This document shows positions 1-64,000 of a DNA stretch of 64,000 bases, piece after piece. The stretch is from Candidatus Saccharimonadia bacterium (GTDB taxonomy: Bacteria > Patescibacteriota > Saccharimonadia > UBA4664 > SCTI01): the NCBI GenBank assembly GCA_046597065.1, contig JBKJLI010000003.1:148436-212435 (forward strand), in the 5' to 3' direction. The first letter of the stretch is position 1. Each line of letters begins with the position of its first letter. The notes below the pieces were generated by a model. It had not been told where the DNA came from, ran no database searches, and was given only the letters and a program-made list of their open reading frames with translations. The translations under genes and the position numbers were made by a program.

Positions 1-84
1 AGCTCTGCACCCACCAAAACCAAGGACGTCGTGATTGAGGATCTTAAAGACGACGAGCCGGTTAATTTAGACGAAATACCGTTT
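1..84 (+). CDS. ssb: single-stranded DNA-binding protein, C-terminal fragment (truncated by window start)
   Basis: Frame running in from the window edge ends ...DDEPVNLDEIPF*, the acidic D-I-P-F tail typical of SSB. It sits immediately upstream of rpsR, the classic rpsF-ssb-rpsR arrangement. Confidence 0.55.
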
Positions 85-99
85 TAGTAAGGACACCCC

Positions 100-318
100 A
101 TGGCAAATTTTTACAGTAAAAAAGTCTGTCGCTTCTGCGCCGAAAAAATCGACGAAGTTGATTATAAAGACGTTAAGTTGCTACAGCGCTATTTGAATAG
201 TTACGGCAAGATCGAGACTCGCAAGCGCACCGGCACCTGCTTAAAGCACCAGCGCCGTGTGGCAGTGGCCTTAAAGCGCTCGCGCCATCTGGCATTACTG
301 CCGTTCGTGGTCCGTTAA
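100..318 (+). CDS. rpsR: 30S ribosomal protein S18
   Basis: 72 aa with the [10 protein letters not shown]...RYLNSYGKI...[26 protein letters not shown] signature of bS18. Confidence 0.9.
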
Positions 319-333
319 GCTGGGCAAAAGCCA

Positions 334-897
334 GTGATTTACGGCCACACCGATCTTAAAAAGGGAGTTGCCATCGAGCTTGATGGTGCTCCGTTTTTGG
401 TGCTTGAATCTTCGCACATGGCCACCGGCCGGGGCGGAGCGGTTATGCGCACCAAGTTAAAAAACCTGCGTACCGGAGCGGTAGTAGATCGTTCGTTTCG
501 GGCATCAGACAAACTAACATCGGCCGACCTAAGTCGGGTTAATTTGCAGTACTTATATAGTGATGATGGCGGCTATCACTTTATGAATCCCGATAGCTAT
601 GAGCAGATTACGCTGGATTCTAGCTTGGCTTCTGATGCCGGCGAATACTTGGTAGAGGGCACCAAAGTGATTGTTTTATACTCTGGCGACAGCCCAATTG
701 GAGTCGATATCGGTAACAACGTTTTGCTAAGAGTTACCGAAACCTCGCCCGGGGCCAAGGGCGACACTGCTACCACCGCACTTAAACCTGCTACCGTGGA
801 AACCGGCCTAGAAATCATGGTGCCGCTATTTATTAATGAAGGCGACTTAATTAAGGTGGATACTCGTGATGGACGCTACCTTGAACGCTCCAAATAA
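334..897 (+). CDS. efp: elongation factor P
   Basis: 187 aa with the EF-P KOW-like N-domain and OB domains (GVAIELDGAPFLVLESSHMATGRGGAVMRTKLKNL...). The modification-loop residue is Arg (TGRGG), not Lys. Confidence 0.9.
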   Translation: MIYGHTDLKKGVAIELDGAPFLVLESSHMATGRGGAVMRTKLKNLRTGAVVDRSFRASDKLTSADLSRVNLQYLYSDDGGYHFMNPDSYEQITLDSSLASDAGEYLVEGTKVIVLYSGDSPIGVDIGNNVLLRVTETSPGAKGDTATTALKPATVETGLEIMVPLFINEGDLIKVDTRDGRYLERSK

Positions 898-1633
898 GCC
901 CACTAAAATTCGCTTAGATAATCTGTTAGTCGAACGCCAGTTAGCCGACAGTCGCACCCAGGCCCAGGCCATTATTATGGCTGGCGAGGTGCGCGTGGGC
1001 ACCACAGTCTTGACCAAACCTGGACAGCTGGTTGCTAATGAAATCGAAATCGTACTAGCTCAAAAGTCACGATATGTTTCGCGCGGAGGAGATAAGTTGG
1101 CTTCGGTTGCCAATGCTTTAAAGCTCGACTTTACGGATGCGGTCGTATTGGACGTTGGCTCCTCTACGGGTGGCTTTACCGATTACGCCCTCCAAAATGG
1201 GGCTAAACAAGTAATCTGCGTAGATGTGGGAAGCGATCAACTAGCATACAAGTTGCGCCAAGATTCGCGCATTACCATTATGGAACGCACCGATATTCGC
1301 GAGGTCAGCCAAAATGATTTTAAACACCATCCAAACGTTGCCGTTATTGATGTTTCATTTATCTCACTAACCAAGATTTTGCCCTCAGTCGCAAAGCTTT
1401 TAATACCTGGTTCGATAATAATTGCGATGGCTAAGCCCCAGTTCGAAACCGATAAAGCTACGGCCAGCAAGTATAAAGGCGTCATTAAAGACGATCGTTT
1501 GCGCAAAAGCATTCTTAATCATTTCGAAGCCACCATTAAGCCAGAGTTTCAAATCCTAGATTCAGCTGATTCTGAAGTCTTCGGAGCCAAGGGTAATAGA
1601 GAGCGTTTTTATCTGTTGAAGGCTCAGCTATAA
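866..1633 (+). CDS. tlyA: TlyA-family rRNA 2'-O-methyltransferase (S4 domain + FtsJ-like MTase)
   Basis: N-terminal S4-like RLDNLLVERQLA followed by the SAM-MTase motif VLDVGSSTGGFTDYALQNGAKQVICVDVG. The start is uncertain because it overlaps the efp 3' end. Confidence 0.75.
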   Translation: MMDATLNAPNKPTKIRLDNLLVERQLADSRTQAQAIIMAGEVRVGTTVLTKPGQLVANEIEIVLAQKSRYVSRGGDKLASVANALKLDFTDAVVLDVGSSTGGFTDYALQNGAKQVICVDVGSDQLAYKLRQDSRITIMERTDIREVSQNDFKHHPNVAVIDVSFISLTKILPSVAKLLIPGSIIIAMAKPQFETDKATASKYKGVIKDDRLRKSILNHFEATIKPEFQILDSADSEVFGAKGNRERFYLLKAQL

Positions 1634-1640
1634 ATAATAC

Positions 1641-2696
1641 TTATGCCCCAGTCCTAAACTCCACCACGTCATCCGGGCGCATTACATAATCGCGACCCTC
1701 AACCCGTGCCACACCGGCCGCGCGGGCAGCCACTAGCGATCCGGCCGCAATCAAATCTTCATAGCTCACAACCTCGGCGCGAATAAACTGTTTCTCAAAG
1801 TCGGTATGAATCACACCGGCCGCTTCGGGCGCAGTGGCTCCTCGCACCACCGTCCAGGCGCGCACTTCTTTTGGCCCGGCCGTTAAAAAGCTTTGTAAAC
1901 CCAGGGCCTCTTGCCCCAATCGCACCAATGCGTTTAGCCCAGGCTCGTTTTGCCCCAACTCCGCGAGTAGCTCACCAGCTTCAGAAGCCTCTAGCTCCGA
2001 AAGCTCTGCCTCAACTTTGGCGCACAGCATCACCGACTGGGCGGGGGAGACTAGGCCGGCCAACTCTTGTCGCAGTTCATCATTACTTAAAGCACCTTCA
2101 TCAACATTAAACACATATATAAATGGCTTGGCGGTTAACAGTTGAACCTCTTGCACCGATTCTAGGTCAAAACCGGCCGCAAACAGCGTTTCACCACGGT
2201 CTAAAACAACTCGAGCCTTTTCCAACACGCTCATCAAACCCTTTTGGGCAGCATCCTTTTTTATCTTGGCAAGGCGCTTATCGATAGTTTGCAAATCGGC
2301 CAGAATTAGCTCGGTATTAATGGTCGCGATATCATCGGCCGGGCTAACCTTGCCATCTACATGCACGACATCGCTGTCACTAAACACCCTAACCACCTGG
2401 CAAATTACACCGGCCTCGCGAATATTGGCTAAAAACTGGTTGCCTAAACCTTGTCCCTCGCTGGCGCCGCGCACCAACCCGGCAATGTCTACAAAGGTTA
2501 CCGCCGCGGGTACAATTTTTTTGGCATCATACAAAGCCGCCAGCTTGGCCAGGCGGTTATCGGGCACGGCTACAATACCAACATTGGGCTCAATGGTGGC
2601 AAAGGGGTAGTTGGCCGCCAACACTTGGTTGTTGGTTAGCGCATTAAATAGGGTTGATTTGCCGACATTCGGCAAACCCACAATTCCGATTTTCAT
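1641..2696 (-). CDS. ychF: redox-regulated ATPase/GTPase YchF (Ola1)
   Basis: MKIGIVGLPNVGKSTLFNALT P-loop, TGS-like C-terminal domain, ~350 aa. Confidence 0.9.
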   Translation of the reverse strand: MKIGIVGLPNVGKSTLFNALTNNQVLAANYPFATIEPNVGIVAVPDNRLAKLAALYDAKKIVPAAVTFVDIAGLVRGASEGQGLGNQFLANIREAGVICQVVRVFSDSDVVHVDGKVSPADDIATINTELILADLQTIDKRLAKIKKDAAQKGLMSVLEKARVVLDRGETLFAAGFDLESVQEVQLLTAKPFIYVFNVDEGALSNDELRQELAGLVSPAQSVMLCAKVEAELSELEASEAGELLAELGQNEPGLNALVRLGQEALGLQSFLTAGPKEVRAWTVVRGATAPEAAGVIHTDFEKQFIRAEVVSYEDLIAAGSLVAARAAGVARVEGRDYVMRPDDVVEFRTGA

Positions 2697-3082
2697 AATT
2701 TTTTAACCTTTGAGTGGGCCTTAACCCACTTTGCAATCTCTTCAATCGGGGTGCTGTCGGTCGCAACCGATACAGTGTGGTCCACAAGTTCACGATTAGA
2801 CAACTCAATGCTATAGCCATTTAGGTCTAAAAAGCGCCCTAGGGCCGCCACGGAGGTACGCTTGTTGTCGTCTACAAACACGTGGTAGTTAACGATGGCT
2901 TTATATAGTACCGCGCTTTTTGTCCAAAAGTCGGGATAAAGCTCTATGTCTCCAAAACCCATCTGGGGCTTAACGGCAATAGATTCAAGCAGCTCGTTGA
3001 CGCGAACGCCCGAAGTTCCGCCACTCCGGGCGATCACAACTTGGTTAATAACCACTAATTCAGCTGCAACTAGGTAGTTCAA
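2693..3082 (-). CDS. doc: type II toxin Doc (Fic-fold, death-on-curing family)
   Basis: 129 aa. The Fic/Doc active-site motif HVFVDDNKRTS matches HxFx(D/N)xNKR. It overlaps the ychF stop by 4 nt and directly follows a Phd-like gene. Confidence 0.7.
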   Translation of the reverse strand: MNYLVAAELVVINQVVIARSGGTSGVRVNELLESIAVKPQMGFGDIELYPDFWTKSAVLYKAIVNYHVFVDDNKRTSVAALGRFLDLNGYSIELSNRELVDHTVSVATDSTPIEEIAKWVKAHSKVKKL

Positions 3083-3088
3083 TCGACC

Positions 3089-3304
3089 TTACTTGTCGGC
3101 CAACTCGTCAAAACCAGCTTGGTGTTTCGCAACAAACCCATTGGCCCATTCTTTGGTAGCAGCTAAATCGGGGGAGGTAGCGGTTGGCACAACATTAAAA
3201 ATCGGCTTGGACCGCTTAACGACTGTAAAACTCTCGCCGGCTTGTACGCGGCGAGTGATCTCTTCGGTATTGGTTCTAAGCTCTTTCATACTGATAATAG
3301 TCAC
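3089..3304 (-). CDS. phd: Phd/YefM-family antitoxin
   Basis: 71 aa, MTIISMKELRTNTEEITRRVQAGESFTVVKRSKPIFNVVP, which is a typical YefM/Phd N-terminal fold. It sits 6 nt upstream of doc on the same strand in antitoxin-then-toxin order. Confidence 0.65.
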   Translation of the reverse strand: MTIISMKELRTNTEEITRRVQAGESFTVVKRSKPIFNVVPTATSPDLAATKEWANGFVAKHQAGFDELADK

Positions 3305-3444
3305 TATACGCTCCTCATATTAAATCCAGTTTAACACAAAGGTTATCTTTAAGTCATCTTTAAGTTAGCAATACTCAAACTAGTACTCGGGACGGCAAGA
3401 ATGAAAAGGAGGAAAAGTTCTTATGTTTGTGGTAGCCTGAATTT

Positions 3445-4104
3445 ATGAATACCGGAAAGTCAGTCTTGCGGAAGTTGAAGATATTTACACTTTCTCTAAC
3501 AATATTGGCGTTACTATTTTCAATGTCATATTCGCTTTTTGCGCCATCATCAGTCTCCGCCGAGTATTCAATAGGACAGTATGGCACGCCGTACACGCGC
3601 TTAAGCCCAAAAAGGCTAAAGCTCTATCGACTCGCGGCCTACTACTACTGGTCTCATTTTGATAGGTACAATCAAATTGATACTGCCAATTGTAAGCCGA
3701 ATAATGTAAAGATCGAGTATGGGCATTGGGGTAGTACTGAGCTCGCTCATGTTCGCGGAATCTACGGTGCGTTTCCTAATTTTGATGATTATTATGGCAA
3801 GAATCCTATACAGTGGATTAAGGATGGTCACTGCAAAATATACTTCAATCTTGATTGGCCTACAGATAGTCATGTTGGGTGTGCTGTTTTTGTACATGAG
3901 TATGGCCACCTACTAGGGTTCCAACATAACCTTGACCCCGGTAGCCCCATGTACCAGGGCTATACCTCCAACCATACAAATGACTATGACGAGGGGGTTA
4001 GAAGGTGGAATCGAAATCGTACGCTTGTTTATGCAAAGACATTATGTAATGCATCCGAGATATTTACCAATCCAGTGAAACCACCCGGCTTTGGGTCCTA
4101 CTAG
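3445..4104 (+). CDS. secreted metzincin-type zinc metalloprotease (matrixin/M10-like)
   Basis: N-terminal signal peptide (LTILALLFSMSYSLFAPSSVSA). HEYGHLLGFQHN is an exact HExxHxxGxxH match, followed by the Met-turn SPMY. The gene is AT-rich relative to its neighbours. Confidence 0.65.
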   Translation: MNTGKSVLRKLKIFTLSLTILALLFSMSYSLFAPSSVSAEYSIGQYGTPYTRLSPKRLKLYRLAAYYYWSHFDRYNQIDTANCKPNNVKIEYGHWGSTELAHVRGIYGAFPNFDDYYGKNPIQWIKDGHCKIYFNLDWPTDSHVGCAVFVHEYGHLLGFQHNLDPGSPMYQGYTSNHTNDYDEGVRRWNRNRTLVYAKTLCNASEIFTNPVKPPGFGSY

Positions 4105-4130
4105 TTAATAAGACTTAACTTAAATATTTA

Positions 4131-4168
4131 GCGCCCCGCTTGCGATCATGAGATCGCTTACGGGGCGC
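4131..4168. terminator. GC-rich hairpin between convergent genes (bidirectional terminator candidate)
   Basis: gcgccccg...cggggcgc outer stem with an inner gcgatc/gatcgc palindrome. It lies between the metzincin stop (4104, +) and the lipoprotein stop (4176, -). An A/T run lies on the side facing the minus-strand gene. Confidence 0.4.
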
Positions 4169-4175
4169 GGGGTGG

Positions 4176-4577
4176 CTAGCAGACCAGGCGCTTCATCGCA
4201 TTCAGGCTGGGTGCCTTTCTTGGCAGGCTGCCGTCGGCGTGTGCTCGCTGGCTAAGCCGGTCGTAGGCGATCTTCTGTGCATGATAGATCGCCCGCAGTT
4301 GCGGCGCAATGTTGTCTATAACCACTACTTGGTTATCGCGTGACTGGCGCTGGATGTGAACCTCTCGGCAGTACTGGTGTGCAGCCAGCCTTAGGGTGGC
4401 AAAGACATCACGCGGAGTACTCATCCTGGCGGGAGCGAGCGCTCGGTGGACTGGGGAAGTAGTAGTGGTATCGGTCTGCTGAACGACTGACCCAGTGGAA
4501 ACATCGGAGGGGCTTACGCCGCAGCCGGTCGCCACTAGGCAGGCGATACAGGCAGCCATTGCTGCGATCGTACGCAT
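4176..4577 (-). CDS. hypothetical lipoprotein (GC-rich)
   Basis: 133 aa. The N-terminus MRTIAAMAACIACLVATGCG carries a lipobox (LVATGC). It is markedly more GC-rich than the flanks. No recognisable domain. Confidence 0.45.
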   Translation of the reverse strand: MRTIAAMAACIACLVATGCGVSPSDVSTGSVVQQTDTTTTSPVHRALAPARMSTPRDVFATLRLAAHQYCREVHIQRQSRDNQVVVIDNIAPQLRAIYHAQKIAYDRLSQRAHADGSLPRKAPSLNAMKRLVC

Positions 4578-5179
4578 TTGCTTCTGACCTCCGTCGGTTG
4601 GGTGGGGATCAAGACCGCTACACTATACCATAAGTATTATAATAATACAAGTATATTATATATTGCTAGTTTATGCACTGGGCAAATTGCCGCCATGGTA
4701 TAACGTGGCTAGTATTCGATCTAAACACCCCCATATACCACTAGCATGACAGCTAAAGTTGACGTTAGGATGAGGCTGTTTCCTATTTGGTATGCCCCAA
4801 CCAGATGAGGAACTTATTCCGTTTTAGCGCGATCGACAGCATCGAATTCGCTTGAAAACGGGTTATTACTAATATAAAGTGGTAATCCCAACCTTTACAT
4901 GGAGGCTGGAGCAGCTTACATATAGGAGAAACATTGATGACTTGCCCCTTAAGCATTAGGAGCAGCGGTCGAGAGCATCTTTTTTTCGACCAATCCTCAG
5001 CCAAAGCGCGCATGTCTCTTGGGTCAAAGGCTGGGCTTTATGAGCCACCGCTCGAGCCCAATGAAGTTCCAGACGACCTAGTAGGCCACGCCGACTAAAC
5101 CCAGGTGGGGCTTCTCGTTCCCAAACTCCAACTTTGTAGAAAACTTCCATATCCAGCGATGCTAGAAAGGAGGTACGTC

Positions 5180-5293
5180 ATGGGTGATGAGCTCAGTGGA
5201 GGCGGTTCGGGATCCGCGACTGAGGGCGATGCGGCTGAAGAGGCTGCAACGCAGGCCGCAGAAGACGCGGACGTTGCCGAGAGCAACGCCTAG
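5180..5293 (+). CDS. small acidic Gly/Ala/Glu/Asp-rich peptide (37 aa)
   Basis: ATG preceded by a strong SD (aaaggaggtacgtcATG). It encodes MGDELSGGGSGSATEGDAAEEAATQAAEDADVAESNA and is followed directly by a GC hairpin plus T-tract. Confidence 0.4.
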   Translation: MGDELSGGGSGSATEGDAAEEAATQAAEDADVAESNA

Positions 5294-5303
5294 CGGCTGA
5301 ACT

Positions 5304-5335
5304 GGGACCCGGGGGTAACCCTGGGTCCCTTTATT
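5304..5335 (+). terminator. rho-independent terminator
   Basis: Stem gggaccc...gggtccc with an inner gggg/ccct extension and a gtaa loop, followed by tttatt. Confidence 0.5.
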
Positions 5336-5357
5336 AACTATAGGTTAGAATACATTC

Positions 5358-6650
5358 ATGATTTCACATCAATACTCGACAACTTTAAGCAATGGCATCA
5401 AGCTATTAATTAATCCGATGCCAGGCGCTTCCACTATCGATTTTAGATACTACATTCTCAGTGGATCAGCCTATGCTCCAAGGGGTCAGTTTGAAATATC
5501 GCACCTGCTAGAGCACTTAATTTTACTTGGCAATCGGCGCCAACCAGATCCCACGAAATTTGCATCCGAAATGGAGCGTTATACGTCGGCGTGGGGTGGT
5601 AAAACTAATAGATACCTAAACACTTTTTGGTATCAAAAAAGCTCACGTCATTTCGAAGAATTTTTGGAGCTTGCGACAGCCCAAATGTTAGATCCTGTGG
5701 TCAAAGATTCGGCCGTCCATGAGCAGATCGAAGTCATAAGCCAAGAGCTAAAGAAAAGTAGTTCTAATGATAGTGTACTCAGGTTTTATATGGGTCATCA
5801 ATCATTTCTCCCGGATCTATTTCCGGACTACTCTGCCAGAGTGGCGTCCTTAAAAAAAATTACCTCGAGCGATGTCCGAGGTTATCATAAAATAAATTAT
5901 GTTACTGGGAATACGGCGATAGCGATAACGGGAAATATTGATCTTAAAAAGATTAAGAGTATCGTAGCCAGCCTAGACGCCTTGCTTTCCAGCTATCCAG
6001 CTGGTGCCGGAAACAAGTTTTCACCCCACAAACCCCTGATCAAAAATGAAAGAGTGATTGAGTTCGCCCCAAATAACCGCAACTTAGTGTATTTTAATTT
6101 AAGTTTTGATAAGCCTGGACGGCAGCTTGATGACCTCTCGGCCCTGAAAGTCCTACAGGCTTTGTGGGGCGGCGGAAAAGGATCGCGATTTTATCAAAGG
6201 GTGAGGCCGGCTGGCTTAACCTATTCGCCCCAAACGTTAGCCCTACTAGAGTACGAGACTACCAGATTAGCGCTGTGGGACGATATTGACCCCAAGAACT
6301 TCATTAAGTTTATTAAATTAGCTATCTCGGAACTGGTGGAACTTGCTAATGGTAATTTTAGCGACGACGAGCTTGAGCGAGCCAAGCTTTTTCGCTCGGA
6401 AAGAGAGGTTACGGCATATCCAACGCCGGGGCAGTGGGTCAATGCTTTTGGTGATGATTGGGCACTTGGGCTTAAAAGACCGACTCCGGCTGAGATTGTT
6501 GCGGAAACCGACAAAGTCAGCCGCGAAAAAATAATGGGTGTTGCAAGAAACTATTTATCATCGTGGCAACTTACAACTGGCAACAACCACGGCTCGTCTG
6601 CCGCCGAACTCAAAGCAGTAGTTAACGATCAACTGTCCAAACTGCGCTAA
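5358..6650 (+). CDS. M16-family (insulinase/pitrilysin-like) zinc peptidase
   Basis: 430 aa. The inverzincin motif HLLEHLIL (HxxEH) is near the N-terminus. AT-rich gene. Confidence 0.8.
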   Translation: MISHQYSTTLSNGIKLLINPMPGASTIDFRYYILSGSAYAPRGQFEISHLLEHLILLGNRRQPDPTKFASEMERYTSAWGGKTNRYLNTFWYQKSSRHFEEFLELATAQMLDPVVKDSAVHEQIEVISQELKKSSSNDSVLRFYMGHQSFLPDLFPDYSARVASLKKITSSDVRGYHKINYVTGNTAIAITGNIDLKKIKSIVASLDALLSSYPAGAGNKFSPHKPLIKNERVIEFAPNNRNLVYFNLSFDKPGRQLDDLSALKVLQALWGGGKGSRFYQRVRPAGLTYSPQTLALLEYETTRLALWDDIDPKNFIKFIKLAISELVELANGNFSDDELERAKLFRSEREVTAYPTPGQWVNAFGDDWALGLKRPTPAEIVAETDKVSREKIMGVARNYLSSWQLTTGNNHGSSAAELKAVVNDQLSKLR

Positions 6651-6811
6651 AATTTATTAGTCAATTCGTTAAAGTGATAGCTCTCTGCCAACAAGGTACG
6701 TATGCCCCTGCAACAAAAACTTGCTTTTTAACCAACCTTAGGGTATAAGTAACTTACGAACCATGCGGCCCAATCGGGTCGCACAAATCGAGCACCAGGA
6801 GGTGAGGAGTC

Positions 6812-7237
6812 GTGAGGCTTAAGAATATGTGGGGGCTCATCCTTGTGGTGACCCTCGTGATGATGCTTGGACTTGTACCAAGCGTGTCTCAGGCAAGGCT
6901 GGATCTGTTGCGCTCTCATGTGAGCGCCTCGAAGAAGGGCTCCAGCTGTAAGCATCCGTGGACTGCTCAATTCAGCGCGATTCTCGGCCAAGGTGAGGGC
7001 AACCTGAGCAAGATAGGGTTCAAGGTCCTCAAGCACCCGGCACCGGGTGATCCTGAGCGGATTGACTGGCACACCAAGCGGCCGCATCTGCTTATCTGTC
7101 GGGCTTACCTGATCACCTGGTCGGGCAAGCGGATCCCGATCAAGACCGGCCGCACCAAGGGCTTCTATACGGAGCACCAGGAGTACGGCAAGCAGTGGCC
7201 GTTCGCTGCTCTCAAAGTCGCAGCCAGGAACACCTAG
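6812..7237 (+). CDS. small secreted protein (GC-rich)
   Basis: GTG start with the SD ggaggtgagga upstream. Signal peptide MRLKNMWGLILVVTLVMMLGLVPSVSQA. The overlapping minus-strand ORF looks like Arg/Pro-rich antisense noise. Confidence 0.45.
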   Translation: MRLKNMWGLILVVTLVMMLGLVPSVSQARLDLLRSHVSASKKGSSCKHPWTAQFSAILGQGEGNLSKIGFKVLKHPAPGDPERIDWHTKRPHLLICRAYLITWSGKRIPIKTGRTKGFYTEHQEYGKQWPFAALKVAARNT

Positions 7238-7346
7238 CTCTTGACTGCGCGGCGCCTTCGGGCGCCGCAAAGCACTTATCTATGTGTTGTGAAACTACTT
7301 ATGGTCGTCTATGATGGGGGCAGATCATAAGTGGTGAATATTTGAC

Positions 7347-10300
7347 TTGAATCCGACGACACTCGCAAGTAGAGCACTCATTGCTGCCACCCTGCTGCTG
7401 CTGGCTGTGGGTCTGTCAAGCTCGGCCAATGCCTCAACAATTCGCAGGGACTGCGACACTCGTACCGTCGCCGCCAGCGTCGACTACAGCTTCTTCCCCT
7501 TTGGCTTTATCTGTCAGAATATCAACCCTAGCTCGCCTGTAAAATCGACCAGCGTCTACCTTGATGGCTACACCAACAACTATGCCTCGTCGCTCAATGG
7601 CTTGGACGGCAGCAGTGATGCCAAATACACCAACGTCAGCCCTGGTCAGACGTTGGCATTCAAAACTGGTTTCGCCAACTGGCGGCCACCGCGTGAGAAC
7701 AGCCCCGGCGGCCCCGGATCGACGGCCACTAGGGACATCTACGTTTGGGTGACGATGGATGCCAATGACTCGCTGTTTGATGATCCCAACCCCTCAAACT
7801 CGATCGGCAACCTCGGTACCAACTTTGGCACCGGGGGCTCATATACAACCTCGACCAACGGATCGATCCCGGTCAATGGCCAGCACCTTGACTGCCCCGG
7901 GGCACACGGCAGCCCAATCGTGATCGCGTATCCGAATGCCAACAACATCACCGGCAATACCGACCGCAGTCCTTATTGGAACTCCACTCACAATGGCGAC
8001 GGTAAGGTCGACTGCAGCAACGAAGGCCAGATGATCTACTGGAAGCTGTCGGGCGTCAGCAATAATCAAAGCCCAGACTTCAAGTTCGATGTAAAACTGC
8101 GTGGTACCTATCCACCGCCGGGGGACAGCGGCAAGATTTGCGTGCGCATGAACGTATCGGTTGAGTACGCTGGCGAGACTCAGCTAGTGGACAAGCTGGG
8201 GCACATGGCGATAAAAAGCAGCAAGGAGTGCTACTGGATTCGAACCTCGGTCGTTGAGGGGAATATCAAGAGCCACCCCTCGCTGGCAACCGGGAAGAAT
8301 CTCGAAGGCGTGCATGTTTACTACACCCGCAATCACTCATGTGACTACGCCGGTGCGTGGAATGTGGTCAAAACCGACGTAGACGGCAATTACAAGTTCT
8401 ACAATGCTTCGGGTGACCAATTCTGCGTCAGGCCCGAGGCGACGACTACAGCGACCGTACCGGGCGGGACGACTTACAACAGTCCCGAGCGGCTGAAGCA
8501 GGATTATAATGGCGCAAATTATGACTATGGGGGAGCGTCACCCGACGATGGCTCAGATGTTGTCAATCGCAACTACTTTTACAAACCGATCCCCGTCGCT
8601 CCAACCATCGATAAAGACAAGGGTGGCCGCGGCACAGTCATAGCGCCTGACGGCCGTACCGTCAACTGCACCGGCACAATCACGCCAGATCCATTATCTG
8701 TGTGTGACCCGGACACACTAAGGCCGGGCGACTCGGTTACATTCTACATCACGGTCAAAAACAGCATCGATGCCAACCAGAATGTCAACATTCAGGATTG
8801 GATCCCACTGAACATCGACCCCGCGTCGGTGAGTGCCGCCAACGTGTCTTTGGTTGAAGACGGCAATGGTCCGCTAAACTGGTTTGTTAGTGGGAGTCCT
8901 GATCCTTTCGCAGCCGTTCAACAGTACTCATATGGAAACCGGGACATAAGCACCAATTTCACGGGAGACTACAGTTCGGGATTCTCGAGCGGATCGGGCT
9001 CTTCTTTACCTCGCTTCAGTTTTACATTCAGTCGGCTGCCCGCTTACAGCGAGGTGTTGATTGAGTGGACCGGTACAGTCAAATCTGCCAACAACATTGG
9101 CGTATATCCGGGGTCCCCAAATGACTATCGCTATTGTCCGGGAGTGAACTCCACCACATATGACAACCCAAATCGCGTGCTAACCGAATGCGAAGATAGG
9201 GCAACCGGCTTGCAGGGTGTAAGTAATGCAGTTGAGGTTGAATCCCCAACGGGGGGGTTTATTAAAGGCTTCTCAAACATTACCTATAACCCCGTACCCT
9301 CCAGCTTTAATCAGGCAGCCAAGACTATCGGCTCTGGTCTTACGCCCGACGAAAATGGAAATATCATTATTGACCCCAATGACCCATCCACAGCCAGTAA
9401 TATGCCAATATCATCCACTTTTGGGAGAGATACCAACATGGGGCCGATACCCAACATGACCATTGACGACCAGGCGGGCCCAGCCGATCTTGACTCGCAT
9501 ATTATCAATATTGATCTCACCGGCAGTGGTGGCGCCAACTTAGTGGGTGCATCCAACCGAATTGTTAGATGGACTGGCCAAGACCTGCGTGGTAGTGGAG
9601 CCATCGATAGCAACACATTTACCTTTAGGGCCGGCGTTAACCCAGCTACGCCAATTGGGACTAAAATATATAACACCACCCGGGCCTGCGCGCCAAAATA
9701 CTGGGAGGCTGGGCACGCTCCATTCTGTATCGACACCAATAAAGTTGGTGTAATTGTGGCTAATATAATTAATCCCTATCTAGTGGGAGACCGCGGAGAT
9801 GTCCGGGCCGGGCAAACTTGCACGGCCGCTACTAGCAGTAAGGCGTACGGTCCGGTTGGGTCGAGTAACAACAAGGGCAACTACACCGTAACCGCCACCG
9901 GCTCTATCACTAACTTTGGCGCTGGGGTTGGTAAGCCAGAATATGGCGTTAACTGTCAGCCGGATCTAGTAGGCTCAGCCAATATACTTGCCACGACCCC
10001 TGGTAAGTTCAAAGCATTTAATACTTGGGTGCCAGTGGCTTCGCAGAGTCAGTACGACGGTAAGGTTGTTACATCCGGCACAATTGATATACCCGCTAAC
10101 ACAACGATTAAGGGTCGCTGGACGCTGTTTGTGGATGGTGATGTTCATATTCTGGGCAACCTGACTTACGACTATGGATCGGTCACATCATTAAACGGAA
10201 CACCATCATTTGGTATTATCGCGACAGGCAACATTTCTATTGATCCTAGCGCTACTCAGCTGAACGGCTATTTTTATGCCAGAGGTAAGATCAATACCTG

Positions 10301-10589
10301 CCAGAGAGCCGATGGCGCTACGCTAACAACTGGTCTCTCGGTGGCTGATTGTAGAAACCGCTTAGTTGTTAATGGTCTGTTAATGGCCAACGGACTGCAA
10401 TTCAACCGTACCTATGTGAATAAAACTACTTCGGGTAATGTTACTACGCAGATTATTGGAGATGACTTTTCTTCCGAGTACGCCAAAATGATTGGGCAAC
10501 TATATGCAGCGACGCCACCAGCATTTAGTACAGTTACTAAGACCTACAACCCGCCGCAGTACTTGCAAGAGGCGCCGGCCAGGTATTAA
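7347..10589 (+). CDS. large secreted surface protein (1080 aa, Gly/Asn/Thr/Ser/Asp-rich), function unknown
   Basis: Signal peptide MNPTTLASRALIAATLLLLAVGLSSSANAS. Long uninterrupted ORF in the GC-rich block. No recognisable catalytic motif and no LPxTG. Lies immediately upstream of pilM. Confidence 0.7.
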   Translation: MNPTTLASRALIAATLLLLAVGLSSSANASTIRRDCDTRTVAASVDYSFFPFGFICQNINPSSPVKSTSVYLDGYTNNYASSLNGLDGSSDAKYTNVSPGQTLAFKTGFANWRPPRENSPGGPGSTATRDIYVWVTMDANDSLFDDPNPSNSIGNLGTNFGTGGSYTTSTNGSIPVNGQHLDCPGAHGSPIVIAYPNANNITGNTDRSPYWNSTHNGDGKVDCSNEGQMIYWKLSGVSNNQSPDFKFDVKLRGTYPPPGDSGKICVRMNVSVEYAGETQLVDKLGHMAIKSSKECYWIRTSVVEGNIKSHPSLATGKNLEGVHVYYTRNHSCDYAGAWNVVKTDVDGNYKFYNASGDQFCVRPEATTTATVPGGTTYNSPERLKQDYNGANYDYGGASPDDGSDVVNRNYFYKPIPVAPTIDKDKGGRGTVIAPDGRTVNCTGTITPDPLSVCDPDTLRPGDSVTFYITVKNSIDANQNVNIQDWIPLNIDPASVSAANVSLVEDGNGPLNWFVSGSPDPFAAVQQYSYGNRDISTNFTGDYSSGFSSGSGSSLPRFSFTFSRLPAYSEVLIEWTGTVKSANNIGVYPGSPNDYRYCPGVNSTTYDNPNRVLTECEDRATGLQGVSNAVEVESPTGGFIKGFSNITYNPVPSSFNQAAKTIGSGLTPDENGNIIIDPNDPSTASNMPISSTFGRDTNMGPIPNMTIDDQAGPADLDSHIINIDLTGSGGANLVGASNRIVRWTGQDLRGSGAIDSNTFTFRAGVNPATPIGTKIYNTTRACAPKYWEAGHAPFCIDTNKVGVIVANIINPYLVGDRGDVRAGQTCTAATSSKAYGPVGSSNNKGNYTVTATGSITNFGAGVGKPEYGVNCQPDLVGSANILATTPGKFKAFNTWVPVASQSQYDGKVVTSGTIDIPANTTIKGRWTLFVDGDVHILGNLTYDYGSVTSLNGTPSFGIIATGNISIDPSATQLNGYFYARGKINTCQRADGATLTTGLSVADCRNRLVVNGLLMANGLQFNRTYVNKTTSGNVTTQIIGDDFSSEYAKMIGQLYAATPPAFSTVTKTYNPPQYLQEAPARY

Positions 10590-10631
10590 AGGGTTTTCAA
10601 GCATAACGGTTATGATAGTATTAGAGGTGAG

Positions 10632-11672
10632 ATGGGACTGTTCAATAAACAGGTAGAGTATTTTGGCATAGATATCGGCTCGGGCGGCATCCGACTGGTA
10701 CAGCTAAAGCGTGGCGGCGGGCGACCAGTCTTGGTTACCTATGGTCACGTGGCCACTCCTGCCGGTTTAACTACCAGCGACAGCCCCGGCGACATTAGTA
10801 AAGTCGCAGCAGTTGTAAAACAACTCGTAAAAGATGCCAGGGTTACCACAAAGCACGTGGTAGCCGGTTTGCCATCGGCCAAAGTTTTTGCCAGCATCAT
10901 GACAACTCCAGTTTTGGGTCACGATGAACTGGGTAAGGCCATTCACCTGCAGGCTGATCAATACATTCCCATGGCCATTAAAGACGTAAAGCTTGATTGG
11001 GTAGTGCTTGGCCCCGGCAAAACCCCTCAAGAACAAGAGGTTTTACTGGTGGCCGCTCCAAATACCGTGGCTCAAAAGTACTTAAGCATTATGGAGCAAG
11101 CCGAACTAGAGCTGATAGCCCTTGAGCCCAATGCCGTAGCTTTAGCTCGAGCCGTTGTGGCGCCTAATGATCTTGCGGTGTTGGTTATTGACATTGGCAG
11201 CATTACCACTGACATCACCATTGTGCAGCACAACCTACCTAAGTTAATTCGCTCGGTTAACGTTGGTGGAACTACCTTTATGAAATCGGTGGCCCAGAAC
11301 TTGGGTCTAGATGAAGCTCAAGCCGATCAGTTTACGCGCAAGTTTGGACTGACTCAAACCAAGCTAGAAGCTCAGGTTTACAAGGCCATTAAGCCCAGTC
11401 TTGATCAGTTAATTGGCGAAATCGATAAATCGGTTAAGTTTTATTCAACGCAGTATCCCGACATCAAGATGGAAAAGGTGATTCTAACCGGCGGCACTAC
11501 CAGCCTGCCAGAGCTTAACACCTACCTGTCGACCGCTACAGGCTTACCGGTTGAAATTGCCAACGCCTGGACTAAAATTGGCTATCCCGCGTCATTACAA
11601 GATACGCTAATGGGCCTATCAGTGCAGTACGGCGTATCGGCCGGCTTAGCTGAAAGGGACGTGCTGGTATGA
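10632..11672 (+). CDS. pilM: type IV pilus assembly protein PilM (actin-like ATPase fold)
   Basis: MGLFNKQVEYFGIDIGSGGIRLVQL, a typical PilM N-terminus. 346 aa. SD agaggtgag upstream. Confidence 0.85.
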   Translation: MGLFNKQVEYFGIDIGSGGIRLVQLKRGGGRPVLVTYGHVATPAGLTTSDSPGDISKVAAVVKQLVKDARVTTKHVVAGLPSAKVFASIMTTPVLGHDELGKAIHLQADQYIPMAIKDVKLDWVVLGPGKTPQEQEVLLVAAPNTVAQKYLSIMEQAELELIALEPNAVALARAVVAPNDLAVLVIDIGSITTDITIVQHNLPKLIRSVNVGGTTFMKSVAQNLGLDEAQADQFTRKFGLTQTKLEAQVYKAIKPSLDQLIGEIDKSVKFYSTQYPDIKMEKVILTGGTTSLPELNTYLSTATGLPVEIANAWTKIGYPASLQDTLMGLSVQYGVSAGLAERDVLV

Positions 11673-12259
11673 CCAACGCCCGCGTTAACCTAGCACCAGA
11701 GGTTTACCAAGCGTCGCAGCGGGCCAAGCAGGTTCGCCAGATTGCGATAGCCATTGGTTCGCTAATTGGCATCATTTGCATTGGGTTGGTAGTTACCTCG
11801 CTGGTAATTTTGGGTGGCCAAAAAGTCTTTATTAACTCTTTGAATGGCTCGATTAAAGATAAGCAGGCCAAGGTTAAGACCTTTAGTGACCTTCCTAAAG
11901 CTGCTACAGCCACCGCACACGCTGATACTTTGGCCGATTTAATTAAGCAACGAATATACCTGTCGCGCTTTTTTGACACCCTTCAGACCGCTACTCCTCA
12001 AGGTGTGGCCTTAAGTTCCGTTAGCTTAAACAGTGCCAACGTAGTTTCCTTAAACGTTAGCGCCAAAAGTTATGCCTTGGCCACCAAATACGCCAAGGCT
12101 TTAGAAGCCAGTAATTTAACCGTGGGCCCCGGGGCCTCGCCTTTGCAGCAGCCCAATTTTAGTAACGTGCAACTTTCTGGGGTAACCGATAGTGGTGGCG
12201 GTAGCATCGACTTTAAGCTAACCGCAACAATATCTAGTGAGGTGCAGAGTGGCCGTTAA
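11669..12259 (+). CDS. pilN: type IV pilus assembly protein PilN
   Basis: 196 aa. Short cytoplasmic N-terminus and a single TM helix (IAIAIGSLIGIICIGLVVTSLVILGG). Translationally coupled to pilM by a 4-nt overlap. Confidence 0.7.
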   Translation: MTNARVNLAPEVYQASQRAKQVRQIAIAIGSLIGIICIGLVVTSLVILGGQKVFINSLNGSIKDKQAKVKTFSDLPKAATATAHADTLADLIKQRIYLSRFFDTLQTATPQGVALSSVSLNSANVVSLNVSAKSYALATKYAKALEASNLTVGPGASPLQQPNFSNVQLSGVTDSGGGSIDFKLTATISSEVQSGR

Positions 12260-12908
12260 ATACAGCAAATCCGTAACTGGTATAAAAAAGCCGGCTCCTA
12301 GCAAAAAAGAGCTATCGGCAAATAGCTTTGCCGCTATGGTAGCGGTGGGTACCACCATAGCAGTGATCATAACCGGGTTTGCATTGAACTACTTGGTTGG
12401 CCAAGTGATTTTATACTCTAAGGTTGCGATAGCTAAACAAACCGCCGTAAATGATTTAACTCAAAAAATCGACAACGCTCCAAAGTTAATTGAAGCTTAC
12501 AATCAGCTGGGATCTCGCAAGGATTTAATTTTCCATGGCCTGCCAAATACCGCCGACTTTCCCGAAATTGTCTCAATAATCGATAGCATGTCGGCAGCCT
12601 CGGCCGTTAAAACCACCGCAGTCACCCCGGTAACAACCGTTATTGCTGGTGCTACGGCATCCACATCTAGCACTACGGCCACCCCTAACGCCGGCGGAGC
12701 CCAAACTACCCAGTTTAGTGTGTCTGTTACCGGCCAGTACGCCAAGGTATTAGACTTTATTAAGAACCTAGAAAAGTCGGCTCGCCCGATGCGGGTCACC
12801 GCCATCGATTTTAAGGGTACCGGCAACAGCATTTCCGCCGATATCCAAATCACCTCTTACTACCAGTCGCCGGTTGATATTAACGACAAAACCGAGGTAA
12901 TAAAATGA
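12237..12908 (+). CDS. pilO: type IV pilus assembly protein PilO-like
   Basis: 223 aa. N-terminal TM segment followed by a periplasmic/extracellular domain. Sits in the pilMNO position. Confidence 0.6.
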   Translation: MRCRVAVKYSKSVTGIKKPAPSKKELSANSFAAMVAVGTTIAVIITGFALNYLVGQVILYSKVAIAKQTAVNDLTQKIDNAPKLIEAYNQLGSRKDLIFHGLPNTADFPEIVSIIDSMSAASAVKTTAVTPVTTVIAGATASTSSTTATPNAGGAQTTQFSVSVTGQYAKVLDFIKNLEKSARPMRVTAIDFKGTGNSISADIQITSYYQSPVDINDKTEVIK

Positions 12909-13168
12909 AACCCAAAGAAATAACTCAGCTAATCGTCGCCATCGTGATTTTTGCAATTGCCGGCTTCTTAATTTATTCACAACTTGGGCCTAAGTCTGGC
13001 GGCAAGGATGGAAAAGGGGTATCGGTTGAAAAGGTAACCAAGATTCCTTCAGGTTTTAATGACCAGTCGTTGAGCGTGATCGGGGATAGTTCAAGAGTTC
13101 GTGACTTTTACTCACCACCCGATTTGGGTAGTGGCCTCGGCAATTCTCAGCCCTTCGGTACCAAGTAG
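12905..13168 (+). CDS. small single-pass membrane protein within the pilus operon
   Basis: 87 aa with the TM segment ITQLIVAIVIFAIAGFLIY. Translationally coupled to pilO. Confidence 0.45.
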   Translation: MKPKEITQLIVAIVIFAIAGFLIYSQLGPKSGGKDGKGVSVEKVTKIPSGFNDQSLSVIGDSSRVRDFYSPPDLGSGLGNSQPFGTK

Positions 13169-13180
13169 GATTTCAGCGCT

Positions 13181-14944
13181 ATGCTGAACCTTAAAAGTCA
13201 AAAAAGCATCGAAAAGATGCTACTCGACAAGAAGATTCTGGATAAGGCTCAGCTCGAGGAATATCGAGTGCGCTCAATCCAAAATAACGAACCGTTATTG
13301 GCCGTAATTCAGCAGGCAGGTATTTTAGATGAAGAGCAACTCACCCAGCTTTCTGCGGCGGCTAGTGGATTGCAGTATGTGAATTTAAGTAATGTCACAG
13401 TACCACCGGATCTGCTTGCGGCTGTTCCGCGCGATATAGCCGAAACTTACCAAGCGGTGGCCTTTGGCCGCACCGATGGGCGTTTGGCTGTGGCCATGGT
13501 AGATCCAACCAACGTTCAGGCTATCGACTTTATATCTCGCAAAACCGGAGAAACACTGGTAACCTATCTAGCTTCGCAGGGTAGCATCGAAAAGGTCATG
13601 CTGCAGTATACCGCCGACCTATCGGGCGATTTAAAACAGGCGATTCAAAGCGCAGAGTTGCCGGTTTCGCGTCGCGCCGAAGCTAGCAAAATGCAAAACT
13701 TGGTTCAGGACGCACCAATTACCCGCGCACTTAACACCATTCTGGAGTATGCCGTTAACAGCCGCGCCTCTGATGTACACATAGAGCCACGCGAAAAAGA
13801 GGTCTCGATTAGATTTCGTATCGATGGCGTGCTGCGCGAGGCCATGAAGCTACCCAAAACGATTGAACCGGCGCTTATTTCGCGCATCAAAATTCTTTCA
13901 AATCTAAAGATCGATGAACATCGCATTCCCCAAGATGGTGAGTTTACGGTGCACGCCGGTAAAAAAGATGTTGATTTACGTATCGCCATCGCCCCAATTA
14001 CTTGGGGTGAGCAGGTTGTAATTCGTTTGCTCGATAAAACCAACGTGCTCTTAACTCTAGAAAACCTTGGCTTTAAAGGCCGCGCCTTTCGCACAATTGT
14101 AGAAGGCATCCACACCCCGCACGGCATGACACTAGCTACCGGCCCCACCGGATCCGGTAAATCGACCACGCTCTATGCGGTGCTACAGGCTTTAAAAAAT
14201 GTAGCCGTAAATATTGTTACGCTCGAAGACCCAGTTGAGTACAAAATGGAGGGCATCAACCAAATTCAGGTTAATGCCGATGTTGGCCTGACCTTTGCCA
14301 GCGGTTTGCGCAGCATTTTGCGCCAAGACCCCAACATCATCATGGTGGGGGAGATTCGCGACGAAGAAACCGCTAATCTGGCCGTGCAGTCTGCCCTAAC
14401 CGGCCACGTGGTACTTTCTACCATTCACACCAACTCGGCCGCTGGCGTGCTACCACGCCTCTTAGATATGCATATCGAGCCTTTCTTGGTAGCCAGTACT
14501 GTTAACACCGTAATTGGCCAGCGCCTTGTGCGTCGAATTTGTGATAAATGTAATGAGCAGCGCCAAAGTACTGCCGCCGAAGCCAAGTCGATTCAAGAAA
14601 CTCTGGGTAAAATTTTACCGGCAAGTGAAGCCGATATAACCAAGGCCCGTGAAGACTTAGGCTTTGACACCTTGCCACTAGCCAGCCAAACCGCTTATAC
14701 TTTATACAAAGGTAAAGGATGCAAAGAGTGTACCGACGGGTACAAAGGTCGCATCGGAATATATGAGGTGTTTGGAATGAGCGACGGCATGGAGCAGTTA
14801 CTGGCGGCAAAGGCCACTACTTCGCATATTCAAGCGCAGGCATCAAAGCAGGGCATGGTTACCATGCGCCAAGACGGCTACTTAAAGGCTCTCAACGGGT
14901 TGACCACATTAGAAGAGGTTGCCCGTGTAGCCTCGGATTTTTAG
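13181..14944 (+). CDS. pilB: type IV pilus assembly ATPase PilB (GspE family)
   Basis: 587 aa. GspII_E N-domain, Walker A ATGPTGSGKSTTLYA, and the tetracysteine motif CDKC...CKEC. Confidence 0.9.
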   Translation: MLNLKSQKSIEKMLLDKKILDKAQLEEYRVRSIQNNEPLLAVIQQAGILDEEQLTQLSAAASGLQYVNLSNVTVPPDLLAAVPRDIAETYQAVAFGRTDGRLAVAMVDPTNVQAIDFISRKTGETLVTYLASQGSIEKVMLQYTADLSGDLKQAIQSAELPVSRRAEASKMQNLVQDAPITRALNTILEYAVNSRASDVHIEPREKEVSIRFRIDGVLREAMKLPKTIEPALISRIKILSNLKIDEHRIPQDGEFTVHAGKKDVDLRIAIAPITWGEQVVIRLLDKTNVLLTLENLGFKGRAFRTIVEGIHTPHGMTLATGPTGSGKSTTLYAVLQALKNVAVNIVTLEDPVEYKMEGINQIQVNADVGLTFASGLRSILRQDPNIIMVGEIRDEETANLAVQSALTGHVVLSTIHTNSAAGVLPRLLDMHIEPFLVASTVNTVIGQRLVRRICDKCNEQRQSTAAEAKSIQETLGKILPASEADITKAREDLGFDTLPLASQTAYTLYKGKGCKECTDGYKGRIGIYEVFGMSDGMEQLLAAKATTSHIQAQASKQGMVTMRQDGYLKALNGLTTLEEVARVASDF

Positions 14945-14951
14945 GAGAATC

Positions 14952-16022
14952 ATGGATAAAACCGGACTTAAAATTGAACTGTTACTAGAAGAGGTAATCA
15001 AGCATGATGCCTCCGACCTGCACTTACAAGTCGGCCTGCCACCCATGTTACGTATCGATGGCGCCTTAAAGCCGGTTGATGACGCCCCAGTCTTAAAAGA
15101 CACCGATACCGACAAGCTGATTCAGTCGGTACTAGATGACGACCAAAAGGCAGTACTGGTTAAAGACAAAGAGGTCGATTTTTCATTCAGCTTTGGTAAC
15201 TATGGCCGCTTTCGCGTTAACGCCTTTCATGAAAAGGGTAATATTGCCGCCGCTCTGCGTTTAATTCCATCAAAAATTCGCACCCTAACCGAGCTTGAAA
15301 TGCCCAAGGTCGTATCAACCTTTGCCGAGTACCCACGGGGTCTTGTACTAGTAACCGGCCCAACCGGTTCTGGTAAGTCCACCACTCTGGCGGCCATCAT
15401 CGACAAAATCAACACCGAACAGGCCCGACACATTATTACAATTGAAGACCCAATCGAGTATGCTCATCACTCTAAAAAGTCGATCGTGGTCCAGCGAGAG
15501 GTGCACTATGACACCTTTAGCTTTGGTGCCGCGCTGCGATCAAGCCTCCGCCAAGACCCAGATGTGGTGCTTATTGGCGAAATGCGCGACCTAGAAACCA
15601 TTTCGGCTGCCATAACGCTTGCTGAAACCGGCCACTTAGTGCTTGCAACCCTTCACACCAACTCGGCTGCTCAGTCGATCGACCGTATCATCGACGTCTT
15701 TCCTCCGCACCAACAACAACAGATTCGCATACAGGTGGCTGGCATGCTGCAGGCCATTTGTGCCCAGCGCTTGGTGCCAAAGATTGGCGGAGGTCGCATT
15801 GCCGCTTCTGAGATCTTAGTGGTAACACCGGCCGCCCGAAACATTATTCGCGAGGGCAAAACTCATCAGCTTGATTCGGTTATCCAAACCGGTGCCGATG
15901 ACGGCATGCAGAGTATGGATCGCACCCTAGTTGAACTGATCCATTCCGGAACCATCACTTACGACGAGGCCAAGAACTACGCCGTCGATATAGGCGAGCT
16001 CGACCGCCTAATGAGGGGATAG
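14952..16022 (+). CDS. pilT: twitching-motility retraction ATPase PilT
   Basis: 356 aa. Walker A VTGPTGSGKSTTLAA and the PilT-typical length and motifs (IEDPIEY, LIGEMRD). Confidence 0.9.
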   Translation: MDKTGLKIELLLEEVIKHDASDLHLQVGLPPMLRIDGALKPVDDAPVLKDTDTDKLIQSVLDDDQKAVLVKDKEVDFSFSFGNYGRFRVNAFHEKGNIAAALRLIPSKIRTLTELEMPKVVSTFAEYPRGLVLVTGPTGSGKSTTLAAIIDKINTEQARHIITIEDPIEYAHHSKKSIVVQREVHYDTFSFGAALRSSLRQDPDVVLIGEMRDLETISAAITLAETGHLVLATLHTNSAAQSIDRIIDVFPPHQQQQIRIQVAGMLQAICAQRLVPKIGGGRIAASEILVVTPAARNIIREGKTHQLDSVIQTGADDGMQSMDRTLVELIHSGTITYDEAKNYAVDIGELDRLMRG

Positions 16023-16031
16023 CACAGCGCC

Positions 16032-17258
16032 GTGATTGATTACGTATATAAAGCTAAGGACTTAACCTCGGGCCAGATTATCACGGCTGGGGTTAAGGCC
16101 GATAGCCCAGAGTCGGCAGCTAAGGTGTTAGCCAAGCAGAATCTATTTGCCATTGATATTCAAGAAAAAAGTGACGGCGGCATACTTTCGAGAGTAGGCC
16201 TTAAGGGGCGTGTTACATCTAAGGAACGAGTGCTTTTTACTCGTCAGCTATCCACCCTCATTAACGCCGGTCTGCCCTTAGCCCGCGCGCTCCGTACAGT
16301 CCAAGATCAAATCAAAGGACAGACCTTAAATAACATCATTGGTGAGGTGGTGGCAGCGGTAGAGGGCGGCTCGTCATTGTCGAACGCTTTTGGCGTGCAC
16401 CCCAAGGTATTTAATGAGATCTACGTGGCTTTGGTAGCCGCTGGCGAGACCTCCGGTACACTTGATAAAGCTTTATTGCGGCTGGCCAACCAACAAGAAA
16501 AAGATGCCGAGATTATTACCAAAATTCGCGGGGCGCTCATCTATCCGGCAATCGTTCTGGTTTTAATCGTTGTCGTGGTAGGGATTATGCTGGTATCGGT
16601 TGTGCCTCAAGTTTCAAAACTATATAAAGACCTGGGCAAAAGTTTGCCATTCTTAACCCAGCTTCTTGTCAGCACATCAGATTTCTTAATTCATTTCTGG
16701 TGGCTAGCCATTTTAGGGCTGGTGGCTGCCGCATATGGCGCCAAAATTCTATATGCTCGCGAAAGTACCAAGCTGGAGCTGGACCGGCTGAAACTAAAGG
16801 CCCCTCTGTTCGGCGCAATTTTTGCCAAGGTCTACATGGCTCGTTTTTCACGCACCATGAACACCCTGATCGCTAGCGGCATTCCGATGCTCGATGCCCT
16901 GGCTACGGTTAAGCGGGCCATCAATAACCGGGTGGTAGAGGCGGATCTAGAAAAGGCCATCAGCCAGGTTAGGGGAGGCACCGCATTATCTGAGTCTCTT
17001 GGAGATAAAACCAGCTTTTTAGTACTAGTACCCCAGATGGTAAAGATTGGTGAAGAGTCCGGCGCCTTAGATGACATGCTCGATCGCACAGCACTGTACT
17101 ACGAGGCAGAGGTAGATGAAGCCATTAAGAACATTTCTACTACCATCGAACCAGTTATGATGGTAGTTTTGGGCGTAATTGTGGCCTTTGTGCTTGGGGC
17201 GATTCTGTACCCGATTTACAGCTTAGTCGGCAATGGCGGAGCCTCCAACATAAAATAA
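16032..17258 (+). CDS. pilC: type IV pilus platform protein PilC (GspF family)
   Basis: 408 aa with two GspF repeats and three TM segments. Confidence 0.85.
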   Translation: MIDYVYKAKDLTSGQIITAGVKADSPESAAKVLAKQNLFAIDIQEKSDGGILSRVGLKGRVTSKERVLFTRQLSTLINAGLPLARALRTVQDQIKGQTLNNIIGEVVAAVEGGSSLSNAFGVHPKVFNEIYVALVAAGETSGTLDKALLRLANQQEKDAEIITKIRGALIYPAIVLVLIVVVVGIMLVSVVPQVSKLYKDLGKSLPFLTQLLVSTSDFLIHFWWLAILGLVAAAYGAKILYARESTKLELDRLKLKAPLFGAIFAKVYMARFSRTMNTLIASGIPMLDALATVKRAINNRVVEADLEKAISQVRGGTALSESLGDKTSFLVLVPQMVKIGEESGALDDMLDRTALYYEAEVDEAIKNISTTIEPVMMVVLGVIVAFVLGAILYPIYSLVGNGGASNIK

Positions 17259-17260
17259 GC

Positions 17261-17289
17261 TTGACAAGCATAAGCTTAATCAAGATAAT
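17261..17289 (+). promoter_or_regulatory. sigma-70-type promoter for pilA
   Basis: TTGACA, a 17-nt spacer, then GATAAT, found directly in sequence. SD AAGGTGA lies ~9 nt before the ATG at 17337. Confidence 0.55.
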
Positions 17290-17336
17290 TTACATTAATT
17301 GAATTTATAGACTTAATTAAGAAGGTGAGAATCTAA

Positions 17337-17750
17337 ATGTCTAAACTAAACAACAAAAAAGGTTTTACCCTGATCGAAATCGTCATTGTACTGGCGATCG
17401 CGGCATTGGTATTAGCTGCCGTATTGTTGGCTGTATCAGGAGCCCAGAAGGCCCGTCGTGATACCCAGCGTAAGAATGATGCCGGCTCTTATGCCGCGGC
17501 GCTTGAGCAGTATGCTTCAAACACTAGTGGGGACTACCCAGCCACAGGCGTAGCTCTCGCCTCTACATATTTTGACCGAAAAGATCCCGGCAGTGGTTCC
17601 GTATACGCGGTTGTAAGTGCTGCGCCATCAGTTGGGCAAATTCAGTATGTTCTCGGCGTTGACTGTGCGGCCGCCGCTAGTGGTCGCTACTATGCATTGA
17701 CTGTTGGGTTAGAGCAGGGCGGTAGCGCCTGTTTCAGTAACCACAAGTAA
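17337..17750 (+). CDS. pilA: type IV major pilin (prepilin with class III signal)
   Basis: MSKLNNKKGFTLIEIVIVLAIAALVLAAV, a G|FTLIE prepilin-peptidase site with Glu at +5. 137 aa with a C-terminal Cys pair. Confidence 0.85.
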   Translation: MSKLNNKKGFTLIEIVIVLAIAALVLAAVLLAVSGAQKARRDTQRKNDAGSYAAALEQYASNTSGDYPATGVALASTYFDRKDPGSGSVYAVVSAAPSVGQIQYVLGVDCAAAASGRYYALTVGLEQGGSACFSNHK

Positions 17751-17780
17751 GTCACAAGGACACACTTTCTTAACCAGATC

Positions 17781-17806
17781 AGCCGCCTTCGGGCGGCTTT
17801 TGGTTT
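17781..17806 (+). terminator. rho-independent terminator after pilA
   Basis: agccgccttcgggcggct hairpin followed by tttggttt. Confidence 0.65.
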
Positions 17807-17820
17807 GATATAATGCGCTT

Positions 17821-18621
17821 ATGTTTTTAATCGGCCTGGGTGCCTTTATCGTCGGCCTGTTCATTGGCAGCTTCCTGTTTGTGGTCGTCGAACGGCTGCA
17901 TGCCGGACGCAGTTTTGTGCATGGCCGCTCCAAGTGCGACCACTGCAAACACCAGTTGGGGGCCGCAGACCTAGTGCCACTATTTAGCTGGCTGTTTCAG
18001 CGCGGTAAGTGTAGTCATTGTAAAAAGCCCATCTCGGCCCATTATCCGTTAGTTGAGTTACTCACAGGATCAGTATTTGCTTTGACTGTTACTACGCATC
18101 TACCATCAACAACCGCGCAGCTTTTGTCGCTTTTACTGTGGCTGTATGTTGGCGGAAGCTTTATCGTCCTCTCGGTTTATGACCTTAAATGGTATCTGTT
18201 GCCAGATAAAGTGTTGCTACCTCTAATCGCTCCAGCATTGGCCATAGCAGTCTTAACCGCGGCCTCGGCTGGCTCTTGGCAGGTGATTATCGGTCCAGTG
18301 GAGGCTGCGCTGGCCTTCGGCGGTGCATTTTACGCGGTTGCTGCCGTATCTGGAGGCCGCTGGATGGGTGGGGGAGATATTAAGCTGGCTTTCATAATGG
18401 GGTTGCTGCTGGGGCTTAAAAAGACGCTCCTGGCCATGTTTATTGCCTTTAACTCCGCAGCCATAATAGGGCTGCTCTTGATTGCATTGGGCCGTAAAAG
18501 CCGTAAAGATATGATTCCGTTTGGGCCATTCTTGATTTTAGGTACGATGGTGGCCTATTGGTACGGCGGATCTATCATTAACTGGTATATACAAGTTAGT
18601 GGTTTATACCTGTTGCAGTAA
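17821..18621 (+). CDS. pilD: prepilin peptidase PilD (A24 family)
   Basis: 266 aa. N-terminal zinc motif CDHC...CSHC, a polytopic membrane protein with a DUF/A24 core. Confidence 0.85.
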   Translation: MFLIGLGAFIVGLFIGSFLFVVVERLHAGRSFVHGRSKCDHCKHQLGAADLVPLFSWLFQRGKCSHCKKPISAHYPLVELLTGSVFALTVTTHLPSTTAQLLSLLLWLYVGGSFIVLSVYDLKWYLLPDKVLLPLIAPALAIAVLTAASAGSWQVIIGPVEAALAFGGAFYAVAAVSGGRWMGGGDIKLAFIMGLLLGLKKTLLAMFIAFNSAAIIGLLLIALGRKSRKDMIPFGPFLILGTMVAYWYGGSIINWYIQVSGLYLLQ

Positions 18622-18648
18622 TTACGCTTATGCTACAATTAACCTGAT

Positions 18649-20109
18649 ATGATGCGGCGTTTAACAGCTAAAGGCTTCACGCTAATAGAGGTGGTTATTG
18701 TAATGGCCATCGCTACGTTGTTGGCCGCTAGCTACATTGCCGGACAGGGCGCGTTACAGCAGTCAACCTCGTTTACTGGATCGATGGATCAGTTACGCAA
18801 TCAGTTAACCGGCATCCAGAATGAGGCCAGCCAGGTGGTGTCTAGTGGGGATGCCTCACATGGTAGTGTCGGCAAGTCCAATCAGGTTGTATTTGGAAAG
18901 CTTGTTGAGTTTTCGACCGCTAATCCAGACAAAATGCATGTTTATACACTAATTGGCGACTCGACCGATTTAACTGGCAGCCAGTTGTTAGCTTGCGACA
19001 ATGGCACGGTCGCACTAAAAAACGGCCTGCGCTACACCGATACTAGCAACAAGGCAGTAATTTTTCAGGGCAAGCCCAATCATATGTATACGGCCCCGAC
19101 TGGGTATGACTTAACCAATGTACCGACTGGGCTAAGCCCGCTCCCTGGCGGTTCCTGCAACGGCATCCTAGCGATGTATAGTGCTGGCGACGGCGACGGC
19201 GACGGCGACGGCGGAGGCGGCGGTGGTGGCGGAGGCGGCGGTGGTGGCGCTCCTATCGCAACCTGTGGTGGAGATACATCGTTTCACGTTGGGGTGCCTT
19301 CAGCCGAGCAGGCCGATACTTGCTACAAAAATACTCCTACCGAGGGTCTTATCGGTAAGTATTACACCAACGCCACCTTTAATGGCAGCCCAAAAACTAC
19401 CATCATTCAGTCAAATATCACAATCAGCGGGATAGGTGACCCAAGCTTTTTACCTACACTTCATTCGCTTGCTAAAAATCCGGCCGCAAATGTTTCGGTG
19501 AGCTGGGAGGGTGAGATTAGGGTAAACCCTTATGGCTATCAACTTTGCACCGAATCTGATGATGGAACAACCTTAACTGTGGGGGGTACGGTAATAACAA
19601 CTGATCGCGCAACTGCATCTCACCCCGCTACCGTTGCGTGTGGCACCACTTCGGCGATGGCCACTTTAAACACTTGGCAGTCTATCAAAATTGAATATGC
19701 TAATCTTGCCTGGAATGGTGGAGAGGCTGACGCTAAATTCAAACTATTCTGGAAAAATAATGGCAATCCTTTCCCGGTGTCCTTCTCGGATCTTAGAACT
19801 ATCGAAACAAAACCGGTCACTTACGTTGTTGCATTAAAGCAGAACGGATGGCAGCGCTTGAACTCGGTTGTCCAGAATATACTATCGCACCCGCTAGCGG
19901 CCATCAGCCAGTTCTTTAGCCCGGCGGCCGTAGCTAATGTTGGTTTTCTCGGGTGCGGATCAAGCTGTTTACTTGACCCCAACAACTATTACCCAAGTAA
20001 TAGTACTTATACCGCGGACCTTGAAGTCAAGTTTGATGACCAAGGTAGTCATACTGGCAGTATCAAGTTTTTACCATCCACCAACACCATTACCCGGATC
20101 TCTAACTAA
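18649..20109 (+). CDS. minor pilin with PA14-like domain and Gly/Asp low-complexity linker (putative pilus tip adhesin)
   Basis: Prepilin N-terminus MMRRLTAKGFTLIEVVIVMAIATLL. Linker GDGDGDGDGGGGGGGGGGGG. Downstream block GLIGKYYTNATFNG...VSWEGEIRVNPYGYQLCTESDDGTTLTVGGTVI...FKLFWKNNG resembles the PA14 signature. Confidence 0.7.
   Translation: MMRRLTAKGFTLIEVVIVMAIATLLAASYIAGQGALQQSTSFTGSMDQLRNQLTGIQNEASQVVSSGDASHGSVGKSNQVVFGKLVEFSTANPDKMHVYTLIGDSTDLTGSQLLACDNGTVALKNGLRYTDTSNKAVIFQGKPNHMYTAPTGYDLTNVPTGLSPLPGGSCNGILAMYSAGDGDGDGDGGGGGGGGGGGGGAPIATCGGDTSFHVGVPSAEQADTCYKNTPTEGLIGKYYTNATFNGSPKTTIIQSNITISGIGDPSFLPTLHSLAKNPAANVSVSWEGEIRVNPYGYQLCTESDDGTTLTVGGTVITTDRATASHPATVACGTTSAMATLNTWQSIKIEYANLAWNGGEADAKFKLFWKNNGNPFPVSFSDLRTIETKPVTYVVALKQNGWQRLNSVVQNILSHPLAAISQFFSPAAVANVGFLGCGSSCLLDPNNYYPSNSTYTADLEVKFDDQGSHTGSIKFLPSTNTITRISN
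19183..19257 (+). repeat. simple-sequence tract (GGCGAC)4 followed by a (GGN)~14 run inside the minor pilin gene
   Basis: ggcgacggcgacggcgacggcgacggcggaggcggcggtggtggcggaggcggcggtggtggc, read directly. Confidence 0.8.
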
Positions 20110-20654
20110 TGCGGCACTTGCGCCGGCAGAGTGGTGACACCTTGGTAGAGGTGGTAATGGCTGCCGCAATTCTGTCAGTGGTAATGGCCACTTCTTTTAA
20201 CATTGCAAACCTGTCATTTCGGTTGGGGGTACAAGCCCGAGAGCGCAGCGAGGCGGTGCGCTTGGTGCAAGAACAGGCCGAACGCTTGCATCTATACCGC
20301 GACAACTTGGCAAAGACTTATGCGGATGTACCTACTACAAAGATCTTCACTAACGCCTTTTTTGCTAACTGTGCGACCGAATGCTGGTTCGACCCCAATA
20401 CAGCAGTCAACGCCGCCACACCTCCTACGGATTGCAGCGCTCCGGGAGCCTGTAAGCAGGATCGCTACCATGTCGGGATTAAATTGGCAGGTCCTTTAAC
20501 CGGTGCAGATTCGATACAACCCATCATTAACGTTAGCTGGCAGAGCATTCTGGGTGGCGTGGCTAACAACAGCCAAGTCAAGCTTTTCTTAGTCGACAAC
20601 CGTGCGATCCAACCACGTGATTGTAGCGTCGCGGGGCAGGCCGAATGTCAGTAA
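20109..20654 (+). CDS. minor pilin / pseudopilin
   Basis: 181 aa. N-terminus ...RQSGDTLVEVVMAAAILSVVMATSF is prepilin-like with Glu+5. Overlaps the preceding stop. Confidence 0.6.
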   Translation: MRHLRRQSGDTLVEVVMAAAILSVVMATSFNIANLSFRLGVQARERSEAVRLVQEQAERLHLYRDNLAKTYADVPTTKIFTNAFFANCATECWFDPNTAVNAATPPTDCSAPGACKQDRYHVGIKLAGPLTGADSIQPIINVSWQSILGGVANNSQVKLFLVDNRAIQPRDCSVAGQAECQ

Positions 20655-21370
20655 TTAGCTCAAACCAGCGTGGCTTCACGTTTGTAGAGCTAATTATTGC
20701 CATGGCGATCTTTAGCTTTATCCTGGTAATTATTACTAGTGGCATAATTCGGTTATTTAACATCTATCAGTCTGGTATTGGCATTCGCGCCACTCAGCAG
20801 AATGCCCGCAGCATTGCCGACGAAATAAGCAATCGGGCTCGTAGCTCGGTAGGATACACCTTCAACCAGGCAACCAGTACAGTGGTTGGGGCTTCAGGAA
20901 ATGTTAATCTTCATCAAGACAGGCTTTGTTTTTTCGATAGTAGTACAGAAGTCTTTAACCCAATAACCGGCATTAAAGATCTAAAAGTGACCGGTGAGAT
21001 GCTTTACACCGTACAGAATCCAGGGGGGTTGGGGGACAAGGTCTTTGAGTTGCATCGCGCTAGAATCAAACCGGCAATTATTACAGTCGGTAACTGCCCA
21101 GCACCCGGTGGCGCCTTAACTACAGATGACCAACTGTTGTCTACGGCGGATGTGTCGATTGCAAGTTTTGGTATAAACCGAGGCTCCGCCGCAAGTAATC
21201 CCCAAATTGTTGATTTTGACTTAGCGGTTGCCGCTCGTACTGCATTAGACGTACTGTCAATTGAGTATAGTGAGGGCGACGCACTGGGTTGTCACGGTAC
21301 CGATAGCGGGAATCAGTATTGCTCGGTTACACACATCCACTCATCGGCTGCCCTAAGGGAGACGCCATGA
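20645..21370 (+). CDS. minor pilin / pseudopilin
   Basis: 241 aa, MSVISSNQRGFTFVELIIAMAIFSFILVII with the G|FTFVE class III signal. Confidence 0.7.
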   Translation: MSVISSNQRGFTFVELIIAMAIFSFILVIITSGIIRLFNIYQSGIGIRATQQNARSIADEISNRARSSVGYTFNQATSTVVGASGNVNLHQDRLCFFDSSTEVFNPITGIKDLKVTGEMLYTVQNPGGLGDKVFELHRARIKPAIITVGNCPAPGGALTTDDQLLSTADVSIASFGINRGSAASNPQIVDFDLAVAARTALDVLSIEYSEGDALGCHGTDSGNQYCSVTHIHSSAALRETP

Positions 21371-22413
21371 TGATGACTAGACCCGCTAATAACCAGGGAG
21401 GAGCGGTATCATTAATTGCGGTTACTCTGACTTCGCTGCTGACCTTAATAATCACCATAGCCTTAGTAGGAATGATGCTGGGGGAGCTTCGCCAATCAAT
21501 TGATGCTGAAAATGGAGTTAAAGCCTACTACGCGGCCGAGTCTGGGGCGGAGGAGGCTATTTACGGGATTAAGGATCAGCTAGCTCATAACGTTACTATT
21601 GGAGACCTAAACCAGGAGTGTGATAACGTTATTTCCAACGGTGGGCCCAGTTACCAGTACTTTAACTCGACGCAAAGTGGCATTAATGATACCGCGTCGG
21701 GCGTGCAAATTACCTGTCGAGCAATTCATACCAATGGCTCTCCTGTTGGTATTCTGAATAAGGACGAGCCAACCAGTTTTGACCTTTTTGGGCATAACGT
21801 CGCGAGCATCCAGGTGAATTGGGACACAAATGATCCCGCGGCGGGGGGTACTATTCCAGATCTCGCTTTTACATTGGCAGCCTATCCAACCGGCAATGTG
21901 GCTGCAGTTGATAGCGTTCCAACCAAGTCGATACTATTACAGCCCTGTTCGCCAGCATCTGGCACTTGTGTCAATCGTACCTCGTCGCCGTACCTATTTT
22001 CACTACCGGGTTATGCCGTTGCAACTTACTGCAACACTGGATCAGCGCCATCGGCTACCAGTTATCGTTGTCATGCTGAGATAAAAAATATTTCCGGCAT
22101 AGGTAACTTGGTTGTACCGGGTAATTTTGCTGTACTTCGTCTTCGCCCTCAAGACTTTGGGGCCAGTTACAGCTTAAAGATAATTGATGACAGCAACAAT
22201 AGCGTTAATGTCCGGCTGCAGCAGGCCACCGTCGACGTCACGGCCAAGGTAGGCGATAGCTTTAGGCGGATTCGCCAACAGATTGATGTGCGCTCAGGAG
22301 TCTACGCTGGCTTAGATGTGATATCGTCTCAGACCGATGTGTGCAAAGACTTTGACTACAACTTCTCGCCATCATATGAGAGTGTTACTAAAAAGAACTG
22401 TGCGCTGCAATAA
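21319..22413 (+). CDS. PilX-like minor pilin (N-terminal hydrophobic segment)
   Basis: Probable true start at the ATGATGATG around 21367 (MMMTRPANNQGGAVSLIAVTLTSLLTLIITIALVGMML). Last gene of the pilus block. Confidence 0.55.
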   Translation: MLGYTHPLIGCPKGDAMMMTRPANNQGGAVSLIAVTLTSLLTLIITIALVGMMLGELRQSIDAENGVKAYYAAESGAEEAIYGIKDQLAHNVTIGDLNQECDNVISNGGPSYQYFNSTQSGINDTASGVQITCRAIHTNGSPVGILNKDEPTSFDLFGHNVASIQVNWDTNDPAAGGTIPDLAFTLAAYPTGNVAAVDSVPTKSILLQPCSPASGTCVNRTSSPYLFSLPGYAVATYCNTGSAPSATSYRCHAEIKNISGIGNLVVPGNFAVLRLRPQDFGASYSLKIIDDSNNSVNVRLQQATVDVTAKVGDSFRRIRQQIDVRSGVYAGLDVISSQTDVCKDFDYNFSPSYESVTKKNCALQ

Positions 22414-22451
22414 CCCTTGGTCAACCACACTTATTAAACTTTAACGAAATC

Positions 22452-23414
22452 TTAGCTCTTTTTACGGTGAAAGCGTTCGTGAACCTTTCGTAACTGAGGG
22501 TCGGTTAAATGGGTGTATATTTGCGTGGTCGAAACGTTAGCGTGCCCCAATAGGCTTTGAACACTGCGCAAATCGGCACCGTTGCTTAATAAATCGGTTG
22601 CAAAGCTGTGGCGCAAAGTATGTGGCGTAACGCGTTTGGTAATTCCGGCTAGGCGAGCGTAGCGCTGCACCAGCCGCTGCACACTACGAGCGGTAAGGCG
22701 GGTGTAGGCGCCGTCATCCAGCCCATCCTTGCTGCCGGAATAATGTACAAACAGAGGTTTAAAGTTGTCTGGCCGACTTTTAATATACTGATCTAACCAA
22801 TTGGCGGCTTCTGGTGAAATGAAAATCAGCCGGTCTTTTTGGCCCTTACCTCGAATACTGAACTCGCGCCGCTCTAAATTTATATGATCACGATTCAAGC
22901 TAACCAGTTCACTTACTCTAAGCCCGCCGCTAAAAAGTAGCTCAATGATGGCGCGGTCGCGCAGCCCCACCGGATGACTAACATCCATAGCCACCAGTAA
23001 TCGCTCTACTTCGGATGGGTCTAAAAAGGTCACTTGTGGCCGAGTAACGCTGGCCAGCTCTACCTTGTCACTAGGCATGGCCTCGATATCGCGTTTTGCC
23101 AGGTACTTTAAAAAACTGCGCAGAGCAATTAAGTGGTAGTTTTGAGTGGTTTTACTGATAGACTGGCCACTTTTATCGGTTAGTCGGTTTAGCCACAGCC
23201 GCCATTTGCGCAATGTTTCGGGATCAAACTTGGCTATGGGAATGTCTCCGGCAAACTCCACCAGTCGGCGTAAGTAGTGATCGTAGTTGGCGATGGTTTT
23301 TTGCGAGCGGTTTTGTTCGATTTCTAAGTGCTCTAAAAAATCAGTGATAAGTTCGGAAAGTTTTGATGTTGTGGAGGCCATATCAATATTGTACGACATA
23401 AGCGCAATCGGCAA
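22452..23414 (-). CDS. tyrosine recombinase XerC/XerD family
   Basis: C-terminal catalytic region HTLRHSFATDLLSNGADLRSVQSLLGHANVSTTQIYTH (R...HxxR...Y). N-terminal SAM-like core-binding domain. Real start probably a few codons inside. Confidence 0.85.
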   Translation of the reverse strand: MPIALMSYNIDMASTTSKLSELITDFLEHLEIEQNRSQKTIANYDHYLRRLVEFAGDIPIAKFDPETLRKWRLWLNRLTDKSGQSISKTTQNYHLIALRSFLKYLAKRDIEAMPSDKVELASVTRPQVTFLDPSEVERLLVAMDVSHPVGLRDRAIIELLFSGGLRVSELVSLNRDHINLERREFSIRGKGQKDRLIFISPEAANWLDQYIKSRPDNFKPLFVHYSGSKDGLDDGAYTRLTARSVQRLVQRYARLAGITKRVTPHTLRHSFATDLLSNGADLRSVQSLLGHANVSTTQIYTHLTDPQLRKVHERFHRKKS

Positions 23415-23450
23415 TCGGTTGATGTATTTGGCCAGGCTAATAAAAATAAA

Positions 23451-23476
23451 AACAACCGCCTAAACGGTTGTTTTTT
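23451..23476. terminator. orphan bidirectional terminator-like hairpin
   Basis: aacaaccg-cctaaa-cggttgtt hairpin flanked by an A-run (aaaaataaaa) and tttttt. It sits between the starts of two divergent genes, so it terminates neither. Confidence 0.45.
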
Positions 23477-23484
23477 CCAGATTG

Positions 23485-23526
23485 ATACCCTGGGTGCTCG
23501 GGGTTCAAATCCCCGCGCTTCCACCA
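23485..23526 (+). other. tRNA/tmRNA-like 3' fragment (T-arm + acceptor 3' strand + CCA) with no 5' half
   Basis: cggggTTCAAATccccg T-arm, then cgcttcc-A-CCA. No complementary ggaagcg 5' acceptor strand upstream. A T at the position-70 equivalent would imply G3:U70. Confidence 0.5.
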
Positions 23527-23561
23527 AGTGCATTGGTGCACAAAATGCTACAATTTAAAGC

Positions 23562-25424
23562 ATGAGACCACTGGTGATTGTGGGGGGAGTATTAATTGGG
23601 CTAATGCCTTGGGCATATGGTGGCCGTAACGCTACCTGGATGTTGGTGGCTGCCGCAACGCTGGCTCTAAGTGCCTGGCTATTATTGCGGCAAAAAAAGC
23701 CGGTAGCTATTGCCACGCTTCCGTTGGCAGCCGCTGCCACCGCTTGGATCGGTTGGGGTGCACTGTCACTGCTGTGGAGCGTTAATCAGTATCAATCCTA
23801 CATTTGGCTACTTTATGCGCTTCTGGCAGTTGCCGCCTTTGTTGTAACCGCCAACTTTGATCGTGACCAAAAGCGTTTGTTGATTACCGGATACGTATTA
23901 ACGGCTGCAGGCACCGCCTTAATTGGCTTGGTTTTTTACTTAACCGGCGATTACGAACGCTTAACTGCAACCTTTTACTGGGCCAATCCCGCCGCTGCCT
24001 ATCTGTTGCCAGCCATTTTTATCGCCGCCGCAAAATCCCTTACGCCCAATACCAAGTTACAGCCCAGCCGCCGCTTGCAGGCAACAGTTATCACGGTACT
24101 CCTGTTAGTGGCTTTTTGGCTGACCGATTCAAGAGGTGCGGCTTTGGTAATGTTATTGGTAGGGGTGCCGGGCTTAGCCGTTTCGCCGTTGCGCAAGCAC
24201 TGGCGCCGCATGGCCCTAATTCTCATCGGCAGTTTTACCCTGGCCTGGGGCGTTGCCGCCGTAAAGCCGCTTATTCATTCAAGCGGATATGTGCTTGCAC
24301 CCGGCTCGCGTTACGCTGCCGCTAAAGGAGAATCAAGCAGCTTGCACCAACGGGTTGATTATTTAACCAGCGCCGCCAGCGCCTGGTGGGATCGGCCGCT
24401 ACTTGGTAGTGGAGCCGGCACTTTTGGTACCATTCATCCGCAGTATCAACAAAAGGTGGTAAGTGCGACCAACGACGCCCACAACATCTATTTGCAGACA
24501 CTGTCCGAGCAGGGGATAGTTGGGGCAGTATTGCTAGCATGGCTGCTAATTCTAGTGGTGGCCGGTTTAGCTCGTGGCTTGCGTCATGATTCAACCAAAC
24601 TAACCTGGGCGCTAGGAGCGTTAGCCCTGATTTTGCATTTTGGTCTAGATATTGACGCTCGATATCTAGCACTATTACTGCTTTTGGCAGTACTGCTTGG
24701 CTCGGTATATAAGCCTATGCGCCAGGTTGAACCTAATCCTCGCCGCCGGTTTGCTCTGCCACTAGTACTAGTTATAGCTACTGGCTTGGCGCTAGCCAAC
24801 TACCTGAGTAACTTGCAACAGGCAAAGGGCGAAATCTATAACAGCCAGCACGATTTACCGGCTGCCGCCGCCGCCTATAAGCAGGCACATAGCTATTGGG
24901 TGGCCGATCCTGATACTTATACGGCCGAGGGCATCGATTACTTTGTTTTGGCCAGCTTTACCGGTGGCTCTAAGCAGTTTCAAGATCAGGCTCTTGATCG
25001 CGCCAATAACGCGATTAAACTCGATCCAAACGATGCTCAGCATTACTTTTTGCGCGGACGTATTAAGCGGCTGGCTGGCGATCTACCGGCCGCCCAATCT
25101 GACATCGAAAAAGCCTTGTCACTCGATCGCTTTAATCATGCCGACTATTACGCTGATTTAATCAGCATTCAATTGCAGAGATCTAACTTTGACGGCGCCG
25201 GGCGGACTGTTGATAGCGCCTTAAAGCTGTATACCGATGCGGTGATTGCCGATCGCAGCGCCGACAGTACTCTTAAGCCAGCTGTTGCCTCGATTCTATC
25301 AGTACGGGCTAGCCACCTTGAATCAATTGGGGATATTGTTGGCGCTAAACAGGTATTAGACCGCGCCATTTTGCTTGATCCAACCAATAGGGATGCCATG
25401 CGAGTAAAGGCCGCCTTAAACTAA
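23562..25424 (+). CDS. O-antigen ligase-like (Wzy_C) polytopic membrane protein with C-terminal TPR repeats
   Basis: ~12 TM helices. Wzy_C-like LTDSRGAALVMLL...GSGAGTFGTIHPQYQQ. C-terminal soluble TPR-like region. 620 aa. Confidence 0.65.
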   Translation: MRPLVIVGGVLIGLMPWAYGGRNATWMLVAAATLALSAWLLLRQKKPVAIATLPLAAAATAWIGWGALSLLWSVNQYQSYIWLLYALLAVAAFVVTANFDRDQKRLLITGYVLTAAGTALIGLVFYLTGDYERLTATFYWANPAAAYLLPAIFIAAAKSLTPNTKLQPSRRLQATVITVLLLVAFWLTDSRGAALVMLLVGVPGLAVSPLRKHWRRMALILIGSFTLAWGVAAVKPLIHSSGYVLAPGSRYAAAKGESSSLHQRVDYLTSAASAWWDRPLLGSGAGTFGTIHPQYQQKVVSATNDAHNIYLQTLSEQGIVGAVLLAWLLILVVAGLARGLRHDSTKLTWALGALALILHFGLDIDARYLALLLLLAVLLGSVYKPMRQVEPNPRRRFALPLVLVIATGLALANYLSNLQQAKGEIYNSQHDLPAAAAAYKQAHSYWVADPDTYTAEGIDYFVLASFTGGSKQFQDQALDRANNAIKLDPNDAQHYFLRGRIKRLAGDLPAAQSDIEKALSLDRFNHADYYADLISIQLQRSNFDGAGRTVDSALKLYTDAVIADRSADSTLKPAVASILSVRASHLESIGDIVGAKQVLDRAILLDPTNRDAMRVKAALN

Positions 25425-25462
25425 GTCCCAGCCGTATTACTAATTAAGGTATAATTTCTGAT

Positions 25463-26248
25463 ATGCAGTTTCTTCAAGCCATCATTCTCGGAATTACCCA
25501 GGGCTTAACCGAGTTCATCCCCGTTTCTAGTTCTGGCCACCTGATTCTAGTCGGTCACTTAATTAACTTTCAGTACAGCAGTTTGGGTTTCGATACCGCC
25601 CTAGATTTAGGCACACTGCTGGCGCTATTGATATTTTTTGGTCGCGAGTTCATTCAACTGGCAAAAGGCCTAGTTACCAATACCGACCAGTCTAAGCTGT
25701 CTTGGTTGATTGTTCTAGCCACGATTCCAGGTGTAGTAGCCGGCGTACTGATTCAACCGTTGGTTGAAACCAGCCTGCGCTCGGTTCAGCTTGTCGCCAT
25801 TAACCTAATTGTGGTGGCCTTTGTAATGCTAGCCGCCGATCACTTAGCTAAGCGTAACTTTGGCTTAAAAGATATTGGCATAGGCCGAGCACTGAGTATT
25901 GGAATTGCTCAAGCAGTAGCTCTAATCCCCGGTGTATCACGATCTGGCATTACTATCAGCGCCGGCATGCTTTCGGGTCTTGATGGCGTATCGGCTACCA
26001 AGTTTTCATTTCTACTTTCGGCGCCAATTATTGCCGGGGCAACCTTAAAAGTCATGGTTAAGCCGTCTAACTTTCAGGCTTTAACCGCCGAGCCCTTATT
26101 ATATGCCGTTGCGATTATATCGGCCTTTATTAGTGGTTACTGGGCCATCCGGTTTATGTTGCGTTACTTGAGCAAGCACGGTTTGGCGTTATTTGCCTAC
26201 TATCGCATTGTCGTCGGTATAATCATTTTAGCGATTGGTCTAAAGTAG
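25463..26248 (+). CDS. uppP: undecaprenyl-diphosphate phosphatase
   Basis: MQFLQAIILGITQGLTEFIPVSSSGHLIL, the canonical BacA/UppP N-terminus. 261 aa. Confidence 0.9.
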   Translation: MQFLQAIILGITQGLTEFIPVSSSGHLILVGHLINFQYSSLGFDTALDLGTLLALLIFFGREFIQLAKGLVTNTDQSKLSWLIVLATIPGVVAGVLIQPLVETSLRSVQLVAINLIVVAFVMLAADHLAKRNFGLKDIGIGRALSIGIAQAVALIPGVSRSGITISAGMLSGLDGVSATKFSFLLSAPIIAGATLKVMVKPSNFQALTAEPLLYAVAIISAFISGYWAIRFMLRYLSKHGLALFAYYRIVVGIIILAIGLK

Positions 26249-26859
26249 TGGCGCTATCGTTAACGCAGAGTGCGGTCAATCTAATTGATAGCGCCGGCTA
26301 CACCGGCCTAGCAATCGGGCTAATTATCGACTCGGCCGGCGTCCCGATACCATCCGAGGTGCTGATACCGCTGTCGGCCGTATCGGCCAAGCAGGGTAAC
26401 TTTAATATAGTGGCCGTTATTATCATCAGCATCGCCGCCCAAACTCTGGGGGCTCTAATTGCCTACCAGATTGGACGTCGCGGGGGAGTGCCGTTTATTC
26501 ATCGCTATGGTAAGTACTTGCTGCTGTCTCAGCACGACCTCGATGCCACCCATCGCCAGTTCGATAGGCACGGTCAACTGCTAGCCCTTGGGGGGCGCTG
26601 CATACCGGTGGTGCGCGGCTACATTGGTTTTGTGGCCGGTATCGCCGAAATGCCACTAAGGCGCTTTTTTGTGGCCTCGCTGATTGGCTCTACGGCCTGG
26701 ACACTCATTTTAACCACGGCTGGCTGGATTTTGGCCGATGACATCACCGTTATTGACCGCATTTTGCGACCGTTTTCGCTGGTTATCATCGTGGCCATTG
26801 TCACCGCCGCTTTCTGGTTTGTAATCGCTCGTCTAAAGTCTAACCGGAAAGTTAAATGA
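26248..26859 (+). CDS. DedA/SNARE-associated family membrane protein
   Basis: GVPIPSEVLIPLSAV motif region, ~200 aa polytopic. Confidence 0.7.
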   Translation: MALSLTQSAVNLIDSAGYTGLAIGLIIDSAGVPIPSEVLIPLSAVSAKQGNFNIVAVIIISIAAQTLGALIAYQIGRRGGVPFIHRYGKYLLLSQHDLDATHRQFDRHGQLLALGGRCIPVVRGYIGFVAGIAEMPLRRFFVASLIGSTAWTLILTTAGWILADDITVIDRILRPFSLVIIVAIVTAAFWFVIARLKSNRKVK

Positions 26860-28130
26860 AGCACCAAATCACCACTCTGCCCAATGGTCTGCGGATTGTT
26901 ACTCAAGAAATGCGCGAATCTTACAGTGCCAGCGTTTCGGTAGTGGTTGGGGTTGGCAGCCGCTACGAAGACGCCACCACCGAAGCCGGTATATCGCACT
27001 TTCTAGAACACCTTATGTTTAAGGGCACCAAGCAGCGCCCCAGCACCAAGGTTATTTCAGAGCAGGTTGATGCTGTCGGTGGCTACGCCAACGCCTACAC
27101 CAGCAACGAGTTAACCGACTACTACATTAAGGTGCCGTACCAACATGTTGAGTTAGCTGTTGATGTGCTTAGCGACATGCTGAGAAACTCTAAGCTTGAT
27201 GCCAAAGAGATTGATCGTGAACGGGGAGTGGTGCTAGAAGAAATGAACGTTTACCGCGACAATCCATCGAGCTACGTGCACAATCTACCACCGGAGTTGT
27301 TATGGCCGGGTCATGCCATTGCTCGCGACGTTATTGGCACCGAAGAAGTGATTAAAAAGGTTAACCGCGCCACCATTAATAGCTACTGGCAGCGCTACTA
27401 TCGCCCGTCTAACATGGTGCTGGCCGTGGCCGGCCGAGTTAAGCACGCCGCTGTAGTTAAGCTAGCCGAGCGCTATCTTGGCGACATGGTCGACGCCGAA
27501 ATCCCTACGCCTGACCCGGTGACCAAACTACTTTCCAAGCAAACCACCAAGGCTTTAATTAAAGATACGGCTCAAACCCACCTGATCATCGCCGCACCGG
27601 GGTACCAAGCGCTGCACCCAAATGGAGCCGCCGCCAAGCTACTAGCAACGATACTTGGACATGGTCTGAGTTCTAGGCTGTTCCTAAACGTTCGCGAACG
27701 CAAGGGCCTGGCCTACAGCGTTAATGCCAACCATAGCTCATTTACCGATACTGGTGAGTTTCAGGTTTATGCTGGTGTTAACCTGGCTAAAACCGTTGAT
27801 GCCATAGCTGCCATCATCGAAGAGCTGCAGCTAATAGTTACTAAGCCGGTTGGTGTCAGTGAGCTGTCTAAAGCCAAAAACCAGATTAGAGGTGCTTTGC
27901 AGATGTCTCAAGAAAGTAACTCGTCGGTAGCCGACCGCTTGGGATATCAACTGCTGCTTCAGGGCAAAATTCGTACCCTTAAAGCAGTGATGGCAGAAAT
28001 TGATGCCGTTACCCCCAAGCAAATCCAGGCCGTCGCCGCCGAAATGCTCGACCCGTCACGATTGCGCTTAGCCATCATTTCGCCAGCGCCAAAAAAAGCG
28101 GTGACGGCTTTTAACCGTTTGGTACAATAG
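26856..28130 (+). CDS. M16-family zinc peptidase (insulinase-like)
   Basis: HFLEHLMFKGT (HxxEH) near the N-terminus. 424 aa. Confidence 0.85.
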   Translation: MKHQITTLPNGLRIVTQEMRESYSASVSVVVGVGSRYEDATTEAGISHFLEHLMFKGTKQRPSTKVISEQVDAVGGYANAYTSNELTDYYIKVPYQHVELAVDVLSDMLRNSKLDAKEIDRERGVVLEEMNVYRDNPSSYVHNLPPELLWPGHAIARDVIGTEEVIKKVNRATINSYWQRYYRPSNMVLAVAGRVKHAAVVKLAERYLGDMVDAEIPTPDPVTKLLSKQTTKALIKDTAQTHLIIAAPGYQALHPNGAAAKLLATILGHGLSSRLFLNVRERKGLAYSVNANHSSFTDTGEFQVYAGVNLAKTVDAIAAIIEELQLIVTKPVGVSELSKAKNQIRGALQMSQESNSSVADRLGYQLLLQGKIRTLKAVMAEIDAVTPKQIQAVAAEMLDPSRLRLAIISPAPKKAVTAFNRLVQ

Positions 28131-28175
28131 TTCGGTATCACGCCCCGTAATTATTAAATTTTTGAGGATAACAAA

Positions 28176-28682
28176 ATGGAACAAACATTAGTTGTGTTTA
28201 AGCCACACGCCGTTTCACGCGGCATAGTAGGTGAGGTACTCAGCCGTTTTGAAAAGGTAGGTTTAACCATTGTGGGTATTAAAATGGTTCAACCCGACCG
28301 CAAACACCTGCATCATCACTACGAAACCATAGGCAAGGTGGTTACCCGCCATGGCCAGGAAATATTTGATAACACCTTAGATATGATGATGGCAGGCCCG
28401 GTAGTTGCTGTAGTTTTAGAAGGTATCGAAGCGGTTGAACTAGTGCGTAAGATGGTTGGTCCGACCGAACCAAAAAGTGCTCCACCAGGTACAATTCGTG
28501 GTGATTTTGCACATATAAGCTATGGTCACGCCGATGGAGAGGGTATCGGAATCCCTAACATAGTGCATGCATCGGGTGATCTGGCTGAAGCTAAAGTAGA
28601 GGTTGCTCACTGGTTTAATGGTAGTGAAATCTACAACCATTCTACGGTTCATAATGTCGGTACTCACAAACCTACAAAGTAG
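28176..28682 (+). CDS. ndk: nucleoside diphosphate kinase
   Basis: MEQTLVVFKPHAVSRGIVGEVLSRFEKVGLTIVG... with the active-site NIVHASGD. 168 aa. Confidence 0.9.
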   Translation: MEQTLVVFKPHAVSRGIVGEVLSRFEKVGLTIVGIKMVQPDRKHLHHHYETIGKVVTRHGQEIFDNTLDMMMAGPVVAVVLEGIEAVELVRKMVGPTEPKSAPPGTIRGDFAHISYGHADGEGIGIPNIVHASGDLAEAKVEVAHWFNGSEIYNHSTVHNVGTHKPTK

Positions 28683-28841
28683 CTGCTTAGCGTACTGATA
28701 ATTAGTAAATGACTAGGTGTGAAGACAATATTGATAAATATAGTGTTCAAAGTCGCCATACCTAAATAGTTAAAGGGCCAGGAATATCCTGGCCCTAGGG
28801 CTAGCCGGTCTTATCGCCGGCCTCGCCTGGTTGCATCTCAA

Positions 28842-29381
28842 CTACTGGCAGTGGCCCGTGAGGTGATGGCTGAGACACTCCGTTTCGTACATTCTTGGCC
28901 AATTGTTGCGATCGACTTCCCACCATTCGTTGGGCCAAGTGTCGTAGTAGTGCAGGTGAATGTCGCTCCTAGAGCGATAACGACCGCACTTGGAGCATAC
29001 GTAGCGTGGGGTGTGCTCTAGAACTTCGAGTTCGGCCACTGAACACAACCCCATGTGGCGACCATTCTGCGGTCTGTCCGGGTCGCACAACCTGAGTTCG
29101 TAGCCCATCCAAAATGGACCCAGACCCATGCTGTCCCATCCGTCACCCGGCAGGGTGAGGTCTCGTACCACATAGGTCTGCGGGGTGCCATTTGAAGGGA
29201 AGATACCCGTTCCGGCAACTCGGACCAAGTAACCTCTCATAGTTACTCTAAACAGCATGGCCTTTTCGTGGGTGATGCCAGCAAAAGGGCCGACATCGAT
29301 TCCGGCGATCGGTGCAAACGGATCTTCAACTGCCGCAAGTGCTCGATCCCACTGCGACGTAACTGCGGCTGCTGCCGACAT
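28842..29381 (-). CDS. hypothetical protein, GC-rich, Cys/His-rich C-terminus (possible HNH-like zinc-binding module)
   Basis: 179 aa, much more GC-rich than the flanks. C-terminus CSKCGRY...HLHYYD...NNW...CLSHHLTGHC. Ends 78 nt from tRNA-Arg. Confidence 0.4.
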   Translation of the reverse strand: MSAAAAVTSQWDRALAAVEDPFAPIAGIDVGPFAGITHEKAMLFRVTMRGYLVRVAGTGIFPSNGTPQTYVVRDLTLPGDGWDSMGLGPFWMGYELRLCDPDRPQNGRHMGLCSVAELEVLEHTPRYVCSKCGRYRSRSDIHLHYYDTWPNEWWEVDRNNWPRMYETECLSHHLTGHCQ

Positions 29382-29458
29382 GATTTACCATCCTTATTGA
29401 AAGATCGGGATGGTGTAGTTGTAATTCAGATTATGTCTCGATGTAAGCATAAGTCCAT

Positions 29459-29534
29459 TGGCGCCCCGGGAGAGATTCGAACTCCCGACGCCCTCCTTAG
29501 GACGGAGGCGCTCTATCCACTGAGCTACCGGGGC
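29459..29534 (-). tRNA. tRNA-Arg (anticodon CCT)
   Basis: Manual fold: acceptor GCCCCGG/CCGGGGC, D-arm GCTC-AGTGGATA-GAGC, anticodon stem CCTCC/GGAGG with loop GTCCTAA, T-arm GGGAG-TTCGAAT-CTCTC, discriminator G, CCA encoded. Confidence 0.8.
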
Positions 29535-29612
29535 ACGCTAGCCGAAATTATACCAGATGGTGTATTAAGAGCGCTTATGGTCAAAGCCTCGGCGCACAAG
29601 TAAAATACTTGC

Positions 29613-30131
29613 ATGGCCAAAAAATCCAATCAAACCGCCAAGGAGTTTCCGGGGCAACACGACGACGAAACCGTGGTACTAGTATTTCGCCAGCATCCAG
29701 TGGTGATGCGGATGGAGCTAATTTTTGGCATGCTAGCTATTTTGGCAGGAACGGGGCCTCTTCTGTTATGGCCGTTATCCGATCTCGCACTTAAGATATT
29801 TTTAATCATCCCTTTGCTAGTATTGGTGTACTGGTTTTACCACTGGGTGGGTTGGTATTACAGCGTATATATTATTACCGACCTGCGCCTTATTGATATT
29901 CGCCAACACGGCTTTTTTAACCGCAAGGTTAGCGAGGTCGGGTTTGATAAGGTGCAGTCGGTTAACTACCACATTAAAGGGCTGCAGGCGGCATTACTTA
30001 AGTTTGGTGATATTACAGTACAAACCTACACCGGTGATTGGGTGTTAAAATCGATATATCACCCCGAAGAGGTTCATACCCAGATGATGAAGGTGGCTCA
30101 CTCGGTTACCTCGACACCGCCAATCAACTAA
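29613..30131 (+). CDS. membrane protein with bacterial PH (YdbT/DUF304-like) domain
   Basis: Two TM helices followed by a YdbT-like PH fold. 172 aa. Confidence 0.55.
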   Translation: MAKKSNQTAKEFPGQHDDETVVLVFRQHPVVMRMELIFGMLAILAGTGPLLLWPLSDLALKIFLIIPLLVLVYWFYHWVGWYYSVYIITDLRLIDIRQHGFFNRKVSEVGFDKVQSVNYHIKGLQAALLKFGDITVQTYTGDWVLKSIYHPEEVHTQMMKVAHSVTSTPPIN

Positions 30132-30164
30132 GGTAAGCTATTTACAGCATAAGGAGTATTCCCG

Positions 30165-31223
30165 TTGGAAGAGAATAAGAAGCCGGCGCGCAAGTCTGCC
30201 AGCAAGACCAAGTCGACCCCCAAAACCAAAACTGATGCACCGATTAACGCATCCGTTACTAGCGTCATGCCTAACACCGGCGATAACGCTCCAGAAATAA
30301 AATCCAATAATCCCTCGCTTCCGCGTAACTGGTGGCTAATTGGTGGCATTGTTGCCGGTTTTATCGCCATTTTCTTGTTGGTGTTTGGAATACTGATATA
30401 TAAGTACAAGAATGATAGTCGCATTACTCAAGTGGTTGCTTCGGTTGTGCCGTATCCAGCCGAAAGCATTAATGGCCACTGGGTCAGCTATTCTAACTAC
30501 TTGTTCGAAGTTAACTCTATTAAGCATTACTACCAGAGCCAGACTACCGATGATAACAAGCCATCCGTCGATTTTAATTCCAAAGAAGGTAAGGCCAAGT
30601 TAAAGCAGCTGCAAGAGCAGGTTATCGATCAGCTTAAGCAAGAGTCGATGATTCGACAAATTGCCGCGAAGCATAAGATCAAGCTTGATAAGAACAAGGT
30701 AAAGGAAAACATCGACCAGATTACCAAGTCGGCCGGTGGCGACTCCAAGGTTAAGGAAGTCTTAAAAAAGTACTATGGTTGGGACTTAAACGATCTTAAG
30801 CGCAAGGTTGAGTTCCAGGTCTTAAAGCAGCAAGTATCCGACAAGGTTAAGGGCGATGAAAGCTTAAACGCCCAGGCCAAAAGCAAGGCAGAGGACGTTT
30901 TAAAGCAGGTTCAAGCCGGTGGCGACTTTGCCGAACTAGCCAAAAAGTACTCTCAAGATAGCTCAGCCGCTAATGGTGGTGACCTAGGGTTCTTTGGTAA
31001 GGGCCAAATGGTAAAGCCGTTCGAAGAGGCCGCTTTTGGCCTACAAGTTGGCCAGGTTTCTGGAATCGTAAAAACCGATTACGGCTACCACATTATTAAG
31101 GTAACCGCCAAAAAGGACGACCAGGTTCAGGCCTCGCACATCCTAATTAAAAGCATCGATTTCGATCAGTACGTGCAGGATGAGTTAAAGAAAGCCAAGG
31201 TTCAGCAGTACATCAAGCCGTAA
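30165..31223 (+). CDS. membrane-anchored parvulin-type peptidyl-prolyl isomerase (PrsA/SurA-like)
   Basis: N-terminal TM ([23 protein letters not shown]). C-terminal rotamase [41 protein letters not shown]...GYHIIKV. Confidence 0.8.
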
Positions 31224-31244
31224 GGCGCTAAATAAGTCCGTTGG

Positions 31245-31276
31245 GCGGCGCCAGGAGATTTAACTCCTCGCGCCGC
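31245..31276. terminator. 13-bp GC-rich hairpin at convergent gene ends (overlaps RT stop codon)
   Basis: gcggcgccaggag-atttaa-ctcctcgcgccgc with one mismatch. A T-rich run lies on the minus-strand side. Confidence 0.45.
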
Positions 31277-32234
31277 AATTGTATCGACCCCCCATTTGCA
31301 AGTGGGCGTAGTAGATCCGTAAATCACGCTCAGACAGACGATGAGATGGATCGCCAAATGGACCGCTGTTTGCCATTATAGACATGAAATGCGCAATATG
31401 GCCCTCCAGGAGAGCTTGATCAACATTGCTACCACGGCTACGTGCCCTGAGCAGTTTTTCGATCTCTCTCCGCTGTTTGCCGGGAACGAACAAACGTCCA
31501 CCGTACTCCAGCCCAACTCCAGCGATCACGATCCGCTGATGCTTCTCCAGATCAATTACTTGGGCCTTCGATCGTGAGATTGAAAAGCCGGCTGCTCGAA
31601 TGGCTCCGCGTAGTGCCCGGCGCTTGTGCTTACCAATCGGCTGTTGACTGCTAAAAGTCAGGTCATCGACATAACGGGTGTAGGTAACGCCCCATCGCCG
31701 ACACAGAACGCCTATGTCAAAGTCGAGATACTGCCGGCAGTACAGGTTGAACAGGTCTTGCGATGCCGGCCCGCCGAAGCGTAGCCCTTTGCCACTGCCC
31801 AGCAGGCAGTAGTCTTGCAAAAACCTCATCACTGCCTCATCACCAAGCAGTGAGAGCTGGTCTGCTCCGTTACCGAAACAGGCCGCCAACCTTAGCCCGT
31901 CAACGTTTTCGTAGGCCCGGTATAGATCGTAGCCAACCACGTACCGATTCTCACGATGGGGAAGAATGTTGTCGACTATTGAACTACCAGGCTTTGCCGT
32001 GGCATAGAGGTTAGGGAGCCCCTGGCGCCGCAGTACGACCAGTAGTCGGCTCTGGACAACTCGGGTATGATCGTTGGGGTCATGGATCAACCGTCGCTTG
32101 CCCTTAACCTCTTTCCAGTAGGAGTTAAAGCCGGGCTGCCCCGGCGTATTTGCCGTAAGCTGCTCGATTTCAAGGAACATATTGCCTTTCAGTTGGTTGC
32201 CCAGCAAGGGTGGTCTGGAAGGATCCACCGGCAC
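31260..32234 (-). CDS. compact reverse transcriptase, DGR-like by motif (YVDD; motif-4 GxxxSQ); retron/defence-RT not excluded
   Basis: 324 aa, RT domain only. Motif 4 GLRFGGPASQDLFNLY: Ser-Gln where group II and retron RTs carry Ser-Pro. Motif 5 YTRYVDDLTF. No maturase or endonuclease domain. GTG start with the SD aaggtgag upstream. GC-rich. Confidence 0.8.
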   Translation of the reverse strand: MPVDPSRPPLLGNQLKGNMFLEIEQLTANTPGQPGFNSYWKEVKGKRRLIHDPNDHTRVVQSRLLVVLRRQGLPNLYATAKPGSSIVDNILPHRENRYVVGYDLYRAYENVDGLRLAACFGNGADQLSLLGDEAVMRFLQDYCLLGSGKGLRFGGPASQDLFNLYCRQYLDFDIGVLCRRWGVTYTRYVDDLTFSSQQPIGKHKRRALRGAIRAAGFSISRSKAQVIDLEKHQRIVIAGVGLEYGGRLFVPGKQRREIEKLLRARSRGSNVDQALLEGHIAHFMSIMANSGPFGDPSHRLSERDLRIYYAHLQMGGRYNCGARS

Positions 32235-32244
32235 ATATTTACTT

Positions 32245-32600
32245 TTTACTCACCTTAACTAAATGCCTGGCCATGCTTGCAGGTCAAATTCGACCCATAG
32301 CTGGCGCGGCCTCGGCCTTGGTGCCCGTCCGTACCGCGAGGCACGGGGGCGATAGGGCGCTGGCGCTGTAGCGGACCTGCTCCCCGCGCCCCGACCACAG
32401 CTTGGTCGGAGAACGCAGCGGTGGCAGTCACGCCATTAGACCCCCGACATTACGAGAGCCGATTCCTACCGTTGGAACAGTAGGACTGCAACTCGCCGCG
32501 TGCTTTATAGGCAACTGGCGATGCGGGCATCCGACGAATCTTTAAATCCAGACCACCCAACACAGCTAGGCAAGCGCATTCTAGCCGTTTTCAGATAAGA
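32245..32600 (-). ncRNA. GC-rich hairpin-dense noncoding region upstream of the RT (candidate RT template RNA: DGR TR+spacer, or retron msr/msd-like)
   Basis: ~360 bp with no credible ORF on either strand. Multiple perfect hairpins, e.g. ccgaccacagcttggtcgg (7 bp) and gtgcc..ggcac. Same orientation as the RT and immediately 5' of it. Composition matches the RT, not the host backbone. Confidence 0.35.
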
Positions 32601-32622
32601 ACTCAATATTTGGGCTGATGTT

Positions 32623-32967
32623 TTAACAGCCGCCGTTTTGGTACTTGTCGCCCCACTTGGCCATGGCTCGAAGAATTGGCACTAAATCCCTACCCTTATC
32701 GGTAAGGGTGTACTCGATGCGCGGTGGCACCTCATGGAATGATTCCTTGGTAATAATCTCGCCGGCCTCCATATCATCCAGTCGTTGTGATAGTGTGCGC
32801 GGGCTAATTCCAACCAGCGAGTTTTGCAGCTGGCTAAACCTCCGCGGGCCATCAACCATATCGCGCAAAATCAGCCCCGACCAGCGATCGCCAACTACTT
32901 TTAAACTGGTGGCAATGCAGCCGCTCTTGGGCTCGATGGGGGACAGAATTTTATGGGTAGTTTTCAT
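32623..32967 (-). CDS. HxlR-family winged-helix transcriptional regulator
   Basis: ...VGDRWSGLILRDMVDGPRRFSQLQNSLVGISPRTLSQRLDDMEAGEIITKESFHEVPPRIEYTLTDKGRDLVPIL, the canonical HxlR/MarR-like wHTH. Start chosen at MKTTHKIL; an upstream Met is possible. Confidence 0.75.
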   Translation of the reverse strand: MKTTHKILSPIEPKSGCIATSLKVVGDRWSGLILRDMVDGPRRFSQLQNSLVGISPRTLSQRLDDMEAGEIITKESFHEVPPRIEYTLTDKGRDLVPILRAMAKWGDKYQNGGC

Positions 32968-33077
32968 AACGATTCTATTATGCACCATAATTCTATACTT
33001 TAAAATGTATAGTAATAGATCCCAAGGAGTATATATGAAAAACATCGCTGATATTAGATGAGCCGAATCATCCCGCA

Positions 33078-33449
33078 ATGCGTCATTACCAGCACGATCA
33101 CACTAAAAAGTGGTCTAAAATCGTGGATGAAGCCGATGGTTTTATTATAGTTACGCCAGAATATAATCATGGCTACTCGGCAGGACTAAACAACGCCATC
33201 GATTATTTATACAAAGAGTGGACCGGCAAACCCGTTAGCTTTGTAAGCTATGGAGGGGTATCGGGGGGTCTACGTGCGGTAGAGCAGTTACGCCAGGTTG
33301 TGATTGAGTTGCGTATGCAGCCACTGCGCGAACAAGTATCAATACCGTTTGTGAGAGGTGCAGTTAGGGAAGGCAAGCTGCCACACGATGATGCTAGACA
33401 TAAGCAACTACAAACACACTTAGCTGATTTAGCAAGCAGCCTAAGCTAG
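33078..33449 (+). pseudogene. NADPH-dependent FMN reductase family, 5'-truncated remnant
   Basis: The ORF begins inside the conserved core (ADGFIIVTPEYNHGYSAGLNNAIDYL aligns to ~residue 70 of SsuE-type enzymes). The N-terminal GSxRxxSxN FMN-phosphate loop is missing. A strong SD plus ATG upstream opens only an 8-codon out-of-frame stub (MKNIADIR*). Confidence 0.55.
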
Positions 33450-33469
33450 AATCATAGAATCAAACGAAG

Positions 33470-33515
33470 AAGAGCCCGAAGGCAAAGACATTTAAGTCAT
33501 CTCCTTCGGGCTCTT
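33470..33515. terminator. 13-bp hairpin between convergent genes
   Basis: aagagcccgaagg ... ccttcgggctctt with a ~20-nt loop. Lies between the FMN reductase remnant stop and the small peptide stop. Confidence 0.4.
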
Positions 33516-33525
33516 TAGGCCTGTT

Positions 33526-33645
33526 TCAGCTGAGGATCATCAGTACCAGAGTTGCACCAACGGCAACCCCTGGGCCGATAAATCCGGTGATCAACGCAAC
33601 GAAGATCACACAGGCAAAGACCTGAACAGTCTCATGATCGCGCAT
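33526..33645 (-). CDS. small hydrophobic membrane peptide (39 aa)
   Basis: MRDHETVQVFACVIFVALITGFIGPGVAVGATLVLMILS. GGAGG SD ~11 nt upstream of the ATG. Not in the ORF track because it is <60 aa. Confidence 0.4.
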   Translation of the reverse strand: MRDHETVQVFACVIFVALITGFIGPGVAVGATLVLMILS

Positions 33646-33673
33646 TTAAACTATTGCCTCCAGGGCGTAAGAA

Positions 33674-33994
33674 CTACTTGCAGTTGGTGGTGATCGTCGG
33701 CGCAGAAGTACCGTAGACTACATTGTGCTGGCCTTCGGGCTGCTGGGTTAGCGAGAGAATCGTCAGACATCGCCTGAGTTCTCCGTTCTGAGGATCCTTC
33801 CAGGTGTTCCAGAGCGACATCTGGGTTAGCTTGACCTTGCCAAAGTCACGCTTTTTAACAGCCGCCGCACGAGCCGTCTCGGATTTGTGCTTTTCGTTCG
33901 AGAACGTTGGATAGGCGATGGCGCCCAAGATCAAGATGATCAACATGATCACAGCGAGCTCAGTAAATGTAAGGCCGTACTTAAATTTCTTCAT
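33674..33994 (-). CDS. orphan type IV pilin-like protein
   Basis: Start at MKKFKYG|LTFTELAVIMLIILILGAIAYP (Gly-1, Glu+5). C-terminal Cys pair. ggagg SD 9 nt upstream. Confidence 0.65.
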   Translation of the reverse strand: MKKFKYGLTFTELAVIMLIILILGAIAYPTFSNEKHKSETARAAAVKKRDFGKVKLTQMSLWNTWKDPQNGELRRCLTILSLTQQPEGQHNVVYGTSAPTITTNCK

Positions 33995-34220
33995 TCGGCT
34001 TAAGCCTCCAGGTTTCGGGGTGCGTCGCACATCGAGGACGTGAGAACGACTTATTGTACGATATATCTGGGCAATAGTCTAGCGGTAAATATTTATATGC
34101 TTGTAGCCAACTTAATCAAAAAGCCCCTCATGGCATAAGCCTTAAGGGGCGGCGGCAGACTCTCCGGTTATTTGAGAGTCTGCCCGGGGTTTGCACAGAT
34201 CTAGCCCCAGCTGAGGTGGG

Positions 34221-34685
34221 TTAGGTGGGTAGTGCCTTAGACTTAGCCGATTCGCTGATCTTGAGATCTAGCTCATCAAGCTGGTCGCGATCAAAACCGG
34301 CTGCAAGAGCCAGCTCGCGCATCGCTTTGTATCGCGCTCGGCTCCCATTCGGACTCTGTGAGTCGAAGGCGCTTGCCAAGATTGCTACCACTCCACCGGC
34401 AGGGTCTCCGTGAACCATATGGCTGTTGGCTACTTCGATGAGGTAGGGCTGAGTAGAACCAAGTTCGATGAGCGTCTCGATGACTCTGGGCTGAAGTTCA
34501 GCCAGTTGGGCATCGTTACGTGGGGCATTGAACTTGAAGGCCTGCAAGAACTTGGCGCGGAATTCCAAATCTTGGAGCTCCAGTTCCTCGGTATTGCGGG
34601 CCTTGTTCTTGGCCCGCAACTGAAGCGTGATTGCCATCAACACAATGATGACGATGATCAGAGCTGCATCGATGAACCAAATCAT
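34221..34685 (-). CDS. hypothetical N-terminally membrane-anchored protein
   Basis: Start placed at MIWFIDAALIIVIIVLMAITLQL, with AGGAGG SD 10 nt upstream. The longer ORF-track version would run into tRNA-Asp. Confidence 0.5.
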   Translation of the reverse strand: MIWFIDAALIIVIIVLMAITLQLRAKNKARNTEELELQDLEFRAKFLQAFKFNAPRNDAQLAELQPRVIETLIELGSTQPYLIEVANSHMVHGDPAGGVVAILASAFDSQSPNGSRARYKAMRELALAAGFDRDQLDELDLKISESAKSKALPT

Positions 34686-34776
34686 TTTACCGTATCCTCC
34701 TGGTTGGTGGTGTACGCTCACGGCAAAAAACCTTGAGATGCTGAATATCATACAATAAATAGCTGAATAAGTCCAA

Positions 34777-34853
34777 TGGCGGGCCCGACCGGATTCGAAC
34801 CGGCGATCTCCTCCGTGACAGGGAGGCATGTTAGGCCTCTACACCACGAGCCC
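34777..34853 (-). tRNA. tRNA-Asp (anticodon GTC)
   Basis: Manual fold: acceptor GGGCTCG/CGGGCCC, anticodon stem CCTCC/GGAGG with loop CTGTCAC, T-arm GCCGG-TTCGAAT-CCGGT, CCA encoded. Confidence 0.8.
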
Positions 34854-34953
34854 ACACCTTGAATAACTGATTTATACTAGCACCAAATACCGTCGGTTGC
34901 AATCTGTTAAATCGGCATAAAAAGTTAAGCATAAGTTGAATCGTTAGCCATCG

Positions 34954-35370
34954 ATGACCTATAATAAAGAGACTATGGATCCAAAAGAAACATCTAAGCC
35001 AATTCGAAGCTCTCGTAGCATTGACGCCGTGGCCAAGCGAGCATCCTCGACATCGCCGGCCGCAAGTCGTCCTCCGGTTGCGATTTCCTCGAAGCGCAGT
35101 GGCAATGTCATCGATCTTCGTAAGCCAGCAAGTGAACCTAAACCAGTTGAAAAGCCCGAGCTTAAAACCACCCCCGGACACAAAGCTAAGCCTAAAAAAG
35201 AGGCAGCCAAAAAGGCCGAACCCATAGCTGCAGCTTTGCCAATGCCGAGTGGCAGCGCCCCAAGGCGTAAGTTTTGGCCGGCATTTGGGCGATTTATCAT
35301 TCTACTCATCGTATTATCCGCCTTGATAGCCGGCGCCTATTACGTTTATATAACTTATTACCACACCTAG
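34954..35370 (+). CDS. Lys/Pro/Ala-rich protein with C-terminal TM anchor
   Basis: 138 aa. Low-complexity basic region followed by FGRFIILLIVLSALIAGAYYVYITYY. Confidence 0.45.
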   Translation: MTYNKETMDPKETSKPIRSSRSIDAVAKRASSTSPAASRPPVAISSKRSGNVIDLRKPASEPKPVEKPELKTTPGHKAKPKKEAAKKAEPIAAALPMPSGSAPRRKFWPAFGRFIILLIVLSALIAGAYYVYITYYHT

Positions 35371-35374
35371 AGCA

Positions 35375-35827
35375 ATGCAAGAGCGGGCGGTACCACACCG
35401 GTTTGCCGACCACCTGGTGGTAGTTTTTGCCGTTTTAGCCTTAGCGTTTAGCTTGAGTTACTTAGAGGTAGTTCGGCCAACCATTAGTGATCTAGCGCAC
35501 CAGCTTGGGCTTACTGCCGTTTACGCACCAGCTCCCGCTAAAGTCGAGGTGGCTCAGCCTCAGCCAGCACCTACCCCAGCCCCCGTGGTTCAGCCTACCC
35601 CAGCGCCGGCACCAGTTGTGGCCCCACCAGCGGCACCGGCCGCCAAAACTGCAGCTACAGTCTCTTTTGTGCATATGCGTGCCGGTAAAAGTACCTCAAC
35701 AGCTATTGTGCTAGATCTTGATGGTGGCACCGTTGTAACGCTGCGTAATGATAGCGACCCCACCTGGCAGGGGGTATCTGTAAATGGTAAAGACGGCTAC
35801 ATTTACAAGACCTATCTACAATATTAA
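35375..35827 (+). CDS. membrane-anchored protein with Pro/Ala-rich linker and C-terminal bacterial SH3 (SH3b) domain
   Basis: TM segment, PAPTPAPVVQPTPAPAPVVAPP linker, then VSFVHMRAGKSTSTAIVLDLDGGTVVTLRNDSDPTWQGVSVNGKDGYIYKTYLQ, which is SH3_3-like. Confidence 0.6.
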   Translation: MQERAVPHRFADHLVVVFAVLALAFSLSYLEVVRPTISDLAHQLGLTAVYAPAPAKVEVAQPQPAPTPAPVVQPTPAPAPVVAPPAAPAAKTAATVSFVHMRAGKSTSTAIVLDLDGGTVVTLRNDSDPTWQGVSVNGKDGYIYKTYLQY

Positions 35828-35956
35828 TTCTGGCTGATCGGTTCTTCCAAAACTAACATTTATAACAGTCACAGCTTTGGAACTCGCACCAATGTTACCA
35901 AGTAAGGACTCAGCGATACTAACTCATGTAACTTAACGAATTGGGGAGGGTAAAAC

Positions 35957-36133
35957 ATGGGTCGCTCAAGGGGAAGTAAAATCAAATCATTACGGGCCAA
36001 CCCGTATTTAGATCCGAATCTGTTTTTTATGAGTTTAGAAGAGGCCAAAAATTTAATATCCGGCAAGCAAGAGTTTGAGAGTTTGGCCGAGCGTCATGAA
36101 CGACCCAAGCCCAAGCCTATTCGCTCGATGTAA
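35957..36133 (+). CDS. hypothetical small protein (58 aa)
   Basis: GGGAGGG SD 6 nt upstream of the ATG. MGRSRGSKIKSLRANPYLDPNLFFMSLEEAKNLISGKQEFESLAERHERPKPKPIRSM. Confidence 0.3.
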   Translation: MGRSRGSKIKSLRANPYLDPNLFFMSLEEAKNLISGKQEFESLAERHERPKPKPIRSM

Positions 36134-36170
36134 ATAAGCTCCCACCTGGGAGCTTTGTTGTTATAAGTCC

Positions 36171-36244
36171 TGGAGCGGGTAAGGGGAATCGAACCCCTCT
36201 CTCAACCTTGGGAAGGTCGCGTTCTACCGATGAACTATACCCGC
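36171..36244 (-). tRNA. tRNA-Gly (anticodon CCC)
   Basis: Manual fold: acceptor GCGGGTA/TACCCGC, anticodon loop TTCCCAA, T-arm AGGGG-TTCGATT-CCCCT, CCA encoded. 74 nt. Confidence 0.75.
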
Positions 36245-36247
36245 CAA

Positions 36248-36323
36248 TGGAGCCGATGGGCGGATTTGAACCGCCGACCTTTGCTTTACGAAAGCACTGC
36301 TCTTCCAGCTGAGCTACATCGGC
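36248..36323 (-). tRNA. tRNA-Thr (anticodon CGT)
   Basis: Manual fold: acceptor GCCGATG/CATCGGC, D-arm GCTC-AGCTGGAA-GAGC, anticodon loop TTCGTAA, T-arm GGCGG-TTCAAAT-CCGCC, CCA encoded. 3 nt from tRNA-Gly. Confidence 0.75.
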
Positions 36324-36406
36324 GTAAGACCTATTAATTGAACCAAATAATTGCGAGTAATACTAGAAGGAGTGGATCCCAAGCCCATGGCTCAAGATCC
36401 ACCCCT

Positions 36407-37126
36407 TTATGGTTTCAGCTCCCTTAGAGCAATATCAGCCCTAAGGGCCATACGTTCTACAAGTAGCTCGGAAAGCTGCCGCTCCTGGCCTGGCGTTAGG
36501 TCTGAGACTCGGTGCTGGGCATAAAAGTCGGCTAGCGAAACACCAACTTCTGCCAGCCATCTTTTGGTGTCGGTCATAGTGGGGCGGCCGGTTCTGTTAC
36601 GACCGGACACTTTAACCGGATGAACAAGCGGGTTGCCAGTTACCCGCACGCCGAGCATTGTTGACGCGTCTAGGTGCAGAGCTGGCACCCATTGGTGTAG
36701 CTGCGTTGACAGTTGCAGCCGCTTCATCGCCGCAAAGCGATCATGCGCAACTTGTGAGGAAGACTTTAGCCCAAACATTTTTACCAAGTCGCTGTCGAAG
36801 TAGCCAAGAGGCTTCAGCCGGCAAAGTAGCAAGATGCACCATTGGCGAGCAGCGGTAGCTTCGGGTTGTCTGTTTCCGCCCTGCATTTGCTCCAACGGCA
36901 TCCTGGTGTTTTGGGCGACAGTGCAAAGCACAAACCAGGTAACCCGGCACTTTTTGGCGAAAGCACTATTGCCGTATTCCAGCTCAGCTTTAATTAGGCG
37001 GATTTCCAGCTTACGAATGTGGCGCGCTTCGGTTTCACGAGCTTTTTGGGCCACCGCGTTGTCGATTGCTCGACGCAGACTGGCGCGGTCCTGTGGGGCC
37101 AGCGTATCCATCGAGTATCCTTTCAA
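36407..37126 (-). CDS. hypothetical protein, GC-rich, next to tRNA pair
   Basis: Longest ORF in a GC-rich patch (239 aa; probable start at MDTLAPQDR). No recognisable motif. The + strand ORFs in this patch look like antisense noise. Confidence 0.4.
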   Translation of the reverse strand: MKGYSMDTLAPQDRASLRRAIDNAVAQKARETEARHIRKLEIRLIKAELEYGNSAFAKKCRVTWFVLCTVAQNTRMPLEQMQGGNRQPEATAARQWCILLLCRLKPLGYFDSDLVKMFGLKSSSQVAHDRFAAMKRLQLSTQLHQWVPALHLDASTMLGVRVTGNPLVHPVKVSGRNRTGRPTMTDTKRWLAEVGVSLADFYAQHRVSDLTPGQERQLSELLVERMALRADIALRELKP

Positions 37127-37219
37127 GGGGCGTATTGACTTTGCCTATTTTGATATGAAGAAGCAAATTGTTCAAGCACAAGAGGGATTATCAGGGCCGC
37201 CAGATGATATAATATCGTC

Positions 37220-37615
37220 ATGAATTTCAACGCTCTGCGTGAGGCGTTGGCGCACCTGCGCCCATCCGTCATCCGGCAGCATCCCTTGATGCACGATCCC
37301 ATTTCGGTGGCGACTTTGTTCGTTGCCGTGGCCGTTAATATCATCACGATTGTACTGGTGGTGGGCCGGGTTCATCGCGTTGACTACCCAGTGCCTATTC
37401 ATTACCAGAGCCTGGTGGGTTTTGATCAAGTGGGTGGTTGGTACCAAAATTATCGACTGGCCTTATTTGGAGCAGTAATTACCGTGGCCAACGGGCTGCT
37501 AGCTGCCAAGAGTTTTCAGCGAAACCGGTTAGCAAGCTTCTTTTTACTGATTGGCGCTGCAACTGTGGCAGTGCTGTGTTTAGTAATCAGCTCGGCCTTT
37601 GCGGTGGTGATTTAA
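37220..37615 (+). CDS. hypothetical polytopic membrane protein
   Basis: 131 aa, 3-4 predicted TM helices. Immediately precedes the GT2 synthase gene. Confidence 0.45.
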   Translation: MNFNALREALAHLRPSVIRQHPLMHDPISVATLFVAVAVNIITIVLVVGRVHRVDYPVPIHYQSLVGFDQVGGWYQNYRLALFGAVITVANGLLAAKSFQRNRLASFFLLIGAATVAVLCLVISSAFAVVI

Positions 37616-37616
37616 C

Positions 37617-39356
37617 ATGGCCGCCCCAAGTACGCAGTACCAGTTTTTAACCGATCGTCGCTGGTTTATACGGGGGCTAGAAATCTTTCCTGGGATGGTA
37701 TCTTGGTCGTTTCTGATTGCACCAATCTTGCTGAGTTTTTTCCAACCCCTGTGGGTGGCCTACTTTATCGTGGCCTTCGATTTAATCTGGTTAATTAAAG
37801 CCTTTCGATTGAGTGGATTTTTAATCCGCGGTTACCGTCGGCTACATAAATCAGAACAGATCGATTGGGGGGAGAGGGTCGACTGGCTGCGCCAGCCAGA
37901 CCATTACCGCCGCTTGGCCGAACGCCGCCTGCGCGACTTACTTGCACGTCACCCCCATATCACACGACCGCTTCAGTTCGAGGCCGAACCTCGTCGCCAG
38001 CGCCGCCGCTATTTAGCAATCAAGTCCGAAATCGACACCCTGCGCACTATCGAAGATCGCCAAGCCGCCATTATGGATCCGGCATCGTTATACCATTTGG
38101 TGATTCTGGCTACCTACAATGAGCCCCAGGACATACTAGAGCCATCAGTAAGGGCGCTACTAGAAGTCGACTACCCAGCCAAGCAAATCATGCTAGTAAT
38201 TGCTTACGAGGAGCGCGGGGGCCCCGACACCGAACGTATTGCCTTAGAGTTAATTGAGCGCTACGGCCATCGCTTTGCCTATGCCAAAGCCATTAAGCAC
38301 CCCGATGGGATTGCTGGCGAGGTTCGTGGTAAAGGAGGTAACATTACCTATGCCGGTCGCCAAGCTACTGCCGACATTCTGGCCGAGGCTATCGATCCCG
38401 AGCGAGTGGTGGTGACCACCTTTGATTCCGACCATCGCGCCGGTCGTCAGTACTTTTCACTGCTTAGCTACAGCTACTGCATAAATCCCAACCGTTTGCG
38501 CAAGTCTTACCAACCGGTGCCAATGTTCTACAACAACATTTGGGATGCGCCGGCCCCAATGCGTGTGATAGCTACCAATAACTCGTTTTGGCTACTTATA
38601 GAAACCATGCGCCCGCACCGTCTGCGCAACTTTGCCGCCCACGCCCAAAGCCTAAAAGCCTTAATTGAAACCGATTACTGGAGTGTTAGCACTATTGTCG
38701 AAGATGGCCATCAGTTCTGGCGCAGCTATTTTACCTTCGACGGCGATCACGAGGTGGTGCCGCTTTACGTACCGGTGTATCAAGATGCCGTACTGGCCGA
38801 AACCTACCCCAAAACCTTTGTGGCCCAGTACAAGCAGTTGCGCCGCTGGGCTTGGGGCGTGTCCGATTTTGGCTATGTAGTGCGCGAGTCAATTCGTAAC
38901 CACCGGATTGGCTGGGGCAGCAAGATAGTGCATATCTGGCGGCTGTTTGAAGGCCACTTTAGCTGGGCCACCGCCGCGCTAACCATTGCCTATGTAGCTT
39001 GGTTACCGCTGTTTTTAAATGAGCGCTTTAGCCACCTAGAGCTGGCCCATCAGCTTCCAATCATCGCTAGCCGTCTGCAAAATGTTGCCCTGATCGCACT
39101 GGTAATTACCGTGGCCATTAGCGTTATTTCGCTGCCGCCCAGGCCTTCGCGTTACACCCGCCGCCGCAGCTTTGCGATGGTGCTGCAATGGGTGTTGTTG
39201 CCGGTAGTGGGGATTGGCTTTAGTTCGATGGCGGCGATTGATGCTCAAACTCGTTTAATGCTTGGTCGCTATTTAGAATTTCAGGTAACGGTTAAGCATC
39301 GTCACGACCAGTCCGGGGGTGATGACATGCCAGGTACCACCGAGGAGCCAGCCTAA
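37617..39356 (+). CDS. processive family-2 glycosyltransferase (cellulose/chitin/hyaluronan-synthase-like, QxxRW)
   Basis: 579 aa. N- and C-terminal TM helices. GT-A core with DSD/DxD-type acidic motifs and the processivity motif QYKQLRRWAWG (QxxRW). Confidence 0.75.
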   Translation: MAAPSTQYQFLTDRRWFIRGLEIFPGMVSWSFLIAPILLSFFQPLWVAYFIVAFDLIWLIKAFRLSGFLIRGYRRLHKSEQIDWGERVDWLRQPDHYRRLAERRLRDLLARHPHITRPLQFEAEPRRQRRRYLAIKSEIDTLRTIEDRQAAIMDPASLYHLVILATYNEPQDILEPSVRALLEVDYPAKQIMLVIAYEERGGPDTERIALELIERYGHRFAYAKAIKHPDGIAGEVRGKGGNITYAGRQATADILAEAIDPERVVVTTFDSDHRAGRQYFSLLSYSYCINPNRLRKSYQPVPMFYNNIWDAPAPMRVIATNNSFWLLIETMRPHRLRNFAAHAQSLKALIETDYWSVSTIVEDGHQFWRSYFTFDGDHEVVPLYVPVYQDAVLAETYPKTFVAQYKQLRRWAWGVSDFGYVVRESIRNHRIGWGSKIVHIWRLFEGHFSWATAALTIAYVAWLPLFLNERFSHLELAHQLPIIASRLQNVALIALVITVAISVISLPPRPSRYTRRRSFAMVLQWVLLPVVGIGFSSMAAIDAQTRLMLGRYLEFQVTVKHRHDQSGGDDMPGTTEEPA

Positions 39357-39358
39357 TC

Positions 39359-40432
39359 GTGATTTACGAGATTGCAAGTGTTAACTACCTGTGGGCCTTT
39401 GTAGCCGCCTTTGGTATCGCGTTTATCCTAACACCGCTTATTCGCAAACTGGCTGTTAGCAAGGGAGTGCTGGCTCAACCCGGCGATCGCAAAATCCACC
39501 TTGCCCCAGTGCCATATCTGGGCGGCCTGGCCATGGTAATCAGCTTTATTGTTGTGGCGCTGTTGTTTATGCCCTTTGGCCGCGAGTTGGTCGCCCTGCT
39601 GCTGGGCTGCACTATCTTAGCCGTAGTTGGTGCCATCGATGATATCCGCGGCGTTAGCAGCTGGGCACGCTTGGGCTGGCAAATAGTGGCGGCCTGCGTG
39701 GCTTTAGCTGGAGGCATTGGCATTGTTAGCATCACCAGCCCTTTTGGCGGGCAGATAGACCTTACTGCTGGCCGCTTTGCTTTTGACGCACTTGGCCACA
39801 CCTACCACATCACACCCATTGGTAATTTGATTTCGATCTTATGGATGGTCGGTATGGTTAATACCATCAACTTTTTAGACGGGCTGGACGGGCTGGCCGG
39901 GGGAGTTTCGGCCATCGCCGCCCTGGTACTGTTTGCGCTGGCCATTAGCCCAGAAGTCAACCAGCCGCTGGTGGCACTACTAGCCATTATTTTGGCCGGA
40001 TCGGCGCTTGGCTTTCTGCCCTTTAATTTTTACCCGGCGAAGATTTTTATGGGGGATTCTGGCGCCTACTTTTTGGGCCTAACACTGGCAATGCTGGCCA
40101 TTTACTCTGGTGGTAAGCTAGCCACCGCCGTATTAGTGTTAGGTTTTACGATTATCGATGCGCTGTGGGCGGCAATCCGGCGCATCCGTCGCGGCACGCA
40201 TCCATTTACTGCTGATCGCGAGCACTTGCACCATTTAATGTTGGCTGCCGGTTTAAGCCAGCGCCGAGCAGTACTGCTGCTTTATCTGATGGCGGCCGGC
40301 TTTGGGTTGGTTTCATTATCGCTACACAGCTTTGAAAAGCTAGTGGCTCTAATCATTATGTTTGTGGCAGTTGGGGTGTTGATTGCAGCCCTTAATCGTT
40401 CTGCTAAGCGTGGCGGTACCACAGCCCGCTAA
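39359..40432 (+). CDS. polyprenyl-phosphate N-acetylhexosamine-1-phosphate transferase (WecA/TagO/MraY family, GT4)
   Basis: MVGMVNTINFLDGLDGLAGG and other MraY/WecA motifs. ~10 TM helices. 357 aa. Confidence 0.8.
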   Translation: MIYEIASVNYLWAFVAAFGIAFILTPLIRKLAVSKGVLAQPGDRKIHLAPVPYLGGLAMVISFIVVALLFMPFGRELVALLLGCTILAVVGAIDDIRGVSSWARLGWQIVAACVALAGGIGIVSITSPFGGQIDLTAGRFAFDALGHTYHITPIGNLISILWMVGMVNTINFLDGLDGLAGGVSAIAALVLFALAISPEVNQPLVALLAIILAGSALGFLPFNFYPAKIFMGDSGAYFLGLTLAMLAIYSGGKLATAVLVLGFTIIDALWAAIRRIRRGTHPFTADREHLHHLMLAAGLSQRRAVLLLYLMAAGFGLVSLSLHSFEKLVALIIMFVAVGVLIAALNRSAKRGGTTAR

Positions 40433-40516
40433 CAACCACTTGGCAGAGGCATTTTTAGCCACTAGCCCCAGCCCACCCCATCAGGTATAATGAATTCGTA
40501 ATGTGGGGAGCCCTTT

Positions 40517-40846
40517 ATGAGTCGTAAACATCTGCAAGACCTGATTAACAACCTTCAGGAGTTCTATAAGTGCCCCTCTTGCGATACTAGCTACTTTTTA
40601 GAGGACATCACCTATTTGGGTGAGCTCAACCAGTTTTGCTTTATGCAATTGAACTGTCATGAGTGCTCATTACCGGTACTGGCTACCATTTCAACCGGTG
40701 GAAAGGCCCCCAAGCGGACTAAAACCGATTTGCGCAGCGCCGAAGAGGTTAAGTTTGCTTCGATGGGCGCCATCACCCCCGGAGAAATTGCCGATTTTCA
40801 CCGCTATATCTCGCGTAAGCGTGGCGGTTTCATTCGAAGCAAGTAG
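40517..40846 (+). CDS. hypothetical zinc-ribbon protein
   Basis: 109 aa with paired CxxC motifs (CPSCDTSYF ... CHECSLP). Confidence 0.45.
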   Translation: MSRKHLQDLINNLQEFYKCPSCDTSYFLEDITYLGELNQFCFMQLNCHECSLPVLATISTGGKAPKRTKTDLRSAEEVKFASMGAITPGEIADFHRYISRKRGGFIRSK

Positions 40847-40904
40847 TTTTTAAGCCACAACAGTATTAATAACGGCGGCCCAGTAACAGTTTAGGAGATT
40901 AGTT

Positions 40905-41627
40905 TTGTCTACCGATAAGATCACCGTTTCATTAAGTACTCGTGAGCAACGAGGCAAAAGCAACCAAGCCCTGCGCCTGGCCGGTCAAACTCCGGCTGTG
41001 GTTTATGGTCATGGTTCCGAGCCCCAGTCTGTCGCGGTAGAGACCAAGATAATTGATAAGGTTTATGCCCAAGCTGGTGGCAACAAGATTATCGGACTAA
41101 AGATCGATGATGAGCGAATGAAAAATGCCCGCATTCAAGATGTCCAGCGTAATGTCCGTAACGGTCATCTGTCGCACATCGACTTTTATCTGGTTAAGAT
41201 GGATGAAAAGCTCAAGGCCGAGATTCCGCTGCACTTTACCGGTGAATCAACCGCCGTCTACCAGCAAGAGGGTAGCCTGATTCGCCCAATCGAGACCATC
41301 GAAATCGAGGCGTTACCGGGCAATCTACCCGAGAGCTTTGAAGTCGACATTAGCGTTTTAGATGACTTTGATAAAACCATTACCGTCGCTGATCTTAAAA
41401 TCCCCGAAGGCGTGGAGCTTTTAACCGCTCTCGAAGAAGTGATCGCAAAGGTAGAGCCGCCACGTAGCGACGAGGAGCTCGAAGAGCTTGATGCCGAGAT
41501 TGACGAGAAGGCCGAAATGCCCGAGGGCGCAGTGGAGGACAGTGAAGTCGTTGACTCAAATGATGGAGGCACTCGAAAAGAGCCTCAAGATAAAGCCGCC
41601 GGAGCCGACCCAACCGCCACCAAGTAA
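40905..41627 (+). CDS. rplY: 50S ribosomal protein L25 / general stress protein Ctc (long form)
   Basis: bL25 N-domain (ITVSLSTREQRGKSNQALRLAGQTPAVVYGHG) plus a Ctc C-domain and an acidic tail. 240 aa. Confidence 0.85.
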   Translation: MSTDKITVSLSTREQRGKSNQALRLAGQTPAVVYGHGSEPQSVAVETKIIDKVYAQAGGNKIIGLKIDDERMKNARIQDVQRNVRNGHLSHIDFYLVKMDEKLKAEIPLHFTGESTAVYQQEGSLIRPIETIEIEALPGNLPESFEVDISVLDDFDKTITVADLKIPEGVELLTALEEVIAKVEPPRSDEELEELDAEIDEKAEMPEGAVEDSEVVDSNDGGTRKEPQDKAAGADPTATK

Positions 41628-41714
41628 CGCGTTACATTTTAGAGATTGTTTGCTTAAGCCATAAATTACCCACCAATCGGTGGGTAATTTATTGATAAAA
41701 GCACACATTTAATT

Positions 41715-42158
41715 TTAGTAGCGTTTAAGCTCGCGCTTCAGTTGAGCCTCATTTGCCAGATCGGTTTGGTTGGCCAAATAGCGCACAAATGCTGCCGTAC
41801 TATAGTGCTTTAAGGTTTGCAGCACAATATTGGCAATCTGGCTGACCGTCATTTCGGCCTGTCTGGCATCTAGTAGCTTGGCCTCGACCGTGTCGGTTAC
41901 CGCATCAACGGCGTTTTGCTTGGCTTTAATATCAAGAAACGCACCATAAATGCCCGAAAACAGCTTAGCCCTAGAGTAGCGCTCCTTTTTGCCATCTTTC
42001 TTAATGACTTTTAGAAAACCCAAATCAGCCTGTTCGTAGGTGGTAAAAGACTCGCCGCATTCCAGGCAACGCCGCCGCCGCCAGATTTGGGTACCGAACT
42101 TGGTAGGGCGGGTGTTGAACACGTCGGTGGTTTCACCGCGGCAAAAGGGACATTTCAC
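41715..42158 (-). CDS. nrdR: transcriptional repressor NrdR
   Basis: MKCPFCRGETTDVFNTRPTKFGTQIWRRRRCLECGESFTTYE zinc ribbon plus ATP-cone. Confidence 0.9.
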   Translation of the reverse strand: MKCPFCRGETTDVFNTRPTKFGTQIWRRRRCLECGESFTTYEQADLGFLKVIKKDGKKERYSRAKLFSGIYGAFLDIKAKQNAVDAVTDTVEAKLLDARQAEMTVSQIANIVLQTLKHYSTAAFVRYLANQTDLANEAQLKRELKRY

Positions 42159-42421
42159 TGCTTATTAGCCTCCCGTAAACCTGGTATTAGTGCAAAAAAA
42201 GGCCCCCGGCATGTGGCGATTACGTCGTAACCGCGACCGAGAGCTTCCTTACCACAAGAGGTATTGTAGGGAACCGTCATGGCGCTGTAAAGACTTTTAT
42301 GATAAATATGACAATATGTAGTCATGTAACTGGTAATTAGCCAGGTGGAAAAGTTAGTCCAAAAGGGGATAAGCCATTTCGGTTTGCTCGATTTTAGGGG
42401 CATATCGGTATAATTACTTAC

Positions 42422-43081
42422 ATGTGTGGACGTTTTACCCTCATATCTGAGGTCAATCAGCTTAAAAAGCGTTACAACGCGACCGATCCTGGTGGTTATC
42501 GAGCGCCAAACTACAATGTCGCCCCAACCCAGTTTGCGCCGATTGTTACAGCTGATGGCTTGGTTCAGGCCAGGTGGGGACTTATACCAGGCTGGGCTAA
42601 AAGCCTTAATGCCGGCTATTCAATGATTAACGCCAGGGCCGAAACAATTTTAGAAAAGCCAACCTATAAACCCTTAATGAAAACCGGCCGCTGCTTGGTT
42701 CCTGCCAGTGGATTTTACGAATGGGAGAGCACAGAGGCCAACCGCAAACAGCCGGTTTATTTTACGGTTAAGGGGGCCGAGATCTTTTCGCTGGCCGGCC
42801 TTTTTGCCAAACGCCAAGACGATGATGGCCATGTTTCTTACAGCTTTACGATCATTACAACCACTCCTAATAATCTGGTAGCAGCGGTGCATGATCGCAT
42901 GCCGGTAATCCTAGAGGAGAGCGAGGAACAGCATTGGCTCAATTCTTTAATTGCACCGGAGCAGGCTGCGCTAATGCTAGACTCTTATCCGGCCGGTGAT
43001 ATGATCAAGACTTTGGTTTCAACTGCGGTTAATAGCACCGCTAACAATAGCGCCAACCTGTTAGAACCAATCCAGCGATAG
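42422..43081 (+). CDS. SOS-response-associated peptidase (SRAP/YedK, abasic-site processing)
   Basis: N-terminal MCGRF with catalytic Cys2. 219 aa. Characteristic ...GLIPGWAK... and ...PASGFYEW... blocks. Confidence 0.85.
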   Translation: MCGRFTLISEVNQLKKRYNATDPGGYRAPNYNVAPTQFAPIVTADGLVQARWGLIPGWAKSLNAGYSMINARAETILEKPTYKPLMKTGRCLVPASGFYEWESTEANRKQPVYFTVKGAEIFSLAGLFAKRQDDDGHVSYSFTIITTTPNNLVAAVHDRMPVILEESEEQHWLNSLIAPEQAALMLDSYPAGDMIKTLVSTAVNSTANNSANLLEPIQR

Positions 43082-43149
43082 AGCATGGCTTAACGCTAAT
43101 GCTTGATGTTCGCCTTATGTTCGGCTAGTATTTAGTCGATCGGGGGAGT

Positions 43150-43419
43150 ATGTCGAGGTTTGAAAAGGTTAACAGCAGAGTCGCGGTTTTGGCTGGCTTT
43201 GGGCATACACCCGAGGGCTCGGTTCGAATTACGCCTTTTATTTTAAGGTGGGGCCGAAAGCGTTTTAGGGTTCAGATGGAGGGTCTTTATCATGTTGAGC
43301 GCAGGGGATCTAGGCGCATCCATATACTGGGTTTTTCATCTGGGGGTACGGCTTTTAGGGTAGAGTTCGACGCCGAGACTGCGGAATGGACCCTGGTAGA
43401 GGTTTATTATGGCGATTAG
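43150..43419 (+). CDS. hypothetical small protein upstream of Y-family polymerase (possible YolD-like accessory)
   Basis: 89 aa, overlaps the polymerase ORF. The YolD-like assignment is by position only; no motif support. Confidence 0.35.
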   Translation: MSRFEKVNSRVAVLAGFGHTPEGSVRITPFILRWGRKRFRVQMEGLYHVERRGSRRIHILGFSSGGTAFRVEFDAETAEWTLVEVYYGD

Positions 43420-43465
43420 ATCGGGCATTTTTGCAGCCCACATTAACCCTGAACCACCAGAGATC

Positions 43466-44692
43466 ATGCACATTGATCTTAATAGTGCTTTCGCCATGAC
43501 CGAGCAGCAGGCCAACCCTCTACTGCGAGGCAAGCCGGTTGGTATCACCAATCGCATTAATGACTACTCAATTTGTATTACTGCTTCATACGAAGCCAAG
43601 CGCCTTGGTATTTCAATTGGTACTCGGCAAAAGGACGCTCGATTACGAGCCCCGGGATTTATCATGCTAGAGAGTGATGCCCCCAAGTATCAGTTCGTAC
43701 ATAGAAAGCTTCGGGCCATATTTGAGAGTTACTCGCCAGTAGCTTATATGAAATCGATTGATGAGGGGGTGATCGACTTTAGGGGTATGAAAGCGGTGCT
43801 TAAAGGTCGCCCCCTAGAAGATGTAGCGGCCGAGATTAAACATCGGGTTAAAGATGAGATAGGCAATTACATGACCGTAAATATTGGTATCGGCCAGAAC
43901 CGGTGGCTAGCCAAGGTGGCGGCTTCTTTCATGAAGCCGGACGGTTTATTAACGATTGATCGTGATAGTTTAGAGTCAATTTATGCCGTGATGGACTTGG
44001 TTGATCTGCCATATATTAAAAAACGTAATCAACTAAGACTAAATGAGGCTGGCATCTACACGCCACTGGAGTTTTTTAGGGCGCCATACTGGCTGCTGTT
44101 CAGGAGGGTTTTTAAGAGCGTTAATGGTCATCACTGGTATTTTAAACTAAGGGGCTATGAAACAGAGGTGCAGTATGGGATCAGGTCGGTCGGCAGGAGC
44201 TACGTTTTAGAACATAGGACTTCTGACCCAGAGGAGCTGGCGACACTGCTGCACAAGGCTTGCCATAAGATTGCTCGTCGTCTTAAGAAAAACGATTTAG
44301 CAGCTCGTGGCCTGGCATTGGGCTTGGGTTATTCGGAGGTGGGCTGGGACGGCCGTTACCGGCGTTCTGGCTGGTATGAGCGTAAGATGTGGCCCACTAG
44401 CGCCTATCGTACCGACCAGCTGTACCAGAGGGCGTTAGCGCTGTTTGCTACTAGCCGGCTAGGCTATACCGTTACGTCGTTAGTCATGACCAGCTACGGC
44501 CTAGAGCCAGTCAAGCTGGACCAGCCCAGCCTATTTAGAGACACCGAGTTCAGAAGAAACCAACTCGAGGGAGCTATAAATAAAGTTAACGATCGGTATG
44601 GTGAACTATCCCTAGTGCCAGCGGCAGTAGTTAAATCTAAGAACCCGATGAAGGATAAGATTCCTTTTGGAACCGTCCGCTACTTTGATTAG
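43466..44692 (+). CDS. Y-family DNA polymerase (DinB/UmuC-like translesion polymerase)
   Basis: MHIDLNSAFAMTEQQANPLLRGKPVGIT... matches the Y-family N-terminus. Includes the palm motif region and little-finger domain. Start chosen at MHIDL; the ORF could begin at 43409. Confidence 0.8.
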   Translation: MHIDLNSAFAMTEQQANPLLRGKPVGITNRINDYSICITASYEAKRLGISIGTRQKDARLRAPGFIMLESDAPKYQFVHRKLRAIFESYSPVAYMKSIDEGVIDFRGMKAVLKGRPLEDVAAEIKHRVKDEIGNYMTVNIGIGQNRWLAKVAASFMKPDGLLTIDRDSLESIYAVMDLVDLPYIKKRNQLRLNEAGIYTPLEFFRAPYWLLFRRVFKSVNGHHWYFKLRGYETEVQYGIRSVGRSYVLEHRTSDPEELATLLHKACHKIARRLKKNDLAARGLALGLGYSEVGWDGRYRRSGWYERKMWPTSAYRTDQLYQRALALFATSRLGYTVTSLVMTSYGLEPVKLDQPSLFRDTEFRRNQLEGAINKVNDRYGELSLVPAAVVKSKNPMKDKIPFGTVRYFD

Positions 44693-45111
44693 CCGCGGGC
44701 GGCCATAAGCTCATCAACGGCTTGCCCTCGATGGGTAGTCGTATGACTGGCCTGGCGGCCGCGAAAATAGTGAATCAACCCCCACAGCTGTTTGGTGACG
44801 CCGACGGCTTCGGCTTTGAGCTCGCTAGCATTAGCGTAGCCGCGCTGTGAGCTCTCATCAAGATGCTGGTTAAGTTGTTCAACTTCAACCCGTGCCAGGT
44901 GTAAAGCCTCTATCTTAAGCCCTATGCTATGACGGCGAAAGGCCTCACTAATATAATGCGATATCGCGGCACTGCTGCGCCTCAAATCATTTCCTAACCG
45001 ATAAAACTCGGTTTGCGGCAACGAGCGGACCAGCTCGTAAACCTTATCTTCTAGTTTTCTGCTGGCTGTATACACCCGCAGATCCTCAATGGAAGTTTGG
45101 CGTGTGGCCAT
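44689..45111 (-). CDS. four-helix-bundle protein (PF05635 / 23S rRNA-intervening-sequence protein family; Avd-like fold)
   Basis: 140 aa. ...DLRVYTASRKLEDKVYELVRSLPQTEFYRLGNDLRRSSAAISHYISEAF... matches the family pattern. Confidence 0.7.
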   Translation of the reverse strand: MATRQTSIEDLRVYTASRKLEDKVYELVRSLPQTEFYRLGNDLRRSSAAISHYISEAFRRHSIGLKIEALHLARVEVEQLNQHLDESSQRGYANASELKAEAVGVTKQLWGLIHYFRGRQASHTTTHRGQAVDELMAARG

Positions 45112-45205
45112 AATCTACCCCCTCACAACTTAAAGGCATCCCCTGCGATCAAATATACCGAACAAAAACCGAACTGTCAAGACACTAAAAAAGCCAAGCC
45201 ATAGC

Positions 45206-45406
45206 CTAGGGAAGAATTGGATTGCTGTTTTCGGGAGATTGCTCGAACGGCACCTCAATATCTTGAGATAACAATTCAAGCTGGGATTCGTTAAGCCCCT
45301 TGGGTGCAGATGAAATTTCCGGTAATGGTTCATCAGATGAGGCAGAAGCTAGAGTCTCCAAATTTTCATAAAATACGGCAGTAATTTGGCGCAGGTGGCG
45401 GCTCAT
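45206..45406 (-). CDS. hypothetical small acidic protein
   Basis: 66-aa ORF only; no SD checked. Confidence 0.2.
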   Translation of the reverse strand: MSRHLRQITAVFYENLETLASASSDEPLPEISSAPKGLNESQLELLSQDIEVPFEQSPENSNPILP

Positions 45407-45616
45407 AGATCCCCAGTAATATTAGGTATTTATTTGCTTATACAGCGATTGCTGGCACCTATCAAATTTAGTCTTTTCTTTAGATTCAGTCAAACCCCAA
45501 CCTTACAAAAATACCGATATAATTAACGGCTATTTTGGAACAAAGTTGAACTTTATAAGAATTTGTTAATCTCGATCATGTATAACGGAGTTTAGGCAGT
45601 AACAGAGGAGTAAATT

Positions 45617-48178
45617 GTGATCAAAAAACTAGTGCTAGGAGTGGTTATAGGAGCATTGATTTACCCATTATTTATAAGACCAATAGCGGCAGTTAACGCT
45701 GTGGGATGGAGTAATATAGCTTTTCAAAACAGCACTATCAGCCTTGTAAAGGTGAATCGCTGGCGGCCTAATGAGGTTGCGGCGGTCGCAAACGGTAGTT
45801 TGCAACTGACGCGAGATGGCGGTATAACTTGGCGAAGTTCTGCCGTACCTAGCCTGACTCGCCAAATAGAATACGACCCAGTTGTCAGCGACCGGCTTTA
45901 TCCCGGTACCGACGCAGGGGTTTATATCAGTGATAATGCCGGAGTCAGCTGGCGCTTATTTGATTCCGGCCTATCGGCTCGCAAAATAACCCAGGCTTTA
46001 GTTGCCACCAGTCAGTATTTGTTTGCAGCGATGTATGATGGCGCCGGAACGCCCCAGCAGCTATTTAGGTTTGGACTTGACGGTAGCGTCGCGATTTTGA
46101 CACCACCGGATGGCGGTAGCGCTTGGCTTGAATACGACTTTGAGCGCCACCGTCTTTATGATGCCGCTGCTAATGGGGTTTATTCGAGTGAAGACTATGG
46201 CGTTTCCTGGCGCTTTTTGGGAGGTGGTCGTAGCGCTGAATCGATTGTTGCCAAGGGCAAAACGCTATGGGAGGGTTCGGCCGATGGTTTGTTCCGATCG
46301 CAGGACGACGGTGCCAATTGGGTTAGGCTAGCTAGAGCAGGAGAACTTAATGGGACCTATTATGGTAGTGATCTGCGAATAAGTGGTTTGGCCGTAAACA
46401 ATAATCGAGCCTTTTATGGCACTTGGAGCATTGGTTTTCCTTACCGTTTCTTAGGCGAGTACAGCGGCACTTTGGCCCATAGCGAGCTCGATGCTCGCGT
46501 TTATAGCGTGGCTTCCGGAGGCAACCGGGTCTGGGCTGCGACTGGGGCCGGTTTGTGGGTGAATGACCAGGTTGCTACTAGTGAGGTGCACATACAACGA
46601 CCAGTCATCGTGGTGCCCGGTGTACTTGGCTCAATGCCGGTGCCAAACGCCTTATTGAGGCAGTTTGTTGGCTATCTGCCTGAACCCACCGGTGCCAGTT
46701 ATCATACTAGTTTGGTGCTGGACCCAATCCAGCATACCTACGATGGCTTAATTTCAGGATTACGGGCAGCTGGTTACCAAACAGGTACTACTTTGTTTAG
46801 CTTTCCCTATGAATGGCGGCATGATAACCAGCAGAGCGGTCGCGAGCTAGCCGTAAGAATTGCCGACGTACTGCGAGTTTGTAGTTGTGCTCAAGTTGAT
46901 ATTATTGCGCATTCTATGGGTGGTCTGGTGGCCCGTTCATATATTGAAAGTGCAGCATATGCCGGTGATGTTCATGCTTTAGTACAGATCGCTACACCTA
47001 ATGCTGGCTCACCCTCGGCCTACGCTGCCTGGGAGGCAGGAAGTATTAATGACAATCATTCGCTTCAAGATCATTTAGCAAATCTAGTTTTTAAGATCGA
47101 GGCTGCTCACGCTGGTAGCGGCTCTTTGGCGCAGTACATCCGCCAGTCGGTGCCATCTGCCGGGCAGTTATTGCCCATTTCTAGTTATCTATCTGGGCGG
47201 ACCTACCCGAGCGGCTATCCTCGTAATTCATTCTTAGAACAGCTTAATGCAACTGCAGGAGTTCAGCAGCTTAAGCAGAGAGTGGCGTACTTTCTAGTGG
47301 GATCAACCTCTCAATCTACCCTCGCAAATCTAAGTGTTACTGCTTCAAGGCCTTTAGCTACAGAATGGCCAGACGGCGAGATAATTGGAAAAACAAACGG
47401 GAGTGGCGATGGAACTGTACCTATTGATAGCACTCAAGCAATCACGCCCGTTTCAAGAATGGTGGCCGGTAATCATGGTGACATTGTGGGTGCAGCGGAC
47501 ACGCTCAGCTATATTAAAAACACGCTTTTAGGCGACTATCTCGGAAGCAATGTCGCCAATGTGCCAACCTTCACCAAATACCTGGCAATTTACGTACATT
47601 CACCAGTTAAGCTACAAATTACCAATGCCATCGGGTTGCGGCTTAATGACCAAGTTAGTGAAATACTGGGCGCATACTATACAGGCTCTGAAGCAGCAAC
47701 TCAGTTTGCTTTGATACCAAACCCTAGCGGAGATTACACAGTTATTTTGAGTGGATTGGGGTTTGGTAATTTTGGAGTCGGCGCGCAGATAATTAATCTA
47801 GAAACCGGCGGTTCTCGGACTAGTTTTATCAGTTCGACGATTAGCATCGACCAGCAGAAACACTTCCTTTATGAAACAACCAAAGCAGCACTAGTTGGTA
47901 CCGACCCGCCCCAGCCAAGTGGGCCAGTATTGGCTACTAATATTGTTCAAAACCCAGGCCTGGTTAAGCCAGCGCCCGACCTGGCTCGTTATGCGTATAG
48001 AGGGGAACTGCTAAATCGCATAAAACGCACTACCTCAGGTCGCCTTAAAGCCGAGTCTAAGAGCGCGAGACGCAAGCAAACCAGCAGGCTAGCTCTGTTG
48101 ATTGTAGTAATTTCCGCAACAAGCCTGGTCGCGATCGTTGGAATTTTTAGGTTGCTGAGGCGTCGCAAAGTCGACTAA
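45617..48178 (+). CDS. secreted/membrane-anchored protein: BNR/Asp-box beta-propeller region + alpha/beta-hydrolase (lipase/LCAT/PGAP1-like GxSxG) + C-terminal TM anchor
   Basis: N-terminal hydrophobic segment. Four Asp-box-like repeats (TRDGGITWRS, SDNAGVSWRL, SEDYGVSWRF, SQDDGANWVR). Nucleophile elbow IIAHSMGGLVA. C-terminus LALLIVVISATSLVAIVGIFRLLRRRKVD. Confidence 0.7.
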   Translation: MIKKLVLGVVIGALIYPLFIRPIAAVNAVGWSNIAFQNSTISLVKVNRWRPNEVAAVANGSLQLTRDGGITWRSSAVPSLTRQIEYDPVVSDRLYPGTDAGVYISDNAGVSWRLFDSGLSARKITQALVATSQYLFAAMYDGAGTPQQLFRFGLDGSVAILTPPDGGSAWLEYDFERHRLYDAAANGVYSSEDYGVSWRFLGGGRSAESIVAKGKTLWEGSADGLFRSQDDGANWVRLARAGELNGTYYGSDLRISGLAVNNNRAFYGTWSIGFPYRFLGEYSGTLAHSELDARVYSVASGGNRVWAATGAGLWVNDQVATSEVHIQRPVIVVPGVLGSMPVPNALLRQFVGYLPEPTGASYHTSLVLDPIQHTYDGLISGLRAAGYQTGTTLFSFPYEWRHDNQQSGRELAVRIADVLRVCSCAQVDIIAHSMGGLVARSYIESAAYAGDVHALVQIATPNAGSPSAYAAWEAGSINDNHSLQDHLANLVFKIEAAHAGSGSLAQYIRQSVPSAGQLLPISSYLSGRTYPSGYPRNSFLEQLNATAGVQQLKQRVAYFLVGSTSQSTLANLSVTASRPLATEWPDGEIIGKTNGSGDGTVPIDSTQAITPVSRMVAGNHGDIVGAADTLSYIKNTLLGDYLGSNVANVPTFTKYLAIYVHSPVKLQITNAIGLRLNDQVSEILGAYYTGSEAATQFALIPNPSGDYTVILSGLGFGNFGVGAQIINLETGGSRTSFISSTISIDQQKHFLYETTKAALVGTDPPQPSGPVLATNIVQNPGLVKPAPDLARYAYRGELLNRIKRTTSGRLKAESKSARRKQTSRLALLIVVISATSLVAIVGIFRLLRRRKVD

Positions 48179-48180
48179 AT

Positions 48181-49341
48181 TTAATGTGGCTGATAAAACA
48201 TTAAGCCCAGCTTAATCTGCAATGCATCATCAAATATTCGCGGATCCAGACCAATCAACTTTTTGGTTTTCTCGAGGCGATAAATCAGCGTATTGCGGTG
48301 AATATGTAGCTTGGCCGCGGCATCGGTAAGGTTTAAGCCAGCCTGCAAAAAGTATTGCACCGTTTTATATAGTGCTTCGTCATGTAATAGTGGGTAAAGA
48401 ATTTGGTGAGCCAGTTCGGCCTTGTGTTCTTGAGCCACATTAGCCAGCGTTACAAACATTCCGACTTTTTTAATGTGATAGATTTGGCCGGGCCCCCACA
48501 CTTTAGTACCAACCGAGAGTGCCAACTTTGCCTCTTGAAAGCTTTTGCGCAGGCCTCCTAAATCGGGGTAGTACTGACCAACTCCGATGGTCGTGGTTAA
48601 GCCATCTAGCTCCTCAATCAAACCAAGTACCTCACTGATATAGGTGGCTTTTTCGTGCAAAAAACGGGCAGTATTACGGGTTGTAAGACCTTCGCCCCCA
48701 ATGCCCTTAAGAACCAAAAAGCGGCCATGGCCAAGATAGCTAAACAAATTATCTGAGTTATCGCGAAAAGCGGCTTTTAATCTATTGATAATCTTGATGG
48801 CTTGAATCAGTGCAGTCTCGGTTGGATGTCCAAATGCAGAGTCGCTGATACGCTCAAAACCATGAACGTCTATTAACATTACCGATTGGGGCTGGCGCAA
48901 ATTTAGCTGTAATATATCGGCTTGGCGGTAAACTTCGGCTGGCTCCTGACGGGGGGACATCAGTACCTGGCGCAAAAAATCAGCCTGCATCTTTTCGGAA
49001 GGTTGGGCGTGTTCAAGCAAAAAGTGCTGATGCACAATCACTTCGGCTAATCCCTGTAGCAGATTCAAGGCTTCGGGTGTAGTTTGAACCTCACTTTCAA
49101 TAACACCAAAGCAGCCGATGGTTTGCTGCTCGTATACAAAGGGACACCAAGCGATTGGCAGCCCACCTAGTTCACTGCGAATTACGCGACCCTCTTGGCA
49201 CGAACGCAAGGCATCCACAATCACGGCCGGAAGGGGTTCACCCAGCAGTCCGCCGTGTAAGTTACAGATGTAGATTTCACGGTTCAAGACTAATCTAGCT
49301 CGTCGGGTAATCTCAGCTGCAATCTCGGGACTCAGGTTCAT
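48181..49341 (-). CDS. PucR/CdaR-family transcriptional regulator
   Basis: 386 aa. C-terminal PucR-type HTH ...AAAKLHIHRNTLIYRLEKTKKLIGLDPRIFDDALQIKLGLMF. Confidence 0.75.
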   Translation of the reverse strand: MNLSPEIAAEITRRARLVLNREIYICNLHGGLLGEPLPAVIVDALRSCQEGRVIRSELGGLPIAWCPFVYEQQTIGCFGVIESEVQTTPEALNLLQGLAEVIVHQHFLLEHAQPSEKMQADFLRQVLMSPRQEPAEVYRQADILQLNLRQPQSVMLIDVHGFERISDSAFGHPTETALIQAIKIINRLKAAFRDNSDNLFSYLGHGRFLVLKGIGGEGLTTRNTARFLHEKATYISEVLGLIEELDGLTTTIGVGQYYPDLGGLRKSFQEAKLALSVGTKVWGPGQIYHIKKVGMFVTLANVAQEHKAELAHQILYPLLHDEALYKTVQYFLQAGLNLTDAAAKLHIHRNTLIYRLEKTKKLIGLDPRIFDDALQIKLGLMFYQPH

Positions 49342-50456
49342 AGTTCTGGCTCCACAAAGCGGGTGAACAGTATGGCCAGCTTTATTTGTACGGCGTCATC
49401 GAACTTGCGGGGGTCCAAACCTAACGCCTCAGTTATTCGATCAAGACGGTACACCAAGGTATTTCGGTGTATCCCCAACTCATCTGCAGTTTGTGTTAAA
49501 GCCATATTATTGCGAAAGAAGCTATCTAGAGTTTCGGTAACGCCCTGCTGTTGCTCAAGCTTTTCAACCAGTTCGCGGCTAAAGTAGATGTTACTTTCAT
49601 CTACACCGGCAAGTAGGGGAGCAACCACTCCAAAGTCATCAATATGGTAAACCCGACCGCTGTCCCAGTTTTGAGAACCCAGCTCAACCGCCGACACAGC
49701 TTCTTTATAACTACGCCGCAGTCCGTCGATGCCGGCGTGGTGGTTGCCGACCCCCATAGTAATCGACAGCTTTAGTTCGCCGGCTAGAATAGTGTGGATG
49801 GTTGGTAGCGAGCGCTTGAACTTTTCTAAAGCCAGATCCAGCGGAGTCTCATTGCCGTTTAAATCCTTTAAGATACAAAATGCATTGTGGCCCAGGTAGG
49901 CCACGATGTTGTTGCGGCTAGAGGTGTAGTACGAACTCAATCCTCGATTAATCCCAAACTTGTAACGGGCAATCAGCCCATCTCGGCCCTCGCGTCGGCT
50001 TTCACCCCTTAACACTGGGTCATCAACATAAATCATAATGGCCACTCGTGGCTTAGATAGATCGATTTCGAACAACCGGGCCTCGGCTGCGGGGGCGGCA
50101 AGATCTTCATATCGGCCGTTTAACAGATCATAAATGAACTTATCCAGCCGTTCCTCGCTGTGGGGCAAACGCTCGATCAACAGCGACTGGTGCATAATCA
50201 GCTCAGCCAGCGAACGAATTAAGGGTGCGATCTCGACGTGATTTTCCATTTGCTGTGCTAGCACCACATAACCAACCTTGGTGTTATCGTGGTGCAAAGG
50301 GATGGCCCAGCCGGTGCTATCGAGCTCAACCCGATTAATAATTGCAGAATCGTTCCCGGCAAGCACCAATCCCTCCCGATCGGTGATTGAGAGCGGTTGG
50401 TTAACCAGGCCACCTACCTTGGCGTGGATTTTTTCAGCGATTTCCGGAGTCAACAT
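49338..50456 (-). CDS. PucR/CdaR-family transcriptional regulator (tandem paralogue)
   Basis: 372 aa. ...TADELGIHRNTLVYRLDRITEALGLDPRKFDDAVQIKLAILF. Internal similarity to the neighbouring regulator. 4-nt overlap. Confidence 0.75.
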   Translation of the reverse strand: MLTPEIAEKIHAKVGGLVNQPLSITDREGLVLAGNDSAIINRVELDSTGWAIPLHHDNTKVGYVVLAQQMENHVEIAPLIRSLAELIMHQSLLIERLPHSEERLDKFIYDLLNGRYEDLAAPAAEARLFEIDLSKPRVAIMIYVDDPVLRGESRREGRDGLIARYKFGINRGLSSYYTSSRNNIVAYLGHNAFCILKDLNGNETPLDLALEKFKRSLPTIHTILAGELKLSITMGVGNHHAGIDGLRRSYKEAVSAVELGSQNWDSGRVYHIDDFGVVAPLLAGVDESNIYFSRELVEKLEQQQGVTETLDSFFRNNMALTQTADELGIHRNTLVYRLDRITEALGLDPRKFDDAVQIKLAILFTRFVEPEL

Positions 50457-50569
50457 AAGGCCTCACTTGGAATCTTGCCTAACAAGCTTATCCTGATGCA
50501 GCCTTTAGCAGCAAGCTTAAGCGAAATCATATTTGTAGGGTTGCATAACATAAGCAGTATAATGAGGAC

Positions 50570-50734
50570 ATGACAAAAAGCGTGGTCTGGTTGGGTGCAG
50601 GAATAGGGGGCTTTATCGGAGGCTGGGTTCCTAGTATTTGGGGCGACAGCTTGTTATCCCCCTGGTCGCTACTATTAAGTGGTGCCGGCAGCCTAGCAGG
50701 CATCTGGGTGATCTACAAACTCTACAACTCTTAA
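50570..50734 (+). CDS. small Gly-rich membrane peptide (54 aa)
   Basis: TATAAT immediately upstream. MTKSVVWLGAGIGGFIGGWVPSIWGDSLLSPWSLLLSGAGSLAGIWVIYKLYNS. Confidence 0.35.
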   Translation: MTKSVVWLGAGIGGFIGGWVPSIWGDSLLSPWSLLLSGAGSLAGIWVIYKLYNS

Positions 50735-50793
50735 TAATTACTTTGTGACCGAGCACAGCCCGCAATGGGCCGCACTCGGTCAAGAACCGGGAC

Positions 50794-51402
50794 TTACTGC
50801 GAGATGTCGTCGGCCGGCGGGTCGGCCAGGATCTTGATGTCCAGCCGCCTTCCAGTCACCTGTCGTGTGAATAGTCCCTTCGGCGGATCTCCAAGAATTC
50901 TGTGTTCCCGCAGTTCATCCAGCCTACCGTTGTTGACTTCGGGCTTAATGATGACATTATCACCATCGCCAAACGCTCTCTTTAAAACCGAGCACACAAG
51001 CTTGGGGTCTCGACCCATGATTGTGACTTTGACGCCCGTGATCACATCGCCTCGGTATGCGCCTGCGTATTCGATCAGAGCCTCAATCGGTCCGCTGTCT
51101 GTCGTGTGCGTAGTAACAAACTTTGCCTCCAAGGAACCAGGAATCAGTAGACCGCTCAGTTGCTGAACCCAGGCTCCGTCGATCAGCTCGCGGTCTCGCT
51201 TATTGACATGCCCAAGCCTAGCGATTTCAGCCCGTCTTAAAGCCGTATTGATTAGCAATGGTTCTGCTCCACGAAGCTGCATCTGACGAGCAACGCTCAG
51301 TGAAGGAGCGCGCCTTCTTCCGATGCCCTGCAGCTGCATGCCACAACCGTATACGTCACTTGGTACATATCCATCTTCTACGCTTGCCACCTCGTACTCC
51401 AA
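50794..51402 (-). CDS. hypothetical protein, GC-rich, adjacent to tRNA-Val pair
   Basis: 202-aa ORF in a GC-rich patch. No recognisable motif. Its start lies 126 nt from tRNA-Val. Confidence 0.4.
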   Translation of the reverse strand: MEYEVASVEDGYVPSDVYGCGMQLQGIGRRRAPSLSVARQMQLRGAEPLLINTALRRAEIARLGHVNKRDRELIDGAWVQQLSGLLIPGSLEAKFVTTHTTDSGPIEALIEYAGAYRGDVITGVKVTIMGRDPKLVCSVLKRAFGDGDNVIIKPEVNNGRLDELREHRILGDPPKGLFTRQVTGRRLDIKILADPPADDISQ

Positions 51403-51527
51403 TCTGTCGCAGTTTTGTCAAAATTGGCTGCTGCTAGTTTGCCATCTTCAAGGGGTGAGTACAAGCACAAGCGGCTCGCCCAACAGATTGATTTTGACCC
51501 AAATATTCGCTATAGTTGTCTGGTCGT

Positions 51528-51604
51528 GGGCCCTTAGCTCAGCTGGCTAGAGCGCTTCCTTGACGTGGAAGAGGTCAGAGGTTCGAGTCCTCTAGGGCCC
51601 ACCA
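51528..51604 (+). tRNA. tRNA-Val (anticodon GAC)
   Basis: Manual fold: acceptor GGGCCCT/AGGGCCC, anticodon stem CTTCC/GGAAG with loop TTGACGT, T-arm AGAGG-TTCGAGT-CCTCT, CCA encoded. Confidence 0.8.
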
Positions 51605-51613
51605 TTTACCCAC

Positions 51614-51690
51614 GGATCTGTAGCTCAGCTGGTTAGAGCGCTTGATTCACATTCAAGAGGTCACAGGTTCGAGTCCTGTCAGATCCACCA
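51614..51690 (+). tRNA. tRNA-Val (anticodon CAC)
   Basis: Manual fold: acceptor GGATCTG/CAGATCC, anticodon stem CTTGA/TCAAG with loop TTCACAT, T-arm ACAGG-TTCGAGT-CCTGT, CCA encoded. Confidence 0.8.
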
Positions 51691-51752
51691 GCAATTATCA
51701 TCGAGATTAACTTTTTCTTACCAGATGCGATAAAATTGTCATAGGAATATTT

Positions 51753-53600
51753 ATGGCAACATCAAACCCCAAAATTGATCTAGACACCATGCGCCACTCA
51801 TTGGCCCATATAACAGCTGCAGCGATAAAACAGTTGTACCCCGAGGCCAAGTTTGGCGTTGGCCCGGTTATTGATAACGGCTTTTATTACGATATCGAAT
51901 TAAAGCAGCCGTTGACTCCAGATGACCTAAAATCCATTGAGAAACAGATGGCTGCGATTATTAAATCTGATGTTCCATTTATTCGCCAAGATTTGGCGAT
52001 TGCTGATGCCATAAAATTGTTCAAAGAACTCAAGCAGCCCTACAAAGTGGAGCTGCTCGAAGATCTTAAAATGCACGGCACTACCAATCTACGCGATATG
52101 GATCTAGAGCAAGCCGGCGCTAGTAGTGATGCAAAAATTACAACGGTCAGTGTTTATCATACTGGCGACTTTACCGATCTTTGCCGTGGCCCTCATCTGG
52201 AATCCACCGCGCAGGCCGGAGTGTTCAAGCTGACAAAACTTGCTGGCGCCTATTGGCGCGGCGACATTAACAATCCGCAATTGCAGCGGGTTTACGGTGT
52301 TTCGTTTGCAACTAAAGATGAGTTGAACAAGTATCTACGCCAAGTCGAAGAAGCCGAAAAGCGCGATCATCGCAAGCTGGGCAAGCAGTTGGATTTGTTC
52401 AGCTTCTCATCGATGGTTGGCCCTGGATTGCCACTTTGGAGCCCGCGCGGCACAGCTATCCGCCAGGCGTTACAAGACGCACTCATGGAGTTTAGTGCCG
52501 AGTTCGACGTTGAGCCGGTAGTAATACCGCATCTTGCTAAGGTAGAGCTTTATCAGGCTTCGGGCCATGCTGAAAAGTTTGGTGACGAGCTTTTTCAGGT
52601 TAAGGGTAAGTATCAGGACTTCATACTTAAGCCAGTTAACTGCCCTCATCATACTCAAATTTATGCCTCGCAGCCCCGTAGTTATCGCGATCTACCAATC
52701 CGTTACGTAGAGTCTACAATGCAGTACCGCGATGAAAAGCCCGGAGAGTTAAGCGGTTTAACCCGAGTTCGCGCCATCACCTTAGATGATGGCCACACCT
52801 TTTGTACGGTTGATCAAATAAAAGATGAAGCCATCGCCATCGCCACCATCATAAAGCGTTTTTATAGTGCGCTGGGTATGTACGGCGACCATTGGGTGTC
52901 TTTGTCAGTCCGCGATCCAAACACTCCTGATGCCTACATTGGCGAGGATGAGGGCTGGAACCAAGCCGAAAAGTTGTTACAACGAGTTTCGGATGAACTT
53001 AAGCTTGATGCCCGTCGAATGGAAGGAGAGGCCGCTCTTTACGGGCCCAAACTCGATTTTATGTTCCGTGACGCGATTGGCAATGAGCGCCAACTAGCCA
53101 CTATTCAAGTAGATTTTGCGATGCCTAAGCGCTTTGGCCTGACATATGTCGATAAGGATGGGAGTGACCAGACCCCGGTTATGCTCCATCGCGCCATCTT
53201 GGGTTCATTCGAGCGCTTTATGGCTATTTTGATCGAGCACTTTGCCGGTAATTTTCCGGTTTGGCTATCGCCAGAGCAGGTGCGTTTGGCCACCGTAAAT
53301 GATAGCGAGGCCGTAACAAAGCGTGCCGCCGTTATTAAGCAGCAACTAAAAGCCGCCGGCATAAAAGCCACCCTTGATATGTCGGCCGAATCGGTTGGTA
53401 AAAAAATTCGCACCGCCTCAATTGCTAAGGTGCCCTATACCATTGTAGTGGGGGACAAAGAAGTGGCTAGCGAGGAGGTTTCGATTAGAGTTAGAGCCGA
53501 TTTAAAACCATCGGTAGAGTCGCCTCAGCTGGCTCTAGACCAGTTTATTGCCAAACTTAATCAAGAGATTGCCGATCGTGAACCAGCCAGTAGCCTCTAG
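51753..53600 (+). CDS. thrS: threonine--tRNA ligase (lacks N-terminal TGS domain)
   Basis: Begins at the N2/editing region (MRHSLAHITAAAIKQLYPEAKFGVGPVIDNGFYYD). Class II catalytic core and anticodon-binding domain. 615 aa. Confidence 0.9.
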   Translation: MATSNPKIDLDTMRHSLAHITAAAIKQLYPEAKFGVGPVIDNGFYYDIELKQPLTPDDLKSIEKQMAAIIKSDVPFIRQDLAIADAIKLFKELKQPYKVELLEDLKMHGTTNLRDMDLEQAGASSDAKITTVSVYHTGDFTDLCRGPHLESTAQAGVFKLTKLAGAYWRGDINNPQLQRVYGVSFATKDELNKYLRQVEEAEKRDHRKLGKQLDLFSFSSMVGPGLPLWSPRGTAIRQALQDALMEFSAEFDVEPVVIPHLAKVELYQASGHAEKFGDELFQVKGKYQDFILKPVNCPHHTQIYASQPRSYRDLPIRYVESTMQYRDEKPGELSGLTRVRAITLDDGHTFCTVDQIKDEAIAIATIIKRFYSALGMYGDHWVSLSVRDPNTPDAYIGEDEGWNQAEKLLQRVSDELKLDARRMEGEAALYGPKLDFMFRDAIGNERQLATIQVDFAMPKRFGLTYVDKDGSDQTPVMLHRAILGSFERFMAILIEHFAGNFPVWLSPEQVRLATVNDSEAVTKRAAVIKQQLKAAGIKATLDMSAESVGKKIRTASIAKVPYTIVVGDKEVASEEVSIRVRADLKPSVESPQLALDQFIAKLNQEIADREPASSL

Positions 53601-54186
53601 CAGACCCACTCTTGCCATCGACATCGATGACACTTTGGTGACTAGCGAGGCCGCCCTACGCGCCAATCACAACCAAAAGTTTCCTCAAGTTTCGGTACTA
53701 GGCAGTTTTTATACTCAAGACTTTACGCGTGCTAACGCATCTACTGCCGACATTGAGGCCGAAGTCCAGCGCTTCTTTGATTCGGATGAATTTTATGATT
53801 TACACCCGTTTAAAGGGGCAGCTACAGCTATTGATCATCTTGCAGCGCACTACAAATTGGTACTTATAACTGCCAGACCGCAGTACACTCAGGCCCGTAC
53901 AATGCAGTGGGTTGATCAACATTTTCCTGGTAGCTTTGCTTCGACTCGCTTTGTGGGCACCGACGAGCACCAAAAAACTGATCTGCAACAGGGCAAACAA
54001 GAGGCTTTGCGCGAACTGGGTGTGACCATATTAATCGACGATAATTTGCGGCATTGCGAAGAGGCAGCAGCCGAGGGAATTCAAGCGCTGCTGTTTGGTG
54101 AGTACGGCTGGAATCGAGCGGCCAGCCTAGCCCCAGGAATTACCCGCGTTCGCGATTGGGCAGAAGTCGAGGCGCAGCTTTTATGA
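53548..54186 (+). CDS. HAD-superfamily hydrolase, 5'(3')-deoxyribonucleotidase-like
   Basis: HAD motif I LAIDIDDTLV. ~200 aa. The annotated start overlaps the thrS 3' end; the true start may be internal. Confidence 0.5.
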   Translation: MPNLIKRLPIVNQPVASSRPTLAIDIDDTLVTSEAALRANHNQKFPQVSVLGSFYTQDFTRANASTADIEAEVQRFFDSDEFYDLHPFKGAATAIDHLAAHYKLVLITARPQYTQARTMQWVDQHFPGSFASTRFVGTDEHQKTDLQQGKQEALRELGVTILIDDNLRHCEEAAAEGIQALLFGEYGWNRAASLAPGITRVRDWAEVEAQLL

Positions 54187-54986
54187 GCGTAACCGCCAAC
54201 TCGCAAATCATAAAATCGTTGGTTGATCAGTACCAGCTAGAGGCCGATGGCGTAAAGTTCTGGACGCCCTACTTTATCAATAGTGCCAAGTTAAGTCCCG
54301 ATCCGGATAATTTTAAACCTGGGCCTTATAAGGGAAAGGGGACGCCTAAACAACTGCAAGCTTGGGTGAATTTGTATGCGAAAAGCCACCCAAGCAAGAG
54401 AAGCTCAGATGAGTGGCATAAGTTATTAATATCAATGTCGGTTGGTATCGAATGCTCTGGCTTTGTTTACTATATTCTTGATTCATTTTTAGCAGCTACC
54501 GGCAACGGTCGACTTTGGGACCAACTGTTTATCCCAAAGCAGGATTTATTAAATGCCTTTAATGTCGGCCGAGCTCCTAGGGGCGTGACTCGTCAACAGA
54601 TTGAATCTGGGCCTAATCAGTACACTATGCATCAGTTTTGTACCCGGTGGGGCAAAGACCCGCGACGCAACACCAACGTAACCCGACTGGTCGATACCAA
54701 GTCTAGTAATTTGGTGGGCTGTGTAGGCAAGGCTCAACCCGGAGACTTGGTGGTTACATCTGGGCCGGCGGGTGATCACATTGGTATCATTACAGAAATT
54801 GGTTCAACTTCTGTAACTTATGCCGATTCTATTGGCTTGAATCTAAAGGGTGTGTCAATTTATCAAATTACAATAACCAATCCGAACGCTGGGTTAGAGC
54901 AGCAGGATTGGGGTAAAAACCGATGGTATATCAAGCGCTATAAGTTTCATGGGCTCCGCCGATTAAAAGTTCTAGATGCCGACTAA
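54156..54986 (+). CDS. papain-fold (NlpC/P60- or CHAP-like) putative cell-wall hydrolase
   Basis: Candidate catalytic Cys (GIECSGFVYYIL) and His (GDLVVTSGPAGDHIGIIT) in the spacing typical of NlpC/P60/CHAP. Start probably at MSVTAN. Confidence 0.4.
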   Translation: MGRSRGAAFMSVTANSQIIKSLVDQYQLEADGVKFWTPYFINSAKLSPDPDNFKPGPYKGKGTPKQLQAWVNLYAKSHPSKRSSDEWHKLLISMSVGIECSGFVYYILDSFLAATGNGRLWDQLFIPKQDLLNAFNVGRAPRGVTRQQIESGPNQYTMHQFCTRWGKDPRRNTNVTRLVDTKSSNLVGCVGKAQPGDLVVTSGPAGDHIGIITEIGSTSVTYADSIGLNLKGVSIYQITITNPNAGLEQQDWGKNRWYIKRYKFHGLRRLKVLDAD

Positions 54987-55314
54987 GCGCCAGATCAGCC
55001 AGTTTAGCCAAGATGTTTATGATCTAGTAGCTAAAATACCAAAAGGGCGAGTGATGACTTACGGACAGATTGCAGCACTGGTAGGTAGTCCACGTTCAGC
55101 TATCATCATCGGTCAAATTGCCCACTGGGGCCCACCAGACTTGCCCTGGCAGCGCGTTGTAAACAAGAGCGGCGGGTTGGCCGCTGGCTATACTAGCGGA
55201 GGTCGATTGGCCCATCGTCATGATCTGGAGGCTGAGGGAGTTATTGTTAATGATAACGACACCGTGGATGTTGGGCGGTTGCTTTGGTGGCCACCCGGAG
55301 CCAAGACCGAGTGA
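54976..55314 (+). CDS. alkyltransferase-like protein (MGMT DNA-binding domain, catalytic Cys replaced by Trp)
   Basis: HTH region VMTYGQIAALVGSPRSA, then PWQRVV in place of PCHRV, as in ATL/YbaZ-type proteins. Confidence 0.7.
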   Translation: MPTKRQISQFSQDVYDLVAKIPKGRVMTYGQIAALVGSPRSAIIIGQIAHWGPPDLPWQRVVNKSGGLAAGYTSGGRLAHRHDLEAEGVIVNDNDTVDVGRLLWWPPGAKTE

Positions 55315-56180
55315 GTCAGCCGCTAATAGTGATCGTTGGGCCAACAGGGAGTGGTAAGTCGGCCTTGGCTATGCAGATTGCGCGGCAGTACCGGGGTGAA
55401 ATTATCTGTGCCGACTCACGCACAGTATATAAGGGTATGGATATTGGTACCGCCAAGCCCAGCGCAAACGACCGAGCCGAAGTGCCTCACCATTTGTTGG
55501 ATTTGGTTGAGCCTGATCAACGCTACTCGGCCGCCGAGTTTCAACGGGCTGCGGGCACCGCAATTACTGAAATTCGAAGTTGCGATCATCTACCCATCAT
55601 AGTTGGAGGTACCGGATTGTATGTTGATGCGGTTGTTTATGATTATAAATTTCCTATAGATCGGATGAGCGCAGACAGAGCGGCGCTTGAGCAGTTATCT
55701 ATAGATGAGTTGCAGTCACGCGTTGATGAGTTAGACGCGAGCTTAAACCATAGTGACTACCATAATCGGCGACGGTTGATACGTGCCATTGAAACCGATG
55801 GTCTGCCTAAAGCTAGGGGTAAAATAAGCCATAATACGTTTATGGTTGGTTTAGACGTTGTGCCGGATCAACTCGAGTCTCGCTTAACCCAACGTACAGG
55901 GCAGATGTTTGCAGATGGCATTGTAGCTGAAATAGAGGGCTTGTTGACGCGATTCGGCCCAGATGCGCAAGATTTGTCTGGGATCGGTTACCATAGCGTA
56001 ATAAAACAAATAACCGGTGAGTTACCAGAAGTTGAAGCACGCTCTGAAATTATTAAAGAATCAGTAAGTTTCGCCAAGCGACAGCGAACTTGGTTTAAGC
56101 GTAATCATGACATCCACTGGTTTAGCGATCCAACGGCTGCCAAAAAGGCCATCGCTGCCTTTATAGCAAAAGCGCTATAA
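55284..56180 (+). CDS. miaA: tRNA dimethylallyltransferase
   Basis: P-loop VIVGPTGSGKSALAMQIA, ...ICADSRTVYKGMDIGTAKPS. 298 aa. Confidence 0.9.
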   Translation: MVATRSQDRVSQPLIVIVGPTGSGKSALAMQIARQYRGEIICADSRTVYKGMDIGTAKPSANDRAEVPHHLLDLVEPDQRYSAAEFQRAAGTAITEIRSCDHLPIIVGGTGLYVDAVVYDYKFPIDRMSADRAALEQLSIDELQSRVDELDASLNHSDYHNRRRLIRAIETDGLPKARGKISHNTFMVGLDVVPDQLESRLTQRTGQMFADGIVAEIEGLLTRFGPDAQDLSGIGYHSVIKQITGELPEVEARSEIIKESVSFAKRQRTWFKRNHDIHWFSDPTAAKKAIAAFIAKAL

Positions 56181-56187
56181 TCAGAGT

Positions 56188-57558
56188 ATGCCGATCGTAA
56201 TCATCATCGCTATTGCTAAATTCATTCTACTATCTAGCCGCTTATTGGGCCGAGGGGGTGGATCAGCACTGCCCGGTTTGGTAGCCGAAAAACTCGACGC
56301 CAACCTGGGAGCCAAGCTGGCAGAGCGCATCAGCGGGGGCAGTATTATAGTAACCGGTACCAATGGAAAAACTACTACGGCCAAGATGTTAGGGCAAGTA
56401 TTAAGTGACGCCGGCGAGCAGCTAGTGGCCAACCGCGCCGGCTCTAACCTTAGTCGTGGTGTGGTTTCGGCTCTAATTGAAAACGTTGGTTGGAATGGCC
56501 AGTTTAAGCAAACACTGGGGCTGTTCGAGGTTGATGAGGCCGCCATGCCCGTCGTCTCGCGTATGCTGCAGCCTCGAGTGATTGTGGTATTAAATCTGTT
56601 TCGTGATCAGTTGGATCGCTATGGCGAACTAGATTCCACTGCCGCTCTAATTGGCAAAGGCATTGCCGCCACCGAAGCCAAACTATATCTAAATGCAGAT
56701 GACCCGTTAGTGGCAAGGTTAGGACTCTATGCTCATTCAAGCGACGCCGTGAGCTGGTTTGGGGTTGAGTCTATGGCCACCAACCAATTGCCAAGTGATG
56801 CAACCGCCGATTCCACGCTTTGCCAAGTTTGTGGCCGAGCTCTAAAGTTTAGCGTCACATACTATGGCCACATTGGGCATTACCGTTGTCCCAATGGGCA
56901 CGGGGTCAGACCCACTCCAACCGCCATTATTAACCGTGCTAAGTTAACGCCATCGGGATCGCAGTCTCAGCTACAAATCGGAGAGCTTAAAACCGATTTA
57001 ACACTGCATTTACCGGGTGCATACAATCTGTACAATGCCTTGGCTGCGGCCGCCGTTGCCAGTGGCTTAGGCATCGAAATCAACAGTCTAGCTGACTCGC
57101 TAAGTCGCACAAAAGCCGCCTTTGGCCGAGTAGAAACGGTGACGGTTGAGGGCAAGCAACTGCACTTGCTGTTAGTCAAAAATCCGACCGGCTTTAACCA
57201 AATTATTCAAACCTTTTTGTTGAATAAAAAACAACAGAACCTGCTTTTCATCATCAATGATAAGTACGCCGATGGTCGCGATGTGTCCTGGTTGTGGGAT
57301 GTGGCGCTAGAAGACATTGCCAGCCAAAATCACCGAATAAGTGTTGGTGGTTTGCGCGCCAGCGACATGGCATTGCGGCTGAAATACGCCGACATATCGA
57401 CAATCGATATTGACCCAACACTTAAATCCAGCCTGAATCAGTTTATTGCTCAATTACCGGCCGGAGGGGAGGGTTTCATAATACCAACCTATACCGCAAT
57501 GCTGGATGTTCGGCGCCGACTTGGCCGTAAAGCCAAGCTGAAGGGGACTTGGGAATGA
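56188..57558 (+). CDS. murT: lipid II isoglutaminyl synthase subunit MurT (Mur-ligase domain + Cys4 ribbon + DUF1727)
   Basis: Mur-ligase P-loop IIVTGTNGKTTTAKM. Zinc ribbon CQVCGRAL...YRCPNGH. Followed by a GATase partner overlapping by 10 nt. Confidence 0.8.
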   Translation: MPIVIIIAIAKFILLSSRLLGRGGGSALPGLVAEKLDANLGAKLAERISGGSIIVTGTNGKTTTAKMLGQVLSDAGEQLVANRAGSNLSRGVVSALIENVGWNGQFKQTLGLFEVDEAAMPVVSRMLQPRVIVVLNLFRDQLDRYGELDSTAALIGKGIAATEAKLYLNADDPLVARLGLYAHSSDAVSWFGVESMATNQLPSDATADSTLCQVCGRALKFSVTYYGHIGHYRCPNGHGVRPTPTAIINRAKLTPSGSQSQLQIGELKTDLTLHLPGAYNLYNALAAAAVASGLGIEINSLADSLSRTKAAFGRVETVTVEGKQLHLLLVKNPTGFNQIIQTFLLNKKQQNLLFIINDKYADGRDVSWLWDVALEDIASQNHRISVGGLRASDMALRLKYADISTIDIDPTLKSSLNQFIAQLPAGGEGFIIPTYTAMLDVRRRLGRKAKLKGTWE

Positions 57559-58286
57559 CCATTAAGAAACAAAAAACTGTAACTATATTGCATCTATACT
57601 CTGAAGAATTGAATATTTACGGAGATTTTGGGAATATTGCAACCTTAGTTAAGCGGCTGGAGTGGCGCGGATATAAGGTTGAGGTAAAGCGCTCGGGGAT
57701 AGGCCAAGTGGCACCAATAGCTACTGCCGATATCATTTTTGGCGGTGGGGGCCAGGACCGCGGTCAGCTGTCGGTAGGCCATGACTTGCAGCGAGACACC
57801 AAGGCATTACATTCAGCGGTTAAAGGCGGAGTACCAGCACTTGTAATTTGTGGTACGTACCAGCTCTTTGGCCGCGGGTTTACTACATCAGACGGTGAGG
57901 TAATTCCCGGAATCGGATTGTTCCAAGCTAGTACGATAGGTTCTGATAAAAGGATGATCGGTAACGCCATTGTTGAGTCGCCATTTGGACGGTTGGTCGG
58001 ATTTGAAAATCACAGCGGACGAACTTTACTAGAAGAGGGTCAGTTGCCGTTAGGCAAAGTGCTGCAAGGCTATGGCAACGATGGTCGAAGTGGCCAGGAG
58101 GGTGCTATTGTAAACAATTTGATTGGCACCTATTTGCATGGCCCGGTGCTACCAAAAAATCCGGCGTTGGCCGATCACTTGATTAAAATCGCACTCGAAC
58201 GCAAGTTTGGGATTACCAAGTTGGTCCAGCTAGACGACGACTTGGAACATAGGGCAGCAGCTGTGGCCGCCAAGCGTCCACGCTAG
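57549..58286 (+). CDS. gatD: lipid II isoglutaminyl synthase glutaminase subunit GatD (CobB/CobQ-like GATase)
   Basis: 245 aa. Catalytic Cys in LVICGTYQLFG. His near the C-terminus (YLHGP). Confidence 0.75.
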   Translation: MGMTIKKQKTVTILHLYSEELNIYGDFGNIATLVKRLEWRGYKVEVKRSGIGQVAPIATADIIFGGGGQDRGQLSVGHDLQRDTKALHSAVKGGVPALVICGTYQLFGRGFTTSDGEVIPGIGLFQASTIGSDKRMIGNAIVESPFGRLVGFENHSGRTLLEEGQLPLGKVLQGYGNDGRSGQEGAIVNNLIGTYLHGPVLPKNPALADHLIKIALERKFGITKLVQLDDDLEHRAAAVAAKRPR

Positions 58287-58351
58287 TTAAAGTAACCATC
58301 AGTCTCCCAGATATAGACAACCATAAGCATAAGCGCTAAGATGACGCTAAG

Positions 58352-59770
58352 ATGAGTCATCAGTCGCCCAAAGCCAAGCCGAACTTGGAGACCAACTTAG
58401 AATCTGAAGCTATTCAGATGGTAGACGCAGTTGGCGATGAGCTACGCCATGAGGCCGACGTCATAAAAACCCGGGTGGTTGAAAACCAATCACGGTTTAA
58501 TCGTTTTTTACGCATACTTGGCCCAGGCCTAATTACAGGTGCAGCCGATGACGATCCCTCGGGCATTGCAACCTACTCGCAGGCGGGAGCGCAGTTCGGC
58601 CTGCAAATGGCCTGGGTGCTCTGGTTTACGCTGCCCATGCAAGTGGCGGTGCAAGAGGCCTGCGCTCGAATTGGTGCTGTTAGTGGTAAAGGCCTGGCCA
58701 CAATCATTCGCGAGCACTACTCGCGGCCAGTATTGTTCTTTGCGGTTGGTCTAACCGTAGCCGCCAACTTGCTAAACATTGGCGCCGACATTGGCGCCAT
58801 GGGCGCGGCCGTCCAGTTAGTCTTTCCTCAAATTCCGTTTGTTGCCATCACGCTCGTATTTACAATTTGCGTGCTGATGCTTGAGATATTTACCTCATAC
58901 CGTACCTACACCAAGTTACTTAAGTGGTTAGCCATTGCGCTGTTGGCTTATCCGGTGACCGCCATTATTGCAAACCTTAACTGGGGTGAGGTCTTACATT
59001 ACAGTGTTGTGCCGCAGATAAATCTAAGCCCAGAGTTTCTATTTTTGATTGTTGGCGTACTCGGTACTACCATTTCCCCGTATCTGTTCTTTTGGCAAAC
59101 TTCGGAGTTGGTCGAAGAAGAGATTGCCGAACACCGCCTGGCTCAGCGTGGTGGTATCCCGCGATTGAGCAATGTTTTCTTGCGTAGAATGCGGATCGAT
59201 AACTTTGTTGGGATGCTGTTTTCGGCTATGGCTGCTTGGTTCATCATCATTACCACTGCAGGCGTTTTAAACTCACATGGCATCACTAACATCCAAACCT
59301 CAGCCGATGCCGCTCGAGCATTAGAGCCGCTAGTACAGGGATTTCCAGCTGCCGGGCTGATAGCCAAACTGATCTTTGCAGTTGGCATCATCGGACTGGG
59401 CTTGTTGGCCGTACCGGTACTTGCCGGCAGTAGTGCCTATGCTTTTTGCGGAGCCTTTGGTTGGCATGAAGGCTTATATCGCAAACTGCGAAAGGCTCAG
59501 ACATTTTATGCCATGATTGCCATCGCTACTTTGGCCGGTTTGTTGTTCAACTTTAGTGGGGTCGATCCCATTAAAGCGTTGGTGTACACCGCTGTGTTCA
59601 ACGGCTTGGCAGCTGTGCCGTTGTTATTTCTCATTTCTAGAATCGCCAAGAATCCCGGAGTGATGGGGCCGCACGTTAGTGGTAAGTTATCAAAGTTTTT
59701 CGTGATGTTGGCGTTTTTACTGATGGCGATAGCCGCTACCGCCATGATTATCAGTTTTATTAAGTTTTAA
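58352..59770 (+). CDS. mntH: NRAMP-family divalent metal (Mn2+/Fe2+) transporter
   Basis: LGPGLITGAADDDPSGIATYSQAGAQFG, the NRAMP signature. ~11 TM helices. 472 aa. Confidence 0.85.
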   Translation: MSHQSPKAKPNLETNLESEAIQMVDAVGDELRHEADVIKTRVVENQSRFNRFLRILGPGLITGAADDDPSGIATYSQAGAQFGLQMAWVLWFTLPMQVAVQEACARIGAVSGKGLATIIREHYSRPVLFFAVGLTVAANLLNIGADIGAMGAAVQLVFPQIPFVAITLVFTICVLMLEIFTSYRTYTKLLKWLAIALLAYPVTAIIANLNWGEVLHYSVVPQINLSPEFLFLIVGVLGTTISPYLFFWQTSELVEEEIAEHRLAQRGGIPRLSNVFLRRMRIDNFVGMLFSAMAAWFIIITTAGVLNSHGITNIQTSADAARALEPLVQGFPAAGLIAKLIFAVGIIGLGLLAVPVLAGSSAYAFCGAFGWHEGLYRKLRKAQTFYAMIAIATLAGLLFNFSGVDPIKALVYTAVFNGLAAVPLLFLISRIAKNPGVMGPHVSGKLSKFFVMLAFLLMAIAATAMIISFIKF

Positions 59771-59850
59771 TTAGGCCAAACCAGCTAGGGTCAAAAACCG
59801 GCTTCTGCTATAATCATTTTCAGCACTAACCGTTGGAATGAGGACGCAAA

Positions 59851-60516
59851 TTGTTCGAACATCTGTTTGGTTCAAAGACCCGAGTAAAGTTATTAAGTCT
59901 ATTTCTTAATAATCCTAATCGACCGTTTTATGTCCGCGAAATCACCCGAAAGGTAGATGAGCAGATAAACTCAGTACGTCGTGAATTATCAAATTTACTG
60001 GCTATCGGAATTGTCCGCTCATCCGGGGCCAACAACAAGCTATATTATGAGGTTAACCAAGAATATCAGTTTTATGCTCCTTTGCGCGCTATCTTTACTA
60101 ACGTGGTTCGCAACCAGCCAGAGCTCAAAGACACCGGCGAGGACCAAGAATTAATTAAGCAATTAAGGACCGCCGGTAACCTCCAATTAGCTTTTCAAAC
60201 TGGACGTTTTGTACGCGACGATAATTCTGGTACCGACCTTTTCATTATGGGTGATGTAAACCGTACCAGAGTATCAAAGATAGTGGGGGAAATGGAAAAA
60301 GAGCTGGGCCACGAAATCAATTTCACAATCATGACACCGGAAGAGTATGGCTATCGCATGCGCTTAAACGACCGCTTTTTACTAGGTGTACTCGAGTCTA
60401 AGAAGATTGTTCTAGTTGATGAGACCAATACTAAAATTAAGCAGGCCCCAGCCATGCTCACCGATGACATCGCCGAAACGGCTGTTCCGGTAGAGGTGCA
60501 GGGCGCCACCTCATAA
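59851..60516 (+). CDS. hypothetical protein with N-terminal winged-helix domain
   Basis: 221 aa. The N-terminus KTRVKLLSLFLNNPNRPFYVREITRKVDEQINSVRRELSNLLAIGIV is wHTH-like. The C-terminal domain is unassigned. Confidence 0.45.
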   Translation: MFEHLFGSKTRVKLLSLFLNNPNRPFYVREITRKVDEQINSVRRELSNLLAIGIVRSSGANNKLYYEVNQEYQFYAPLRAIFTNVVRNQPELKDTGEDQELIKQLRTAGNLQLAFQTGRFVRDDNSGTDLFIMGDVNRTRVSKIVGEMEKELGHEINFTIMTPEEYGYRMRLNDRFLLGVLESKKIVLVDETNTKIKQAPAMLTDDIAETAVPVEVQGATS

Positions 60517-60550
60517 ACCCGTTCTCTCGATAAGTTAAGGAAGGAAGATC

Positions 60551-61180
60551 ATGGAAATCTCATTTTTAGGCGAAAATAGCATTCGTATTACTGGCAAAGA
60601 TCTAGCCATTATTTGTGACCCCGTTAGCACCAAGAGTGGGTTGGCTACTAGTAAGACCACCAACGAGGTTACACTACTTTCAGTTGCTACCGAGTCGAAT
60701 TCGGGCGAAAAGACCGGCATGGTGATTGATGGGCCAGGGGAGTATGAAGTTAAGGGGGCTGCGATTACCGGTGTGCCAGCCCAACTACATATTGATGAAA
60801 ATGGTCATCGTAGTACCATTTATGCCATTAGCGTAGATGGTATTCAGGTAGCCTACTTGGGCAATATTGCTCCGGAGTTATCGAATCTACAGGTTGAGGC
60901 GTTAGGCGAGGTGGATGTCTTAGTTTTGCCGGTTGGGGGCCATGGCTTTACGCTCGATGCCACTGCTGCAGCAAAAATCATCAGCCAGCTTGAGCCAAAG
61001 TATGTTATTCCGACTCACTTCGATGACGGCAAAACCAAGTTTGAGGTACCTCAAGATAAGCTCGAAGTCTTACATAAAGAGATTGGCGCTAGCCCTGAGC
61101 CACAGGCCAAACTTCGCCTTACCACCAAAGACCTGCCGCTAGAGACCCAGGTTGTAGAACTTGTGGCCCAGCCGGCCTAG
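60551..61180 (+). CDS. metallo-beta-lactamase-fold metal-dependent hydrolase (UPF0173-like)
   Basis: 209 aa. MBL-like strand/metal-ligand pattern (...VLVLPVGGHGFTLDA...VIPTHFDD). Confidence 0.55.
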   Translation: MEISFLGENSIRITGKDLAIICDPVSTKSGLATSKTTNEVTLLSVATESNSGEKTGMVIDGPGEYEVKGAAITGVPAQLHIDENGHRSTIYAISVDGIQVAYLGNIAPELSNLQVEALGEVDVLVLPVGGHGFTLDATAAAKIISQLEPKYVIPTHFDDGKTKFEVPQDKLEVLHKEIGASPEPQAKLRLTTKDLPLETQVVELVAQPA

Positions 61181-61271
61181 CAAGCATTAAGCAGACTCTT
61201 AAATTTACGTATTATGGCAAAAAAGTAGAGTCCCCGAAGGGACTCTGGAAATTATTCTAGGCCGAGCCAAT

Positions 61272-61547
61272 TTATTTTGCAAGCACTTTTTCGGGGGACT
61301 TTTCGGCTGGGGTTTTAGTAGTGGACTTTTCGGCTGCAACTGCGGCCTTGGCAGCAGCTTCGCGGTCGTACTTAGCCAATGTACGCATGCACTGAGTACA
61401 GATCTTTACCCGCACTTTGGTGCCGTCGACTTCTAGGTGGGTACGCTGAAGATTCGGCTTCCACACCTTGTTCGTCTTCTTTTGTGAGAAGGGAACGTTG
61501 TGACCGAACTGTTTGCCTTTACCGCAGATTTCGCAACTATACGCCAT
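61272..61547 (-). CDS. rpmB: 50S ribosomal protein L28 (with Ala/Lys-rich C-terminal extension)
   Basis: MAYSCEICGKGKQFGHNVPFSQKKTNKVWKPNLQ, the bL28 zinc-ribbon core. Confidence 0.85.
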   Translation of the reverse strand: MAYSCEICGKGKQFGHNVPFSQKKTNKVWKPNLQRTHLEVDGTKVRVKICTQCMRTLAKYDREAAAKAAVAAEKSTTKTPAEKSPEKVLAK

Positions 61548-61593
61548 GCGTTGATTCCGTAATTAACCCAGGTATCCTATCAAATATCAGGTT

Positions 61594-62262
61594 GTGGGTC
61601 AACCTATTAGCCTGCTATTTGTTATCATCTTAGTAATGAATATCATCTATCTAATCATTGCCCTCATTAGCGCCCTAACATTGCATGAGTTTGCCCATGC
61701 CTGGGCGGGCGACCGCCTTGGTGATGATACCGCTCGTAAGCACGGCCGCCTTACCCTAAACCCGGCCTCTCATATCGACCCGTTTACCACCTTAGCGTTG
61801 CCGATACTATTAATTCTGCTTCATTCCCCGGTAATTTTTGGCGCTGCCCGCCCGGTGCCATTCAACCCATGGGCTGTGCGCTACCAAAAGTGGGGAGTCG
61901 CCCTAGTGGCTGCTGCCGGGCCGTTAATGAATTTAGCGCTGGCCATCTTCTTTGCCATGTGGCTGCGGTTTATACCGGTGTCGGTCAGCATTATCCCGTT
62001 ATTCATCTCGATCATTTCTGTAAATATTGCCTTTGCGGTATTTAACTTAATCCCGATCCCGCCGCTTGATGGCTCGCGCATCCTTTACGCCGCTGCCCCA
62101 GCCGGGCTACGCAACGCTATGGACAACTTAGAGCGCAACGGCATAGTTGTTATATTCGTGCTGTTATTTGTGGCTGCGCCGGTAATTATGCCACTGCTTG
62201 GTGATATCATTGGCACCATCATGGGTTGGTTGGTTCCCGGCCTCAGCGGTCTATCGACTTAA
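61594..62262 (+). CDS. site-2-protease-family (M50-like) membrane metalloprotease
   Basis: HEFAHAWAGDRLGDDTARKHGRLTLNPASHIDPFTT (HExxH ... LNP.HIDP) in a 5-6 TM protein. Confidence 0.75.
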   Translation: MGQPISLLFVIILVMNIIYLIIALISALTLHEFAHAWAGDRLGDDTARKHGRLTLNPASHIDPFTTLALPILLILLHSPVIFGAARPVPFNPWAVRYQKWGVALVAAAGPLMNLALAIFFAMWLRFIPVSVSIIPLFISIISVNIAFAVFNLIPIPPLDGSRILYAAAPAGLRNAMDNLERNGIVVIFVLLFVAAPVIMPLLGDIIGTIMGWLVPGLSGLST

Positions 62263-62476
62263 TCGTCTAGCCCCATTTCATCAGAAAAGCTATACTTACA
62301 ATAGCTCTGCTGCATTGGTTAGGGCCGGTAATTTTTTCCTGTATGAGTTTTACTTGGGAGCCTTAGATTGGCTGTCGCTTTGGCCTCAGACCTGCGGGCA
62401 CCCACCTGCGTTATGCGCGGGAAAAGAACTCCAGGCCCAACCATGCAGGCGGAGTAGATCTAATAATAATAATTCC

Positions 62477-62552
62477 TGGTCGGGGTGACAGGACTTGAAC
62501 CTGCGACCTCCCGGCCCCCAGCCGGACGCGCTACCAACTGCGCCACACCCCG
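62477..62552 (-). tRNA. tRNA-Pro (anticodon GGG)
   Basis: Manual fold: acceptor CGGGGTG/CACCCCG, D-arm GCGC-AGTTGGTA-GCGC, anticodon loop CTGGGGG, T-arm GCAGG-TTCAAGT-CCTGT, CCA encoded. Confidence 0.75.
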
Positions 62553-62635
62553 TCGCTAACTCGACAACATTCATCCTAGCAGATTGAATCACGTGCGAGT
62601 AGGGTTCTACTACTAGCTAATCAAGAGGAAATAAA

Positions 62636-63019
62636 ATGCTTAAACCATTCCTAATCTCCCTGGCAGTTTTTATGGCCATCGACTTCACCTGGATTGGTCT
62701 GGTCGCCAATAAATTTTATCGTACCCAGATCGGTTTTTTGCTAAAGGATCGGTTCGATATGGTCGCGGCCGTTTCATTTTATCTCATCTTTCTAATTGGC
62801 CTGTTGGTGTTTGTGATTAAGCCGGCCATCGACAACAATAGTGTTCAGCAGGCTGTCACAATGGGCGCACTGTTTGGCTTAGTTACATATGCCACCTACG
62901 ACCTTACTAATTTGGCTACGGTTAAAGACTGGCCACTTACCCTAACTTTTGTTGATTTAGCCTGGGGAACGGTACTTTCGGCAGCCGTTGCTGGCATCAC
63001 TGTAGCACTTAGCATATGA
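62636..63019 (+). CDS. DUF2177-family membrane protein
   Basis: 127 aa, 4 TM helices, sequence pattern typical of DUF2177. Confidence 0.5.
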   Translation: MLKPFLISLAVFMAIDFTWIGLVANKFYRTQIGFLLKDRFDMVAAVSFYLIFLIGLLVFVIKPAIDNNSVQQAVTMGALFGLVTYATYDLTNLATVKDWPLTLTFVDLAWGTVLSAAVAGITVALSI

Positions 63020-63789
63020 CACTTTTACAACATCTAGCCATTAACGCAGCAGCCATTTTGGCCTATATGAGTATTTGGTTTATTGTTGGCCGCCGGCTCA
63101 AACGGTTGGATGTGGCTGATACGGCTTGGGGTGGGGGATTTGTGCTGATTGCCATTGTAGGATTGATATTGAACCCTACCAATCACATGGTTTTAATCAC
63201 CTGTTTAGTTTTAATTTGGGGTGCTAGACTGGCCAATCATATCTGGAAACGCAATCATGGCAAGACCCAGCAAGATCCTCGATATACGGCATTAAGCGCC
63301 CAGTGGAAGACCAACTTTTGGTTGCGCGCATACACTACCGTTTTTTTACTTCAGGGCGCATTAGTACTGCTAGTAGGCATGTCGATTACCACGGCATCAG
63401 CTGCACCGGCTACCAGCCTTGGTTTGTTGGCTTTGCTAGGTGTAATCGTTTGGGTAGCTGGCTTTATTACAGAATCTGCAGCCGACCACCAGCTAAAAAA
63501 GTTCGTATCAACCGCTACAAACAAAGGTAAGATTCTTGATACCGGGCTGTGGCGCTTTAGCCGCCATCCCAACTATTTTGGCGAGGTGGTGCAATGGTGG
63601 GGTATTTGGCTAATTGCCGCCGAACTGCCTAACGCATTATTAGGATTAATCGGCCCGATCACTATCACAGTTTTGATCCTATTTGTCTCAGGTATCCCAC
63701 TGCTAGAGCGCCGCTATAAAGACGATGCGGCCTACCAGTTATATGCTCGACGCACCAGCATGTTTATCCCACTGCCGCCACGAACTTAA
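63016..63789 (+). CDS. DUF1295 / steroid-5-alpha-reductase-ICMT-like membrane protein
   Basis: C-terminal LWRFSRHPNYFGEVVQWWGIW motif. ~7 TM helices. Confidence 0.7.
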   Translation: MTLLQHLAINAAAILAYMSIWFIVGRRLKRLDVADTAWGGGFVLIAIVGLILNPTNHMVLITCLVLIWGARLANHIWKRNHGKTQQDPRYTALSAQWKTNFWLRAYTTVFLLQGALVLLVGMSITTASAAPATSLGLLALLGVIVWVAGFITESAADHQLKKFVSTATNKGKILDTGLWRFSRHPNYFGEVVQWWGIWLIAAELPNALLGLIGPITITVLILFVSGIPLLERRYKDDAAYQLYARRTSMFIPLPPRT

Positions 63790-63835
63790 ACAATATCTGT
63801 TAACCCGAGTATAATGAACCAATCATGGCAGAGTT

Positions 63836-64000
63836 AATTAACGCACTGACGCCCCAGGCGGAACTCATCATCAATACTGACGGCGGATCGAGGGGTAACC
63901 CCGGTCCATCGGCAATTGGTGTGGTGATTTCTGACACCTCTGGAGACCATCTTGAGTCTTTTGGTGAATACATTGGCGAAACCACCAACAACCAAGCCGA
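63836..64000 (+). CDS. rnhA: ribonuclease HI, N-terminal part (runs off window)
   Basis: MAELINALTPQAELIINTDGGSRGNPGPSAIGVVI, the RNase H DGGxRGNPGP signature. The overlapping minus-strand ORF is rejected. Confidence 0.75.

Follow-up and report, generated by a model that had tools for sequence, protein, structure and literature searches.

A 64,000-nucleotide stretch of DNA, here called the window, carries two genes for secreted proteins immediately before a type IV pilus operon, which raises the question of whether they arrived together as foreign DNA or belong to the pilus. The initial annotation described them as a compositionally foreign, GC-rich block at 6.7–10.6 kb, either a horizontally acquired surface or adhesion module or pilus-associated cargo. 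Both reading frames are present as described, each with a signal peptide: ORF-S encodes 141 aa (6812–7237) and ORF-L 1080 aa (7347–10589), and the latter does end just before pilM, its stop lying 42 nt from the pilM start at 10632. We conclude, with moderate confidence, that the block is two unrelated things: a vertically inherited, pilus-linked ORF-L that is a candidate adhesin, and a separate ORF-S with a conserved high GC3.

Windowed GC and codon usage reveal an anomaly that is not uniform but confined to about 6.8–8.8 kb. Against an overall GC of 0.497, the highest-GC 2.4-kb segment in the whole 64 kb begins at about 6800 (0.551, compared with a mean of 0.497 and s.d. of 0.016), and a second GC-high region lies near 37.8 kb (0.5425 over 2.4 kb). 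Across the window's ORFs, GC3 averages 0.522 (s.d. 0.058). ORF-S, with a GC of 0.582 and a GC3 of 0.746, has the greatest Karlin codon-usage distance among 54 ORFs (0.65), and none of 500 size-matched chunks from other genes attains either that distance or that GC3. ORF-L as a whole is just mildly raised (GC 0.524, GC3 0.584) and is a compositional mosaic, GC3-rich in its first 40% only. Its codons 1–480 (7347..8786, + strand), which encode the signal peptide, a Cys-rich N-terminal region of low model quality and the first beta-sandwich, have a GC3 of 0.68 and a distance of 0.387 against a null of 0.266±0.024, neither attained by any of 500 size-matched chunks, whereas codons 481–1080 are typical (GC3 0.51, distance 0.225). 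The true GC-rich block is therefore about 6.8–8.8 kb, instead of 6.7–10.6 kb; the atypical composition looked for in genomic islands is present from 6812 to about 8790 only and absent from ORF-L codons 481–1080, and the word 'strikingly' in the original description fits ORF-S alone.

ORF-L (7347..10589, + strand) is, as judged from its reading frame, family membership and synteny, a Sec-secreted protein that heads the type IV pilus operon. It is preceded by a promoter-like element, TTGTGA-17-TATGAT (7287..7315, + strand), recognized in a consensus scan purely as a match to consensus and identical in the related locus L002. The signal peptide, ...LLLLAVGLSSSANA followed by S, is of the classical SPase I type; the protein is rich in G, T, S and N (10.4, 9.4, 9.3 and 8.7%), and its 18 Cys fall into nine neighbouring pairs, as expected of an extracellular protein. 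Structure prediction suggests a stalk of Ig-like, CnaB and prealbumin-like beta-sandwich domains at about aa 300–810 (8244..9776, + strand), the model containing tandem CnaA/CnaB Ig-like domains, and a conserved, predicted beta-solenoid-like C-terminal domain at about aa 872–1022 (9960..10412, + strand) with the motifs RWTLFVDGDVHI..PSFGIIATGNISIDPSATQLNGYFYA..INTC..LVVNG..FNRT. The initial annotation's proposal of a surface or adhesion role gains support from this predicted fold, as the Ig-like stalk resembles those of Gram-positive pilins and adhesins. With a pLDDT of 69.8, the AF2 monomer model is of intermediate reliability; it is poor over the first 230 residues, where binding is presumed to take place, and residues 1063–1080 have a pLDDT below 50.

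The protein ends in a conserved tail, ...QLYAATPPAFS...YLQEAPARY-stop (10464..10589, + strand), defined from the tails of about 150 family members, in which the pattern ...TPPGFSDL...E.xP[PR]x[YFL] stands at the very C-terminus. P1057 is invariant and P1058 nearly so in a 28-sequence alignment, and both are invariant in a 7-sequence alignment. No hydrophobic C-terminal anchor occurs in ORF-L, which ends ...PPQYLQEAPARY, or in the family tails. The earlier statement that the protein has no recognizable motif holds at the level of Pfam and NCBIfam, where a search returned a sub-threshold DUF11 match only, but the family has a conserved C-terminal domain and terminal motif that were not visible to that annotation. 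Assignment as a DUF11 repeat protein (PF01345 / TIGR01451) was rejected (17.1 bits at aa 453–498, against cut-offs of 24.6 in Pfam and 24 in NCBIfam); weak DUF11 matches also occur in 5 of 28 relatives. Weak matches to DUF7305 (PF23981) occur in three of 16 C-terminal segments (best E 0.018), none of them the window's own.

We define the ORF-L family by four features: the conserved C-terminal domain, a terminal ...P[PR]x[YFL] tail, a Sec signal, and the place of the gene immediately before pilM. The window's ORF-L has all of these features, scoring 3.8e-73 against the C-terminal-domain HMM, which finds exactly one copy within the 64 kb. The family comprises 478 cluster representatives at E <= 1e-3 and 21 at <= 1e-30, with members of about 480–1600 aa whose length and N-terminal architecture vary widely; conservation peaks in aa 800–1080, and motifs are conserved across the full length. 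In all 12 of the related loci that were informative, with PilM 39–90% identical, pilM has a member immediately before it (loci with this arrangement: the window, L002, L009, L010, L012, L013, L015, L016, L017, L018, L019 and L020), always on the same strand and with gaps of 40–170 nt, and L012 and L017 each have two paralogues. Downstream the order is pilM-pilN-pilO-(~85 aa)-pilB-pilT-pilC as far as short contigs reach. A member stood immediately before the pilus genes in all 13 loci checked, most of which are Saccharibacteria-like. This is an uncharacterized family of which Saccharibacteria-type genomes encode a member directly upstream of pilM, and such strictly conserved synteny supports the earlier suggestion that the protein is pilus-associated. 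The divergence of ORF-L far outpaces that of the pilus machinery: its identity to the homologue falls from 61% in L002 to 34% in L013, 31% in L010 and 26% in L009, against 90, 86, 75 and 73% for PilM.

In the window, the spacer between ORF-L and pilM (10590..10631, + strand) carries the RBS AGAGGTGAG, is almost identical in three genomes and contains no terminator that we could find. Pfam identifies the assembly machinery that follows as pilM, pilN, pilO, an 87-aa gene, pilB, pilT and pilC (10632..17258, + strand). Beyond it (17337..22413, + strand) are a likely major pilin, the prepilin peptidase PilD, three larger pilins (486, 181 and 241 aa) and a 364-aa protein; the major pilin (137 aa, 17337–17750) is a putative assignment from its KKGFTLIE prepilin-type motif and from an N_methyl pilin at the same position in L013.

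The best reading of the synteny and the predicted fold is that ORF-L is a pilus-associated, host-facing adhesin docked via its conserved C-terminal module. In the most likely mechanism, Sec export and disulfide formation would come first. The C-terminal module would then dock the protein to the pilus system, at either a minor-pilin tip complex or the extracytoplasmic part of PilN/PilO, leaving the variable N-terminal end to point outward and bind the host-cell surface. ORF-L would in this way serve the pilus as an adhesin or help to determine host specificity, a functional analogue of PilY1/PilC built from different folds. More tentatively, and as a possibility we would not yet call probable, the family may be an undescribed accessory part of the Saccharibacterial type IV pilus, with modular, fast-diversifying host recognition, a new docking module (the beta-solenoid-like domain plus the ...PPxΦ / PRY tail) and an N-terminal end that sets the host. 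Saccharibacteria and other Patescibacteria live attached to host bacteria, and in cultivated Saccharibacteria this attachment requires, or is driven by, type IV pili (PMC10633639, PMC11623550, PMC9894109). Its family's strict linkage to the pilus operon, extracellular location, build like that of a fibrillar adhesin and evolution several times faster than the machinery make ORF-L a specific candidate, open to testing, for what determines the host among Saccharibacteria of the environment; if the proposal is true, the N-terminal end of the family sets which host bacterium an epibiont attaches to.

Could ORF-L instead be a structural part of the pilus, such as an extracytoplasmic collar or a conduit for the fibre through the cell wall or S-layer, with no role as an adhesin? 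Its fixed place before pilMNO and its conserved C-terminal module would suit such a part, as would the setting: neither PilQ nor PilP was seen in the locus by Pfam, the cells are single-membraned without a PilQ secretin, and CPR bacteria lack PilQ (PMC6744442). We nonetheless consider it unlikely. Machine components normally evolve slowly, whereas no gene of the locus diverges faster than ORF-L, which also varies widely in length and N-terminal architecture, and its predicted stalk of Ig domains is typical of fibrillar adhesins. Moreover, the gene is missing from the equivalent locus of S. epibionticum ML1, where pilM (SEML1_0104) comes straight after YchF (SEML1_0103), yet T4P-1 there works and is essential (PMC10633639). 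ORF-L is therefore no universal part of the pilus. Counting against the adhesin reading as well, cultivated oral Saccharibacteria appear to lack an ORF-L gene at the position before pilM, and two GTDB Saccharibacteria representatives (L004 and L005) have FtsK and a RodZ-like gene there instead.

ORF-S (6812..7237, + strand), the genuine outlier in composition, encodes a small beta-sandwich protein that is exported by Sec and has two conserved Cys. The gene is preceded by a strong RBS, AGGAGGTGAGGAG, its signal peptide reads MRLK / WGLILVVTLVMMLGLV / PSVSQA followed by R, and directly past its stop lies a terminator-like hairpin without a U-tract, GCGGCGCC-TTCG-GGCGCCGC (7249..7268, + strand, from sequence and fold). 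L002 keeps this hairpin, and L013 has another strong one in its place. Having both an RBS and a hairpin, ORF-S is probably a transcription unit of its own, encoding a lineage-restricted protein. A second GC-rich gene, for a 133-aa lipoprotein with the lipobox ..LVATGC (4176..4577, - strand; GC 0.597, GC3 0.649), is the divergently transcribed neighbour of ORF-S in relatives. ORF-S has a GC3 of 0.75 in the window, 0.87 in L002 and 0.65 in L013; the corresponding values for the lipoprotein gene are 0.65, 0.81 and 0.74. The L013 lipoprotein gene is a BLASTP-supported homologue; the 143-aa counterpart of ORF-S in L013 is assigned from position and shared sequence features, as BLASTP gave no match at E <= 1e-3. 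The initial annotation had named an equal GC content in relatives as a sign against foreign origin, and for ORF-S the direction of the bias does recur in the two closest relatives, L002 and L013, although the values differ. Between the window and L002, synonymous divergence has reached saturation (pS 0.72–0.84), so a GC3 that stays high in both genes is a long-standing bias: that of ORF-S, like that of the lipoprotein gene, is a conserved, gene-specific property of the clade and not the scar of a fresh transfer. More speculatively, a GC3 kept well above the genomic level might be the product of GC-biased conversion that is still going on, or of recurrent exchange with the GC-rich DNA of hosts. 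A locally anomalous GC content does not have to mean recent gene transfer; here it persists across saturated synonymous divergence.

Recent horizontal acquisition of ORF-S and the 5' part of ORF-L from a GC-richer donor, for instance through recombination with a higher-GC Saccharibacterium or a host actinobacterium, we regard as quite unlikely overall, and for ORF-L the foreign-DNA reading fails, because its homologues are syntenic before pilM and their GC3, where measured, is ordinary or low (0.43–0.55). The observations that speak for transfer are a codon usage that in ORF-S and in codons 1–480 of ORF-L falls outside all 500 size-matched samples; natural competence reported in Saccharibacteria (PMC10633639); and the YchF to ORF-L interval, which differs between genomes. 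The raised GC3 in the 5' part of ORF-L is also specific to the window's lineage, which counts against our preferred explanation and is left aside by it: the L002 homologue is raised in about its first 120 codons only, the homologues in L013, L009 and L010 show no 5' elevation when checked, and at synonymous third positions in codons 250–500 the window has G/C where L002 has A/T 56 times, with the reverse 21 times. Several results oppose transfer. ORF-L is syntenic in all relatives with informative loci, and of the 12 related loci four have the EF-P/TlyA/YchF genes upstream in the window's order and a fifth has them rearranged; amino-acid identity between ORF-L and its L002 homologue is 0.64–0.67 over the GC-rich half, no less than the 0.56–0.63 over the remainder; and ORF-S is GC3-rich in L002 and its L013 counterpart too, despite saturation between the window and L002. 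Searches of 5.8 G proteins and of phages, plasmids and viral contigs turned up no donor homologue. Nor is presence at this locus patchy among close relatives, as expected of an island: ORF-L homologues are syntenic in 12 of 12 informative loci, and ORF-S and the lipoprotein gene are both present in L002. No flanking repeats or mobility genes were found around it, and no tRNA target lies near it (the nearest tRNA is at 29.4 kb); the sole integrase-family gene, a tyrosine recombinase at 22452–23414, sits past the pilin genes. The idea that ORF-L belongs to a horizontally acquired module is not supported.

That ORF-L is a general surface or S-layer-type protein, next to pilM through regulation or history only, or a substrate exported with the aid of the pilus, is very unlikely: it is secreted, all-beta, fast-evolving and rich in Gly, Thr, Ser and Asn, and proteins encoded in the pilus operon are among the secreted substrates of some type IV pilus systems (TcpF of Vibrio cholerae is one), but 18 Cys in nine pairs are atypical of S-layer proteins, there is no outer membrane to cross and Sec export therefore suffices, synteny across PilM identities of 39–90% is hard to explain without a functional link, and nothing specific supports the cargo role first proposed.

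As a pilus-linked candidate adhesin, ORF-L invites comparison with several known systems. Like PilY1 / PilC, adhesins associated with the tip of type IVa pili in Pseudomonas, Neisseria and Myxococcus, it is a non-pilin of about 1000 aa with an ordinary Sec signal, encoded in a pilus gene cluster and combining a conserved C-terminal domain with a variable N-terminal region, as expected for docking and adhesion. It differs in its predicted beta-solenoid-like C-terminal domain and body of Ig-like domains and in being encoded before pilM, outside the minor pilin genes, and its conserved terminal tail motif is, to our knowledge, not known from PilY1. Membership of that family was rejected, as neither ORF-L nor 28 relatives have a Neisseria_PilC Pfam match and the model has no beta-propeller. 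Nor is it a type IV pilin, modular or otherwise: the N_methyl match present in the operon's pilins is absent, the signal is of the SPase I type instead, and hhalign found no relation to those pilins. Ig-like domains are shared with sortase-assembled pilins and MSCRAMM/fibrillar adhesins (SpaD, BcpA, RrgB, SdrD, AgI/II), but ORF-L is tied to a type IV pilus operon, not to a sortase one, and a sortase-anchored protein was rejected for want of LPXTG, a C-terminal hydrophobic segment and a pilin motif, the protein ending ...EAPARY. A likeness to the right-handed beta-solenoid of ice-binding-protein-like DUF3494 is one of fold only, with no sequence-level Pfam match and no function implied. Within Saccharibacteria, PilX2 of Nanosynbacter lyticus TM7x, a proposed T4P-2 adhesin, is likewise a candidate pilus-associated host binder (PMC11623550). 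Compared by description only, PilX2 is pilin-like, has a C-terminal beta-propeller and belongs to the PilT-less T4P-2 system (PMC11623550), whereas ORF-L is a non-pilin beside a PilT-containing T4P-1-type operon.

The window (GC 0.497) carries EF-P, TlyA and YchF on the minus strand, followed by pilM-pilN-pilO-small gene-pilB-pilT-pilC, an order that is also listed for the T4P1 genes of Southlakia epibionticum ML1 (SEML1_0100-0110; PMC10633639). Among species representatives, its PilM best matches uncultured Candidatus Saccharibacteria (46-47% identity), and together these matches and the gene order point to a Saccharibacteria-like source genome. ORF-L, which encodes a 1080-aa secreted protein (7347-10589, plus strand), lies directly upstream of pilM (start 10632); beyond pilC come a likely major pilin of 137 aa (17337-17750), pilD, three larger pilins and a 364-aa protein. 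The small gene between pilO and pilB encodes an 87-aa single-pass protein (12905-13168, plus strand) that is kept in the related loci that extend far enough to cover it, with 50-61% identity in the close ones. Its S. epibionticum counterpart is SEML1_0107, a small gene that is essential, and the protein may be a machine component that still lacks a name.

ORF-L heads the pilus operon, and relatives share this placement. Flanking DNA was retrieved for 14 relatives and extended far enough at 12 loci for gene order to be assessed (L002, L009, L010, L012, L013, L015, L016, L017, L018, L019, L020 and L014, the last being a second contig that carries the same genes as L013 and is counted among the 12). 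In every one of the 12, the gene immediately preceding pilM is a co-directional family member, with the remaining pilus operon downstream to the extent of each contig, across PilM identities of 39-90%. EF-P, TlyA and YchF precede it in the window's order in L002, L009, L010 and L013 and are rearranged in L016. Where measured, the GC3 of the homologues is ordinary or low (0.52 in L002, 0.43 in L013, 0.50 in L009 and 0.55 in L010). The foreign origin that the initial annotation had proposed for the 1080-aa gene is contradicted by these syntenic homologues and their composition; ORF-L is a native gene. It is not universal at this position: pilM directly follows YchF in S. epibionticum, with no ORF-L between them (PMC10633639), and in two GTDB representatives its place is taken by FtsK and a RodZ-like gene. 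Two distant loci, L012 (6549-11626) and L017 (1-5852), carry two tandem paralogues upstream of pilM, so local duplication of the family is possible. ORF-L also diverges much faster than its neighbours, its identity being 61% versus 90% for PilM in L002, 34% versus 86% in L013, 31% versus 75% in L010 and 26% versus 73% in L009.

An exhaustive HMMER search, in which cluster representatives were counted, recovered 478 relatives of ORF-L at E <= 1e-3 and 21 at E <= 1e-30. A word-indexed protein search returned for ORF-L and for ORF-S, the upstream gene for a 141-aa signal-peptide protein, only the self match and one relative each, and three matches when repeated with a 28-sequence alignment, a yield presumably limited by low-complexity words crowding out other candidates. 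Searching genome contigs with ORF-L gave no match, and searching them with PilM gave only distant representatives that lack ORF-L. Family alignments reveal conserved motifs along the full length of the protein, the strongest block being the last ~250 residues; the C-terminal module is conserved and the N-terminus variable. The extreme C-terminus (...TPPGFSDL...E.xP[PR]x[YFL]-end) is kept across the family. A C-terminal-domain HMM matches the window once, and the profile of this domain gave nothing significant against the operon's 486-aa and 364-aa proteins.

ORF-L is rich in Gly, Thr, Ser and Asn, its 18 Cys fall in nine neighbouring pairs, and its classical signal peptide predicts export through Sec. 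It contains no LPXTG signal, hydrophobic anchor or pilin-type signal. Pfam and NCBIfam yield a single sub-threshold DUF11 match (aa 453-498), with weak DUF7927, CarboxypepD_reg and SdrD_B matches among the relatives. The AlphaFold2 model, computed from 28 family sequences with a mean pLDDT of 69.8, is all-beta, with confident blocks at ~300-380, 460-590, 600-710, 740-810 and 880-1020 and poor definition in the first ~230 and last 18 residues; in this model the middle of the protein appears as an Ig-like stalk. Because the fold-search output does not give the aligned region, the solenoid fold matches were tentatively attributed by elimination to the C-terminal domain that is conserved. The C-terminal profile has no significant match among PDB sequences, and Pfam finds weak DUF7305 matches in 3 of 16 C-terminal segments and otherwise none.

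We propose that the C-terminal solenoid and tail would dock ORF-L to the pilus system, and that the N-terminal end would contact the host surface. Such a scheme would follow the same logic as PilY1/PilC, but the defining features of PilY1 are absent from ORF-L, which is therefore not a member of that family. It is less likely that ORF-L forms a structural envelope collar in place of the missing secretin, since it diverges rapidly and the S. epibionticum locus, which is functional, lacks it.

Sequence features suggest that the two secreted proteins are probably transcribed separately. A perfect 8-bp GC hairpin at the end of ORF-S (7249-7268) is kept in L002 and replaced by a different strong hairpin in L013, and a promoter-like element ahead of ORF-L (TTGTGA-17-TATGAT, 7287-7315) is also conserved in L002; ORF-S is therefore probably a separate transcription unit. 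The 42-nt spacer between ORF-L and pilM lacks a terminator and is near-identical in three genomes with saturated synonymous sites (window 10590-10631; L002 13797-13837; L013 11211-11252), so ORF-L is probably transcribed with pilM, for which an internal promoter is possible. This identity suggests a conserved regulatory or translational element; the spacer contains TATGAT and AGAGGTGAG.

Both ORFs, as initially annotated, are real genes, and the GC-rich block in which they were placed is real but narrower than claimed and conserved in relatives. ORF-S (6812-7237, plus strand) has a GC3 of 0.746 against 0.522±0.058 for 52 long ORFs, and its codon-usage distance is the largest of 54 ORFs and was matched by 0 of 500 size-matched samples. 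ORF-L is a compositional mosaic: codons 1-480 have a GC3 of 0.68, a value reached by none of 500 size-matched samples, whereas codons 481-1080 are ordinary in codon usage (GC3 0.51). The real anomaly therefore spans ~6.8-8.8 kb. It is restricted to third codon positions, GC1 and GC2 being inside or close to the normal range. Only in the window lineage does the bias extend across codons 1-480 of ORF-L. An antisense 180-aa ORF (6728-7270, minus strand) was rejected as a gene, since the plus frame has GC3 periodicity, a ribosome-binding site, a signal peptide and conserved motifs, and a structured RNA was rejected as the source of the GC-richness (fold z-score -0.71; all Rfam matches sub-threshold). 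The second-highest GC region of the window lies at ~37400-40400 (2.4-kb GC 0.5425; ORFs 37617-39356 and 39359-40432).

ORF-S is preceded by a strong Shine-Dalgarno sequence and encodes a classical signal peptide; its low-confidence model (pLDDT 63) has no matches beyond generic jelly-roll/CBM-like ones. A single clear homologue, 45% identical, occupies the same position in L002 and L003; in L013 a 143-aa positional counterpart shares the signal-peptide and GSSC features, with no BLASTP match at E <= 1e-3. In L002 and L013, ORF-S and a likewise GC-rich lipoprotein gene are arranged head-to-head. GC3 in the window, L002 and L013 is 0.75, 0.87 and 0.65 for ORF-S and 0.65, 0.81 and 0.74 for the lipoprotein gene, on a background of ~0.5-0.6, and neighbouring matrixin-like secreted genes are GC-poor in all three (0.38-0.43). 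In every gene compared between the window and L002, synonymous differences have reached saturation (pS 0.72-0.84), which makes dN/dS estimates unreliable. One old transfer should by now have drifted most of the way to genomic GC3, yet L002 stands at 0.87, which implies a maintained gene-specific property or repeated replacement. The anomaly is not a fresh scar. Recent horizontal transfer, which could apply only to the 6.8-8.8 kb stretch, is accordingly unlikely; no donor for ORF-S was found among the plasmids, phages, viral contigs or protein collection searched, and no mobility signatures surround the GC3-rich stretch. L009 has two small secreted ORFs in the same place upstream of its ORF-L homologue (5791-6318 and 6472-7398; GC3 0.83 and 0.65), which hints that this site repeatedly hosts GC3-rich small secreted genes; neither is significantly related to ORF-S (hhalign probabilities 0.2% and 33%).

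The foreign-block finding as first worded is thus mostly explained away. What remains is an undescribed, adhesin-like family linked to the pilus operon, in bacteria whose way of life relies on attaching to hosts by means of pili, and beside it a small, long-lived, unexplained codon-bias island. That ORF-L is instead a general surface or S-layer protein, or pilus cargo, seems improbable.

The window copy of the lipoprotein gene (4176-4577, minus strand) is 34-37% identical to those of the relatives and is parted from ORF-S by a 2.2-kb stretch (4578-6811) with an M16 peptidase gene (5358-6650; GC 0.449; HxxEH motif present). As the two genes are direct divergent neighbours in L002 and L013, this stretch was either inserted in the window lineage or lost from L002 and L013. 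It also holds a very acidic 37-aa ORF, MGDELSGGGSGSATEGDAAEEAATQAAEDADVAESNA (5180-5293, plus strand), with a strong ribosome-binding site, AAAGGAGG, followed immediately by an intrinsic-terminator-like hairpin with an 11-bp stem and a T-tract (5304-5329); the remainder of 4578-5357 has no convincing ORF. The matrixin-like genes (weak Peptidase_M10, HExxH), which deviate in composition in the opposite direction to the neighbouring small genes, are single in the window (3445-4104, plus strand) and duplicated in L002 (8108-9346) and L013 (5585-6809). Directly after YchF, a 129-aa Fic-domain gene with an upstream 71-aa antitoxin-like gene (2693-3304, minus strand) is absent from L013, L009 and L010 and kept in L002.

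Follow-up and report, generated by a model that had tools for sequence, protein, structure and literature searches.

The window, a 64-kb stretch of Saccharimonadia DNA (64,000 nucleotides), contains two divergently oriented genes separated by a spacer of ~180 nt. Leftward from this spacer runs the gene of a Xer-family tyrosine recombinase of 309 amino acids (xer; positions 22452–23381, minus strand), identified by the Pfam Phage_integrase and SAM-like N-terminal domains and by NCBIfam models; its ATG lies at 23381, and the open frame extends to a TTG at 23414. Rightward runs the gene of a Wzy_C (O-antigen-ligase-type) membrane protein with C-terminal TPR repeats (wzy; 23562–25424, plus strand; Pfam), with an N-terminus (..VIVGGV/ILIG..) that relatives conserve at the protein level. 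The recombinase scores 235 bits against the XerA-type NCBIfam model (cut-off 220) and ~250 bits against the XerD and XerC models, and it has hundreds of orthologues at 75–89% identity, the named ones belonging to Saccharimonadia or Patescibacteria.

The surroundings are those of a core chromosomal region. The left 23 kb of the window encode EF-P, an FtsJ-type methyltransferase, YchF, an M16 peptidase, PilM/PilN, two T2SSE ATPases, a T2SSF protein, a prepilin peptidase and pilins, including a pilus machinery of the PilM/N/B/T/C type; GC content is flat, and no phage-type integrase is present at the locus. Every relative contig that we read keeps the same order: the pilin and prepilin-peptidase side, xer, wzy, bacA (VTT in most) and an M16 peptidase. 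The recombinase is a housekeeping Xer-family neighbour of the features described below, and not part of an island.

Promoter-like boxes precede both genes. A TACAAT on the minus strand at 23393–23388, conserved in the relative L004, is a putative −10 box of xer. On the plus strand, an extended −10-like TGcTACAAT (23546–23554) ends 7 nt before the wzy ATG and would provide wzy with a promoter of its own, independent of the tRNA-like fragment that lies upstream of it; the same box stands before wzy in L004, which has no such fragment.

A hairpin and a tRNA-like 3′ end between xer and wzy

Within the spacer, positions 23448–23475 form a perfect hairpin with arms of 11 bp (23448–23458 and 23465–23475, 100% complementary) and a loop of 6 nt, preceded by an A-rich run and followed by TTTTTT. 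This is the shape of an intrinsic terminator, a G+C-rich core with a T run, and a terminator scan called it, bearing out the description given by an earlier reading of the sequence alone (hereafter the sequence-only reading). Such structures are scarce: the 64 kb hold four distinct perfect hairpins with arms of ≥9 bp, and 0.13 hairpins with arms of ≥11 bp are expected per simulated window. The hairpin, which we assign to neither strand, lies between the divergent starts of xer (23381, minus strand) and wzy (23562, plus strand), at the 3′ end of no protein-coding unit, so that the earlier statement that it terminates no gene holds as far as protein genes are concerned, with xer read leftward from 23381 and wzy rightward from 23562. 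It may end a short non-coding unit, or, judging from its form and position, it may stop transcripts from crossing the spacer in either direction. The spacer region as a whole folds better than its shuffles (z = −2.97), a score that comes mostly from the hairpin. An 8/11 “repeat” flanking the hairpin (CCAGGCTAATA and CCAGATTGATA) was taken as chance.

Downstream of the hairpin, and on the plus strand, a 22-nt link (23477–23498) leads into a T-arm, CGGGG/TTCAAAT/CCCCG (23499–23515), which is followed directly by a 3′ acceptor strand and CCA end (23516–23526): CGCTTCC at 23516–23522, with U69 and U70 (the latter at position 23520), the discriminator A at 23523 and CCA at 23524–23526. We scanned the window for T-stems of 5 bp that include G53:C61, enclose a TTCRANN loop and are followed by 7 nt, any nucleotide and CCA. 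The scan returned eight sites, namely the seven annotated tRNAs and 23499–23526, against an expectation of 0.003 per simulated window. The piece thus carries all that is expected of the T-arm side of a tmRNA (a TPsiC-type loop, an acceptor strand, discriminator A and CCA), and the U70 that had been pointed out as the mark of an Ala- or tmRNA-type acceptor sits in a genuine tRNA- or tmRNA-type 3′ end.

The corresponding 5′ half is missing, as the sequence-only reading had also observed. The stretch from the xer start to the hairpin (23382–23447) holds no recognizable 5′ half of a tRNA or tmRNA, and when it was compared with the 5′ parts of the related loci L122, L191 and L184 described below, 874, 963 and 1994 of 2000 shuffles, respectively, did as well, so that its resemblance to them is no better than chance. 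The link shows weak homology to relatives, with a similarity to the corresponding stretches of L191 and L122 that is not significant (220 and 343 of 2000 shuffles). It can be drawn as an anticodon-arm-like CCAGA/TTGATAC/CCTGG with one A–C mismatch, plus 5 nt. A candidate acceptor–T-arm minihelix, GGGUGCU/CGCUUCC, was rejected; 5 of its 7 positions pair, which has a chance of ~7%, and neither L191 nor L122 conserves the pairing.

Neither ARAGORN nor Rfam at its gathering thresholds called a gene in 23415–23561, and below threshold the T-arm and acceptor strand alone gave 21.9 bits with tmRNA_permuted and 17.2 bits with beta_tmRNA (thresholds 47–84). The piece is not a full tmRNA: ARAGORN calls none here, and an mRNA-like domain with its resume codon and tag reading frame is missing. 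Nor is the piece a mini-tmRNA consisting of the tRNA-like domain (TLD) only, since it comprises the 3′ half without the 5′ strand. Alanyl-tRNA synthetase needs a G3:U70 helix, the identity rule shared by tRNA-Ala and tmRNA. No 5′ acceptor strand that could partner U70 was found nearby, and because this strand is missing the window copy would be unable to offer such a helix to the synthetase; from its sequence it is probably inert. A second copy of the fragment is absent from the window: neither a search allowing up to 3 mismatches nor blastn-short found one, and the motif scan showed no further orphan T-arm.

Homologues at the same spacer in related genomes

We scanned the region upstream of xer in 92 xer loci for orphan T-arms and YTCCNCCA ends. 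Both scans recovered homologues in the same spacer and in the same orientation as in the window, and the module or its debris occurs at this spacer in at least four lineages: that of the window and those typified by L122, L191 and L184.

The most complete copy is that of L122, whose XerD is 85% identical. Its spacer carries a hairpin (AAAAAAGCAGC-TGTGAG-GCTGCTTTTTT), then ~175 nt, then GGGGATGAGTTGGTCTAATCAGGGACTGACACTTCCTAGATTCGGGGTTCAATTCCCCGCATCTCCACCA. Positions 713–644 of this locus form a complete 70-nt TLD, that is, a TLD-only mini-tmRNA. Against the Rfam tmRNA model RF00023 the 70-mer aligns over model positions 1–374 with a 308-nt interior skipped, at 40.2 bits and an E-value of 8e-15 (gathering score 47). 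Its acceptor helix GGGGAUG/CAUCUCC has 7 bp including G3:U70 and is followed by A73 and CCA, and the 70-mer opens with GGGGATGAGTTGG at its 5′ end, much like standard tmRNAs (GGGGATGACTTGGTTTCGAC, for example). Just upstream, ~130 nt are bracketed by an 18-nt direct repeat, GACTGACACTTCCTAGAT.

The other lineages hold reduced forms. In L191 and L192 the hairpin is followed by GGGCCGACGTAGGCCTGATAACCCCAGTGTC and then by CGGGGTTCGAATCCCCG-CACCTCC-C-CCA, the distance from hairpin to T-arm being 31 nt in L191 and 22 nt in the window. In L184–L189 and L105, whose XerD is 97% identical to that of L122, the hairpin is followed by GAAGGGCGAGTTGGATTCTGCGCCTCCACCA, in which a stub of the 5′ TLD runs straight into the 3′ strand, the T-arm having been deleted. 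In L190 (XerD 93% identical to that of L122) and in L009 the spacer shows no trace of the module. Because L184 and L190 stand so close to L122, and the former has lost the T-arm and the latter everything, erosion is rapid. The same xer–wzy junction, with a short spacer that lacks the fragment, is found in L001, L003, L006/L104, L009 and L190; in L004 and L101, which are the closest relatives, the place of the fragment is taken by purF and two small membrane ORFs. Two clades of the XerD tree contain the element, and each of them also has sister tips that lack it.

What is shared among these copies is narrow. The T-stem is identical in the window, L122 and L191, with loops TTCAAAT, TTCAATT and TTCGAAT, and the 3′ ends read CATCTCC-A-CCA (L122), CACCTCC-C-CCA (L191) and CGCCTCC-A-CCA (L184). 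Outside the T-arm, the intergenic DNA of the three lineages with identical T-stems cannot be aligned. Demonstrable homology between the window and the other lineages is confined to the 28 nt of T-arm, acceptor strand and CCA. The hairpins of L122, L184 and L191 match that of the window in form and position, and differ from it in sequence; a hairpin is thus kept in four lineages, with arms that have changed and still pair. Recurrence at one site could reflect a single old insertion followed by losses, or repeated independent insertion, and the identity of the T-stem across three lineages could, on comparison of the sequences, be a sign of selection, and so of function, rather than of decay.

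Origin of the fragment and competing explanations

To look for a source, we searched beyond the locus. The exact 25-mer GGTTCAAATCCCCGCGCTTCCACCA had no match in 185,579 species genomes, IMG/VR or the JGI metagenomes. The degenerate pattern TTCNANTCNNNGCGCTTCCACCA, which has the same acceptor end, matched 89 genomic stretches in the 185,579 species genomes, mostly a coding motif; the remainder comprised tmRNA (6), tRNA-Tyr (4), tRNA-Lys (3) and tRNA-Ala (2) genes from other phyla. None of the 89 stretches came from Saccharimonadia, and this search identifies no source. In IMG/VR, the pattern CGGGG-TTCRANT-CCCCG-CNNCTCC-ACCA, which has C at position 69 where the window has U (the window's own acceptor end was searched separately), fell in tmRNA genes in 77 of 120 cases and in tRNA-Ala genes in 7 of 120, the rest being mostly fragments or TLD-only genes. 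These counts, together with the match of L122 to the tmRNA model at both ends, favour an origin from a tmRNA tRNA-like domain; of the two acceptor types that the sequence-only reading had left side by side, it is the tmRNA type that L122 supports, through its two-ended match with G3:U70. No viral contig matched the sequence of the window or of L122: the L122 repeat gave one chance coding match and the window link gave none.

Two IMG/VR contigs, L223 and L282, do carry TLD-only tmRNAs, each 77 nt long and scoring 46.4–46.7 bits. Both sit within head modules, with portal or terminase genes on one side and scaffold or capsid genes on the other. This makes them real phage genes and demonstrates the existence of a mobile source for modules of this kind.

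With moderate confidence, we take the window copy to be most likely the truncated relic of a module made of a hairpin and a TLD-only mini-tmRNA, eroding in the xer–wzy spacer. An ancestor would have gained the terminator-like hairpin and the mini-tmRNA between xer and wzy, once or more than once. The module would likely have come from mobile or phage DNA, since TLD-only tmRNAs are phage genes, or else from the cell's own ssrA. It would then not have been maintained, and deletions would have stripped the T-arm, the 5′ strand or everything in close relatives, leaving the window with the hairpin and the 3′ half and without the 5′ acceptor strand. The feature itself is real and has an ordinary explanation, as a tmRNA-type gene fragment or TLD-only relic of a known kind.

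Competing accounts place the fragment differently. The sequence-only reading took it for the attachment-site scar of an integrative element on the low-coordinate side, comprising the recombinase and perhaps also the pilus/GC-rich block, with the fragment as the right-hand att repeat. Its orientation does fit the usual attR logic, and a tyrosine recombinase does adjoin it. The recombinase, however, is a Xer orthologue shared by hundreds of Saccharimonadia rather than an integrase that is variable or absent where the insertion is missing; every relative has it in the same synteny, and the order of pilus genes, xer and wzy holds whether or not the fragment is there. The left 23 kb, where an island would have to lie, encode EF-P, YchF and the type IV pilus machinery, and the window contains no intact plus-strand tRNA or tmRNA and no repeat to the left. 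In particular, the matching direct repeat suggested near 6.6–6.8 kb has no counterpart there or elsewhere in the window, nor does any second repeat bound accessory genes within the 64 kb. We consider such an island very improbable; a tyrosine recombinase beside a tRNA-like fragment does not suffice to call one. What survives of the scar proposal is that the piece is a relic, probably of foreign DNA, without an island edge on the low-coordinate side. The same reading had put forward a synteny comparison in which an identical gene order without the fragment would mark a decayed relic, and this is the order that the relatives show. A more modest version, in which a 3′ end displaced from the host ssrA (or a tRNA gene) marks an element since lost or rearranged and the 5′ half was never at the locus in the window's lineage, is also unlikely, if less so. 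It would account for the classic form of the fragment, from shortly before the T-arm through CCA; tmRNA fragments left by island integration are a recognized class (PMC4131195); and the spacer is a hot-spot for indels, as seen in the insertion carried by L004 and L101 and in the repeat around ~130 nt in L122. Against it, in L122 and L184 the same site holds sequence from the 5′ part of the TLD, whereas a displaced 3′ end would have come without it; the partner repeat is absent from the 64 kb and a phage-type integrase is lacking; and conserved core genes occupy both flanks, at a junction older than the fragment.

Two further proposals concern the identity of the RNA. An ordinary tRNA pseudogene with no tie to tmRNA, for instance Ile(GAU)-like from the TTGATAC loop or Lys- or Tyr-like from the shared CGCTTCC-A-CCA, would make sense of the 22 nt before the T-arm, which can be drawn as an anticodon arm with a 5-nt variable loop, and of an acceptor end that also occurs in the tRNA-Tyr, tRNA-Lys and tRNA-Ala genes counted above. 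ARAGORN, too, draws a tRNA with a 45-nt “intron” when its threshold is lowered to 70%. That drawing is far below threshold and is an artefact, with 5 of 7 acceptor pairs, no D-arm, the anticodon AAT and the terminator hairpin as its “intron”; moreover, the supposed anticodons vary between lineages (GAT, GAC and GAT), the stem is mismatched and not conserved, and the L122 homologue fits the tmRNA model at both ends. We hold this account to be doubtful. That the fragment is the acceptor piece of a circularly permuted, two-piece tmRNA with its coding piece downstream is barely conceivable. Rfam tmRNA_permuted does pair the acceptor strand with GGGGGAG at 23583–23589 (21.9 bits, E = 0.013), yet this score is far under the gathering score of 47, ARAGORN, which is able to detect permuted tmRNAs, finds none, and the stretch taken as the 5′ strand belongs to the wzy frame. 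Because the wzy N-terminus is conserved as protein, a tmRNA coding piece downstream is excluded.

A functional element is likewise doubtful in our view: a short RNA ending in T-arm and CCA that would bind SmpB, EF-Tu or processing enzymes, or a hairpin with structured DNA that would insulate the xer and wzy promoters from each other. Its appeal lies in conservation, since the identical T-stem and the CCA end are kept in three lineages amid spacer DNA that cannot be aligned and a pairing hairpin is kept in four; the region also folds better than shuffles, and TLD-only molecules reportedly act as inhibitors of tmRNA (Mao 2009, as cited in PMC4131195). Yet the T-arm or the whole module has been lost without replacement in L184, L190, L009 and L004, the acceptor strand of the window copy lacks a partner, a consensus scan found no promoter-like site, and the fold score is dominated by the hairpin. 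A bolder form of this proposal strikes us as distinctly improbable. It would have the clade carry, or have carried, a phage-derived hairpin and TLD mini-tmRNA inserted repeatedly beside xer, perhaps by Xer itself at a dif-like site; the RNAs expressed from intact copies such as that of L122 would titrate SmpB or AlaRS and in this way modulate trans-translation, and the T-arm and CCA of the window would still be under selection. The spacer has no site of the CATAA-N6-TTATG type, and 50 loci showed no consistent motif upstream of xer; a link between Xer and insertions at this spacer, along the lines of dif sites and IMEX elements, is speculation.

If the favoured reading as an eroding mini-tmRNA module holds, relics at one fixed spacer in varied states of erosion would make up a small natural series of gene death in streamlined genomes. 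Should the intact L122 copy be expressed, it would be a first chromosomal example of a TLD-only tmRNA in Patescibacteria. The ease with which domain-only tmRNAs are found in the structural modules of IMG/VR phages also supports the idea that phages commonly carry ribosome-rescue RNA decoys.

Comparison with known systems

The two features and the gene beside them each have known counterparts. The hairpin resembles bidirectional intrinsic (Rho-independent) terminators in its 11 perfect pairs, short loop, preceding A run and following T run, and differs from them in its position between two gene starts, where it ends no protein-coding transcript. The recombinase gene resembles those of the Xer systems that resolve chromosome dimers (XerC/XerD, archaeal XerA and XerS) in scoring as Xer family and in being a single conserved chromosomal gene. 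XerS has its difSL adjacent to it, whereas the spacer of the window yielded no dif-like site.

Among tmRNA remnants, the tmRNA Website paper lists pseudogenes that are missing one end, besides the fragments produced by island integration (PMC4131195). The window matches the latter in its orphan T-arm, U70 acceptor strand and ACCA, in the absence of a 5′ end and of a tag frame, and in its location in an indel hot-spot. It differs from them in having no island, phage-type integrase or partner repeat, and its relatives carry 5′-end material, even a complete TLD, at the same site.

The other precedent is the phage TLD-only tmRNA, recorded as “TLD only” for mycobacteriophage DS6A (PMC4131195) and represented here by L223 and L282. 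L122 is built like these genes, with a GGGG-type 5′ strand, a short interior, a T-arm and CNNCUCC-ACCA, and with the interior skipped it scores 40.2 bits on RF00023 where the phage genes score 46.4–46.7 bits. The window copy has no 5′ strand and so is not itself a TLD-only tmRNA. In contrast to the phage genes, the Saccharimonadia copies are chromosomal, lie between core genes, are preceded by a terminator-like hairpin and are visibly decaying.

Variation in the xer–wzy spacer

The gap between the divergent xer and wzy genes differs in content even between the window and its closest relatives, contigs L004 and L101, whose XerD proteins are approximately 87-89% identical to that of the window. 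In both relatives the spacer (930-2960 in L004, 1930-3960 in L101) holds a gene for a 469-aa purF-like amidophosphoribosyltransferase as well as a pair of small membrane ORFs; because the window contains none of these genes, the spacer emerges as an insertion/deletion hot-spot. In the related contig L106, the same spacer, upstream of xer, is taken up by a long palindrome that is perfect over arms of 18 bp (about 2790-2860; AGTCATAATCTAATTTAG ... CTAAATTAGATTATGACT), and two further relatives, L006 and L104, carry a dif-like sequence, GATGCATAAAACTCTTATGATAAAAT, in the spacer upstream of xer. No motif shared among the relatives' spacers upstream of xer could be identified.

Within L122, the relative with a complete 70-nt mini-tmRNA in this spacer, an 18-nt perfect direct repeat, GACTGACACTTCCTAGAT, occurs on the minus strand at 810-830 and 672-690. 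The two copies enclose ~130 nt in which a -10-like box (TGGTTTAAT) and a 7-bp hairpin lie together with the mini-tmRNA's 5′ end, an arrangement that has the appearance of an insertion or a recombination just before the T-arm.

In the window, TACAAT -10-like boxes, identified from sequence only, precede both xer (23388-23393, minus strand) and wzy (23546-23554, plus strand). Each gene's ATG lies only 6-7 nt beyond its box, which suggests that both mRNAs are leaderless or near-leaderless.

A candidate retron and other window features

Farther along the window, a gene for a 324-aa reverse transcriptase (31260-32234, minus strand) is accompanied on the same strand by an HxlR-type regulator (32623-33078) and tRNA-Arg(CCT) (29459-29534). 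The enzyme matched Pfam RVT_1 weakly (36 bits) and the PADLOC retron-type RT models clearly (RT_VI, 87 bits; RT_II-A, 82 bits); this Saccharimonadia genome may encode a retron. The strongest hairpin of the window, with 14-bp perfect arms (ATAAATTACCCACC-AATC-GGTGGGTAATTTAT, 41661-41692), presumably serves as terminator for the ORF that ends shortly before it, at 41627. Just upstream of pilM, within a slightly GC-richer stretch (0.54-0.57), a 1080-aa ORF (7347-10589, plus strand) returned no Pfam match at E <= 1e-5.

TLD-only tmRNA genes in phages

Genes consisting solely of the tRNA-like domain (TLD) of tmRNA also occur in viral contigs from IMG/VR, where the 35 'orphan' matches include several sequence families of this kind. 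Rfam's tmRNA model identified 77-nt examples in L223 (786-862, minus strand) and L282 (575-651, plus strand), the 77-nt forms scoring 46.4-46.7 bits with the interior of the model missing; others lie in L206, L230, L232, L239, L247 and L275. They are housed in phage head-morphogenesis modules, with terminase or SPP1-type portal genes on one side and scaffold or GP7 capsid genes on the other. These IMG/VR TLD-only tmRNAs are phage genes, not attachment sites of integrative elements.

Follow-up and report, generated by a model that had tools for sequence, protein, structure and literature searches.

Small genes that adjoin tRNA genes can be compared with two described kinds of DNA, tRNA-associated islands or integrative elements and the taxonomically restricted, fast-evolving ORFans of CPR bacteria. 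In site-specific integration the cargo is placed on the 3' side of the tRNA. The window analyzed here is a 64,000-nucleotide stretch of the chromosome of a Candidatus Saccharibacteria bacterium (Saccharimonadia, TM7) with a GC content of 49.7%. McLean et al. 2020 (PMC7427843) reported no strong indication of horizontal gene transfer from the Actinomyces host to TM7x. Three minus-strand open reading frames in the window, designated ORF1, ORF2, and ORF3, had been described in an earlier note as GC-rich orphans beside tRNA genes and interpreted as the debris of several tRNA-targeted integrative elements or as a single family of small mobile cargo genes. That observation was partly confirmed, and the interpretation was partly supported. 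We consider it probable, with some reserve, that these are three unrelated, lineage-restricted small genes next to anchor tRNAs, of which ORF1 was acquired, ORF3 was inherited, and ORF2 is an ORFan.

ORF1 resembles the cargo of tRNA-associated elements in its position immediately 3' of a tRNA, its absence from relatives, and its atypical codon usage, and the likeness extends to the lineage, in which relatives carry large-serine-recombinase elements with repeats of the tRNA-Asp 3' end. Unlike such elements, the window has no recombinase or att duplication, there is a single gene per locus, ORF2 and ORF3 lie 5' of their tRNAs, and ORF3 is inherited. The resemblance to CPR ORFans is that all three genes lack a family assignment, that ORF3 is 25 to 26% identical to its orthologue while the neighbors are 65 to 70% identical, and that many neighboring genes in the window also lack Pfam domains. 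ORF1 differs from such ORFans in having remote homologues beyond the phylum, which lie on high-GC contigs that include one from an actinophage.

Gene status and composition of the three ORFs

ORF1 (28842..29381, minus strand, 179 aa) is located immediately 3' of tRNA-Arg(CCT) (29459..29534, minus strand) and in the same direction. ORF2 (36407..37111, minus strand, 234 aa) adjoins the tRNA-Gly(CCC) and tRNA-Thr(CGT) pair (36171..36323, minus strand); it is upstream of these tRNAs in the same direction and therefore on their 5' side. ORF3 (50794..51390, minus strand, 198 aa) is divergent from tRNA-Val(GAC) and tRNA-Val(CAC) (51528..51690, plus strand) and is likewise on the tRNA 5' side. All three ORFs are real and are called as genes in public assemblies of this organism, and in each the annotated frame was the best of six by codon usage. 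The previously proposed starts of ORF2 (37126) and ORF3 (51402) were slightly long. The real starts are an ATG at 37111, as in the public call, and a GTG at 51390 with a GGAG ribosome-binding site, as in the 198-aa public call P0006.

The description of these genes as GC-rich holds, but the excess is modest. Their GC contents (0.563, 0.549, and 0.541 for ORF1, ORF2, and ORF3, or 54 to 56%) rank 3, 4, and 8 among 67 genes with a mean of 0.500 (standard deviation, 0.033), and conserved backbone genes reach 0.53 to 0.54. Only ORF1 has an unusual GC3 (0.617). The excess in ORF2 and ORF3 stems mainly from codon position 1, pointing to an effect of amino acid composition. The 10 genes that flank tRNAs have a mean GC content of 0.506, and the presence of three of them among the top eight GC genes has a hypergeometric P of 0.09, with the selection made post hoc. 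A general rule that accessory genes are GC rich was considered and rejected, because GC content did not differ (P = 0.44) between genes that have homologues in five or more related loci and genes that have none there. The codon score of ORF1 (-0.009) is the second lowest among the 67 genes and a clear outlier (z = -2.3), and ORF2 and ORF3 deviate mildly (z of about -1.1 and -1.3), with ORF2 still inside the normal range. Native genes that are short, weakly expressed, or fast evolving typically have low codon scores as well.

The proposal of a single family of mobile cargo genes was refuted. No pair in an all-against-all BLASTP comparison of the three proteins fell below an E value of 2.7, and no paralogues of any of them were found within the window with tblastn. 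The three genes are mutually unrelated and have a type of neighborhood in common, not an origin. Scans of the three proteins against Pfam, PHROGs, NCBIfam, and PADLOC yielded nothing above threshold, and among 5.8 billion clusters a word-indexed search for homologues recovered self-matches alone. There was also no match in IMG/VR scans with ORF1 (as profile A1), ORF2, and ORF3 or in tblastn searches of GenBank phages with the three proteins and P0007. The term orphan is strictly appropriate for ORF2 only, because three remote homologues of ORF1 and one positional orthologue of ORF3 were found.

tRNA genes as synteny anchors and their variable 3' flanks

The tRNA genes, called with ARAGORN and Rfam, are ancient synteny anchors across the class at all three loci. 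The conserved gene order is NDK, tRNA-Arg, the bPH gene, the gene at 30165, tRNA-Asp, and tRNA-Thr/Gly, followed by the gene at 37617, NrdR, tRNA-Val, and ThrRS. For example, NDK, tRNA-Arg, and the bPH gene are found in this order class-wide, the tRNA-Gly/Thr pair precedes the 37220/37617 genes class-wide, and in relatives the conserved tRNA-Val(GAC) has NrdR on one side and ThrRS on the other. tRNA-Asp(GTC) (34777..34853, minus strand) is also a conserved anchor, and in the window its 3' flank (31260-34736) is occupied by a retron-type reverse transcriptase block. The tblastn matches designated "34221-" are an artefact, being merely translated tRNA-Asp. Rfam detected tRNAs alone in the window and in locus L082, the closest relative found, and therefore no T-box or other RNA.

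The best NDK matches were 67 to 68% identical and all from Saccharimonadia MAGs. ORF1 and ORF2 were absent from all related loci and ORF3 was present in L082, with comparators that are all distant. Because the identity of the nearest comparators does not exceed 68% for NDK and 70% for ThrRS, absence in relatives could reflect either a recent gain or a loss elsewhere.

Comparison of 42 and 21 related loci placed the variable DNA on the 3' side of tRNA-Arg and tRNA-Asp, respectively. At the 42 tRNA-Arg loci the 5' flank spans 36 to 447 bp and the 3' flank 6 to 3,129 bp, with at least 15 unrelated gene families in the 3' flanks. The occupants are ordinary metabolic genes, and none of the 42 slots showed an integrase. 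In L003, L004, L033, and L035 the slot is empty (32 to 190 bp) with the tRNA oriented likewise. From genome to genome across the class, this hot spot nearly always contains a different gene or is empty, and in the window it is occupied by ORF1.

Integrative elements do operate at tRNA genes in this lineage. In locus L072, a 19-nt repeat of the tRNA-Asp 3' end marks the boundary of a 5.2-kb element, with a 531-aa large serine recombinase abutting tRNA-Asp, and homologous recombinases abut tRNA-Asp in L011 and L031. Repeats of 14 to 18 nt of the tRNA-Asp, tRNA-Val, and tRNA-Arg 3' ends were found at seven other loci. In L043, 15 nt of the tRNA-Arg 3' end recur at a distance of 102 nt on the downstream side of the tRNA. 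The exact repeats of 16 to 19 nt in relatives are far above chance, with seven repeats of at least 16 nt across all loci versus about 0.014 expected.

The window has none of these features. The repeat scan, with a threshold of 14 nt in relatives and 11 nt in the window, found no exact tRNA-derived direct repeat of at least 11 nt within 15 kb of any of the seven tRNAs. A blastn-short search of the window for tRNA repeats gave chance-level matches only. A tblastn search of the window for a remnant of the L072 large serine recombinase returned only the overlap with tRNA-Asp, and no integrase was present among the approximately 47 window ORFs scanned with Pfam. The suggestion of integrative-element debris is not supported within the window, but it has a basis in the lineage in the variable tRNA 3' flanks, the serine-recombinase elements of relatives, and ORF1 as plausible cargo.

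Distinct features of ORF1, ORF2, and ORF3

The ORF1 product is predicted to have an N-terminal helix, an Sm/Hfq/WYL-like beta-barrel, and a C-terminal Cys4 zinc ribbon. Its closest known type is the small beta-barrel of the Sm/Hfq-like and WYL-type proteins (e.g., DriD, BrxR, CapW, and PafBC) together with a zinc ribbon, and the product may be a small nucleic-acid-binding protein of this kind. A fold search of BFVD with the ORF1 model gave no match at an E value of ≤0.001, and a search of PDB sequences with the A1 profile gave nothing meaningful. The C-terminus of ORF1 is like that of HNH endonucleases in being rich in Cys and His, and it had been described as HNH-like. Assignment as an HNH endonuclease was rejected; among homologues the CxxC...C...C pattern is conserved and the histidines are not, the H-N-H/beta-beta-alpha-metal motif is not conserved, and no HNH match was obtained.

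Only three homologues of ORF1 were found among 1.84 billion representative proteins (33% identity; E of about 1e-4), on contigs with GC contents of 63 to 71%. One of these contigs, L079, encodes a T4-type RNA ligase and PNK, and its DNA matches actinophages only. The DNA of another, L080, had no match among GenBank phages, and therefore L079 alone is demonstrably phage. ORF1 was absent from 76 genome loci and the metagenome loci. These results suggest that ORF1 is plausibly an acquired cargo gene, most likely one that entered horizontally from a high-GC, phage-type source. Its expression would depend on its own ribosome-binding site, perhaps supplemented by read-through from the tRNA. A terminator-like hairpin, read directly from the sequence, follows ORF1 (28764..28796, minus strand; AGGGCCAGG-atatt-CCTGGCCCT and then TTAACTATTT) and sits between the convergent ORF1 and NDK genes. 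It was missed by a simple terminator scan because its T run is interrupted.

ORF2 is a helical ORFan that is preceded by an AAAGGA ribosome-binding site and followed by a hairpin. No homologue was found in any search made, and in L035 and L126 the corresponding slot is closed, with no room for the gene. The evidence for its coding status comes solely from composition, length, and ribosome-binding site. The best subthreshold Pfam match was Bac_DnaA_C (PF08299; residues 62-121; 16 bits; E = 0.013; cutoff, 31.5), and the pattern R..A.RQ...L..RL......L...FG..S.S.V.H fits the helix-turn-helix of DnaA domain IV. In contrast to that domain, ORF2 scores below the Pfam gathering threshold and lacks structural support. 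BLASTP against Escherichia coli DnaA domain IV and the PDB sequence search were not significant, and the structure model was unusable (pLDDT, 41). The product may be a helix-turn-helix DNA-binding protein, and the gene probably either was inserted or arose in the interval that separates tRNA-Thr from the adjacent backbone gene.

ORF3 is the first gene of a co-directional cluster that continues with two PucR-type regulators downstream on the same strand (48181..50456, minus strand; Pfam HTH_30 and GGDEF_2). It is also the last gene of a 9.4-kb block between NrdR and tRNA-Val (42155..51450) that is missing in distant relatives and partly common to L082, and that also contains SRAP, a Y-family polymerase, a 23S-IVP-like protein, an 853-aa lipase/BNR protein, and the two PucR regulators. 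A positional orthologue occupies the same place and strand in L082 (4122-4811, minus strand) beside a conserved PucR pair (65% and 69% identity). The two proteins are 25% identical over 110 aa (BLASTP E = 4e-8; 26% over full length), and phmmer against 16,762 ORFs gave an E value of 3.8e-4; ORF3 had no match in metagenome contigs. Because of the shared place and strand, ORF3 is considered vertically inherited. With neighboring L082 genes at 65 to 70% identity and ORF3 itself at 25 to 26%, it evolves at about three times the rate of its neighbors. The L082 orthologue is also GC rich (0.535 versus 0.479 for the contig), and GC-richness is thus a property of this gene and not a sign of recent import. 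As with ORF3, closer relatives could hold diverged positional orthologues of ORF1 and ORF2.

Possible origins and their significance

It is very unlikely that all three ORFs are relics of separate tRNA-targeted integrative elements that later lost their integrases and att repeats through decay. Such integration does take place in the lineage, as exemplified by the L072 element and the L011 and L031 recombinases, tRNA 3'-end repeats in relatives are far above chance, variable DNA tracks the tRNA 3' side, and ORF1 is on that side and compositionally atypical. However, the window is without tRNA-derived repeats of at least 11 nt, a recombinase remnant, or, among the ORFs scanned, an integrase, both ORF2 and ORF3 occur 5' of their tRNAs, ORF3 is syntenic with L082 inside a conserved regulator cluster, and the tRNA-Arg slots of relatives contain ordinary metabolic genes without integrases. 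A narrower possibility is that ORF1 alone is a tRNA-Arg-targeted relic or another single-gene insertion there, with ORF2 and ORF3 native. This is conceivable but doubtful. Its co-directional position directly 3' of tRNA-Arg, the empty slot in four related loci, codon usage, GC3, and phage-affiliated homologues that point outside the genome, and the L043 repeat are consistent with it, whereas an att repeat and integrase are absent from the window and none of the 42 tRNA-Arg slots has an integrase. Furthermore, the slot may just as well be neutral and permissive, having been filled through recombination that followed DNA uptake.

That one or more of the ORFs, especially ORF2, are chance open frames in GC-richer intergenic DNA is highly improbable. 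ORF2 does lack homologues, has a poor structure model, and has a codon score below the window mean. However, an open frame of 234 codons is improbable by chance at 50% GC, the frame is the best of six and is accompanied by a ribosome-binding site and downstream hairpin, and conserved motifs are present in the homologues of ORF1 and ORF3. Three unrelated genes with separate histories remain the preferred explanation.

The finding of GC-rich genes beside tRNA genes is, as stated, mostly ordinary; the useful result is the context. The tRNA genes considered here are class-wide synteny anchors, and variation in gene content is concentrated at their 3' flanks, with genuine serine-recombinase elements in relatives and a retron-type reverse transcriptase here. 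A broader proposal, which we regard as unlikely, is that the 3' flanks of the Saccharimonadia tRNAs Arg-CCT, Asp-GTC, and Val-GAC are class-wide landing pads for single genes or small cassettes, partly fed by large-serine-recombinase elements, and that ORF1 reflects gene flow to an epibiont from phages of high-GC actinobacterial hosts, given that the only relatives known for it come from three contigs of high GC content, including one of an actinophage. If the source of ORF1 was indeed actinophage-type DNA, the gene would be one of the rare traces of gene flow linking an episymbiont with its host's virome.

Composition and relatedness of the three ORFs

The earlier note described GC-rich ORFs lying beside tRNA genes. 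All three are real minus-strand genes. ORF1 (28842-29381, 179 amino acids), beside tRNA-Arg, is preceded by an AAGGA ribosome-binding site, and a 9-bp hairpin follows its stop codon. ORF2 (36407-37111, 234 amino acids), beside tRNA-Gly/Thr, begins at an ATG with an AAAGGA ribosome-binding site, the TTG at 37126 not being the start, and ORF3 (50794-51390, 198 amino acids), beside the tRNA-Val pair, has a GTG start with a GGAG ribosome-binding site. By codon usage the annotated frame scored best of six in each. The seven window tRNAs were called with ARAGORN, and Rfam agrees.

The GC contents of ORF1, ORF2, and ORF3 (0.563, 0.549, and 0.541, versus a gene mean of 0.500 ± 0.033 in a 64-kb window of 49.7% GC) rank 3, 4, and 8 among 67 genes. 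GC3 is unusual only in ORF1 (0.617), and the excess in ORF2 and ORF3 is mostly at codon position 1. In leave-one-out codon scores (mean, 0.232; standard deviation, 0.104), ORF1 is second from the lowest (-0.009), ORF3 eighth, and ORF2 11th, within the normal range; the retron-type reverse transcriptase (RT), the lipoprotein gene at 4176, and the gene at 6728 also score low. GC was no different in genes that have homologues in five or more related loci than in genes that have none (P = 0.44). For the presence of three of the eight most GC-rich genes among the ten tRNA-flanking genes, P is 0.09, with the selection made post hoc. Thus, with modest ranks and odd GC3 in ORF1 only, the observation is real but weaker than described.

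The top two GC genes, 4176-4577 and 6728-7270 (both minus strand; 0.597 and 0.580), have low codon scores, and neither adjoins a tRNA. Family searches with their products gave no matches; the 4176 product carries a lipoprotein-type signal (…LVATGC).

The proposal of one family of small mobile cargo genes fails because the three proteins are unrelated, with no BLASTP pair better than E = 2.7. None had a family match or a match in IMG/VR or GenBank phages, and in a set of 5.8 billion clusters each forms a singleton. At 90% identity even the housekeeping protein NDK forms a singleton, its best matches in one-genome-per-species GTDB contigs being Candidatus Saccharibacteria/Saccharimonadia MAGs (67 to 68% identical). 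Sampling of the lineage is therefore poor, and the label "orphan" should be read accordingly. Other housekeeping genes in the window are EF-P, YchF, PilMNO, M16 peptidases, NrdR, L25, and ThrRS. The window sequences are also present in Logan assembly SRR31159421 and a 414,741-bp NCBI contig.

Conserved tRNAs and their variable 3' flanks

Across about 48 Saccharimonadia loci, one order is kept: from the gene at 13181 to that at 22452, then NDK, tRNA-Arg(CCT), bPH (29613), 30165, and tRNA-Asp, continuing with tRNA-Thr(CGT), tRNA-Gly(CCC), 37220/37617, NrdR, tRNA-Val(GAC), and ThrRS. The tRNAs of this region are ancient synteny anchors; high synteny in Saccharibacteria has already been reported (McLean et al. 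2020, PMC7427843). Among 19 backbone junctions, nearly all of those without a tRNA are tight, with gaps of >500 bp in 0 to 6% of loci, versus 43% at the tRNA-Arg 3' flank and 70% at the tRNA-Asp 3' flank. The exception is the junction from 22452 to NDK (23%). Gaps at tRNA-Arg span 36 to 447 bp on the 5' side and 6 to 3129 bp on the 3' side (42 loci), and at tRNA-Asp the gap was larger on the 3' than on the 5' side in all 21 loci (medians, 2491 versus 175 bp), so that at both tRNAs the variable side tracks tRNA orientation. The 3' slot of tRNA-Arg holds at least 15 unrelated families across relatives, including PfkB kinase, inositol monophosphatase, GATase/PRTase, ABC-F, radical SAM, NUDIX, FMN reductase, SnoaL, and unknowns; no integrases were found among these slot genes.

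In the window, the variable junction without a tRNA holds four genes (23562-28130), encoding a Wzy_C/TPR protein, BacA/UppP, a VTT/DedA-type protein, and an M16 peptidase. This block is limited to the closer clade (L004, L006, L033, L035, and L076); in most relatives the junction spans about 70 bp. The 3.5-kb 3' flank of tRNA-Asp (minus strand), a slot variable in 21 of 21 relatives, is occupied by a block (31260-34736) with the RT (31260-32234, minus strand; Pfam RVT_1; PADLOC RT_VI and RT_II-A, E of about 1e-25), an HxlR-type regulator (32623-33078), and an N-terminally truncated FMN reductase (33078-33449).

Contigs for this organism in Logan stop within tRNA-Arg (29506) and tRNA-Asp (34798). 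These conserved tRNAs are evidently points at which assemblies break, making tRNA-flank content difficult to study in short-read MAGs.

Integrative elements in relatives and in the window

Integrative elements do exist in the Saccharimonadia lineage. Exact repeats of the last 14 to 19 nt of the tRNA, including CCA in the clearest cases, lie downstream of tRNA-Asp, tRNA-Val, or tRNA-Arg in ten relatives; seven repeats of at least 16 nt were observed, versus about 0.014 expected by chance. In a Saccharimonadales MAG (JBOHNS010000003.1; locus L072), a 19-nt repeat of the tRNA-Asp 3' end (AATCCGGTCGAGCCCGCCA) lies 5.16 kb downstream of that tRNA, whose 3' end is abutted or overlapped by the gene for a 531-amino-acid large serine recombinase (Resolvase and Recombinase domains); the region (12749-17989) is a candidate integrated element. 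Homologues of this recombinase lie directly beside tRNA-Asp in L011 and L031.

Exact 14- to 18-nt copies of the tRNA 3' end just 100 to 320 nt downstream occur at tRNA-Asp (L025, L037, and L040), tRNA-Val-GAC (L019, L024, and L025), and tRNA-Arg (L043). They may represent integration and excision scars or miniature remnants of such events.

The window, interpreted earlier as holding debris of tRNA-targeted integrative elements, contains no recombinase remnant and no tRNA-derived repeat of at least 11 nt within 15 kb, including direct repeats of tRNA 3' ends flanking the ORFs.

Origins of ORF1, ORF2, and ORF3

ORF1, located 77 nt downstream of tRNA-Arg (minus strand) and codirectional with it, is a credible candidate for acquired cargo. 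Where relatives have the tRNA oriented as in the window, the slot is empty (32 to 190 bp; L003, L004, L033, and L035) or holds unrelated genes (L006 and L076). A full HMMER scan covering 1.84 billion representatives yielded three homologues (33% identity; E of 1e-4 to 6e-4); in a small-database comparison their E values are 1e-9 to 3e-9. The C-terminus had been called HNH-like, an assignment rejected here: in the family alignment, CxxC...C and a C-terminal Cys are conserved and the histidines are not, and the tail is therefore a zinc ribbon. The contigs with homologues have 63 to 71% GC. One (L079) consists of tightly packed codirectional small ORFs with a T4-type RNA ligase and PNK (phrog_562 and phrog_505), and its DNA-level matches are solely actinobacteriophages (Streptomyces, Mycobacterium, Arthrobacter, Gordonia, and Microbacterium). 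Because Saccharibacteria are epibionts of Actinobacteria, derivation of ORF1 from a phage of the actinobacterial host is an attractive, though unproven, inference.

ORF2 is located 5' of tRNA-Thr. L035 has only some 133 bp at this position, and in L126 the 37220 homologue follows with no gap. No homologues were found in clusters, IMG/VR, related-locus ORFs, or GenBank phages. The only lead, a DnaA domain IV helix-turn-helix (E = 0.013), was sub-threshold, and BLASTP gave it no support.

For ORF3, the mobile-debris reading conflicts with a GC-rich counterpart at the same place in the closest relative found, metagenome contig L082 (ThrRS 70%, PucR regulators 65 to 69%, and Y-family polymerase 69% identical). 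There, a same-strand ORF of 229 amino acids between PucR2 and tRNA-Val(GAC) shares 25% identity with ORF3 over 110 amino acids (BLASTP E = 4e-8; 26% over the full length), and its GC of 0.535 versus 0.479 for the contig is at the 97th percentile. ORF3 is therefore inherited and fast-evolving, at the head of a conserved cluster. For this ORF, that is the outcome the earlier note named as refuting its reading. NrdR, tRNA-Val, and ThrRS lie within about 1 kb in distant relatives; the window has a 9.4-kb block there.

That block, absent from distant relatives, includes an SOS-type cassette (42422-44692; SRAP peptidase, 89-amino-acid ORF, and Y-family DNA polymerase). In L082 the polymerase and 89-amino-acid gene are inverted, adjoining the PucR pair (3-1254), and the 853-amino-acid lipase/BNR protein and 23S-IVP-like gene are missing. 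In place of the second window tRNA-Val (CAC; 51614-51690), 63 bp before ThrRS, L082 has 520 bp (4939-5457) with a small ORF and GC-rich palindromic sequence, in which Rfam detected no T-box or other family.

The ORF-beside-tRNA pattern is mostly a coincidence of neighborhood, with ORF1 credible as acquired cargo and ORF3 native, and nothing in it is categorically new. The tRNA flanks, the 3' flanks above all, are permissive or variable sites of this genome. Of more interest are two by-products, the class-wide hot spots at tRNA 3' flanks and the serine-recombinase elements in relatives.
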